Origin: Pseudonocardiaceae bacterium | Lineage (GTDB): Bacteria; Actinomycetota; Actinomycetes; Mycobacteriales; Pseudonocardiaceae | NCBI GenBank assembly: GCA_050699515.1 | Contig: JBOHFF010000071.1 | Location: forward strand, 48,967-80,966 | Direction: 5' to 3' | Length of the DNA: 32,000 nucleotides | Part shown: positions 1 to 32,000 of the stretch, piece after piece | Layout of the letters: the number at the start of each line of letters is the position of its first letter | Position numbering within the stretch: position 1 is the stretch's first letter | Position numbers and translations under genes: made by a program | Notes under the pieces: generated by a model | Told to the model about the DNA's origin: nothing | Database searches by the model: none | Seen by the model: the letters and a program-made list of their open reading frames with translations, nothing else

Positions 1-84
1 GGTGGCTCCCTCGCCGAACTCGACGTTCTCGTTGGGCACGCCGGCAGCAGTGCGGGCTGCCGCGAAATACCGCACGGTCACCAC
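1..84 (-). CDS. MoaD/ThiS-family sulfur-carrier protein, first 28 codons only (gene runs off the left edge)
   Basis: Too short for the ORF track. The reverse strand reads GGAGG, 7 nt, then GTG GTG ACC GTG CGG TAT TTC GCG GCA GCC CGC. This translates to VVTVRYFAAARTAAGVPNENVEFGEGAT, the usual 'VTVRYFAxxRxxxG' start of MoaD-type proteins. It lies divergent to a molybdate uptake operon. Confidence 0.5.
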   Translation of the reverse strand, partial: MVTVRYFAAARTAAGVPNENVEFGEGAT

Positions 85-129
85 GGGCAGGCCTCCGTTC
101 CTCGTCTCAGCGCTGGCTCAACTCTACGT

Positions 130-151
130 CGATGAGGCAATTGCTTCATCG
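130..151. promoter_or_regulatory. 22-bp near-perfect palindrome (candidate operator) in the moaD / HTH-TOBE divergent intergenic region
   Basis: The sequence is CGATGAGGCAATTGCTTCATCG. 10 of 11 symmetric positions pair, with a GCAATTGC core. It lies between divergent start codons at 84 (-) and 273 (+). Confidence 0.35.
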
Positions 152-272
152 CTGGTGGCGGCACAATCCGTGTCCCGTTCATGTCCGGTCAATGCACTGG
201 TAAAACGGGTACGCCGAGGGGCTTGTGTTCCTCAGGAGCGGAGGTATTCTGCACCGCGTGCCGCACTACCGG

Positions 273-662
273 ATGGCAGAGATAGCTGAGCTGTTCGGCG
301 TCAGCGATGACACTGTTCGACGCTGGGCGGACTCCGGGCAGCTGACCGCGATCCGCGATGCCGGCGGTCGCAAAGCCGTGGACGGGGTGGAACTCGCGGC
401 GTTCGCCAAGGCGCTGGCGCACGCCACGCCCGACCCGTCGATGGTGGATCGCTCGGCACGCAACCGGTTTGTCGGGCTGGTCACCGAGGTGGTCTCGGAC
501 CGGGTGATGTCGCAGGTGGAGATCCAGTGCGGGCCACACCGGGTGGTCTCGCTGATGAGCACCGAAGCGGTACGGGAACTGGGGCTCGTGCCAGGGGTGC
601 TCGCGGTGGCCGTGGTGAAGTCGACCCAGGTCGTGGTCGAGACCCCAGGAGGACGGGCATGA
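273..662 (+). CDS. MerR/excisionase-type HTH + TOBE (Mop-like molybdate-binding) domain regulator
   Basis: Internal ATG of ORF 225..662. The N-terminus is MAEIAELFGVSDDTVRRWADSGQLTAI (excisionase-family HTH). The C-terminal half is NRFVGLVTEVVSDRVMSQVEIQCGPHRVVSLMSTEAVRELGLVPGVLAVAVVKSTQVVVE (TOBE-like). Its stop overlaps the modA ATG (ATGA at 659-662). Confidence 0.8.
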   Translation: MAEIAELFGVSDDTVRRWADSGQLTAIRDAGGRKAVDGVELAAFAKALAHATPDPSMVDRSARNRFVGLVTEVVSDRVMSQVEIQCGPHRVVSLMSTEAVRELGLVPGVLAVAVVKSTQVVVETPGGRA

Positions 663-1414
663 CGCGGTTGGTGATCGTCGGTCTCGCGGCCGGGCTGGCT
701 CTTGTCGGTTGCGGGCAGACCGGCCCCGCAGCGCCACCCAGCGTGCCGGTCACGGTGTTCGCAGCGGCCTCCCTCTCGGAAGTCTTCACCGCGTTGAAGC
801 CGCAGTTCGAAGCCGCTAATCCCGGCGCACAGCTGAGGTTCAGTTTCGCCGGCTCATCGGATCTGGCTCAACAGATCGTCAACGGCGCGCCCGCGGACGT
901 CTTCGCATCGGCCAACACCACGCAGATGAAGGTCGTCCAGGACGCGGGAAAACTCGCCGGTGAACCGGAGCCGTTCGTGACGAACGTGCTCACCATCGTG
1001 GTGCCCCCGGGTAATCCGAAGAACATCCGCTCGTTCGCCGATCTGGCCAAGCCGGGAGTCACCGAGGTCGTGTGCGCCCCGCAGGTGCCCTGCGGGGCCG
1101 CCGCCACCAAGATCGAGAAAGAGACCGGCGTCGAGCTCAGCCCGGCCAGCGAGGAGCAGGATGTGCTCTCGGTGCTCTCCAAGGTCGAGGCCAAGGTCGC
1201 CGACGCCGGGCTGGTCTACGTCACCGACGCCCGCACCGCCGCGGGCAAGGTCGAGGAGATCGGTTTTCCGGAGGCCACGACCGCGATCAACACCTATCCC
1301 ATCGCTGCGATCAGCAACTCCCCACACGCTCAGCTCGCGCAGGCCTTCGTAGCATTCATCCGCAGCCCTGCGGCGCAACAGCGCTTTGCCGCCGCCGGCT
1401 TCGGTCCTGCTTGA
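659..1414 (+). CDS. modA: Molybdate ABC transporter substrate-binding lipoprotein
   Basis: Internal ATG of ORF 527..1414. Signal peptide and lipobox [19 protein letters not shown]. ModA-like body (VFAAASL...[13 protein letters not shown]...ADVFASAN). Followed by permease and ATPase genes. Confidence 0.9.
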
Positions 1415-1445
1415 ATCGGGCCGGGTCGGGCACCCAGTACCCGCG

Positions 1446-2258
1446 ATGACCCAGGTCAGGGATCCGCACCCGGTTCACACCGGCCTACCAGGTGTGCTGT
1501 GGCTCCCTGCGCTGGGGGCGCTCGGGTTGATCTCGCTGCCGGTGATCGGGCTGCTGGTGCGGGCACCCTGGTCCCGGTTCGTCGAGCTGGTCACCAGCGA
1601 CGCGGCGCTCGCCGCGCTGAAGCTCTCGCTCTACACCGCAGCGGTCTCCACCCTGCTGTGCGTGCTGCTCGGCGGGCCGCTGGCGGTGGTGCTGGCCCGC
1701 GGATCGGCGCCGGGTCTGCGGCTGCTGCGCTCGATGGTGCTGCTCCCGTTGGTCCTGCCACCGGTGGTCGGCGGGCTGGCGTTGCTGTATCTGCTCGGCA
1801 TCACCGGGTTCGCCGGGTACGCCCTGGACCTGATCTTCGGGATACGCGTCCCGTTCACCACCACGGCGGTGGTGCTGGCGCAGACGTTCGTGGCGATGCC
1901 GTTTCTGGTGGTGAGCCTGGAAGGGGCACTGCGCACCGGCGGGGAACGCTACGAGTCGATCGCGGCGACGCTAGGAGCCACCCCCTGGACGGTGTTCCGC
2001 CGGGTCACTGTCCCGCTGGCGCTGCCGGGTCTGGGCTCCGGCACGGTGCTCAGCTTCGCACGCTGCCTGGGGGAGTTCGGTGCCACCATCGCCTTCGCCG
2101 GCAGCTTGCAGGGCGTGACCAGAACCCTGCCGCTGGAGGTCTACCTGCAGCGGGAAACCGACCCCGACGGGGCGATCGCGCTGTCCCTGCTGCTCGTGGT
2201 GGTGGCCATCGCGGTGATCGTGGTGGGCCGCCCACGCTCGGTGGAAGGTTTGCAATGA
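1446..2258 (+). CDS. modB: Molybdate ABC transporter permease
   Basis: ORF 1386..2258 with the likely ATG at 1446. Polytopic hydrophobic protein with an ABC permease EAA-type loop ([29 protein letters not shown]). Confidence 0.9.
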
Positions 2259-3340
2259 CGGCCGGGTTGCACGCCGAGGTCGCCGTTCGCCGTGGCGAGT
2301 TCGCCCTGGAGGCGACGGTGCAGGTCTCGCCCGGCGAGGTGGTCGCGGTACTGGGACGCAACGGATCCGGCAAGTCGACCCTGCTCGCCGCACTCGCTGG
2401 GCTGCTGCGTCCGGACAACGGGCGGATCGTGCTGGGGGAGCGGGTGCTCACCGACACCGCCGCCGGGGTGGCGCTGCCGCCGCACCGGCGCCGCATCGGG
2501 TTGCTGGCCCAGCAGCCGCTGCTGTTCCCCCACCTGTCCGTGCTGGACAACGTCGCGTTCGGCCCGATGGCCACCGGGAGCGGCCGCCGGGCCGCGCGGG
2601 AGGCCGCGCATCGGCACCTCACCGAGGTGGACGCGGCGCAGTTCGCTTCGCGGCGCCCCAGTCGGCTGTCCGGCGGGCAGGCGCAACGCATCGCGCTGGC
2701 CCGGGCGCTGGCGTCCGAGCCGGAGCTGCTGTTGCTGGATGAGCCGCTCTCCGCGGTGGACGTGGAGTTCGCTCCCGCATTGCGGTCGCTGCTGCAGACG
2801 GTGCTGGCCGATCGCATCGCGCTCATCGTGACTCACCAGGTGATCGACGCGTTGATGCTGGCCGACCAGGTGGTGGTGCTCGACGGTGGCCACGTGGTGG
2901 AGCAGGGCTCGACGCGGGAGGTGCTCACCCGGCCGCGCAGCACCTTCGCCGCGCGGCTCGCCGGGCTGAATCTGGTCTCCGGGACCGCGACGGCCGGAGG
3001 GTTACGAGCCGACGACGGCACCGAGCTGTTCGGTCTGATCGACTCCACCGTGGAGGGTAGCGCAGCAGTCGCGGTGTTCACCCCGGCGGCCGTGGCGGTG
3101 TACGTCGATCCGCCTAAGGGCAGCCCGCGCAACGTGATCTCCGACCGGGTCGAGGTCCTGGAGCCCAACGGCACGCTGGTCCGGGTGCGCGGTGCGGCCG
3201 GGCTGGCCGCCGACATCACCCCCGCCGCCGCGGTGGAGCTGGGGCTGCGCACCGGCGGAGCAGTGTGGTTCGTGGTCAAGGCCGCCGAGGTCGCCGTGTA
3301 CGGCACGAATGGCTCGGGCGGGACCGTGCGTTCGGGATGA
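2255..3340 (+). CDS. modC: Molybdate ABC transporter ATP-binding protein with C-terminal TOBE-like domain
   Basis: Its ATG overlaps the modB stop (ATGA at 2255-2258). Walker [10 protein letters not shown], signature LSGGQAQR, Walker B LLLLDEP. The part of ORF 1499..3340 upstream of 2255 is an out-of-frame overlap with modB. Confidence 0.9.
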
Positions 3341-3380
3341 GATCCCGTATTCCGAGATCATTGCGAGCACGTCGTAGCAC

Positions 3381-3905
3381 TCAGGGAGACGGTTCTGGGC
3401 TGCCGTTCGGCCATACGCACGGTGAGCTTGCGATAATGAAAAGCCCGCCGTTGTCATTGGACTGGAGTGCCATTCTGAAGCCATCTTGATTGTTCTCAAC
3501 CCACAGGTACATATCAGTGGAGCTGAGACGCGAGTCATCCAGGACGCGGTAGTCATGTTGCTGCCACCAGTCGCGAAGAAGGCTGAAGAACTGGGGATAC
3601 TGGTCGGGAGGCAGCTCGTGGATCTGGTAGGTGGTGGATGCGGTGACGCGTCCCTTCGGGCCGTTGTCACTGGGATCATCGCATGGCGTGGAATGTGTGA
3701 GTTGTGACTCTAAACGTGCTGTGGAAGGCAGTTGCGCTACAGCGGCGCGGACGTTGTCCTCGACGCGTTTGGCGGCTTGTTGCTCGGTAATGGTATTACT
3801 CATCGCTTGACCTCCTGGCCCGTTGCACGCCGCGCTGAAGAGCCCCAAGGCGAACAACCCCAAGGTGAACAACAGAGCAACGATGCGCCTGCGTGAGTGT
3901 AACAC
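3381..3905 (-). CDS. Hypothetical secreted lipoprotein
   Basis: GTG start preceded by AGGAG. Signal peptide and lipobox LFALGLFSAAC. It lies 20 nt downstream of the hydrolase gene on the same strand. G+C is lower than the flanks. No recognisable catalytic motif. Confidence 0.65.
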   Translation of the reverse strand: MLHSRRRIVALLFTLGLFALGLFSAACNGPGGQAMSNTITEQQAAKRVEDNVRAAVAQLPSTARLESQLTHSTPCDDPSDNGPKGRVTASTTYQIHELPPDQYPQFFSLLRDWWQQHDYRVLDDSRLSSTDMYLWVENNQDGFRMALQSNDNGGLFIIASSPCVWPNGSPEPSP

Positions 3906-3925
3906 GTCAACTCAATCTCCTGAGA

Positions 3926-5323
3926 TTAGTAGGTTGGTTTTCCGGCGATGATGCGGCCTGTGTTGACGAGGGACTTGTTACCATCATCCCAATACTGGCT
4001 GTGGACGGCTCCGTTCCAACCCATCGTGTACCAGGGTCCGGCTTCGCCCGGGTTCGAATCGAAATTTTCGCCACCGAAGGAGAGGGCTGTTGGAGATGGG
4101 CCGTGGATGCCGGCGACGAGTTTGATCGGATCGTATTGAGCGACGGTGGAATGCACGTGCTGACCGACCTGGTCCGAAGGGACGCCGTCAAGATGCAGCT
4201 GGTCGGCGCGGGTCACGCCGACGCCGGGGCTGCCGACGAACACGACATCGTCGGCGTTGAGGGTCCCGTCGCGCGCGGCGTGCCCGATCACCGTGGTGCC
4301 GTAGCTGTGGCCAACTATCGTGTTGTGCGCCGGAGCACCCATGTGTGAAGCGCGCAAGCCGTCCTGGAAACGATCCAAGTCCTGCCTTGCGCCATCAGCC
4401 CACCTATCTTGGGTGGCGTCGATGAGTTCGGGGGGCGCGTCGTACCCGACCCAAGTAATCACCGCAGTGGATGGGGATCCTGCGATGCGTGCGGCTAGCT
4501 CCATGCTGTCCGATCGTTGCAGATGACTATTGACGCCGCCGAGGTTCGCTCCCGTGCCCGGCACGTAGGTGGCGACGTTCGCCGCCGTGTCCGGGTCTCC
4601 CACCGCCACGATCGCACGACCGGGGCCTGAAGAGTCGAAGCCGAGCAGGAAGGCGGGCGGCTTGGCGTGATCGTTGAGCCGCTTTTCGATCGCGTCGATA
4701 CCAGCGAGACTCTTGTTGATCGAGTCGAGTTGGTCGCTCTGCTCGGAGGTTCGGGTGTCACCGAGTTGGTCCAGGCGTTCCTTGTCAGCCTGCAATCGCC
4801 CTTTCTGATCTGCCATGACGGAACGGTTGGCCCGATCGCGGACCGCGCTGGGCAAGCCATCGAGCCGCGCCAACTGGTCGGGATGCGTCAACAATAGTGA
4901 CTCCTGCTGCGCCGGGCTCAGACCGTCCCACCACTTCTTCACCTCGCCGGGTTCGGTCGGCGGGTTGAGTGGGGGGACTTGGCCCACATCCTGTACGTGA
5001 TCGCCGCCAGGATCATTCGCACTTGCGTGCGCTACCGCACTGGGTGGGGCGTCATCGGCTTTGAAGATGTCCTCGACGACCTGTTGGGCTGCGTGCTCGA
5101 GCTTGTCCAGTTTGGCTACGATCTGGTTCAGCTGGTTGACGTCCTGGCCCCAGTCGTAGCGCCACTTCCCAGCGAGGCTGCTATCCCAGTGGTTGGGATC
5201 CGCGAGTGTGCCGCCGTGTTGCAGAACCCTGCGCACCTGTTCCTTCACAGGCCCGGTCAGGGCATGCAACTGCTTTGCGGCGTCTCGTGCCTGTTGGGTG
5301 GCGAGTACCCGTCCAGCAGGCAT
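3926..5323 (-). CDS. Two-domain protein: N-terminal WXG100-like helical region + C-terminal DUF1023-type alpha/beta-hydrolase
   Basis: 465 aa. The N-terminus QQARDAAKQLHALTGPVKEQVRRVLQHGGTLADPNHWDSSLAGKWRYDW looks like a helical hairpin. The C-terminal domain carries the nucleophile elbow GHSYGTTV and VFVGSPG. RBS GAGGGAGCGGAGCA precedes the ATG. Confidence 0.8.
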   Translation of the reverse strand: MPAGRVLATQQARDAAKQLHALTGPVKEQVRRVLQHGGTLADPNHWDSSLAGKWRYDWGQDVNQLNQIVAKLDKLEHAAQQVVEDIFKADDAPPSAVAHASANDPGGDHVQDVGQVPPLNPPTEPGEVKKWWDGLSPAQQESLLLTHPDQLARLDGLPSAVRDRANRSVMADQKGRLQADKERLDQLGDTRTSEQSDQLDSINKSLAGIDAIEKRLNDHAKPPAFLLGFDSSGPGRAIVAVGDPDTAANVATYVPGTGANLGGVNSHLQRSDSMELAARIAGSPSTAVITWVGYDAPPELIDATQDRWADGARQDLDRFQDGLRASHMGAPAHNTIVGHSYGTTVIGHAARDGTLNADDVVFVGSPGVGVTRADQLHLDGVPSDQVGQHVHSTVAQYDPIKLVAGIHGPSPTALSFGGENFDSNPGEAGPWYTMGWNGAVHSQYWDDGNKSLVNTGRIIAGKPTY

Positions 5324-5516
5324 TGCTCCGCTCCCTCACGGTGAAGCAGCGAATCCAGAGGCTAAGCCCGTTCCTTCAGAGCGGTTCTGAATGGAAGGGG
5401 CGCGACCCACGACGGTCGTTGGTCGGTGATTCGTTGCCTTCCCATGCTATCATCATGGTTAGGTACCATCGGCGTGCATGATGGCTTCGACGGTCTGCTA
5501 GGCCCTTTTCTCGAGC

Positions 5517-5699
5517 TCATCCGGTTTTGTGGCCGTCTGGAGTTTCTGGCGTCTCGTCCCATTCGCCGCGCCACTTCTGGGAGAAGGTGCCGTCCCATTG
5601 ATCGGCGTCCGCGCTGATGTACGAACTTCGCGATCTGTTCCTTCAAAGGCCCCGTAGCGGCAGTAACCGCTTCGCGGTGTCTCTTGCCCGCGCTCCAAC
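5517..5699 (-). pseudogene. Decayed paralogue of the WXG-like N-terminal module of 3926..5323 (two frameshifts)
   Basis: My hand translation of the reverse strand gives VGARARDTAKRLLPLRGL* in one frame, TGPLKEQIAKFVHQRG in a second, then ISADADQWDGTFSQKWRGEWDE...* back in the first. These are collinear with ATQQARDAAKQLHALTGPVKEQVRRVLQHGGTLADPNHWDSSLAGKWRYDW of the neighbouring gene. Confidence 0.5.
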
Positions 5700-5746
5700 T
5701 GGGTGGCTGCTGGTTGCCGCCAGCGACGTCGCCTGATCCGACGTGA

Positions 5747-5781
5747 CCTGGCCGGTGAGATCCTGGCCGGTGAGATCCTGG
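5747..5781. repeat. 15-bp tandem direct repeat, 2.3 copies (CCTGGCCGGTGAGAT)
   Basis: Read directly: CCTGGCCGGTGAGAT CCTGGCCGGTGAGAT CCTGG. It lies about 60 bp upstream of the acyl-CoA synthetase start. Confidence 0.9.
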
Positions 5782-5842
5782 ACGGGCAACCGGCGCGAAT
5801 GGTTGCATGTCTTCGGTCACTGCCCTCCCGAGGAGGTGGTCC

Positions 5843-7492
5843 GTGGGGCCTGAGCTTCCGTCGTATGCGTCGGGCGTGTCGGAGCTGCCGCTGCTGGGCG
5901 ACACGATCGGCGATGACTTCGACCGCTCAGCCGCTCGCTTCGGCGAACGGGAGGCGCTGGTCGATCACCCGAGTGGGCGCCGGTGGACGTATGCGCAGTT
6001 GCGCGCCGAGGTGGACGCGCTGGCGTGCGGGCTGCTGCGTGCGGGGATCGGCAAGGGCGACCGGGTCGGCATCTGGGCGCCGAACTGCCCGGAGTGGCTG
6101 TTCACGCAGTACGCCACGGCGAAGATCGGCGCGATCCTGGTCACCGTCAATCCCGCGTACCGGACCAGCGAACTGGAATATGTGATCAAGGCGGCCGGGA
6201 TCACGCTGCTGATCGCCGCGAGGTCGTTCAAGACCGCCGACTATGCCGCGATGATCTCCGAGGTTCGGCCGCGCTGTCCCGCGCTGGGAAACGTGCTGCT
6301 GATCGGTTCTCCCGGCTGGGATGCGCTCCCGGTGCGCGGCGGTGCCGCGCCGGCGCCGGCGGAGTTGTCCCCGGACGACCCGATCAATATCCAGTACACC
6401 TCGGGAACCACCGGCTTCCCCAAAGGTGCCACGCTCTCGCACCACAACATCCTCAACAACGGCTATTTCGTCGGTGAGCTGTGCGGTTACACCGAGGCGG
6501 ACCGGATCTGCGTGCCGGTCCCGCTCTACCACTGTTTCGGCATGGTGATGGGCAATCTGGCGGCCACCTCGCACGGTGCCTGCCTGGTGTACCCGGGGCC
6601 ATCGTTCGAGCCGGCGGCTACCCTCTCGGCCGTCGCGCAGCAGCGGTGTACCTCGCTGTACGGGGTGCCCACCATGTTCATCGCCATGCTAGCGGAGTTG
6701 AATTCGACAGAGCCCGGCTTCGAGTCCTATGATCTGTCCTCGCTGCGCACCGGGATCATGGCCGGCTCGCCGTGCCCGGTGGAGGTCATGAAGCAGGTCA
6801 TCGGGTTGATGGGCATGACCGAGGTGACGATCTGTTACGGCATGACCGAGACCTCCCCGGTGTCCACCCAGACCCGGGCCGGCGACACCCTGGCTCGGCG
6901 GGTGTCCACGGTCGGCCGGGTGCACCCGCACCTCGAAGTGAAGATCATCGACCCGGACACCGGCCGGACCGTGCCGCGCGGGACTCCCGGTGAGCTGTGC
7001 ACCCGCGGGTACTCGGTCATGTTGGGTTACTGGGAGCAGCCGCAGCGGACCGCCGAGGTGATCGACCAGGCCCGCTGGATGCACACCGGGGACATCGCGG
7101 TGATGGACTCCGAGGGCTACCTCAACATCACCGGGCGGATCAAGGATATGATCATCCGGGGTGGGGAGAACGTGTACCCTCGGGAGATCGAGGAGTTTCT
7201 CCACACTCACCCGGATATCCTGGACGCTCAGGTGGTCGGCGTCCCCGACGCGCGATACGGAGAGGAGCTGTGCGCCTGGGTACGGCTGCGCCCGGGTGCC
7301 GCGGAGCTCACTGCCGAGGCGCTGCGGGAGCACGCCATCGGCAAGCTCGCCTACTTCAAGATCCCTCGGTACGTGCACATGGTGGAGGAGTTCCCGATGA
7401 CCGTCACCGGCAAGGTGCGCAAGGCGGAGATGCGCGAACGCTCGGCGCAGTTACTCGGGTTGGGCGACCTCGCTGCCACGAAGTACGCCTGA
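5843..7492 (+). CDS. AMP-dependent acyl-CoA synthetase/ligase (FadD-like)
   Basis: ORF 5807..7492. The GTG at 5843 lies 6 nt after AGGAGG. AMP-binding signature [16 protein letters not shown]. Later motifs [41 protein letters not shown] and a C-terminal GKVRK. Confidence 0.9.
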
Positions 7493-7639
7493 GACTGATC
7501 TTATGTGGCGAGAGAGGCCCGAAATACGGCCGGAAGTCGTAAGCTGGGGCGCACGCGTCCCGGGTGCGATGGGGGCGCGTTCGTCTTGCGGGTCTTGCAT
7601 TTCCGGCAGGCGGTACTCCACGAGGGAACGGTGAGGTCA

Positions 7640-8026
7640 GTGCCGACCGGCAAGGTCAAGTGGTACGACGCGGGTAAGGGCTTCGGATTCGTCACGCAGG
7701 ACGGGGGTGCCGACGTCTACGTGCGCTCCACTGCGCTTCCCTCTGGGGTGACGGATCTCAAGACCGGCCAGCGGGTCGAGTTCGGGGTGGCTGACGGGCG
7801 CCGCGGCCCGCAGGCGCTGTCCGTGCGGTTGCTGGAGTCGCCGCCGTCAGTGGCGGAGGCCCGGCGCCGACCCGCCGAGGAGCTGCACGGCATGATCGAC
7901 GACATGATCAGGTTGCTGGAGTCGGGCGTCCAGCCCGACCTGCGACGCGGCCGCTACCCCGACCGCCGCACCACCAAGCGCATCGGCGAGCTCGTGCGCG
8001 CCGTCGCCCACGAGCTCGACCCCTGA
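7640..8026 (+). CDS. Cold-shock domain protein with C-terminal extension
   Basis: CSD with RNP1 motif [25 protein letters not shown]. The start is GTG at 7640 (or 7631) after GAGG. The upstream part of ORF 7505..8026 is probably a long 5' leader. Confidence 0.85.
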
Positions 8027-8243
8027 CTGGTGCGGTCCAGAGCCTGGTGATGCTCGGATCGATGCAGAATGACCGGGCACCGTCCTCCCACCGAAGGGGG
8101 TAGCAGCACATCGGCCGTGCGGCCCGGTCCGGGATTGCTCTGGTCGCGCCTGGGCCAAGGCGTGGGTACCGTTCATGATTGCGGGCATTCGCCACGATTG
8201 CGGGCGTCAGCCCCGTCGCGGCCCGTGCTCTACGGAGGTTCCC

Positions 8244-8810
8244 ATGGCCACTCCCGACATCCTCATCGCCAAGATCAATCATGGCTTCGACTACCTCGAC
8301 GCCGATGGCGACGGCCAACTCACCGAGCACGATCACGTCCTGATGGGGCAGCGGGTCGCCACCTCGCTCGGCCACCCGCCCGGCTCACCATCCGAGCAAC
8401 AGATCATCGAGGCCTACCTGCGAATCTGGCGGGACCTGCACCTACCGCACATCCCCGGCGGGGGCGTCGCGATCTCCAAGGAGCAGTTCCTGGAATCCAC
8501 CCTGGCACTGGCCACCGACCCGACCGCCGCGCAGAGGACCGTCGGCGCGGTCGCCACGGCGTTCCTGGCGATCGCGGACACCGACCACGACGGTCAGGTC
8601 GGCCCTGCGGAATTCCGGGCATTCCAGGGCGGGCACTTCCCCGACCTGACCGAGGCCGACACCAACGAGGCCTTCGCGCATCTGGACACCGACGGCGACG
8701 GCCACCTCACAGCTGAAGAGTTCACCCAAGCCGTCGTCGAGTACTGGTCCAGCAACGACCCGGAGGCCCCCGGTAACTGGTGGATGGGCCGGCCCGTCTA
8801 CCAGCGCTAA
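8244..8810 (+). CDS. EF-hand calcium-binding protein (calerythrin / sarcoplasmic CaBP-like)
   Basis: ATG at 8244 preceded by GGAGG. Three canonical EF loops: DADGDGQLTEHD, DTDHDGQVGPAEF and DTDGDGHLTAEEF. Confidence 0.85.
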   Translation: MATPDILIAKINHGFDYLDADGDGQLTEHDHVLMGQRVATSLGHPPGSPSEQQIIEAYLRIWRDLHLPHIPGGGVAISKEQFLESTLALATDPTAAQRTVGAVATAFLAIADTDHDGQVGPAEFRAFQGGHFPDLTEADTNEAFAHLDTDGDGHLTAEEFTQAVVEYWSSNDPEAPGNWWMGRPVYQR

Positions 8811-8968
8811 GCTCAGCTGAGGTCTGGTGCTCCTCGAAAGAACTGCCTTCATCTATTCCGGGGTGTTCGCCGAGGCGGGCAAGCGTCCAGCATGCGGGGG
8901 TCCGCCCGCTGCGGTCGAGCGTCAGCGAGGACACCCTGGGTCTGCGTGGGTTTGATTGTGGTCTCGGG

Positions 8969-9190
8969 TCACTTGAGGTGCTTGTTGAACCAGTCGATCG
9001 GGATCTCGGGGTGGGCGCCGAAGTAGTTGTAGCCATCGAAGCGACGGTCCGTGCCTTCGATCCAGTGCAGCTCTTTGTCGGCGACGGACAGGGCATCGAA
9101 GATCGACTGGACGTCTTCATGCCCCGGCGGCGCTGCCGTGGGCGTTCGGGTACCCGTAATCGACCTTGGCAAAACGATCTCAGCGGGCAC
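8969..9190 (-). pseudogene. C-terminal fragment of an alpha/beta-hydrolase (COG1073-like)
   Basis: The 73-aa ORF ends in KELHWIEGTDRRFDGYNYFGAHPEIPIDWFNKHLK, which resembles the last ~60 residues of alpha/beta-fold hydrolases. There is no room upstream for the catalytic core. Confidence 0.45.
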
Positions 9191-9204
9191 GGCGAGTGCC
9201 TGGC

Positions 9205-9276
9205 CTGCGCCACGAGGAGGTCGCCCAGCTCGCCGCGATCAGCACCGACTACTACACCCACCTGGAGCAAGGCGGT
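9205..9276 (+). pseudogene. About 24-codon fragment of an XRE/MmyB-like HTH regulator
   Basis: The frame not reported as an ORF reads LRHEEVAQLAAISTDYYTHLEQGG. This matches the conserved 'GLRREEVAQLAGVSxDYYTRLEQGR' helix of MmyB-type regulators. The similarity stops abruptly on both sides. Confidence 0.4.
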
Positions 9277-9311
9277 GGGACCTCGAGGCCTGGGCATAGG
9301 CTTCGGTGGTG

Positions 9312-9375
9312 TCACAGGCCTAGATAGGATAAGTCCGACTGCCCTTGGGTCTCACAGGCATAGCTTGGGTATGGT
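9312..9375 (+). promoter_or_regulatory. Repeat-rich leader of the BREX operon (candidate operator/promoter)
   Basis: TCACAGGC occurs at 9312-9319 and 9352-9359, 40 bp apart. CTTGGGT occurs at 9344-9350 and 9364-9370, 20 bp apart. A possible TTGGGT, 19 nt, TATGGT arrangement is present. GAGAGGAG precedes the ATG at 9406. The function is inferred only. Confidence 0.3.
9359..9368. repeat. Left copy of the 10-bp direct repeat CATAGCTTGG bracketing the BREX operon
   Basis: An identical 10-mer occurs at 25447-25456. The match is certain. Its significance as an att or target-duplication site is not. Confidence 0.3.
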
Positions 9376-9405
9376 AGAGCGGCGCTGCACGTCAGAGAGG
9401 AGTCG

Positions 9406-9606
9406 ATGATCGTCGAGCCGTGGGTCTCCGTCGAGGGCGTTGCCAGGCATCTCGGGGTGGCTAAGGACTCCGTATACCGGTGGATTGAGACGCGGAGACT
9501 GCCCGCCCACAAGATAGGTCGCTTGTGGAAGTTCAAACTCTCCGAAGTTGACGAGTGGGTTCGAGCTGGTGGTGCCGACGTGCCTGATGACAGCGCGAGT
9601 GGGTGA
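9406..9606 (+). CDS. Excisionase-family (MerR-superfamily) HTH DNA-binding protein, first gene of the BREX array
   Basis: The 66-aa product reads WVSVEGVARHLGVAKDSVYRWIETRRLPAHKIGRLWKFKLSEVDEWV, a typical Xis/AlpA-type HTH. Its stop overlaps the next start (GTGA at 9603-9606). Confidence 0.8.
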   Translation: MIVEPWVSVEGVARHLGVAKDSVYRWIETRRLPAHKIGRLWKFKLSEVDEWVRAGGADVPDDSASG

Positions 9607-10181
9607 CCCACAGGATGACGATATCGAGAGTTGATCTTGAGCGGCTGCTGAAATTGCGGCTCGTCGTGGCACGTTTCGGCGAAATGGATCTTGCCAAGTG
9701 GTGGAACACCAAAGGTCAGCTTGGTCGGCTCGGTGCCAGCGTGCTCCGACGGGGCTTTCCGCGCACGCACCGCTTTGCTCAGGCGCGGTCGGTCTTCGCC
9801 GTAGCGGCCCACCGGTGTGAGGAGATTTTCCACCCTCCAGGGTGTGTCACGCTCTGGCGACTTCCCGAGGAGGTGGAAGAGGAGTTCGACGCCCGATGGG
9901 AGCACTGGCTTGACAACGCCAACGAGTGGAGCTTGTTCTTCGAAGAGTTAGCAGAGCTGAACGGTGGCGATCTTGCTGCCATCCTTCGTGACATGGAGCT
10001 CGTGGCCGAGAGGAACCTGGAGGGGTTCGCCCGGCTGCGGCGTACGGCCGAGGGACGGGCCGTAGCATTGCCTGGAGTATTTTCGAACGGCGAAGAGGAT
10101 GTGAGCCTGTTGGCTCTGGGCTTCGCGCGCGGCGAACCGGGTGCCCTCGCCGTTCCGTACGCCCGGAGGTCGGACCTATGA
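9603..10181 (+). CDS. BrxE-like BREX accessory protein (tentative family assignment)
   Basis: 192 aa (alternative ATG at 9615), coupled on both sides (GTGA at 9603, ATGA at 10178). The sequence (ARFGEMDLAKWWNTKGQLG...FPRTHRFAQARSVFAVA) resembles my recollection of BrxE-family proteins. No enzymatic motif is seen. Confidence 0.55.
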   Translation: MTHRMTISRVDLERLLKLRLVVARFGEMDLAKWWNTKGQLGRLGASVLRRGFPRTHRFAQARSVFAVAAHRCEEIFHPPGCVTLWRLPEEVEEEFDARWEHWLDNANEWSLFFEELAELNGGDLAAILRDMELVAERNLEGFARLRRTAEGRAVALPGVFSNGEEDVSLLALGFARGEPGALAVPYARRSDL

Positions 10182-10960
10182 CGGTTTCGCGCGCTAACGT
10201 GGCGTCGTCCTTCACCGTTATCAAGGGCGCTATGGTCGAGGAAACGTATGCCGTCTTCGCCCACTGGGACTTCACGCGCTCGAAGCGAGAGAATCTGGAC
10301 CGGCTTCGGTCGGACAACACCATCGGCGCTGGCAGCGTGGCGTGGCTCCGTGACGTCGCCAAAGTTCTGAACCGTCGCTTTGACCCCGATGCGCGAGACC
10401 GACCGCTCATTCAGTTGGCCAAGAATGGCTGCGACCTGGACGAGTGGAAACCGCTCCTGCTGTGGCATATGACGCGGGACGAGTTCCTGGTCCGCGATTT
10501 TATCCAGAACTGGCTATTTCCGGCGTACGAGGATGGGCAGTTCCGGATAAGGCCAGAGGATGTTGCGTCGCACCTTTCTTGCATTGATCAGCGTGGTGCT
10601 CTCACCGAACATCCGTGGTCGGCGCCAACGACACATCGAGTAGCAGCTGGCCTGCTCAAGATAGCTGTCGATTTCGGCCTGCTGCGCGGTGGGCCGAAAA
10701 AGGAATTCGCATCATATCACCTGTCCGATCACAGCTTCCTCTACCTCTTGCACGCCATGATGGATGACTTAGGCAGCCCGGGCAAGGTAATTGAATCGCC
10801 GGACTGGCGCCTGTTCTTGATGCGACCGTCTGACATCGAGCACGAGTTGCTGCGTATGCACCAGTTCCGCAAGCTCGACTATCAGGTGGCGGGGAGCATC
10901 GTGCAGCTATCGCTGCCGTGCGCCAACGCTGAAGGTTACGCCGAGAGGATGGTGGCGTGA
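10178..10960 (+). CDS. brxA: BREX protein BrxA (DUF1819 family)
   Basis: 260 aa. The position immediately upstream of brxB/brxC and the DUF1819-like N-terminus (SSFTVIKGAMVEETYAVF...) support the call. ATGA and GTGA coupling to both neighbours. Confidence 0.8.
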   Translation: MTVSRANVASSFTVIKGAMVEETYAVFAHWDFTRSKRENLDRLRSDNTIGAGSVAWLRDVAKVLNRRFDPDARDRPLIQLAKNGCDLDEWKPLLLWHMTRDEFLVRDFIQNWLFPAYEDGQFRIRPEDVASHLSCIDQRGALTEHPWSAPTTHRVAAGLLKIAVDFGLLRGGPKKEFASYHLSDHSFLYLLHAMMDDLGSPGKVIESPDWRLFLMRPSDIEHELLRMHQFRKLDYQVAGSIVQLSLPCANAEGYAERMVA

Positions 10961-11532
10961 GCGACTTCGAGGAGCGACTGCGACAAGTGCTCGAGCCGAT
11001 ACTCGCGATGTCGGATCCGCGGCCACGCATCAGCGCCTATCATGATATGCCGTACGCGCTTTTTGTCTATGACCCGGCCGATGAGTTTCCGCTGCGAAAG
11101 CAGGTGAGGCTACTCGAGACCCGCCTGATGCAGAAGGGCAAGCGGGTTCACAGGATCTCGCTGGTCGAGTGCCTGGACGAGTCCATGCGCTCACAACGGC
11201 CGCTGCCTGATTGGTACGCCGCAGAGCGCGAGCAGGGTCCGGACACGACCGTGGAAACGGTACATGCCGTACTCTCCGACTATTCACCGTTGGTCGAGCA
11301 TGTTACGCGGCGGATGCCGGCAGAGCCGGATCCGCTGCGTGACGTCGTGCTCATTCTCCGTGCCGGGGCACTTTTCCCGGTGTACCGGGCGCACTCGCTA
11401 CTCGAACAGCTGATGGGCCGGGTCCAGGTACCAACCATGTTATTCTATCCCGGCTCCCGAGACGGTGCGGCCGGGCTACGGTTCATGGGCATTCTCGCCG
11501 CCGAGCACAACTACCGCGTGAAGATCTTCTGA
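10957..11532 (+). CDS. brxB: BREX protein BrxB (DUF1788 family)
   Basis: 191 aa with the DUF1788-like motif MPYALFVYDPADEFPLRKQV. It sits in the canonical position between brxA and brxC. Confidence 0.85.
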   Translation: MSDFEERLRQVLEPILAMSDPRPRISAYHDMPYALFVYDPADEFPLRKQVRLLETRLMQKGKRVHRISLVECLDESMRSQRPLPDWYAAEREQGPDTTVETVHAVLSDYSPLVEHVTRRMPAEPDPLRDVVLILRAGALFPVYRAHSLLEQLMGRVQVPTMLFYPGSRDGAAGLRFMGILAAEHNYRVKIF

Positions 11533-11545
11533 CGGGATCATCTCG

Positions 11546-14500
11546 ATGACGACAGGCCAGCCCATTAGCGCCCTCTTCGCCAGCGACATACACCGCCGCA
11601 TCGAAGAGGTCATCAAGGTCGACAAGACCGACGATATGGCAATCTGCGACGAGATCGACGAGTATGTCGTCACCGGCGCTATTCGCGGCCACTATGCGAA
11701 TATCTTCGAGGCGTACCGGCAGACGCCGAACAAGCCGCACGAGGGTATCGCGATCTGGGTGTCCGGTTTTTTCGGCTCCGGGAAATCAAGCTTTGCGAAG
11801 ATGCTCGGCGTGTCCATCGAGAACCGGATCATCGCGGGGGAGCCGGCCGGGCAGCGATTCGCTCGCCGAGCCAATGACAACCAGCTTCAGGTCCTCCTCG
11901 CGGCGATTAACGAACAGATTCCCACCCACGCGGTGATCTTTGATGTATCGACGGACCGGGGAATCCGAAGTGGCAACCAGACGCTGACCGAGATTATGTA
12001 CGGGCTGTTCCTGCATAGTCTGGGCTACGCCAAGGATCTCGATCTGTCCGAGCTGGAGATCTCTCTCGAGGAGAAGGGTGAGCTCGCCCAATTCAAGGGG
12101 GAGTACGAGCGACTCTTCCAGAAGCAATGGGATCAGGAGAAAGGCAAAGTTGCGTTCGCTCTGAGTGAGGCGAGCCGGGTGCTGCACAGCCTGGACACTG
12201 ATACCTACCCGATGGCGGACTCGTGGGTCAAGGCGGTCAAGAACAAGGCGGATATCACGCCGGGAAAGCTCGCCCAGCGAGCGACCGAGTTGATGAACCG
12301 CCGCAGGCCCGGGTACGCCCTCATATTCGTCGTTGACGAGGTCGGCCAGTTTGTGGCACGTGATGTGCAGAAGATGCTTGACCTGCAAGCCATCGTTCAG
12401 AATCTCGGTGTATGGGGGCGCGGCAGGCACTGGCTCGTGGTGACCTCCCAGGAGAAGCTGGGCGAGCTGGTCAGCGGGCTGGACGACAAGAAGATCGAGC
12501 TGGCCCGGCTGATGGATCGGTTCCCGCTCCAGGTCCACCTCGAGCCCTCCGACATCTCCGAGGTGACCAGCCGCCGCGTCTTACGTAAGAATGCCGAAGC
12601 TGAGCGGGTGCTCGGGCAGCTCTTCGATGAGCATCGCGGTCGTCTGCTCGATCACACACGACTCACCGCTGACATCAGGCTGCCGGAACTGAACCGGCAC
12701 AGCTTCATGGATTTGTATCCGCTGCTGCCCTATCAGGTCGACCTCATCATTCAAGTCGTTTCCGGGCTCCGCACGCAGGCCGGCGGGAGCAGGCACGTCG
12801 GCGGCGCGAACCGGACCATCATCAAGCTCGCCCAGCAGCTATTGATCAATCCTGCGGTCAACCTCGCCGATCAGCCGATCGGCATGCTGGTCCGGCTGGA
12901 CCAGGTCTACGACCTGGTTGAGGGAAACATCGGTTCCGAGGTGCGAGCGAAGATCGCCGCGATTCCCCGAGAACTGGACCACCCGCTTGCTCAGCCGGTC
13001 GCGAAGGCAATCTGCCTGCTGCAGTACGTGCGGAGCGTCCATCGCAGTGCCGAGAACATCGCCGCCACGTTGCTTCCGTCCGTCTCCAGCGACTCCCAGC
13101 TGGCGTCGGTGCGGGAGGCGCTCGCGGAACTGGAGGCGGCCCACAAGATTCGCCGCGGAGAAGACGGCTTCCGCATCCCGACCCCGGCGGAGGACGACTG
13201 GGAACGGGTACGCAACGGGATCAGTCCGAAGCCGGGGGATGCGCACCACTTGTACTCGGAGGTCCTGTCGGGTTTCTGGCAGCCACAGCCTTCGCACACC
13301 CTCTTCGACACCAAGACGTTCAAGGCTGGCCTCGCCATTCACGGGCGGGAGGTCACGGCTGGTGATCTGGTCTTCCAGTTCCATCTGGCAGATGAAGGAC
13401 CCGAGTTCGACGCGCTCGCGGTGGAGCTTCGGGTTCGCAGCCAACAGGAACGCAAGCACGTGTTCTGGGCGGTACCACTCACCAATGCCATCGACCACGA
13501 GATCGTCGAGCTGTTCCGCTCCAGGCAGATGCTCGCGCAGAAGGAGCGTGAGGCGCGTGGCGAGGATACGCCAGCGCTCATGGCCGAGGAGCGGCTGCGG
13601 CAACGGCACCACCACGAGGAGCTGCGCCGCCTGCTCCGCGCGGCCTGCCTGACCGGTCGGGTGTATTTCCGCGGCAACGACCGGAGCCCGGGTGACAACG
13701 CGGTCGACGTCGGCAAGACGGCATCGCAGATCCTCGGTCACGTCCTCCCCGATGTTTTCGACCGTTTTCAGGAGGCCGCCGCCAAGGTCAATGATGTGCG
13801 GAAGGCGACCGAGACAATCTTCACCGCGCAGAACCTGCAAGGGCTGCCGCCCGTCTTCAGCAGCCTTGGGTTGCTCCGGGACGAACACGGCAAGATTGTG
13901 TTCCGTGTGGACGGTGGTCCGCTTAAAGAGGTGTTGGACCGTATCGAGGAACGAGCGAACTACGGCGACACCGCTAGCGGGCGCTACCTGGCCGACGAGT
14001 TCGCCAACGAGCCGTTCGGATGGGACTTCGACGTGGTACGCCTGCTCGTCCTGTCGCTGATGCGGGCCGAGAAGATCGAGGCGACCAGTAAGGGCCAGAC
14101 CCTCGACTCGGTGACGACCGTGCAGGCGCGCGACACCTTCTCGAACAACAACCTGTTCCGCCAGGCGGCGTTCCGCCCTCGGAAAGGCATCGAGTTCGAG
14201 GAGCTGGTGAAGGCCAACGAGGCGTTCCGCGATACCTTCGGCGACGACATCGGTGAACTCACCGCCACCACGGTGGCGAGGGAGTTGCGCGAGAAGGTTG
14301 CGAGCACTGAAGAAATCGTGCAGTCCGCGCTCTCGATGCTGACAAGATACCGGCTTCCCGGCGAGTACATGCTGGACACCGCGCTTGGCCAGATGAAGGC
14401 GGTGTTCCGTGGCTCGGTGAACAACGCCATCGCCACATTCAATGCCAGCCATCGGGCCATCAAGGATGCCATCAAGCGCGGTACCGAGCTGTGCGAGGCG

Positions 14501-15091
14501 CTCACCGAACCAAGGCTGTACGACCTGCAACGGGCGCGCCAGGCGGTGGAAATCGCGTGGCCCGCGCTGCGGGACGAGTCTGGGATCGGTCCCGAGCTGG
14601 AGTCGCGGGCCGCTCAACTGGAAGACCTGCTGGCACGCGAGACGTTTTACCGCGACCTGCCGGCGATCGAACAGCACGCCCGCGCGATCGAGCTGGAGTA
14701 CGCCCGCCGCTTCGATGACGCGCAGCAGGCGCGCATCGACGCCTACACCGCGGCCTTGAAGGAACTCACCAGCGAGCCGGGCTGGTACGACCTGCCGGAG
14801 GAGACCCAACAGGAAATCTCTGCCCCGCTGGTGGCTGGCCAACGCCCGTCGCCACGCACCGCGCCGATCTCGCTGCTGCGCTCCGAGCGGGACGCATGCG
14901 AGGGTCGACTTCGCGCGGCGATACGCCGGATGCAGGAGATCATCGAGGGCGACCGGCTGGAGTCGGTCCAGGTCCACTCCTACTTCGCGGGTGGCATCGA
15001 GACCGTGGAGCAGCTGGACGCTGCGCTTTCTGGCCTGCGTGAAGAGTGTGCCAGGCTGATCGGGGCGGGGAAGAAGGTTGTGCTCTCGTGA
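11546..15091 (+). CDS. brxC: BREX P-loop ATPase BrxC/PglY
   Basis: 1181 aa. Walker A GFFGSGKSSFAKML (about 11764-11790). Walker B ALIFVVDEVGQF. Size and position are canonical. Confidence 0.95.
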   Translation: MTTGQPISALFASDIHRRIEEVIKVDKTDDMAICDEIDEYVVTGAIRGHYANIFEAYRQTPNKPHEGIAIWVSGFFGSGKSSFAKMLGVSIENRIIAGEPAGQRFARRANDNQLQVLLAAINEQIPTHAVIFDVSTDRGIRSGNQTLTEIMYGLFLHSLGYAKDLDLSELEISLEEKGELAQFKGEYERLFQKQWDQEKGKVAFALSEASRVLHSLDTDTYPMADSWVKAVKNKADITPGKLAQRATELMNRRRPGYALIFVVDEVGQFVARDVQKMLDLQAIVQNLGVWGRGRHWLVVTSQEKLGELVSGLDDKKIELARLMDRFPLQVHLEPSDISEVTSRRVLRKNAEAERVLGQLFDEHRGRLLDHTRLTADIRLPELNRHSFMDLYPLLPYQVDLIIQVVSGLRTQAGGSRHVGGANRTIIKLAQQLLINPAVNLADQPIGMLVRLDQVYDLVEGNIGSEVRAKIAAIPRELDHPLAQPVAKAICLLQYVRSVHRSAENIAATLLPSVSSDSQLASVREALAELEAAHKIRRGEDGFRIPTPAEDDWERVRNGISPKPGDAHHLYSEVLSGFWQPQPSHTLFDTKTFKAGLAIHGREVTAGDLVFQFHLADEGPEFDALAVELRVRSQQERKHVFWAVPLTNAIDHEIVELFRSRQMLAQKEREARGEDTPALMAEERLRQRHHHEELRRLLRAACLTGRVYFRGNDRSPGDNAVDVGKTASQILGHVLPDVFDRFQEAAAKVNDVRKATETIFTAQNLQGLPPVFSSLGLLRDEHGKIVFRVDGGPLKEVLDRIEERANYGDTASGRYLADEFANEPFGWDFDVVRLLVLSLMRAEKIEATSKGQTLDSVTTVQARDTFSNNNLFRQAAFRPRKGIEFEELVKANEAFRDTFGDDIGELTATTVARELREKVASTEEIVQSALSMLTRYRLPGEYMLDTALGQMKAVFRGSVNNAIATFNASHRAIKDAIKRGTELCEALTEPRLYDLQRARQAVEIAWPALRDESGIGPELESRAAQLEDLLARETFYRDLPAIEQHARAIELEYARRFDDAQQARIDAYTAALKELTSEPGWYDLPEETQQEISAPLVAGQRPSPRTAPISLLRSERDACEGRLRAAIRRMQEIIEGDRLESVQVHSYFAGGIETVEQLDAALSGLREECARLIGAGKKVVLS

Positions 15092-17064
15092 GTGCCCGCA
15101 TCGACTTGACCGAGCTGGCTCGCCGGGAGAACGAGCAGACGGAGTGGAAGGAGAACGTCGCCGAAACCGACGATGTGGTGGCGGCCCTCAGCGCCTTTGC
15201 CAACGACCTGCAGAACCTCGGCGGCGGGTACGTGGTGTGTGGCGTACGGGAGGACAAGGACGAGCACGGTTTCCCGCAGCTGGTGCGCGTCGGCCTGACG
15301 GCCAGCCGCTTCAAGGAGGTCGAAGGGACCGTGCTTGCCGGTTGTCGGGATCGCGTGTCCCCGCCGATCACACCGCTGGTGGAGGAGCTCACGACCGACG
15401 ACCAGCAGCGCCGCATCCTGGTCTTCATTCAGCCGGCGACTGGTACTGCGCACACATTCCGCCGGCGCAACGACGGAGCAAAACACTATGTGCGGGTCAG
15501 CCGCTCAACCATCGAAGCGAGAAACGGGACTCTGAAAGACCTTCTCGTCCGCAAGAGCGCGCTCGAACCATGGGATCGCAGACCGTGCAACGGGGCCACC
15601 GAAGCGGATCTCGATCTACTGGCGTTGCGTGATGCATTGCAACGAATGGGTGTATTCTCCTCTGAGTACGGCGTCGAGCCGTATCTCTCACCGGACGTTT
15701 CGTTGAGCGCATTCGTCCCGCCGCTGCTGGCGGCCGAGCCGCTCACCGGGGTACTCAGGCCGCGCAACTTCGCGATCCTGCTGTTTGGCCGGGAGACCCA
15801 GCGGTTCATCCCGGGTGCCGTCGCGTTCTTCTCCATCTATCCGGGTGTTGATAGGTCCGATGTGCACGCCGAGCGCCACGAGCTGGCTGGCAACGTACTG
15901 GAGCAGGCCCGCCGGCTGCAGGAGCTGCTCGACATCCAGTCGTACACCGCGTTTGACAAGGCCGATCCGACCTCGCCGAACGTCATCAAGTATCCAAAGC
16001 GTGCCCTGTACGAGGCGATGGGGAATGCGCTGGCGCACCGAGACTACGAGCTGCCGGATTCTACACGGCTGACGGTCTTCTCCGACCGGATCGAGGTCGC
16101 CTCACCCGGTCCGCTCCCGTCCGGCGTAGACATCGAATACCTGCGCCAGGGCACTGCGCCGCCACGGTGGCGCAACCAGGCGCTCGCCTGGTTCTTCTCC
16201 CGGCTACAGCTCGCGCAGGCGAAGGGGCAAGGCATCCCCACGATCCTCCGTTCCATGCGGGAAGGGGGCTGTCCCCCGCCGATCTTCATAGCCGACCCCG
16301 TTCGGGTCGCCTGCACGCTGCCGGCGCATCCGCGGCATGCCGCGCTTCGCGCTCTCCGCTCCGCCGAGCAGGCACTCGCTCTAGGCGAGTTGGCGGAAGC
16401 GAAGACCCAAGTTGAGCGGGTCCTGGGCCGGGACCCGCTCAACTTCCGCGCCATCAACCTGTTTGCCGAGGTGCATCACGCTCGGCGGGATGCCGCGGCG
16501 GTGTCGGCCTGGGTGCGGGAGCACCTCCGTCACCTTGACGGGCTGCCACCGCAAGTCCTGGTCCAGCTCGCCGAGGCGTTGGAGAACGACCGGGCGAGCA
16601 CCGAACATAAGGCTCTCGCGCGGACGCTCCTCGCATCCGCTGCGCGAGGACGGTTGGAGGAGCGCGAGCTCCGGCGTATCGCCGTGGCGATGAGCCGCGC
16701 GAACGACTACCAGGGCGCACTGTCCTTGATCGAACGGCACCTTCAGGAGCACCCGGAGTGGCAGGGCAATCCCTCGCTGCGGCAACTGCGCGGGGACTCG
16801 CTCATCGGCCTGGCGAAGCGGTGCAGGGCAACCGCGACGAAGGCGGGCATCGCGCGCGCCACGCGAGAGCGGGCCTGGCGAGAGTTCCACTCGTACCTCA
16901 ACCAAGCAGAGCACGAGCTTCGTGAGGGCCTCGCCCTCAGCCTGGATGAGAACCTGAGCGACCAGATCCGGCGGAACCTAGACTACCTCGAACGACTGAG
17001 GGGCGAGAACCAGCCTCCACAGATCCGGCCAGCGCGCAGCCGACGGAGGGGGTCCCGTGGATAA
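15088..17064 (+). CDS. AlbA_2 (Schlafen-core-like) + HATPase_c_4 + C-terminal TPR-like helical-repeat protein, non-canonical BREX-embedded gene
   Basis: GTG at 15088 overlaps the brxC stop (GTGA). The N-terminus RENEQTEWKENV...GGGYVVCGV is AlbA_2-like. The centre is HATPase_c_4-like: YEAMGNALAHRDYE..RIEVASPGPLPSGV..RWRNQALAWFFSRLQLAQAKGQGIPTILRSMREGGCPPPIF. The last ~260 aa are helical repeats (ALALGELAEAKTQVERVLGRDPLNFRAINLFAEVHH...). The pglX GTG lies 8 nt inside its 3' end. Confidence 0.85.
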   Translation: MSARIDLTELARRENEQTEWKENVAETDDVVAALSAFANDLQNLGGGYVVCGVREDKDEHGFPQLVRVGLTASRFKEVEGTVLAGCRDRVSPPITPLVEELTTDDQQRRILVFIQPATGTAHTFRRRNDGAKHYVRVSRSTIEARNGTLKDLLVRKSALEPWDRRPCNGATEADLDLLALRDALQRMGVFSSEYGVEPYLSPDVSLSAFVPPLLAAEPLTGVLRPRNFAILLFGRETQRFIPGAVAFFSIYPGVDRSDVHAERHELAGNVLEQARRLQELLDIQSYTAFDKADPTSPNVIKYPKRALYEAMGNALAHRDYELPDSTRLTVFSDRIEVASPGPLPSGVDIEYLRQGTAPPRWRNQALAWFFSRLQLAQAKGQGIPTILRSMREGGCPPPIFIADPVRVACTLPAHPRHAALRALRSAEQALALGELAEAKTQVERVLGRDPLNFRAINLFAEVHHARRDAAAVSAWVREHLRHLDGLPPQVLVQLAEALENDRASTEHKALARTLLASAARGRLEERELRRIAVAMSRANDYQGALSLIERHLQEHPEWQGNPSLRQLRGDSLIGLAKRCRATATKAGIARATRERAWREFHSYLNQAEHELREGLALSLDENLSDQIRRNLDYLERLRGENQPPQIRPARSRRRGSRG

Positions 17065-20000
17065 GCAGACGCGCAATGCCATCGATAACGCCACCCAAAG
17101 GGCCCGGAGGCTGCTGGAAGAAGACTTCGCGGCGCAACTCGAGGGTGACTTCGACGTGCTGCGCAGCGGTGCGGTGGCCGACGTCGCCGGAGGACATCTC
17201 ACACCGCGACAGGTCTTCCACCGAGAGAAGATCGTCGCCACGCTGAACCATAAGTGCGCTGCGGGGATGACTGTGGCCGAGGCGGTCGCGGACTACATCC
17301 GCGACGCCGCGTTCACCACGCTGAACCGCTTCGCTGCATTGAAGATGCTCGAGGCTCGCGGCCTGGTGCTGCAATGCGTGAGCAAAGGCGAGGCCTCCGC
17401 TGGCTACAGCGAATTCTGCGGGCTCGCGCCGAGCCTGCCGCTGCTGCCCCACAGCGCCGGCTACCGCCTGTACATCGAGTCGCTGTTCGACGAGCTGTCC
17501 ACCGAGGTGAAGGTGCTGTTCGACCGGCGCGACCCGGCGTCGGTGCTGTGGCCCAGACGCGCCGCGTTCGACGAGCTGCTCGACATTCTCAACGCACCCG
17601 GCCTAGCCGGCATCTGGGGCGAGGACGAAACGATCGGCTGGTTCTACCAGTACTTCAACAGCGGTGACGAACGCCGGAAGATGCGCGAAAGCCAGGTGCC
17701 ACGCAACAGCCGCGAACTGGCCATCCGCAACCAGTTCTTCACTCCCCGGTACGTCGTGGAGTTCCTCACCGACAACACGCTGGGGCGCATCTGGTATGAG
17801 ATGCGCGAAACCAAGACGGCGCTGGCGGACCAGTGCGAGTACATAGTGCGCAGGCCCGATGAGGAGTTCGCCCCTCGGCCGAAGAAAGATCCGCGGGACA
17901 TCCGGGTGCTGGATCCGGCGTGCGGCAGTGGACACTTCCTGCTGTACGCGTTCGACCTGCTCATCACGATGTACGAGGAGGCGCACGCCGACCCGGAGAG
18001 CCCGGCAAGCGAAGCGACCGGTCGGACCCTCGCAGAGGATTACCCGAGCCTGGACGAACTGCGGCGAGCGATTCCTGGTCTTGTGCTCGCGCACAACCTC
18101 TACGGCGTCGACATCGATCCGAGATGCGCACAGATCGCCCAACTGGCACTGTGGATTCGGACCCAGCGAGCGTACCGGGACTTCGGCATCCGCCGTGACC
18201 AGCGTCCACAAATCCGGCGCTCGAACATCGTCATTGCGGAGCCGCTAGTCGCTGATGGCCGGGTCGCGGCTGACTTCCTGGCACGTCTAGATGATGACGA
18301 GCTCAAGCAGGTCTTCAAGGATCTGGTTGATGTGCTAGCCCTAGCAGGCGACCTGGGGCTGCTGCTTCGGCTGGAGTCGCGCGGGACACGGCCGTTGGCG
18401 CGTGGATATGAATGGGACCTCTTCACACCGACGGACGACCGCCTGCGCGGGGCGCTGGTCCGGTTTGCTGCGGACGAGAGTGGCGCGGCAAATATGCGGC
18501 GACGTCTCTTTGTGAATGACGCCATGCATGGCATGGGGCTTATCGCCCTGGCAAGCCGGAAGTATGATGCTGTGCTGATGAACCCTCCGTTTGGTGACTT
18601 TGCGTCTGATGTTCAACAGTTTGCCAAGGAGCAATACTCACATGGGCGAAATGACATTTATACCGCCATGGTGCTGCGGGGGCGCGAACTCCTACTTGAC
18701 AGTGGTCGAATTGGCGTAATTACATCGAGTTCATTTATGCTCGGGCGGGACCACCGTCGTTTTCGGCAGGCCATTTTGAACCTGTCAGGACCACGAGTTT
18801 CACTTCTTCTCAATCTTGGTTGCGGTGTCCTCGATCAAGCGATGGTAGAGACGACTGCGTACGTTTTGATGTCTAATGTCGAGAATATTGCTATTACGTC
18901 TGTTGCCAGTGTCAAGGAAATTGAAGCCGCGACCAAGGATGCTTGTCGACGTTGGAGTACATGGCGAATTTTCGCACATTCATACTTTGCAGCAATGCCA
19001 ATGATGCAGTTTATCTATGGTATCGATGTGGAGGTTGGTAGTCAGCTTGATGATAGAACAATCTCACTTGACCCAAGCTTTGGTCGGGTAACTAAAGGGC
19101 TTTCTACGCCTGACAATTTTAGGTACATCCGCCTCCGCTGGGAGCTCGCACCAGATGCGCTTGAGCTGGGCTGGCAGCTGTGCGCGAAGGGGGGTGAGTA
19201 CGCGTGGTTCTCGGGGGACCTGCATCTGTTAGTTAACCGGGTTGCGTCGGGAAAGGAAATGGCAGCCTCGTCTGAGCCTGCAGGCGGGAATGTTGCGCGA
19301 ACGAGGCAGTCGTCGACATATTATGGCCGTGCGGCTGTAACCTGGTCACGTCGAAGCCAAAAGGGGTTCAGTGTCCGAAGGCTCCGCAAGGGAGCATGTT
19401 TCCTAGACAAGAGCGGCGTCATTGTGCCTAAGGAGGAGGGTGAAGAAGATTTGCTACCCGCGATCATGGCGGCGCTCGCAACAAATAAATACCAGTCTCT
19501 GATCCGCGTCCAGTCGCGATTTGGGGCATATGAAACGGGGATGGTTGGCCTTCTGCCAGCGCCCGCGGCACTTCTCCAGGCGTCGTGCGACTGGGGGATG
19601 ATTGCCGAGGTTGTCGATGAATTCGAGAGTCATTTCGAAACCAATCAGATATTTTCATCACCCCCACCCCCGAATTGGAATCCCGTAGTCTCGTTGGATT
19701 CTGCATTCAATACACTTGCCGACAATCTTCAAAGCTGCGGATATGAGCTCGACGAGACGGTTAGACGCAACGAGGTCTCCCGCCTTGAGGCATTGCGCGA
19801 GCAATACGGCTACCAAAACGCTTGGCTATCGTTCCTCTTTGGAGTGGCGATTGGGCGGTGGGACAAGAGATTACTGTCTGGCGATCGGACTCTTCGGAGG
19901 CGCCCCGGATTGTTTGACGATCTTGGCATTTGCGCACCTGCTGAGAACGTCCATGACGCAGCTGGGCCACCTGTGTCGAACACTGGTGTGGTAACGGATG

Positions 20001-20857
20001 ATGACGGCACGCCTGATAATGTTCTCGCTTCGGTTGTTAGAGCAGCAGAAACTGTGCTTGAGGCCGGGTTGGCCGGGCCGTTGTTCCTAGACGTTCCTCA
20101 GCTCCGACGATGGTTTGCAACGGAGTTCTTTGACTACCATCTTCGGCGCTATTCACGTAGCCGACGTTCCGCGCCTGTGTACTGGCAGCTGGCAACATCA
20201 TCGGCTAGCTACTCGGTGTGGCTGTACATCCAGGCGTTCACCAGGGACACCTTGTTTCGCGTACAGAATGACTATGTTGTGCCGAAGCTCGAGCACGAGC
20301 AGCGCCGCCTGGAGACGATGCTCCGCGAGTTCGGCGAACGGACGACCGCTGCGGAGCGTCGCGGGCTCGCGGACCAGGAAGCATTCGTCGGCGAGCTGCG
20401 GGATTTCCTGGACGAAGTGAAGCGGGTAGCGCCGTTGTGGAACCCGAACCTCGACGACGGAGTGATTGTCAATTTCGCGCCGTTGTGGCGCCTGGTTCCG
20501 CAGCACAAGCCATGGCAGCGGGAGCTGAAGGCGACATGGGACGCGCTGTGCGAGGGCACATACGACTGGGCCCACCTCGCGATGCACCTGTGGCCGGAGC
20601 GGGTCGTCCCGGAGTGCGTGGTGGACCGGAGTCTCGCCATCGCGCACGATCTGGAGGAGGTGTTCTGGGTGCAGGGCGACGACGGCAAGTGGTCAGCGCG
20701 ACTGGCCCCTACCGTCCCGGTTGAGCAGCTGGTCCGGGAGCGGACATCCACCGCGGTCAAGTCCGCGCTGCGGAGCGTGCTCACTGCCCCGATCACGAAT
20801 GGGCGTGGGCGGCGTCGGCGTGGTGCGCCCGGTACCGGCAACGGCGGAGGTCGCTGA
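17057..20857 (+). CDS. pglX: BREX type-1 N6-adenine DNA methyltransferase PglX
   Basis: 1266 aa. SAM motif I VLDPACGSGHFLLYAFD (about 17905-17937). Catalytic motif IV NPPF (18581-18592). The N- and C-termini are typical of PglX. Confidence 0.95.
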   Translation: MDKQTRNAIDNATQRARRLLEEDFAAQLEGDFDVLRSGAVADVAGGHLTPRQVFHREKIVATLNHKCAAGMTVAEAVADYIRDAAFTTLNRFAALKMLEARGLVLQCVSKGEASAGYSEFCGLAPSLPLLPHSAGYRLYIESLFDELSTEVKVLFDRRDPASVLWPRRAAFDELLDILNAPGLAGIWGEDETIGWFYQYFNSGDERRKMRESQVPRNSRELAIRNQFFTPRYVVEFLTDNTLGRIWYEMRETKTALADQCEYIVRRPDEEFAPRPKKDPRDIRVLDPACGSGHFLLYAFDLLITMYEEAHADPESPASEATGRTLAEDYPSLDELRRAIPGLVLAHNLYGVDIDPRCAQIAQLALWIRTQRAYRDFGIRRDQRPQIRRSNIVIAEPLVADGRVAADFLARLDDDELKQVFKDLVDVLALAGDLGLLLRLESRGTRPLARGYEWDLFTPTDDRLRGALVRFAADESGAANMRRRLFVNDAMHGMGLIALASRKYDAVLMNPPFGDFASDVQQFAKEQYSHGRNDIYTAMVLRGRELLLDSGRIGVITSSSFMLGRDHRRFRQAILNLSGPRVSLLLNLGCGVLDQAMVETTAYVLMSNVENIAITSVASVKEIEAATKDACRRWSTWRIFAHSYFAAMPMMQFIYGIDVEVGSQLDDRTISLDPSFGRVTKGLSTPDNFRYIRLRWELAPDALELGWQLCAKGGEYAWFSGDLHLLVNRVASGKEMAASSEPAGGNVARTRQSSTYYGRAAVTWSRRSQKGFSVRRLRKGACFLDKSGVIVPKEEGEEDLLPAIMAALATNKYQSLIRVQSRFGAYETGMVGLLPAPAALLQASCDWGMIAEVVDEFESHFETNQIFSSPPPPNWNPVVSLDSAFNTLADNLQSCGYELDETVRRNEVSRLEALREQYGYQNAWLSFLFGVAIGRWDKRLLSGDRTLRRRPGLFDDLGICAPAENVHDAAGPPVSNTGVVTDDDGTPDNVLASVVRAAETVLEAGLAGPLFLDVPQLRRWFATEFFDYHLRRYSRSRRSAPVYWQLATSSASYSVWLYIQAFTRDTLFRVQNDYVVPKLEHEQRRLETMLREFGERTTAAERRGLADQEAFVGELRDFLDEVKRVAPLWNPNLDDGVIVNFAPLWRLVPQHKPWQRELKATWDALCEGTYDWAHLAMHLWPERVVPECVVDRSLAIAHDLEEVFWVQGDDGKWSARLAPTVPVEQLVRERTSTAVKSALRSVLTAPITNGRGRRRRGAPGTGNGGGR

Positions 20858-23415
20858 TGCACCCACTGCACGACTATGTGGCGAAGTGGCTCGCTGATGA
20901 GATCCGACGTCATTCGGTTGTCGTCTGGTACGACGAGCGGGCGGAGTTCGCACCGTTCATCGATGAGATCCGCGGCGGGCCGCGCACCGGCGACGAGGCG
21001 GTGCGGGTGACGGTGAACGACACGAGCGTCTGGCTCGCCGAGTACGCCGGCTCGATGTTCGAACTACGCGCGGCGGCCGAGCCGTACATCGGCGGCGACT
21101 CACCGGACCCCGTCGTCGTTTACCTCCCCGGCCGCGCGCGCGACCTGGACAGTTCAGTCCTGGCGGAGCTGGAGCAGGCGGGAACGGTCTTGACCCAGCG
21201 GCTTGTTGACGATACCGCTAGGCATCTCCTGCTGCGGAAGTACACCCTCGGCGTGGTCGATGCGATGCTCTCGCCCGGCCGAAGGCTCGCCTACGAGGAC
21301 ATCGCGCGGCTGGCGCGCAGTGACGGGCCGGAGCCACCGTCGGTCCTCAGGAGCGTCTTCCATGACGTCAAAGGAGCGGAAGCGGTGCTGGCCGCCTGGT
21401 TGGCGGACGACTCGCGCGACGCCGACATCAGCAGTAAGGCCGCCACCCCCGAATTGGTCGCCCTCATCCACAAGGCGCTCGGGCTTCAACCGCCCCGAGA
21501 AGCGTCGCTGTCGAAGCTGAGGGCGATAACTATCCGGTACGTGCTGGCGAACGAGTTCCGCATGGATCTGTCCTGCGACCCGCCAGCCGCGCTCGATGGC
21601 GTGCCGACGCCATCCGCGCCGGATGCCGAATCGGCGGTGCGGGAACTGGCGAAGGTTCTGCGGGCGGATCATCCGAAGGTGTATCCGACGCTGGCGGATC
21701 AGGTCGAGGCTGAGCTCGGTCTGCGTGATGTGACTTTGCCCGCAGGTTTCTTGGGGTCGATTGACACATTCCGTTTCGAGGAGCGGGAGCTCCTGCGTCA
21801 CTGCGGCGAGCTCATCGCTGAGGGCCGGTACGACGAAGCGCTCAGCGTGGTCACCCAACGCCAGCGCAGCTTCTGGCTCGACCTCGACGTTGGACGCAGG
21901 ACCCAATGGGAGGTGGTCCGCCGGATGGCCGAACTCGGCGGCCTGGCCGTCCGGGTGCGCGCCGAGGTGGCCAAGGCCAACGGTGACGCGCAGACCTGGC
22001 TCAGCAGATATACCTCCGCTCCTTACGAGTGGTACCGGATGGACCAGGCACAGCGGCGCCTCGAAGCGTTGGTAGCCACTCTCCACGACGACCCCGACGA
22101 GCGGCCGCTTGGTCTGGTGCGGCGAGTGTACGAGGACACCTGCCATCAGATGGCCGCCGGTTTCACCAGGGCGCTGGTCTCATCCGGCTGGACGGTTCCG
22201 GGGGCCCTGCACCAAACGCAGATCTACCGGGACGTCGTATCCGCGCAACCGAAGCCGGTCGCCTACTTCTTCGTCGACGCCATGCGGTACGAGATGGGTA
22301 TCGGATTGATGCAACTGCTGCCGGCGAGCTCCGAGGTGTCTGTCCGCCCCGCGATCGCCGCGTTGCCCAGCATCACGCCCATCGGCATGGCCGCGCTGCA
22401 ACCGGGCGCATCATCCAGCTTCTCCGTGCGCGAACAGGGCGGCAAGCTTGGCGCCCAGATCGAAGACGCGTTCCTCCCCGATCTCGCTGCGCGCAAGAAG
22501 TTCGCCGAGGCACGGATACCGAAGCTGGCCGACCTGGAACTTATCGAGCTGCTGAGCCTACAACCAGCCAGGCTGGCGAAGCGGATCAACGGTGCGCAGG
22601 TGGTTGTGGTCCGCTCACAGGAGATCGACCAGGTCGGTGAGGCCGGGTTCACCTACCATGCCAGGCAGGTTATGGACACCGTTATCGAGAATCTCGCTCG
22701 GGCAGTCCGCAAGCTCGCCGCGGCCGGTGTAGCGCACGCGGTGGTGACTGCCGACCACGGTCACCTGTTCTTCGCCGCCGACCGCGACGAGTCGATGCGA
22801 ACGGACTCGCCCGGAGGCAATACAGTCGACCTGCACCGGCGCTGCTGGATCGGTCGAGGCGGTGCGACCCCGCCGGGATGCGTGCGGGTCGCGGCATCCG
22901 CCCTCGGCTATGCGTCTGACCTGGAACTCGTGTTCCCCACCGGTACTGGCGTATTCCGGGCGGGGGGTGACCTCGCCTACCACCACGGCGGGCCATCGCT
23001 GCAAGAGCTCGTCGTGCCGGTCGTCACGATCCGCACCTCGGCGCACCAGGCCAAGCCGGTCACGGCTCCGGTCATATCCGTCAGTGACGTGCCGCAGACC
23101 ATCACGGTTCGGATCGTGCCGGCCACCGTGACCCTTGGCGACGACCAGCTGGTGCTCGGTGCGACCGGCATGGCTGTCCGGGCCGTGCTCGTCTCGAACG
23201 GCAGGCAGGTCGGGGCCGTTGGCATGGTACGCGACGCCGAGTTCGACGCTGAGACCGAGCAAATACGGTTGGAACCGGGCCAGCCAGCCGCGGTCGCGTT
23301 CGTGCTCAACGACGACACCATTGCGTCCCTGCGGATCGTGATACTCGACCCGGCCACCGACGCGGAGCTGTACCGGTCGCCAAAGGAAATCCCCATTCGG
23401 CTCGGTGTGCAATGA
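20857..23415 (+). CDS. pglZ: BREX alkaline-phosphatase-superfamily protein PglZ
   Basis: 852 aa. PglZ core motif AYFFVDAMRYEMG and TADHGHLF. The ATG shares one nt with the pglX stop (TGATG) and is preceded by GGCGGAGG. Confidence 0.95.
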   Translation: MHPLHDYVAKWLADEIRRHSVVVWYDERAEFAPFIDEIRGGPRTGDEAVRVTVNDTSVWLAEYAGSMFELRAAAEPYIGGDSPDPVVVYLPGRARDLDSSVLAELEQAGTVLTQRLVDDTARHLLLRKYTLGVVDAMLSPGRRLAYEDIARLARSDGPEPPSVLRSVFHDVKGAEAVLAAWLADDSRDADISSKAATPELVALIHKALGLQPPREASLSKLRAITIRYVLANEFRMDLSCDPPAALDGVPTPSAPDAESAVRELAKVLRADHPKVYPTLADQVEAELGLRDVTLPAGFLGSIDTFRFEERELLRHCGELIAEGRYDEALSVVTQRQRSFWLDLDVGRRTQWEVVRRMAELGGLAVRVRAEVAKANGDAQTWLSRYTSAPYEWYRMDQAQRRLEALVATLHDDPDERPLGLVRRVYEDTCHQMAAGFTRALVSSGWTVPGALHQTQIYRDVVSAQPKPVAYFFVDAMRYEMGIGLMQLLPASSEVSVRPAIAALPSITPIGMAALQPGASSSFSVREQGGKLGAQIEDAFLPDLAARKKFAEARIPKLADLELIELLSLQPARLAKRINGAQVVVVRSQEIDQVGEAGFTYHARQVMDTVIENLARAVRKLAAAGVAHAVVTADHGHLFFAADRDESMRTDSPGGNTVDLHRRCWIGRGGATPPGCVRVAASALGYASDLELVFPTGTGVFRAGGDLAYHHGGPSLQELVVPVVTIRTSAHQAKPVTAPVISVSDVPQTITVRIVPATVTLGDDQLVLGATGMAVRAVLVSNGRQVGAVGMVRDAEFDAETEQIRLEPGQPAAVAFVLNDDTIASLRIVILDPATDAELYRSPKEIPIRLGVQ

Positions 23416-25451
23416 GCGAGACTCCCGTACTCCGCGATCCCTTGGACGACAAGGTCAATCGGTTGTTCGCCGGGAAGGTCGTCCGCAAGGACCTGGTCCG
23501 TAAGGTGAAGGTCGGCGCGAACGTGCCGGTCTTCGTCCTTGAGTTCCTGCTCGGCAAGTACTGCGCCTCGTCCGACGAGCTCACCATCCAGATGGGGCTG
23601 CAGGTCGTCAACGACACCCTCGCGAACAACTACATCCGGGCCGACGAATCGACCAGGGCTCAGGCGATCGTCAAGGACTGCGGTCGCCACACATTCATCG
23701 ACAAGGTGAAGGTCCGCCTGGTCGACTCCGACTACTGGGCGGACGTGACAAACTTCGGGCACAAGCACGTACACATCCCAGAGCACTACATCCGCGACTA
23801 CGAGCGACTGGTCATGGGTGGTATCTGGGCTCAGGTTGACATGCGGTTCGCCTACGACGAGGAATCGCGTGGGAAGAACCCGTTCTGGATCGACCGGCTC
23901 ACCCCGATCCAGATCGCCACGTTCGACCTCGACGAGTACCGGAAGGTTCGCTGTGAGTTCACCACCGACGAGTGGCTCGACCTCATCGTGCGCAGCACCG
24001 GGTATGAGCCCAGCGAGATGTCACGCCGACTCAAGCTGCTGTTCCTGGTGCGGCTGATCCCGTTCGCCGAGCGGAACTACAACCTGGTGGAGCTTGGGCC
24101 CCGAGGAACCGGCAAGAGCTACGTCGTGCAAGAGGTTTCGCCGTACTCCGCGCTGCTGACCGGCGGCACGACGGTGGCGAACCTCTTCGGCCATCTGTCC
24201 GGACGCCAGAAGGGCATGGTGCAGATCTGGGACGTCGTCGGGTTCGACGAGGTGGCCGACTTGCAGAAGATGCCCAAAGAGGTCGTCACCACCATGAAGA
24301 CCTACTGCGAATCCGGTACCTTCCAACGCGGGCAGGAGGCGATGTCCGGCGACGCCAGTATCGCTATGTTCGGCAACACCAACCAGCCCATTGACGTGAT
24401 GGTCCAGACCGGTCACCTGTTCGCGCCGATGCCCGCCATCATCCGGGACGATATGGCCTTCATTGACCGCATCCACTTCTATCTCCCCGGCTGGGAAATC
24501 CCGAAGATGCGGAACGAGCTGTTCACCGATCATTACGGCTTCGTCGTCGACTACCTCGCCGAAGCGCTCCGCGAGATGCGTAAGCACAACTTCACCGAGC
24601 TCATCGATCGACACTTCTCGCTCGGCTCGCATCTCAACGCGCGTGACCGAAAAGCGGTGCGCAAGACAGTGTCCGGGCTGACGAAGATCCTGTACCCGCA
24701 TGGCGAGGTGACCGAGGAGGAGCTCGCCGAAATTCTTGAAATCGCGCTCGAAGGACGGCGTCGGGTGAAGGAGCAGCTCAAGAAGATGGGTTCCTTCGAG
24801 TACTACCACACATCGTTCAGCTACACATCGCAGGAGACGGGCGACGAGCAGTTCGTCGGGGTGCCGGAGCAGGGCGGACGTGATCTCATCTCGACGGATC
24901 CTTTGCCGCCGGGCACGGTCTACAGCGCCGGTGTGAACCACGACGGAACGGTTGGGCTTTACCGCATCGAAATTTCGCTCTCCGGTGGCACCGGAAAGCT
25001 GAAGCTGGCTGGTGGCGTGGTTGGTGCCACCAAAGAGTCGGTCCAGCGAGCGTTTAGCTACTTGCAGTCGACGAAGAACGAGCTTGCGGTAGCACAGGAG
25101 TTGAATTTCTCGGATCTCCACGTCGAGATCATCGACCTCCTAGGGAACCGGGTGGAGGCGGAGCTCGGTGTGGCGTTCTTCGTCGCCTGCTACTCGGCCC
25201 TCCGCAAGGTGCCGGCCAGCCCGGCGCTACTGGTCCTAGGAGACATGAGCGTGCAGGGGAACATCAAAGCGATGCGTTCACTGGTCGAGCCGCTACAAGT
25301 GGCCAAGGATAACGGCGCGAAGCGGGCACTGATTCCGATCGAGAACAAGCGAACTTTTCTTGAAGTTAGCGCAGAGATTGTGGAACACGTCGATCCAATC
25401 TTTTATGGAGATCCAAGAATGGCGGTTGCCAAAGTCCTTGGAGGATCATAG
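23412..25451 (+). CDS. brxL: BREX Lon-like protein BrxL
   Basis: 679 aa. The BrxL-type N-terminus is LFAGKVVRKDLVRKVKVGANVPVFVLEFLLGKYC. AAA+ Walker A GPRGTGKSY. C-terminal Lon-like domain LLVLGDMSVQGNIKAM. ATGA overlap with pglZ. Confidence 0.95.
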   Translation: MSETPVLRDPLDDKVNRLFAGKVVRKDLVRKVKVGANVPVFVLEFLLGKYCASSDELTIQMGLQVVNDTLANNYIRADESTRAQAIVKDCGRHTFIDKVKVRLVDSDYWADVTNFGHKHVHIPEHYIRDYERLVMGGIWAQVDMRFAYDEESRGKNPFWIDRLTPIQIATFDLDEYRKVRCEFTTDEWLDLIVRSTGYEPSEMSRRLKLLFLVRLIPFAERNYNLVELGPRGTGKSYVVQEVSPYSALLTGGTTVANLFGHLSGRQKGMVQIWDVVGFDEVADLQKMPKEVVTTMKTYCESGTFQRGQEAMSGDASIAMFGNTNQPIDVMVQTGHLFAPMPAIIRDDMAFIDRIHFYLPGWEIPKMRNELFTDHYGFVVDYLAEALREMRKHNFTELIDRHFSLGSHLNARDRKAVRKTVSGLTKILYPHGEVTEEELAEILEIALEGRRRVKEQLKKMGSFEYYHTSFSYTSQETGDEQFVGVPEQGGRDLISTDPLPPGTVYSAGVNHDGTVGLYRIEISLSGGTGKLKLAGGVVGATKESVQRAFSYLQSTKNELAVAQELNFSDLHVEIIDLLGNRVEAELGVAFFVACYSALRKVPASPALLVLGDMSVQGNIKAMRSLVEPLQVAKDNGAKRALIPIENKRTFLEVSAEIVEHVDPIFYGDPRMAVAKVLGGS

Positions 25452-25456
25452 CTTGG
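25447..25456. repeat. Right copy of the 10-bp direct repeat CATAGCTTGG (spans the brxL stop codon)
   Basis: Identical to 9359-9368. It sits at the start of an AT-rich stretch; 25441-25500 has 23/60 G+C by my count. Confidence 0.3.
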
Positions 25457-25603
25457 AATAATTCCGCTTCTCGACTAAAAATGGCAACCAAGACAATATT
25501 GGTCGCCCCGGCGAGCTTCCAAACGGTGCGCGCTCAGCTGTGACGGGTTCGGTCCCGAAAACCGCCGCCACACCGTGGGCCGAGCATGTCGGCATCCGCG
25601 CCG

Positions 25604-25631
25604 TCGGTGAGCACTGTCTCGGTGAGCACTG
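25604..25631. repeat. 13-nt direct repeat TCGGTGAGCACTG, two copies with 15-bp period
   Basis: Read directly at 25604-25616 and 25619-25631. It lies in the likely non-coding region upstream of the GIY-YIG-like gene. Confidence 0.85.
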
Positions 25632-25740
25632 CCGAGGGGTCAGAAGTGCCGAGACGTGCGGCGAAGCCGATCCGGTACGTGGGTGGCAGGGAGCGCGCCT
25701 CCCGTCACCCAGATCGTCTGCAACATGGGACTCGGCCAGA

Positions 25741-26262
25741 ATGAGTCACATGGACTGGAGTCGAGATGCATTAGTGAGGCGTGGTTTCACCGGTTTTGTC
25801 ACCTTCGCTGAGTTATCATCCGCCGATGTTCCGATCGGGCCGGGGGTCTACGTTGTGTTGCGACCTGTGAGCGTCGAGCCCACCTGGGTCGAGACCAGCC
25901 CGGCCGGGTGGTTCAAGGGCCGGGACCCTTCGGTCTCGGTAAGCGAGTTGCGGAGCGCCTGGATACCCAGCGCTGAGGTGCTCTATATCGGAAAGGCTGG
26001 CAACTTGCGCAGGCGCCTCGGTGAGTATCGTCGCCATGGTGCGGGACAGCGAGTCGGGCACTGGGGCGGCCGTTATATCTGGCAGCTTACCGACACTGAC
26101 CTGTTGCTCGTGGCCTGGCAGCTGACACCGGATCTCGATCCTGAGGACGTCGAGGGCCGGCTCATTGCTGAGTTCGGGACAAGCTACGGTCAGCGCCCGT
26201 TCGCCAATCGTAAAGTTGGGCGACTTTTCAATTCGGACAGCTCCGGAAGAAAGGCGCGCTAG
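25741..26262 (+). CDS. GIY-YIG-like nuclease-domain protein (atypical)
   Basis: Internal ATG of ORF 25540..26262. Motifs are GVYVV, then a 44-residue insert, then [17 protein letters not shown], then a later EGRLIAEF and ANRK. There are many A/T-ending codons compared with the neighbours. Confidence 0.6.
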
Positions 26263-26303
26263 CCGTTCAGAAGAGAGGGCGATCCTGATGCGCGTCGAGG
26301 CTC

Positions 26304-26720
26304 TCACGTACGTTCCAGCACCCCGAAGGGAGTTGGAACTTCGCGGGCTAGCTCGACTGCCCTCGGAGCCCGTGGGAGATCGGGTGTCCGGCCGTGGTTG
26401 CCGTTGAAGAATCCCTGCAGCTCGAGATGGGTGCTGATCCAGACTCCGCAGGGGAACGGACGTCGGCGCCACAGGCGGTGCCAGCTCAAGCGGCGGCAGG
26501 CGCGGCAGCGACTGGCGCGAGGAACGGGTTGATGGGCGAGCAGGATGGAGCGCAGCGCGCCGAGGAGGCCGGGATGGTCGCCCGCGTGTTGCAGTTCGGT
26601 GAGAGTGGTCCACACCGCGCGGACCGGCGTGCTCGCCGGGGATTGGTTGGCCAGCCAGGCCAGCGTCCGCGTCGAGAGCTGCTGAGTTTCCTCCGCCCGT
26701 GGCCTTGGCACGGTGGGCAT
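26304..26720 (-). CDS. Hypothetical protein, third gene of a coupled three-gene operon
   Basis: ATG at 26720 overlaps the upstream stop (TGATG at 26722-26718). 138 aa with high GC3. Contains a Cys/Arg-rich stretch SRCRACRRLSWHRLWRRRPFPCGVW. The upstream part of ORF 26304..26942 is an out-of-frame overlap. Confidence 0.55.
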   Translation of the reverse strand: MPTVPRPRAEETQQLSTRTLAWLANQSPASTPVRAVWTTLTELQHAGDHPGLLGALRSILLAHQPVPRASRCRACRRLSWHRLWRRRPFPCGVWISTHLELQGFFNGNHGRTPDLPRAPRAVELAREVPTPFGVLERT

Positions 26721-27112
26721 CAGGACCTGCCCGGTTCGTCGGGGAGCAGGCGCAGCAGTTGCGGTGGCATGCCGATCAGCTGACTCTCGCCCTGGAAGCG
26801 GATATACAGCTGGTCCAGGCCCCGACCGAGAACCTCGCCGTGCTGGTGGAGCCGGGAGAACAACGCTCCGGACTCCGGGTTCTCCGCGATCTGCTCGACC
26901 CAGCAGAACAGGGAGATGTGCGCGCCTTCGACATCGCACCACCGGAGCTGGGCCGGTCGCGGTACCGCAGCAGACATGATGCGTGCCTTCTTTTCACCGG
27001 GCCGGATGGGGAACCGGCCGGCCACCGGGAGCCGAGCGCGGGGGTCGCTGGTTCCACCGGTGGCCGGCCGGAGATCTGGTGTCCTGACAAGCACTGTGGC
27101 GCCGGCGATCAC
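26720..27112 (-). CDS. Hypothetical protein, second gene of the coupled operon
   Basis: GTG at 27112 overlaps the upstream stop (GTGA). An alternative ATG is at 26977. The convincing coding part is AQLRWCDVEGAHISLFCWVEQIAENPESGALFSRLHQHGEVLGRGLDQLYIRFQG. No known motif recognised. Confidence 0.55.
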   Translation of the reverse strand: MIAGATVLVRTPDLRPATGGTSDPRARLPVAGRFPIRPGEKKARIMSAAVPRPAQLRWCDVEGAHISLFCWVEQIAENPESGALFSRLHQHGEVLGRGLDQLYIRFQGESQLIGMPPQLLRLLPDEPGRS

Positions 27113-27588
27113 TCACGGGGGGTCGTCATCGCGGTGAGCCGCTCAGCCCGCACCCTGATCCGGCCGGGCGCGGGGAGGCGGATCGTCATCGGGCGTTGTC
27201 GGGTCCGGGGGACGTGCAGGCCCGCTGGTGCGGGGTAGTCGGCGATCGGAGCGTCGGGATGCGTTGGGTGCACCAGCTCCAGTAGGGCCTGGAGCGCATG
27301 CTGTGGCGGGCCCTGGTAGGCCCAGACCACGACGTCGGGGGCGAAGATGTCCACCATGCCTCGCTTCGGCACTCTGGCTGTGGTGACCCGATCAAAGTCG
27401 CGGATGGTGACGAGATCTACGTAGTCGTTCCACTCGTAGGAGGCGACCAGCGCGTTCGGTGCCGTCTTCGGGCCGCAGCAGTGCACCCTGAATCCGTCGG
27501 CGACCAGGTCGACGAGCAACTCTTCGACCGCCGCGGGCAGACCCACCTCATCGGGGTGAGCTGCCACTGCTGAGCCGGACCGTCTCAT
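27109..27588 (-). CDS. Hypothetical protein, first gene of the coupled operon
   Basis: 159 aa. GGAGG lies 9 nt upstream of the ATG. GC3 is high throughout. No recognised motif. Confidence 0.6.
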   Translation of the reverse strand: MRRSGSAVAAHPDEVGLPAAVEELLVDLVADGFRVHCCGPKTAPNALVASYEWNDYVDLVTIRDFDRVTTARVPKRGMVDIFAPDVVVWAYQGPPQHALQALLELVHPTHPDAPIADYPAPAGLHVPRTRQRPMTIRLPAPGRIRVRAERLTAMTTPRE

Positions 27589-27810
27589 CGGCTCTCACCT
27601 CCCACACTGCCGGTCACCGGCGGGCGGCGCAACATGGGATGCAGGTGGGTGCCAGGGGAGCGAACGGGCAGGCGGGCCGATCCAGCCGGAATCTTGGTAG
27701 GGAACTGAGGGGCGGGTATCTGCAACGTCAACGACGCCGGTAGCCCGGAATACAGGCCACGTCGTGCGCTGCTTTCACTGGCCATGGTCAGCTCCCACCG
27801 AGTCCGTTTG

Positions 27811-27831
27811 CCGTTGACAAGCAGTCAACGG
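27811..27831. promoter_or_regulatory. Perfect 8-bp inverted repeat CCGTTGAC-AAGCA-GTCAACGG
   Basis: Read directly. It contains TTGACA and lies in the 455-bp divergent intergenic region. Confidence 0.3.
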
Positions 27832-27882
27832 TCCTGGCAAGGGAGCAAACGCCTGGTGCGGGCGTCGGGGAATCCGTGACGC

Positions 27883-27899
27883 CGCTAGATCATCTAGCG
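27883..27899. promoter_or_regulatory. 17-bp perfect palindrome CGCTAGATCATCTAGCG (candidate operator)
   Basis: Read directly. It is followed by a second CTAG-based inverted repeat, CTAGT-N8-ACTAG at 27934-27951. That gives four CTAG tetramers within 67 bp, about 145 bp upstream of the XRE-type regulator. Confidence 0.35.
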
Positions 27900-28043
27900 C
27901 AGCGATGGGTAAGCGCAGCTCAGAGTGGGTGGTCTAGTACCCGCGCACTAGGCAGTCTCGCTCTGGTGGAGCGGGCCGCGTCGTGGTAGAGACACGGTGC
28001 GCAGTGATCACGCTGACGCCGGATACACGAGGGGGATGGGCGA

Positions 28044-29513
28044 GTGACGATCGACAAGCCGGGGTGCTGTTCACGTTGCGGGGCCGTGCTGCGTCGCCGC
28101 AACGGTCAGCGGGGGCAGGTGTGGTGTGATCCGTGCCGTCGGGCTGGGCCGGATCCGCGCCGGGATCTGCCTTCGGGTTTCTATTTTCAGGATCCGGTCG
28201 TTGCCGCGCTGGGCGACTATGATTTCCGGACGGTGTTCCGCCGGATTCGGATGGCCACCAGTTGGCCTCAGCAGACCCTGGCTGAGGTGGCTGGGCTGGA
28301 GCAGAGTCGTGTCTCGGCCATCGAGCGTGGGGTGCGTCCGTTGCGGGATGTGGCCCTGGTCGCCCAGGTCGCCACCCGGTTGGGGATCCCCGCGATTCTG
28401 CTCGGTTTCGGGACTACCGTAGGTGCTGCGGGGGCGGATGGCCGGAAGTTGGTGAGTTGGGTGGATCGCAGAGATTTCGTGGAACACGTCGCGGCCTTGG
28501 CTCTGAGCGCCACCGCCGTAGCCGGGCTGGACATCGATCGGCTCGCGGCGCTGTTGCCGCACGCCGATCCCACTGGCACCCGTCATGTCGGGCTCGCGGA
28601 TGTCGAGGCCATCGAGCAGACGACCGCGGCGTTCGCCCGGCAGGATTGGGCCACTGGCAGCGCCATGGCCCGCGCCGCCGCCGTCGCTCATCTGCACGCC
28701 ACTCTCCCGCTGCTCAATGCCCAGACCACTCCGGAAGTGCGACCCCGGCTCTACCTGGCCACCGCGTACCTGGCGACGGTGGCGGGGTGGATGAGCTTCG
28801 ATACCACGCAGCATGATGCCGCCCGGCGGCTGTGGCTGATCGGGCTGGTCATCGCCCGTAACGCCGAGCACCCTCGCGGCAGCGACCTCACTGCCTACCT
28901 GCTGTTCGACATGGCGATCCAAGCCGTGCACTTGGATCGGCCTGATGAGGCGCTGCGCCTGGTCCACCTCGGTCACGCCACTGCGGGGCCGCACCCGGTG
29001 TCGGCGTCCACCATCAGCTGCCTGGCGAACATCCAGGCTTCGGCCTATGCCGCCCAGGGTGACACGGCGGATTGCCAGCGTGCGCTGGGTAAGGCTGCGG
29101 AGCAATTCAGCACTATCGACCCCGCGGGCCGCCCAGCATGGGGCGCGCATCTTGACGGAACCCTGCTCGCCGCCTTCCAGGGCGCGGCGCACTACACGCT
29201 GGCCCGAGCCATCAATGACCAGCGGGCCGCCGGGCGGGCGGTGCCGCTGCTGCGCCAGGCCGTGGATGACTACGGTCCCGACCACGCCTCGGCCCGGGCG
29301 CGCCGTTTAACCGATCTTGCCGGCGCCCATGCGCTGACCGGGGACACCGACACCGCGGTCAGTGTCGGCCACCAGGCCATCGATGCGGTCACCGCGCTGC
29401 ACTCCCCCCGGGCCTATGACGAGCTCCAGGTGCTCAACACCGCACTGGAACCCCTGCACACCAGCGCCGGTATCGCCGAACTCCGCGACCGCCTGACCAG
29501 TACCGCCGCGTAG
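28044..29513 (+). CDS. Zinc-ribbon + XRE-family HTH regulator with large TPR-like C-terminal domain
   Basis: GTG start. The N-terminus has CCSRCG...CDPC. The HTH is WPQQTLAEVAGLEQSRVSAIERGVRPLRDVALVAQVATRLGIP. About 300 aa of helical repeats follow. Confidence 0.8.
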   Translation: MTIDKPGCCSRCGAVLRRRNGQRGQVWCDPCRRAGPDPRRDLPSGFYFQDPVVAALGDYDFRTVFRRIRMATSWPQQTLAEVAGLEQSRVSAIERGVRPLRDVALVAQVATRLGIPAILLGFGTTVGAAGADGRKLVSWVDRRDFVEHVAALALSATAVAGLDIDRLAALLPHADPTGTRHVGLADVEAIEQTTAAFARQDWATGSAMARAAAVAHLHATLPLLNAQTTPEVRPRLYLATAYLATVAGWMSFDTTQHDAARRLWLIGLVIARNAEHPRGSDLTAYLLFDMAIQAVHLDRPDEALRLVHLGHATAGPHPVSASTISCLANIQASAYAAQGDTADCQRALGKAAEQFSTIDPAGRPAWGAHLDGTLLAAFQGAAHYTLARAINDQRAAGRAVPLLRQAVDDYGPDHASARARRLTDLAGAHALTGDTDTAVSVGHQAIDAVTALHSPRAYDELQVLNTALEPLHTSAGIAELRDRLTSTAA

Positions 29514-29640
29514 GTGCACGATCGTCATCCGTGACGGGCGTCACCTGCTGGAAGCTCGTCGCGGATGCGTGTATCGCCGCTCCGTGAGTAGCAAGACCGT
29601 GGGGTCGCCGGGTCTGCCCTTAGACGCAAGTCTGTGTTGT

Positions 29641-30132
29641 TCATGAGTCGTGTGGTGGTGTGGCGAAATACTCGGTGAGCATTTCGCTCGACCAGGGGGC
29701 CTGCCGCACGGTGCCACGTGGGCCGAACTCATGGAACCAGGGTTTAATGTCAAGGACGGGTGTGCCGTCCACGGCATCGAGTTCCTCAACGTGCAAGTCG
29801 AGGCCATCGACTCTGATGAGACGGCAGCGCGAGACACCGAGCCAGTTCAACCGGCGCATGTTGCGATGGCCGAAGATGCCGACTTCGGGCCAATCCGGGT
29901 TGTCTCGTGGCCGTCGTGCGCCGAGGTTGAGGTCGGTCGGGTCGGTGAGATGGAAACGGAAGACGATTTCCAGATGGGAAAATGTATCGAGGCCTGCTGT
30001 TGCGTCGCGGCCGAAGCGGCCGCTGTCGATTCGGATGACGGAGCGGGTGCCGCCCCAGTAGTCATCGGTCGGTTCGATGCGACCACCAATCACCTGCGCG
30101 ATGGGTTCGACCTCAAAAGACTGGCCTGCCAT
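29641..30132 (-). CDS. trmO: TsaA/TrmO-family (UPF0066) SAM-dependent methyltransferase-like protein
   Basis: 163 aa. The sequence reads FEVEPIAQVIGG...FSHLEIVFRFH...GIFGHRNMRRLNWLGVSRCRLIRVDGLDLHVEELDAVDGTPVLDIKPW, the characteristic TsaA-like core. Confidence 0.8.
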   Translation of the reverse strand: MAGQSFEVEPIAQVIGGRIEPTDDYWGGTRSVIRIDSGRFGRDATAGLDTFSHLEIVFRFHLTDPTDLNLGARRPRDNPDWPEVGIFGHRNMRRLNWLGVSRCRLIRVDGLDLHVEELDAVDGTPVLDIKPWFHEFGPRGTVRQAPWSSEMLTEYFATPPHDS

Positions 30133-30174
30133 GGATCTCCTTTTCTCCCGGGTTTGTAGCCCAATTGTCTGACA

Positions 30175-31572
30175 TCAGGGTGACCTGGTGTTCAGGTAGG
30201 CGCAGGCCCGTACATCGAGTTCGAGGGTCGCCGGGATACCTCGGCGGCGGAAGGGCGATAGTGCGATGCGCATGTCGACTACGGCCTGACGGGTGCGTCC
30301 TGAATTGATACCGTCCATGGCGTCCAGCGCGGAGGACCAGGTGGAGCACGCCTGGTCGATCTCGCCGCGACGCGCCTGCACGGCGCCGAGGTAGCCTAGG
30401 GTCACGACGTGCGTGCGGGTGAACGTTGTTGATTCGCGGGTGCGTACGCTGCGATGGAACTCCTTGATGGCGCCGGACAGATCTCCGGTATCGCGCAGCG
30501 TGCAGGCAGTTTCGTGAGCAAGGCTTGCCTCGCCGAAGAAGAACACCCGCGACGGCTCATCATCTCCGGTGGTCGCTGAAGCTAGGTTATCTTCGGCTTT
30601 GATCAGCACCTTGGCGGCGACCGACTTCTGCCCTGCCGCTCCGAGCGCTCGCGCGTAGACAACGCTGAACAGCGCACGTTCCCGCGGGCTGGCCAATCGG
30701 TACCGCGTGCCGTCCATCGACGCGGCGGCCAGATCCAGTCCCTGATGAAAATGCCCTAGATCAATAGCCTGATGCGCGATGGCCCGAAGGATGTGACCCG
30801 CCATCGGCGGGTCGTCAGCTTCTGCGGCGAGCTTGATCGCTACGGAGAAATAGTGCTGGGCGATGGAGTGCTCCGCGTTGTCGAAGGCCATCCATCCCGA
30901 AAGGTAGGCGAGTTCGCTGGCTGCGGAGAACATGTCCTTGCGCACTCGCTCGTCGGCGTAGCTTCCGCGCAGGTAGTTTGCGACATCCGGAATGAGGTAT
31001 TGGACGAGCGCCGTGCGGGCGTGCCCACCTCCTCGTCGTTGGTCGACCCGCGAGAAGGTCGATGCCATCTCGCGGACGGCATCAAGATCACCGCGGCCGA
31101 CGCCCCAGCCGCGAGCGGCAGCGCGGGTGGTGCCCCGTGCCGCCATCTGCGTCCACCATGGTTGGTCAGGTACTGTGAGCGCGACCACGGAGTAGGTAGC
31201 GGCTGCAAGAACGCGTCTGCGTTCCATGTCGACGTCAACTTTCCCCAGATCAGTCAGGGCGATCAGGGTATCCACGCGCCAGTCCAACGCAGCGCGTGAG
31301 GACAGGGACTGGACTGTAAGCCCAACCGCGTCAAGGGTGACGGTTCGGCCCAGGCGGCGGGATAGGGCTTCACAAAGGATGACCGGCGCCCATCCTGATG
31401 GATGGGAACCACCGACCCAGTGCGAGACATGTGAGCGACCGACCCGAGTGAACTCACGGGCGCCGTTCTCTGAAGCCACGCGAACGAAGGCGTTGGCGAC
31501 TTGAGCGTGCGACCAACCAGTCTCGGCGATCACAGCTGCGAGCTTGGTGTTTCCTAGCCGCGTCTGTGCCAT
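30175..31572 (-). CDS. XRE-like HTH regulator with TPR-like C-terminal domain (paralogous architecture to 28044..29513)
   Basis: ORF 30175..31731. The likely ATG is at 31572 (MAQTRLGNTKLAAVIAETGWSHAQVANAF...). The C-terminal helical repeats are collinear with the other regulator. Confidence 0.75.
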   Translation of the reverse strand: MAQTRLGNTKLAAVIAETGWSHAQVANAFVRVASENGAREFTRVGRSHVSHWVGGSHPSGWAPVILCEALSRRLGRTVTLDAVGLTVQSLSSRAALDWRVDTLIALTDLGKVDVDMERRRVLAAATYSVVALTVPDQPWWTQMAARGTTRAAARGWGVGRGDLDAVREMASTFSRVDQRRGGGHARTALVQYLIPDVANYLRGSYADERVRKDMFSAASELAYLSGWMAFDNAEHSIAQHYFSVAIKLAAEADDPPMAGHILRAIAHQAIDLGHFHQGLDLAAASMDGTRYRLASPRERALFSVVYARALGAAGQKSVAAKVLIKAEDNLASATTGDDEPSRVFFFGEASLAHETACTLRDTGDLSGAIKEFHRSVRTRESTTFTRTHVVTLGYLGAVQARRGEIDQACSTWSSALDAMDGINSGRTRQAVVDMRIALSPFRRRGIPATLELDVRACAYLNTRSP

Positions 31573-31832
31573 TGCCACGGGCGTTCCAAGATCACTTGGG
31601 GTGATGAGGCGGTCTGGTGACGGAGATGACGATCTTCGGCGTGTCGCGTCGGTAGGCGAACGAAGCTCCGGTAGGACGAGCGGTCCCTTCACAGACTTCT
31701 CGTTGCCACCGGAGCTTCGTTGCTGGTTCATTCTGTCATCGGTGACGCCTACGCGAGAGCACTCGAGGGCGCGGTTGCGGGCGAGTCGCCCGACGCTGAT
31801 CTCTGCCCTCGGTCGCGCTGTATGACCCTGAC

Positions 31833-32000
31833 TTGCTACGACGCTTCGCGGTGGTGTCCGACGGGCGCGGTGCTCAGGGCCGGGATCACCCGGTCGCGGT
31901 GGTGTTGACGCTGTGCGCGGCCGCGGTGCTGGGCGGGATGCGCTCGTTCACCGCGATCGCCGGATGGGTCGCCGACGTGCCCGCCGAGGTGCTGGCCCGG
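31833..32000 (+). mobile_element. ISAs1-family (H-repeat-type) transposase, 5' part, continues beyond the window
   Basis: A frame not listed in the ORF track reads ...DLLRRFAVVSDGRGAQGRDHPVAVVLTLCAAAVLGGMRSFTAIAGWVADVPAEVLAR. This is the typical ISAs1 N-terminus ('...DPRxxRGxRHxLxxVLxLxxxAVLxGxxSxxAIxxW'). The exact start is uncertain (TTG 31833 or GTG 31851). Confidence 0.5.

Follow-up and report, generated by a model that had tools for sequence, protein, structure and literature searches.

The region between positions 9406 and 25451 of the window (the whole 32,000-nt stretch of DNA analysed) is very probably a BREX type 1 phage-exclusion operon found in a metagenome-assembled genome of Pseudonocardiaceae and belonging to a lineage that carries BrxE, in which a helix-turn-helix (HTH) gene and a Schlafen-type gene, called X below, are optional modules. 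The core of this widespread lineage is BrxE-BrxA-BrxB-BrxC followed, after a variable slot, by PglX-PglZ-BrxL. The locus is an ordinary, well-preserved case of a known arrangement and not a new system; its components are already covered by PADLOC and NCBIfam, BrxE at the family level.

Results

Gene Content and Junctions

The genes and the elements that flank them are as follows.

9305..9405, + strand: promoter/operator-like region upstream of the HTH gene, role predicted from alignment with a conserved element
9406..9606, + strand: excisionase-family helix-turn-helix protein, 66 aa, likely operon regulator, as suggested by PF12728 (HTH_17) and TIGR01764
9615..10181, + strand: BrxE-family protein, 188 aa (NF033447 BrxE_fam, E 3.8e-47, 160.8 bits, cut-off 40)
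10178..10960, + strand: BrxA, 260 aa (PADLOC PDLC02454, E 1e-113, full length; Pfam BrxA, 58 bits)
10957..11532, + strand: BrxB, 191 aa (PADLOC BrxB, E 2e-58; Pfam BrxB, 66 bits)
11546..15091, + strand: BrxC P-loop ATPase, 1181 aa (PADLOC BrxC, 2049 bits; NF033441, 843 bits, cut-off 400)
15088..17064, + strand: gene X, 658 aa, AlbA_2 and HATPase_c_4 domains and a TPR-like tail (Pfam, motif, structure model)
17057..20857, + strand: PglX (BrxX), N6-adenine DNA methyltransferase/specificity factor, 1266 aa (NF033452, PADLOC)
20857..23415, + strand: PglZ, 852 aa (PADLOC PDLC02559, 1183 bits, full length; Pfam PglZ, 52.7 bits)
23412..25451, + strand: BrxL, Lon-like, 679 aa (TIGR02653, 970 bits, cut-off 628; Pfam BrxL_N, BrxL_ATPase and Lon_C)
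25483..25512, no strand assigned: inverted repeat, possible terminator, 32 nt after the brxL stop (consensus scan, weak evidence)

Where the earlier note had counted ten genes and nine overlaps, we found nine genes and eight junctions, seven of them overlaps and one a spacer. The deposited annotation of the same contig likewise calls nine genes in the interval, and its gene set and starts agree with ours. The ORF at 8780-9409, which has an ATGA overlap with the HTH start, was considered as the tenth gene and rejected as non-coding. It gave no family match in profile searches and is absent from the deposited annotation, its codon-position GC is flat (0.67/0.60/0.62 versus ~0.68/0.45/0.78 in real genes), and it lies antisense to a coding-like fragment. 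The nine genuine ORFs all run to full length, uninterrupted by stop codons, and coding-type GC3 is kept throughout the operon.

The stop/start overlaps described previously are present at their coordinates (GTGA at 9603, ATGA at 10178, GTGA at 10957, GTGA at 15088, the 8-nt GTGGATAA at 17057-17064, TGATG at 20855, and ATGA at 23412), as is the 13-nt spacer between the brxB stop at 11532 and the brxC ATG at 11546. At 9603, however, only the letters stand and not their reading as the HTH-BrxE junction. A GTG start at 9603 would lengthen BrxE to 192 aa, but the N-termini of BrxE homologues and the deposited annotation favour ATG 9615, and in relatives the HTH stop overlaps the BrxE start ATG equivalent to 9615, so the junction is probably an 8-nt spacer rather than a GTGA overlap.

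We compared the junctions with those of 164 related loci. Across several phyla the brxE-brxA junction is -4 in 81 of 93 cases, brxA-brxB is -4 in all 67 examined, and brxB-brxC is +10 to +14 in 47/57; further downstream, brxC-X is -4 in 19/25 and pglX-pglZ is -1 in 13/17, and the 8-nt X-pglX overlap also recurs. Since the same pattern is found in these loci, the compaction is an inherited trait of the lineage and not a peculiarity of this locus. From the overlaps and spacing we infer that the nine genes form one compact operon, probably a single tightly coupled transcription unit.

A promoter and terminator scan of positions 8700-26300, of a kind that is uninformative for Actinobacteria, gave counts at or below the shuffled expectation. 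The inverted repeat at 25483..25512 was scored on the minus strand, where it has a T-run; the plus-strand hairpin is without one. The terminator call is weak because the total of terminator-like sites in the region is not above chance. The window contains no Rfam RNA family and no tRNA gene, and hence no tRNA-linked integration site.

BREX Core and Type Assignment

PADLOC, Pfam, and NCBIfam identified brxA, brxB, brxC, pglX, pglZ, and brxL, all on one strand and in canonical order. This bears out the earlier description of an intact BREX-1, in that the six core genes appear intact and their activity is predicted. The NTP-binding and catalytic motifs listed previously are likewise all present. 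In BrxC, Walker A is GFFGSGKS at residue 74 and Walker B is IFVVDE at about residue 260; PglX has motif I (DPACGSG) at 286 and motif IV (NPPF) at 509; BrxL has Walker A (GPRGTGKS) at 229; and PglZ has DAMR, PSIT, and TADHGH. PglX scores 541 bits against NF033452, the BREX-1 PglX model, above its cut-off of 500, and 1104 bits against PADLOC PglX. PglZ, on the other hand, falls under the cut-offs of every NCBIfam type model, its best match being the BREX-6 PglZ model (275 bits, cut-off 400), ahead of the BREX-1 type A and type B models TIGR02687 (110.8 bits, cut-off 270) and NF033450 (90.9 bits, cut-off 400). Because its PADLOC match runs end to end, we regard it as a true PglZ from a clade outside the type-specific NCBIfam models.

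BREX type 1, reportedly as set out by Goldfarb et al. in 2015, consists of brxA-brxB-brxC-pglX-pglZ-brxL, and E. coli HS, Acinetobacter, and Salmonella D23580 are said to carry examples. The locus shares these six genes, their order, the intact ATPase and methyltransferase motifs, and a Lon-like BrxL. It differs in having a BrxE-family gene before brxA, an HTH_17 leader instead of a WYL-type BrxR, a PglZ nearer to type 6, and a cargo gene between brxC and pglX. BREX type 6 has the order brxE-brxA-brxB-brxC-brxD-pglX-brxHI-pglZ. With it the locus shares the brxE-brxA-brxB-brxC start, and PglZ and part of PglX resemble type 6 models, but it carries BrxL, and none of the nine products matched a PADLOC model for BrxD or BrxHI.

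BrxE aligns with NF033447 over residues 12-188 (model positions 1-169 of 169) and clears the cut-off of this broader family model, while against the BREX-6 BrxE equivalog it reaches 39.9 bits, below the cut-off of 80. Its homologues carry a precomputed PF26412 match, and it is conserved at ~75% identity across phyla. A profile search of the PDB returned no solved-structure relative of BrxE, an AlphaFold2 model built from 12 close homologues had a mean pLDDT of 40 and was unusable, and a tblastn search of PLSDB gave no plasmid match. Representative homologues of 264-284 aa were considered as HTH-BrxE fusions; their N-terminal extensions proved to be low-complexity, mis-called starts with no HTH domains. 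Gene X led to 14 complete BREX loci, every one of which contains BrxE. Judging from these sequence comparisons, BrxE in this lineage accompanies BrxA constantly and is tightly coupled to it, and since the lineage is BREX-1 with BrxL, BrxE is not a marker of type 6.

The earlier statement that BrxE is tied to another BREX subtype agrees with the original classification, which placed BrxE only in type 6 according to the passage of PMC12839542 that quotes Goldfarb 2015. The hybrid gene content deduced from it is not new, in view of the NCBIfam "BrxE family" model, which is separate from that for BREX-6 BrxE, and of the 2026 survey, which merges BREX types 5 and 6 into type 1 (PMC12839542).

The HTH Gene and Its Upstream Element

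The 66-aa protein matches PF12728 with 55.8 bits (cut-off 27) and TIGR01764 with 54.5 bits (cut-off 28.8). Its closest profile is the MAD1 equivalog NF047737, at 65.9 bits, below the cut-off of 80. MAD1 belongs to the methylation-associated defence system, in the literature on which we found no usable description of it. A related HTH gene lies upstream of brxE in 33/84 relatives, overlapping it by 4 nt in 17/24, and is missing in the other 51 (~60%); as far as sequence comparison goes, the HTH gene is an optional module of the lineage.

In the region 5' of the gene, a 24-nt sequence is directly repeated (9308-9331 and 9348-9371); the region also contains a CGACT half-site, the GGTCT...GGCATAGCT core, a TATGGT resembling a -10 box at 9370-9375, and, as Shine-Dalgarno sequence, GAGAGGAG. 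It aligns with ttCGACTnTAGTCGGGTCTTGTnGGCAGAGCTnGGCCCGGGTACCCTGC, which is conserved 5' of the HTH gene in relatives. Among the 51 HTH-less loci the palindrome was found in none and the core in one. The gene thus appears to travel with its own conserved promoter/operator-like element, which is essentially missing where the HTH gene is. The copy in the window is degenerate, having lost the right half of the palindrome and ~5 nt of the spacer.

Gene X and the brxC-pglX Slot

Profile searches confirmed the families named previously for the three additional genes (an Xis-type HTH protein, a BrxE-like protein, and an AlbA_2/HATPase_c_4/TPR protein, the tail of the last being TPR-like by fold). The families are defence-associated and not the housekeeping ones that the earlier note had held would count against it. 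X scores 40.7 bits against SLFN_AlbA_2 (PF04326, cut-off 25.3) and 67.3 bits against HATPase_c_4, here a minimal histidine-kinase-like domain. The Ex4(E/D)xK catalytic motif defined for prokaryotic Schlafens (PMC13056530) is present as Ex4ExK (E14, E19, K21); 17 homologues, with identities of 57-82%, keep it and the residues around it unchanged. The best scores of the tail against TPR families, 17.9 bits for Fis1_TPR_C and 16.8 bits for TPR_19, are below the cut-offs of ~25. In the structure model, residues ~430-645 form paired helices (pLDDT 85-94), for which the best Foldseek matches are the TPR proteins IFIT1, IFIT5, TTC0263, PilF, and PEX5, with modest E values of 3e-4 to 4e-3. At its N-terminus the model has a domain that matches 2kyy, while its residues 242-326 are of low confidence.

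X shares with the published pSlfn-HisKinase and pSlfn-HisKinase-HTH proteins (PMC13056530) an N-terminal Schlafen/AlbA_2 domain, the Ex4(E/D)xK motif, and a minimal HisKinase-like domain after it, and differs from them by the extra TPR-like tail of ~230 residues. Like the Schlafen genes described inside BREX, it lies within a BREX locus; at least 1017 taxa have Schlafen-HisKinase-wHTH genes linked to BREX or to loci related to it (PMC12839542), and the occurrence of Schlafen genes within BREX has already been catalogued (NAR 2026).

In 12 of the BrxE-anchored relatives the slot between brxC and pglX is empty, measuring 11-18 nt, and in about 11 others unrelated genes fill it. Its occupants include a 353-378 aa ORF in 8 loci (RelA_SpoT shown for L083 and L084), DuOB+DUF488 (the PADLOC candidate system PDC-M45) in one, an unassigned 198-aa protein in two, and Schlafen-type genes in 3-4. 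The flanks, the brxC 3' end and the pglX 5' end, are conserved. In same-slot relatives of X the tail is replaced by a short basic one rich in Lys, Ala, and Pro.

In 59 of the 80 species genomes the X family is found away from BREX, with no conserved neighbours. Large ORFs upstream of such copies had suggested an accessory embedded in type I restriction-modification operons, which was rejected by Pfam searches on 10 of these upstream neighbours. Eight of the 10 belong to ordinary non-defence families, and the sample includes a glycosyl hydrolase, PmbA/TldD, GGDEF, glycogen phosphorylase, RNase HII, RseP, and a TonB-dependent receptor. By these comparisons X is cargo in an exchangeable slot and not a fixed BREX subunit.

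Discussion

By analogy with published work on other BREX-1 systems, PglX, with BrxB, BrxC, and PglZ, would methylate a short non-palindromic host motif, and incoming unmethylated phage DNA would be blocked. The HTH protein most likely autoregulates the operon, as BrxR or C-proteins do in other defence operons. It resembles BrxR, the WYL-domain BREX-1 repressor, and the C proteins of restriction-modification systems in being a small DNA-binding protein at the 5' end of an operon, and in the HTH loci of relatives the likeness extends to a palindrome beside the promoter. Unlike BrxR, it has an excisionase/MerR-type HTH_17 fold without a WYL ligand domain, and its binding and regulation are predicted. 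X is most likely a self-contained, putative second-line effector, in which the fused domains would detect a signal of phage infection and the Schlafen domain would cut tRNA or other RNA, stopping translation. Prokaryotic Schlafens that bear the motif cut RNA and protect against phage, but when HisKinase-fused Schlafens were tried in E. coli, the sole published screen saw no defence from them (PMC13056530), so the activity of this architecture is a prediction.

The earlier note saw a stoichiometrically coupled unit that included all three extra genes. In its full form this reading makes all nine proteins one BREX machine of a distinct hybrid subtype to which three subunits have been added, which we consider quite unlikely. 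It could draw on the 7/8 overlapping junctions, on the recurrence of the brxC-X and X-pglX overlaps, on the constancy of BrxE, and on the X-carrying operons forming a sub-lineage with its own brxC 3' end and a GTG start of pglX. The overlapping codons, however, are the usual spacing of the lineage whatever the cargo, the slot is vacant or otherwise occupied in most BrxE-anchored relatives, and X is found mostly away from BREX and persists beside BREX remnants in four loci (L004, L040, L049, and L052). Gene-order comparison upheld BrxE and the junction pattern as conserved but not the HTH gene, lacking in 51/84 relatives, or X as fixed members; the three extras are thus of unequal standing, with the HTH gene in 33/84, X an optional cargo, and BrxE constant. 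That the operon is instead a recently transferred island, non-functional or silenced, whose compactness is merely inherited, seems very unlikely to us. Its GC of 0.60-0.65 against 0.66-0.73 in the flanks, the gene remnants at its left border, the degenerate upstream element, and the decayed BREX copies of relatives would fit such an origin; the nine uninterrupted full-length ORFs, the intact motifs, the maintained GC3, and the 53-89% identity to relatives over full lengths speak against it.

X might also be no nuclease effector but a regulator that binds DNA, tuning expression of pglX-pglZ-brxL or helping DNA recognition. Source annotations list homologues under the names "predicted HTH transcriptional regulator" or "RecG-like", a wHTH is part of the published architecture (PMC12839542), a related occupant of the slot (L124) has clear wHTH matches, and X lies directly 5' of pglX. 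We think this unlikely, given the invariance of Ex4ExK and its surroundings, the RNA cleavage and phage defence by motif-bearing Schlafens (PMC13056530), and the retention of the family as a lone gene amid housekeeping genes. Defence modules embedded in BREX-1 have precedents: Salmonella D23580 carries PARIS (ariAB), and pEFER of E. fergusonii carries BrxU (GmrSD) (PMC11341690). Like these, X would be an unrelated self-contained module nested among core genes; unlike them, it is a single gene whose codons overlap both neighbours, in a slot that at least four other gene sets use in relatives. More speculatively, the few bases between brxC and pglX in the BrxE lineage may be a dedicated cassette-exchange site, whose conserved flanks would allow effectors of one or two genes (Schlafen-HisKinase-TPR, RelA/SpoT-like, DuOB+DUF488, and the 198-aa protein) to be swapped and yet stay translationally coupled to BREX; the resident effector, here the Schlafen protein, would act as a guard, responding when BREX is disabled by phage proteins, as PARIS does for Ocr. 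We put this forward tentatively, as rather improbable.

The HTH_17 gene with its conserved promoter/operator-like element is a candidate regulator of BREX in place of BrxR. The slot has at least five states, a natural experiment that bears on the BREX dependence of embedded effectors. The constancy of BrxE in a large, BrxL-bearing BREX-1 lineage supports the merger of type 6 into type 1.

Gene Content and Type of the Operon

Between 9406 and 25451 of the window we found nine plus-strand ORFs, not the ten genes claimed in an earlier note. The same nine are called in the deposited annotation of this contig (CDBNYC010000029.1, a Pseudonocardiaceae MAG).

9406-9606, plus strand: HTH, a 66-aa excisionase-family protein
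9603 or 9615-10181, plus strand: BrxE
10178-10960, plus strand: BrxA
10957-11532, plus strand: BrxB
11546-15091, plus strand: BrxC
15088-17064, plus strand: X, a 658-aa Schlafen-type protein
17057-20857, plus strand: PglX
20857-23415, plus strand: PglZ
23412-25451, plus strand: BrxL

An ORF at 8780-9409, which overlaps the HTH start by ATGA, was considered as a tenth gene and ruled out on three lines of evidence: it has no family match in PADLOC, Pfam or NCBIfam, it does not show the codon-position GC pattern typical of real genes, and it is not among the genes of the deposited annotation.

PADLOC, Pfam and NCBIfam concur on the identities of BrxA, BrxB, BrxC, PglX, PglZ and BrxL. The PADLOC core models cover this lineage end to end. 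BrxC scores 843 bits on NF033441, PglX 541 bits on the BREX-1 model (cut-off 500) and BrxL 970 bits on TIGR02653. PglZ is matched end to end by PADLOC (1183 bits) and lies below every type-specific NCBIfam cut-off, its top score being 275 bits on the BREX-6 model against a cut-off of 400. Every catalytic or NTP-binding motif that had been named as intact is present. The gene content is that of BREX type 1 as defined; with BrxD and BrxHI missing and BrxL present, it falls outside type 6.

Gene Junctions

The overlaps were found where they had been placed (GTGA at 9603, ATGA at 10178, GTGA at 10957, GTGA at 15088, TGATG at 20855 and ATGA at 23412), as was the 8-nt overlap at 17057, which reads GTGGATAA; brxC, the declared exception, does start 13 nt past brxB. 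The count is seven overlaps and one spacer over eight junctions, instead of nine of ten genes joined by overlaps. The first of these overlaps is doubtful. In the deposited annotation BrxE begins at ATG 9615 (188 aa), as the N-termini of 11 BrxE homologues also indicate, and in relatives the HTH stop overlaps the brxE ATG equivalent to 9615, so an 8-nt spacer is more likely than the GTGA overlap at the HTH-BrxE junction of the window.

For comparison we used 80 species-representative genome loci anchored on X, and a further 84 anchored on BrxE that were drawn from one metagenome scan and three look-ups of contigs; these loci carry L numbers below. Two of them come from cultured relatives, L016 from Nonomuraea purpurea TBRC 1276 and L005 from Actinoplanes flavus NEAU-H7. 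The junction pattern -4, -4, +12 to +14, -4, -8, -1, -4 is conserved across the lineage whatever the cargo, and is therefore real and non-random. The compact junctions are an inherited trait of the operon family; by itself the pattern cannot show that X or HTH is a stoichiometric subunit.

BrxE Is the Constant Extra Gene

With 160.8 bits BrxE clears the cut-off of 40 set for the 'BrxE family' model of NCBIfam, and it scores 39.9 bits on the BREX-6 BrxE equivalog, under its cut-off of 80; the general family and type 6 BrxE are already kept apart in NCBIfam. As the earlier note says, BrxE was tied to another subtype, type 6, in the original classification, according to Rakesh and Krishnan's 2026 survey, which also places types 5 and 6 within type 1 (PMC12839542). 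With that merger and a general BrxE family already in NCBIfam, the "hybrid gene content" loses its novelty. Term searches of the survey turned up no mention of BrxE in type 1 loci.

The order brxE-brxA-brxB-brxC is present in every X-anchored BREX locus whose sequence reaches far enough upstream (14 of 14), and a 4-nt overlap joins brxE to brxA at 81 of 93 junctions. BrxE itself, a standalone protein of ~185 aa, is ~75% identical across phyla, and its family comprises 555 clusters at 50% identity. No informative fusions occur among the homologues examined, and a PDB profile search found no relative of solved structure. BrxE would be a lineage-specific partner of BrxA. Across relatives, then, gene order bears out BrxE as a constant member, and shows HTH and X to be optional.

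The Leading HTH Gene and Its Upstream Element

The first gene encodes an excisionase-family HTH protein (HTH_17, TIGR01764), whose best specific match, MAD1, falls below its own cut-off. A related HTH gene lies directly upstream of brxE in at least 33 of the 84 BrxE-anchored loci, a lower bound because other HTH types also occur at that position; where the junction could be measured, the two genes overlap by 4 nt 17 times out of 24. An upstream element of ~55 nt, ttCGACTnTAGTCGGGTCTTGTnGGCAGAGCTnGGCCCGGGTACCCTGC (consensus CGACTnTAGTCG), is common to the HTH-bearing loci; in it a palindrome adjoins -35/-10-like hexamers. The palindrome pattern occurs in 8 of 33 HTH loci versus 0 of 51 HTH-less loci, and the core pattern in 16 of 33 versus 1 of 51. 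A recognisable, degenerate copy stands at 9335-9375 of the window, and HTH would autoregulate the operon from the putative element at 9305-9405. Term searches of the 2026 survey found no mention of an HTH_17 leader (PMC12839542).

The window also carries a 24-nt direct repeat at 9308-9331 and 9348-9371 (GGTGTCACAGGCCTAGATAGGATA and GGTCTCACAGGCATAGCTTGGGTA, 40 nt apart, 79% identical). The second copy runs into the element that the relatives share, so a stretch of the promoter region may have been duplicated.

A Variable Slot between brxC and pglX

In the window X occupies the interval between brxC and pglX, here called the slot, whose flanks (brxC 3' end, pglX 5' end) are highly conserved.

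Slot contents in BrxE-anchored loci spanning both brxC and pglX
Empty, 11-18 nt: 12 loci
ORF of 353-378 aa (RelA_SpoT shown for L083 and L084): 8 loci
DuOB and DUF488 (PADLOC candidate system PDC-M45): 1 locus
198-aa protein without family: 2 loci
Schlafen-type genes: 3-4 loci

The slot is thus empty or otherwise filled in most of these loci, which argues against the proposal that the extras form one stoichiometric unit. In L124 the slot is taken up by a different, only distantly related protein of the Schlafen-HisKinase-wHTH type. The 353-378-aa ORF was seen in L083, L084, L100, L126, L138, L140, L145 and L164; its RelA_SpoT nucleotidyltransferase domain was detected by Pfam scan in L083 and by precomputed gene-call annotation in L083 and L084. 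In L093 (6285-7607) the DuOB-domain and DUF488 proteins match both PDC-M45 genes (E 6e-89 and 2e-89). Term searches of the survey found neither the RelA/SpoT nor the DuOB-DUF488 occupant mentioned there (PMC12839542). The 198-aa protein (L081:10103-10699, L082:6270-6866) ends in ...SRG and is matched by neither Pfam nor PADLOC; it shares with the X of the window an 8-nt overlap with pglX.

At L151:15436-15458 an empty slot joins a brxC 3' end (…VVLS, tcgtga) to a pglX start reading GTG GAT AAG. These versions of the two ends are found elsewhere only in X-carrying operons, and L151 may have lost X cleanly or may preserve the condition ancestral to the X-carrying sub-lineage.

Gene X within and outside BREX

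Pfam detects Schlafen/AlbA_2 and HATPase_c_4 domains in X. The Schlafen catalytic motif Ex4ExK, defined in the prokaryotic Schlafen paper (PMC13056530), is E14/E19/K21 and invariant in 17 homologues. In an AlphaFold2 model (mean pLDDT 70) the N-terminal domain resembles the AlbA_2 domain of 2kyy, and TPR proteins are the matches, with modest E-values, of the C-terminal helical repeat (pLDDT 85-94); TPR sequence matches in this tail are below cut-offs. Two forms of X occur: the long one, seen in Actinobacteria and some Myxococcota, carries the TPR-like tail, and the short one has a basic tail rich in Lys, Ala and Pro.

BREX genes and conserved neighbours are absent from 59 of the 80 X-anchored loci; among 10 upstream neighbours sampled, 8 belong to ordinary non-defence Pfam families and 2 to none. 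In L004, L040, L049 and L052, X adjoins short fragments of brxC, brxE, HTH or pglX and the remainder of BREX is missing; these look like decayed BREX operons, deletion derivatives in which the Schlafen gene has outlived BREX. Sorangium cellulosum So ce26, for instance, has HTH, 30 residues of BrxC, then X.

Possible Recombination in pglX and Its Split Form in Relatives

GC falls to 0.47-0.57 at 18450-20250 of the window (PglX residues ~465-1065), compared with ~0.65 elsewhere in the operon. Residues 1-604 are 61-71% identical to relatives and those past ~640 only 39-45%. Together these suggest that the target-recognition and C-terminal half was swapped by recombination with a lower-GC donor.

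In many relatives (L001, L002, L005, L016, L039, L045, L060, L068, L083, L084, L085, L151) pglX consists of two ORFs in different frames, of ~607 aa, with the methyltransferase motifs, and ~670-690 aa; it is a single frame in the window, L036, L081, L100 and L164. PADLOC has separate PglX models (640 and 682 positions), and the window protein is matched by one at either end. The split may reflect a genuine PglX of two subunits or else a programmed frameshift.

Flanks and Mobility

The upstream flank (1-8810) is ordinary actinobacterial housekeeping: a solute-binding protein, an ABC ATPase with TOBE domain, an alpha/beta hydrolase, an acyl-CoA/AMP-binding ligase, a cold-shock protein and an EF-hand calcium-binding protein. 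Two apparent gene remnants occupy 8969-9300, immediately to the left of the BREX promoter region. One is a coding-like 73-aa minus-strand ORF (8969-9190) resembling a hydrolase C-terminus; the other, a plus-strand fragment reading ...EEVAQLAAISTDYYTHLEQG..., presumably resembles the N-terminus of XRE/HTH_31 regulators. With a GC drop at ~9000, the remnants suggest that an inserted island has its left border here. The window has no tRNA gene, and no integrase was seen. Downstream of brxL, 25540-31731 contains the following.

25741-26262, plus strand: ORF, no family match
26304-26720, minus strand: ORF, no family match
26720-26977, minus strand: ORF, no family match
27109-27588, minus strand: ORF, no family match
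28044-29513: HTH_31-domain protein, 489 aa
29641-30132, minus strand: TrmO-like gene
30175-31731, minus strand: 518-aa ORF, no family match

In L081 (1-4176), a Burkholderiales MAG, TraG/VirD4-like and TrwC relaxase genes lie directly upstream of the BREX lineage, together with HigB, HTH_3 and Phd-like toxin-antitoxin genes. Given these neighbours, this BREX is probably on a conjugative element, a setting that fits the cross-phylum spread at 60-89% identity.

Discussion

As read from the sequence, the BREX-1 gene set of the window is intact, and so are its catalytic motifs; the Schlafen protein has its catalytic triad, and the HTH gene at the front comes with a conserved upstream element. The nine genes would form one transcript. 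In other BREX systems PglX is the specificity factor and methyltransferase, and neither methylation nor defence occurs without BrxB, BrxC, PglX and PglZ (PMC11341690); PglZ, a metal-dependent nuclease, associates with BrxB in a sub-complex (PMC12205998). BREX islands also harbour further defence modules such as PARIS and BrxU (PMC11341690). Prokaryotic Schlafens protect against phage (PMC13056530), and Schlafen-HisKinase-wHTH genes are, according to the survey, tightly linked to BREX and related loci in at least 1017 taxa (PMC12839542). X would be a self-contained second-line effector with its HisKinase-like and TPR-like parts as the sensor.

Of the earlier reading, a BREX-1 with defence-related extras stands; the extras as a single fixed unit, and the combination as a new one, do not. 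BrxE in type 1, the HTH_17 leader, and the RelA/SpoT and DuOB-DUF488 occupants are small additions to BREX rather than a new kind of system.

What the first reader, a model, noticed from the sequence alone, without database searches (positions are those of the whole stretch)
15088..17064. Uncharacterised AlbA_2/Schlafen-like + HATPase_c_4 + TPR-like protein hard-wired between brxC and pglX
Canonical type-1 BREX is brxA-brxB-brxC-pglX-pglZ-brxL (Goldfarb et al. 2015). Here a 658-codon gene occupies the brxC-pglX junction.

It looks like an integral operon member rather than a recent insertion, for three reasons:
- Its GTG overlaps the brxC stop (GTGA at 15088-15091).
- The pglX GTG (17057) lies 8 nt inside its 3' end.
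- Its base composition matches its neighbours.

By eye the protein combines an AlbA_2-type nucleic-acid-binding domain with a HATPase_c_4 domain. AlbA_2 is the fold at the core of Schlafen proteins. This pairing is the COG2865 'RecG-like regulator' architecture that I recall as recurrent in type I R-M loci and defence islands.

The winged-helix that usually ends such proteins is replaced here by about 260 aa of TPR-like helical repeats, a likely protein- or ligand-interaction module.

Auxiliary defence genes embedded in enterobacterial BREX loci are known (the GmrSD-type BrxU, and PARIS). I know of no characterised BREX component with this architecture. It could be a sensor or regulator of the methyltransferase/PglZ machinery, or an independent effector.
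Basis: partly seen in the sequence, partly recalled or inferred. Interest (0 to 1): 0.8.

Follow-up and report, generated by a model that had tools for sequence, protein, structure and literature searches.

The report
Schlafen-type RNase gene riding inside BREX
The gene between brxC and pglX is real and encodes a Schlafen-type RNase fused to an ATPase and a helical-repeat tail. It is an optional add-on that some BREX phage-defence operons carry, not a core part, and papers from 2025-2026 have already catalogued this association.

Summary
There is a 658-codon ORF at 15088-17064. Its GTG overlaps the brxC stop, and its last 8 nt overlap the pglX GTG. Its domains are Schlafen/AlbA_2, then HATPase_c_4 (a GHKL ATPase), then about 225 aa of TPR-like helices.

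- **Enzyme class.** The protein is a "Schlatpase", a prokaryotic Schlafen nuclease plus GHKL ATPase. Its E-x4-E-x-K, SAFAN and E..N ATP/Mg motifs are intact.
- **Not a core part.** Only 2 of 13 closely related BrxE-type BREX loci with a visible junction carry it.
- **Mostly solitary.** About 59 of 80 family members sit alone among unrelated, mostly housekeeping genes.
- **Outlives BREX.** In Sorangium and Frankia the gene survives intact after the surrounding BREX genes have been deleted.
- **The tail is not a BREX adaptor.** At the same junction, other loci carry the same core with a basic Lys/Ala/Pro tail or a winged helix instead of TPR.
- **The junction is a hotspot.** More distant BREX-1 loci carry a HEPN RNase gene there.

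Three recent papers already link Schlafen-ATPase genes to BREX, and the Sorangium orthologue is listed in one of them.

The most likely function is an accessory, phage-triggered tRNase that causes abortive infection. No experiment has tested this. Only the TPR tail is new.

The parts
9406..9606 (+). 66-aa HTH_17 (excisionase/MerR-like) ORF. It is the first gene of the operon and its stop overlaps the brxE GTG. It is a candidate operon regulator.
   Evidence: PF12728, E 5.5e-15. Conserved upstream of brxE in L001, L005, L016, L036 and L046.
9603..10181 (+). BrxE-family gene
   Evidence: NF033447, E 3.8e-47
10178..10960 (+). brxA
10957..11532 (+). brxB
11546..15091 (+). brxC. Its stop (15089-15091) lies inside the GTGA that starts X.
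15088..17064 (+). X: the 658-aa Schlafen-GHKL ('Schlatpase') protein with a TPR-like tail. This is the finding.
15088..15567 (+). Schlafen/AlbA_2 nuclease domain (aa 1-160)
   Evidence: Pfam. Domain model has pLDDT 86 and pTM 0.83. Foldseek hits 3LMM, 2KYY, SLFN13 5YD0 and SLFN11 7ZEP.
15127..15150 (+). Predicted catalytic motif E14-x4-E19-x-K21
   Evidence: Read from the sequence. Conserved in 18/18 embedded, 3/3 remnant and 56-59/59 solitary copies. Motif definition.
15190..15228 (+). SAFAN 'Schlafen box' (aa 35-39), followed by D40 and the GGG stretch at aa 45-47
   Evidence: motif definition
15988..16329 (+). GHKL ATPase domain (HATPase_c_4), about aa 301-414. E309 and N313 form an E-x3-N pattern like RzAgo E314/N318.
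16330..17007 (+). TPR-like alpha-solenoid (aa 415-640), net basic. Found only in this protein family.
17008..17064 (+). Arg-rich C-terminal tail and stop codon. The last 8 nt overlap the pglX start.
17057..20857 (+). pglX. Here it is one fused 1266-aa ORF.
20857..23415 (+). pglZ
23412..25451 (+). brxL

Best explanation
X is an accessory, self-contained prokaryotic Schlafen effector of the 'Schlatpase' type. It has been captured at the brxC-pglX junction of one lineage of BrxE-containing type-1 BREX operons, where it is co-transcribed and translationally coupled with the core genes.

Proposed mechanism, by analogy with characterised relatives:
1. The GHKL domain binds ATP and drives oligomerisation.
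2. Oligomerisation brings two single-lobed Schlafen domains together into an active, metal-dependent RNase.
3. The RNase cuts tRNA and stops translation. This gives an abortive-infection layer that backs up BREX.
4. The exchangeable, net-basic C-terminal module (TPR here; a Lys/Ala/Pro tail or a winged helix in sister loci) is the sensor or gate that keeps the nuclease off until an infection cue appears.

Shown here: domain identity, intact catalytic and ATP-binding motifs, operon coupling, sporadic presence, and independence from BREX.

Inferred only: tRNase activity, ATP-driven assembly, what triggers it, and any anti-phage effect.
For: Domains and motifs:
- Both Pfam domains score above their cut-offs.
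- The N-terminal domain model matches bacterial AlbA_2 structures, and then SLFN13 and SLFN11.
- E14-x4-E19-x-K21, SAFAN, D40, GGG, E309 and N313 are invariant or nearly so in all 80 copies examined.
- These are the motifs defined for active prokaryotic Schlafens and for RzAgo. In RzAgo, D32A abolishes tRNA cleavage and E314/N318 coordinate ATP-Mg.
- PADLOC matches X only to Schlafen-pAgo-type models and to no BREX model.

Autonomy:
- About 59 of 80 family loci are solitary, with unrelated neighbours.
- L040 and L053 (Sorangium) and L004 (Frankia) keep X after deletion of the surrounding BREX genes. X is intact in L040 and L004; in L053 it has lost its first 17 codons, including E14.
- In a neighbour-joining tree, embedded and solitary copies are interleaved and the deep clades are all solitary.
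- X is missing from 11 of 13 of the nearest BREX loci.

Accessory-effector slot:
- HEPN RiboL-PSP RNase genes, or a second Schlatpase, occupy the same junction in other BREX-1 loci.
- Published surveys classify BREX-linked Schlafen-kinase-wHTH genes as backup RNase effectors, report a BREX-associated Schlafen-ATPase cluster, and list the L039 orthologue with its BREX neighbours.
Against: - No experiment exists on this clade.
- In the Nat Microbiol study, constructs with a Schlafen-HisKinase architecture were among the seven tested. Only the DUF262 and Ig-like fusions protected against the phage panel.
- The conserved overlap at both junctions across phyla, and the moderate co-divergence of X with BrxC (r = 0.63), suggest more than casual hitch-hiking.
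- Most solitary copies are not in recognisable defence islands, which is unusual for a defence gene.
- The GHKL part of the full-length model has low confidence.
Confidence: 0.6

Rival explanations
1. X is functionally wired into BREX as a guard. It monitors BrxC or PglX (or their inhibition by phage anti-BREX proteins such as DNA mimics) and fires its RNase only when BREX is blocked. Its function would then depend on the BREX context.
For: - The translational coupling to brxC and pglX is conserved across Actinomycetota, Myxococcota and Holophagales, whichever C-terminal variant is present.
- X and BrxC divergence are correlated.
- All three C-terminal variants are basic and could bind polyanions such as nucleic acids.
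- The published idea of backup effectors in BREX loci.
Against: - Most family members have no BREX next to them, and all of their catalytic motifs are intact.
- X is retained after the BREX genes are deleted.
- It is absent from 11 of 13 nearest BREX loci.
Confidence: 0.15
2. X is a nucleic-acid-binding regulator of the operon, at the transcriptional or post-transcriptional level, as the database labels 'predicted HTH transcriptional regulator / COG2865' imply. On this view it is not a suicidal nuclease.
For: - Source annotations.
- The closest solved structure is DIP2311 (3LMM), whose Pfam C-terminal domain is named 'Transcriptional regulator DIP2311-like'.
- Sister loci L060 and L068 end in a sequence that looks like a winged helix.
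Against: - The window protein has no HTH.
- A dedicated HTH_17 gene already heads the operon.
- Strict conservation of the nuclease triad and the ATP-site residues is not expected of a mere DNA binder.
- Solitary copies sit beside unrelated genes, so there is no consistent regulatory target.
Confidence: 0.1
3. The family has a primarily non-defence role, for example stress-induced RNA turnover or tRNA quality control. Its presence in BREX operons is then a neutral or selfish insertion with no contribution to immunity.
For: - Solitary copies are flanked mostly by housekeeping genes such as EutA, aconitase, sigma-70 factors and transporters.
- Sequence conservation is unusually high across phyla, at 58-82%.
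- 30% of prokaryotic Schlafens in the published survey lack defence neighbours.
Against: - The patchy distribution across phyla, and the different genomic position in each genome, point to horizontal transfer typical of defence genes.
- Capture at the same BREX junction recurs, and other loci hold RNase effectors there.
- Characterised prokaryotic Schlafens are anti-phage.
Confidence: 0.1

Closest known systems
Schlatpase supradomain (Schlafen AlbA_2 + GHKL ATPase PF13749), characterised in the SLFN-pAgo RzAgo of Runella zeae (bioRxiv 10.64898/2026.05.29.728809)
   Same: - Same two Pfam domains in the same order.
- Same E(x)4(D/E)xK motif, SAFAN box and E-x3-N ATP/Mg residues.
- The PADLOC pAgo model PDLC02394 aligns to aa 6-342 of X.
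   Different: - X has no Argonaute core, so there is no guide-RNA sensor.
- Its C-terminus is a private TPR-like solenoid.
- Oligomerisation and tRNase activity have not been tested for X.
BREX-linked Schlafen RNase + minimal histidine kinase + wHTH 'backup effectors' (NAR 2026, PMC12839542); BREX-associated Schlafen-ATPase cluster 2 (Nat Commun 2026, PMC13462974)
   Same: - A Schlafen + GHKL gene embedded in or next to core BREX genes.
- Sister loci L060 and L068 of this very family have the wHTH-like ending.
- The L039 orthologue is listed with its BREX neighbours in the prokaryotic Schlafen survey.
   Different: - The window copy replaces the wHTH with about 225 aa of TPR-like repeats. This variant is not mentioned in the main text of those papers.
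- Those papers are computational catalogues. None tests a BREX-embedded copy.
DIP2311 of Corynebacterium diphtheriae (PDB 3LMM) / COG2865 'RecG-like' proteins
   Same: Best structural and sequence match in the PDB (Foldseek E 2.5e-10; hmmsearch E 1.5e-7 over the GHKL domain).
   Different: - DIP2311 ends in a DIP2311-like_C wHTH domain (PF22168), which X lacks.
- Only 14-18% identity.
- The function of DIP2311 is itself unknown.
   Same: Optional second-layer effector genes embedded in a BREX operon. The HEPN genes occupy exactly the brxC-pglX slot.
   Different: Unrelated folds and chemistry. BrxU is an HNH DNase and PARIS is an ABC ATPase plus a TOPRIM nuclease.
pSlfn9 ('pSlfn.TPR', 36 members) in the Taboada et al. 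classification
   Same: A Schlafen domain fused to a TPR region, annotated by structural homology.
   Different: - The listed examples are about 530 aa and are annotated without a His-kinase/GHKL domain.
- I could not check whether they are related to X.

Membership tests
Prokaryotic Schlafen nuclease (pSlfn; Pfam PF04326 SLFN_AlbA_2) | Profile match above the curated cut-off | tested here: met
   40.7 bits against 25.3, aa 14-143
Prokaryotic Schlafen nuclease (pSlfn; Pfam PF04326 SLFN_AlbA_2) | Catalytic E-x4-(E/D)-x-K motif | tested here: met
   E14-NEQT-E19-W-K21. Conserved in 77-80 of 80 copies. Motif as defined.
Prokaryotic Schlafen nuclease (pSlfn; Pfam PF04326 SLFN_AlbA_2) | SAFAN 'Schlafen box' followed by a Gly/hydrophobic core | tested here: met
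   S35-A-F-A-N39-D40...G45GGYVVCG
Prokaryotic Schlafen nuclease (pSlfn; Pfam PF04326 SLFN_AlbA_2) | Fold resembling the nuclease lobe of mammalian Schlafens | tested here: met
   The domain model (pLDDT 86) hits SLFN13 5YD0 (E 9e-4, prob 0.92) and SLFN11 7ZEP (prob 0.97), ranked after the bacterial AlbA_2 structures. TM-scores are modest, 0.3-0.4.
Prokaryotic Schlafen nuclease (pSlfn; Pfam PF04326 SLFN_AlbA_2) | Metal-dependent tRNA/RNA cleavage | not testable with these tools
   Needs biochemistry
Schlatpase supradomain (SLFN + GHKL ATPase) | HATPase_c_4 (PF13749) domain C-terminal to the Schlafen domain | tested here: met
   67.3 bits against 26, aa 327-410. Aligns to the same domain of 3LMM.
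Schlatpase supradomain (SLFN + GHKL ATPase) | Glu and Asn that coordinate ATP gamma-phosphate and Mg (RzAgo E314, N318) | tested here: inconclusive
   E309-x3-N313 has the same spacing and is invariant. However, I did not align X directly to RzAgo, and the model is poor here.
Schlatpase supradomain (SLFN + GHKL ATPase) | ATP-driven dimer/tetramer assembly that activates the nuclease | not testable with these tools
   Known only for RzAgo
Core component of type-1 BREX | Present in (nearly) all loci of the subtype | tested here: not met
   Present in 2 of 13 closely related loci with a visible junction, and in none of the more distant ones
Core component of type-1 BREX | Matches a BREX protein model | tested here: not met
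   No BREX model hit in PADLOC or NCBIfam
Core component of type-1 BREX | Found only together with BREX genes | tested here: not met
   About 59 of 80 family loci are solitary, and the gene survives BREX deletion
COG2865 / DIP2311-like regulators (AlbA_2 + HATPase_c_4 + wHTH) | C-terminal winged helix (PF22168 or another HTH) | tested here: not met
   No HTH hit in X. For contrast, the second Schlatpase in L084 does have DIP2311-like_C.
TPR repeat proteins | Sequence match to TPR profiles above the cut-off | tested here: not met
   Best scores 21.7 and 19.9 bits against a cut-off of about 25
TPR repeat proteins | Alpha-solenoid of paired helices resembling solved TPR domains | tested here: met
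   Eleven helices with pLDDT 85-95. Foldseek prob 1.0 to many TPR structures, E 1e-4 to 1e-3.

The most novel reading that the evidence does not exclude
The Schlatpase is a BREX-coupled guard. Translational coupling fixes its stoichiometry with BrxC and PglX. Its basic C-terminal module (TPR, K/A/P tail or wHTH) senses a polyanionic cue, such as a phage DNA-mimic anti-BREX protein or unmodified phage nucleic acid handed over by BREX. Sensing then releases ATP-dependent assembly of the tRNase. This would be the first mechanistic link between BREX surveillance and an abortive-infection output. It would also explain why RNase genes (Schlafen, HEPN) recur at exactly the brxC-pglX junction.
Probability: 0.15. 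Interest if true: 0.7.

Novelty: new variant of a known kind. Interest (0 to 1): 0.33.

Why it matters
How BREX stops phage is still unsolved, and accessory genes inside BREX operons are one route to that answer. This locus supplies a clean natural series: the same Schlafen-ATPase core at the same junction with three different tails, close BREX relatives without it, and copies that survived loss of BREX.

That series could be used to test two things. One is whether second-layer RNase effectors act independently of BREX. The other is what their exchangeable C-terminal modules sense.

It does not reveal a new BREX component or a new kind of system.

Tried and rejected
- **Promoter and terminator scan of 9-26.5 kb.** Counts were no higher than in shuffled sequence, so it says nothing about internal promoters.
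- **Plasmid collection.** Only distant Schlatpases at 30% identity or less, none with the TPR tail. There is no evidence that the family is plasmid-borne.
- **Stand-alone TPR proteins.** Hits of about 260 aa to the TPR module looked like free-standing or differently fused proteins. Their sequences start at the internal Met390 or inside the GHKL domain of X-type proteins, so they are gene fragments. The idea of a portable sensor module was rejected.
- **Type I R-M context.** The Pfam census of two neighbours on each side showed mostly housekeeping genes. The only defence-like hits were 3 AAA_21 and 2 Uma2.
- **PDB profile search.** It reached only 3LMM and 2KYY, not the mammalian Schlafens.
- **Caveat on neighbour genes.** They were called with a crude ORF and clustering script, so individual gene boundaries in the loci are approximate.
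Full report
**1. The observation**

The window carries a tightly packed plus-strand operon:

| Coordinates | Gene |
|---|---|
| 9406-9606 | 66-aa HTH_17 gene |
| 9603-10181 | BrxE-family gene |
| 10178-10960 | brxA |
| 10957-11532 | brxB |
| 11546-15091 | brxC |
| 15088-17064 | the ORF in question, called X here |
| 17057-20857 | pglX |
| 20857-23415 | pglZ |
| 23412-25451 | brxL |

- The GTG of X sits in a GTGA that also holds the brxC stop.
- The pglX GTG lies 8 nt inside X.
- GC content does not differ from the neighbours.
- An in-frame GTG at 15046 exists, but homologues start at the position of 15088.
- Pfam places SLFN_AlbA_2 at aa 14-143 and HATPase_c_4 at aa 327-410, both well above their cut-offs. 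TPR profiles are sub-threshold.
- An AlphaFold model (mean pLDDT 76) shows a confident all-helical solenoid at aa 415-640. Foldseek matches it to many TPR structures. The best overall hit is DIP2311 (3LMM), a bacterial AlbA_2 + HATPase_c_4 + winged-helix protein.

**2. What the protein is**

X belongs to a sharply defined family. There are 1713 homologues, and the best 120 are nearly all about 650 aa and 58-100% identical. They come from Actinomycetota, Myxococcota, Acidobacteriota, Proteobacteria and Armatimonadota. An identical protein is annotated in a Pseudonocardiaceae MAG.

The N-terminal domain carries three features:
- E14-x4-E19-x-K21
- the SAFAN box at aa 35-39, with D40
- a GGG stretch at aa 45-47

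These are the features that two recent studies define as the active site and signature of prokaryotic Schlafen RNases. A separate model of aa 1-165 (pLDDT 86) matches bacterial AlbA_2 structures and then SLFN13 and SLFN11.

The GHKL domain keeps E309-x3-N313. This has the same spacing as RzAgo E314/N318, which coordinate ATP and Mg.

All these residues are invariant or nearly so in 80 copies, whatever their genomic context.

The Schlafen + PF13749 pair has been named the 'Schlatpase' supradomain. In the Schlafen-Argonaute RzAgo, ATP binding drives tetramerisation. That pairs two single-lobed Schlafen domains into an active tRNase. PADLOC matches X only to such pAgo-associated models and to no BREX model.

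**3. Core part or passenger?**

I fetched 80 genomic loci that encode relatives and mapped the window's BREX proteins onto them.

- **Embedded copies.** Seventeen loci show X directly downstream of brxC, followed by pglX wherever the contig extends that far. They come from several phyla. The RTGA overlap with brxC is found in 14 of 18 embedded loci (counting the window), and the -8 nt overlap with pglX in 9. Where X is embedded, the arrangement is old and stable. X and BrxC divergence are moderately correlated (r = 0.63).
- **Solitary copies.** About 59 loci have X alone. A Pfam census of the two genes on either side found no recurrent partner. The neighbours are mostly housekeeping genes such as EutA, glycogen phosphorylase, sigma factors, aconitase and transporters.
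- **Tree.** In a neighbour-joining tree of the conserved core, embedded and solitary copies are interleaved and the deepest clades are all solitary.
- **Survivors of BREX decay.**
  - S. cellulosum So ce26 (L040) is the same locus as So0157-2 (L039). Its brxE-brxC and pglX-brxL genes are deleted, and X is kept at 95% nucleotide identity.
  - Sorangium sp. So ce315 (L053) is similar.
  - Frankia sp. Cr3 (L004) has a patchwork of brxB, brxC and pglX remnants around an X that aligns over essentially its full length to the Parafrankia orthologue (a masked stretch of Ns lies just downstream).
  - Several solitary copies still carry 20-110 nt of the brxC 3' end.
- **The reverse test.** I scanned metagenomes with a BrxC alignment. 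Among BrxE-type loci with BrxC at least 48% identical and a visible junction, 11 of 13 have brxC immediately followed by pglX. This includes loci with BrxC 68-75% identical to the window's. Only L084 and L096 carry X.

**4. The junction and the tail**

More distant BREX-1 loci hold other genes in the same brxC-pglX slot:
- a RiboL-PSP HEPN RNase gene of about 270 aa (L104, L106, L109, L127)
- a small TPR protein (L110)
- in L084, X followed by a second Schlatpase with a DIP2311-like winged helix

The junction is therefore a general docking site for accessory genes, mostly RNases.

Within X's own family, the embedded copies come with three different C-termini after an almost identical 410-aa core:
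- the TPR-like solenoid
- a Lys/Ala/Pro-rich basic tail of about 65 aa (L036, L039, L042, L044, L045)
- a sequence that by eye resembles a winged helix (L060, L068; Pfam finds no HTH domain in either)

The TPR form also occurs in solitary copies. The TPR tail therefore cannot be a BREX-specific adaptor.

A search of 1.84 billion cluster representatives with the TPR module alone found only 85 hits. Apart from three weak partial matches to long generic repeat proteins, those inspected are X-type proteins or their fragments. The module is thus private to this family. It is usually net basic and ends in an Arg-rich tail. This is compatible with, but does not prove, binding to a polyanion.

**5. 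Mechanism**

I consider X an autonomous, phage-triggered tRNase of the Schlatpase kind that some BREX operons carry as a second layer (confidence 0.6).

- Shown here: fold, motifs, coupling, sporadic presence and independence from BREX.
- Inferred from RzAgo, RorSlfn5 and the CRISPR-associated Schlafen Cash: ATP-driven assembly, tRNA cleavage, abortive infection, and a sensing role for the tail.
- Caveat: in the published screen, Schlafen-HisKinase constructs were among the seven tested, and only the DUF262 and Ig-like fusions protected.
- Rivals: a BREX-dependent guard (0.15), an operon regulator (0.10, weakened by the missing HTH and by the HTH_17 gene at the head of the operon), and a non-defence RNA-metabolism role (0.10, suggested by the housekeeping neighbourhoods).

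**6. Comparison with what is known, and novelty**

- A 2026 NAR survey reports Schlafen RNases fused to a minimal histidine kinase and wHTH, closely linked to BREX and BREX-related core loci in at least 1017 taxa. It interprets them as backup suicidal effectors.
- A 2026 Nature Communications paper describes a BREX-associated Schlafen-ATPase cluster.
- The supplementary table of the prokaryotic Schlafen survey lists the Sorangium orthologue (WP_020733583.1, my L039) with its brxE, brxA, brxB, brxC, pglX and pglZ neighbours.

The association is therefore already catalogued, though not tested experimentally. The additions from this analysis are:
- the TPR-tailed variant
- the three-tail series at one junction
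- the conserved overlap geometry
- the recurrent survival of X after BREX decay
- the numbers showing that X is optional

I rate the finding as a new variant of a known kind, with modest interest.

Noticed in passing
window 9406-9606 (+): A 66-aa HTH_17 (excisionase/MerR-like) ORF. Its stop overlaps the brxE GTG at 9603. It is conserved at the head of the operon in L001, L005, L016, L036 and L046, and is probably the operon's regulator.
   Followed up: partly
window 9603-10181 (+): A BrxE-family gene heads a BREX locus that is otherwise type 1 (brxL present, no helicase). The literature describes BrxE as exclusive to type 6. All close relatives of this BrxC subfamily also have it.
   Followed up: partly
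window 17057-20857; GC dip at about 18000-20000: pglX is one fused 1266-aa ORF here, and also in L036 and L007. In most related loci it is split into two ORFs in different frames (about 608 aa and about 690 aa), breaking near aa 607-676. The poorly conserved stretch (aa about 610-920, 29-45% identity) coincides with a drop in GC to 0.55-0.57. This may be a swapped target-recognition region.
   Followed up: partly
L104:7605-8435, L106:5740-6630, L127:9665-10483, L109:8067-8903; similar ORFs in L107, L108 and L128: In more distant BREX-1 loci, a RiboL-PSP HEPN gene of about 270 aa sits between brxC and pglX, in the same slot that X occupies here. L110 has a 219-aa TPR-only protein there.
   Followed up: partly
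L084:3936-5888 and 5891-7618: Two Schlatpase genes in tandem between brxC and pglX. The first is an X-type copy with the TPR tail. The second is a divergent copy with AlkZ-like and DIP2311-like_C winged-helix domains.
   Followed up: no
L040 (S. cellulosum So ce26), L053 (Sorangium sp. So ce315), L004 (Frankia sp. Cr3): Decayed BREX loci in which X is kept while the brx and pgl genes are deleted or fragmented. In L040 the downstream breakpoint abuts a sequence that is repeated elsewhere in the locus, possibly an IS element. In L053, X has lost its first 17 codons, including E14.
   Followed up: partly
L036, L039, L042, L044, L045, L040, L049: C-terminal 40-90 aa of X: Lys/Ala/Pro-rich, histone-H1-like basic tails replace the TPR module. 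L045 contains the repeat AVKKAVKKAVKKAVKK.
   Followed up: no
window 25540-32000: Downstream of brxL lie several sizeable ORFs. Those at 25540-26262 (+, 240 aa), 26699-27238 (+) and 30175-31731 (-, 518 aa) have no significant family match. The 489-aa protein at 28044-29513 has only an N-terminal HTH_31. They could be further defence-island cargo.
   Followed up: no
window 1-9400: The upstream flank is ordinary metabolism: a solute-binding protein plus a fused ABC/TOBE transporter (527-3340), an alpha/beta hydrolase (3926-5323, minus strand), an AMP-binding enzyme (5807-7492), a cold-shock-domain protein (7505-8026) and an EF-hand protein (8175-8810). The BREX island starts abruptly near 9400.
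   Followed up: no
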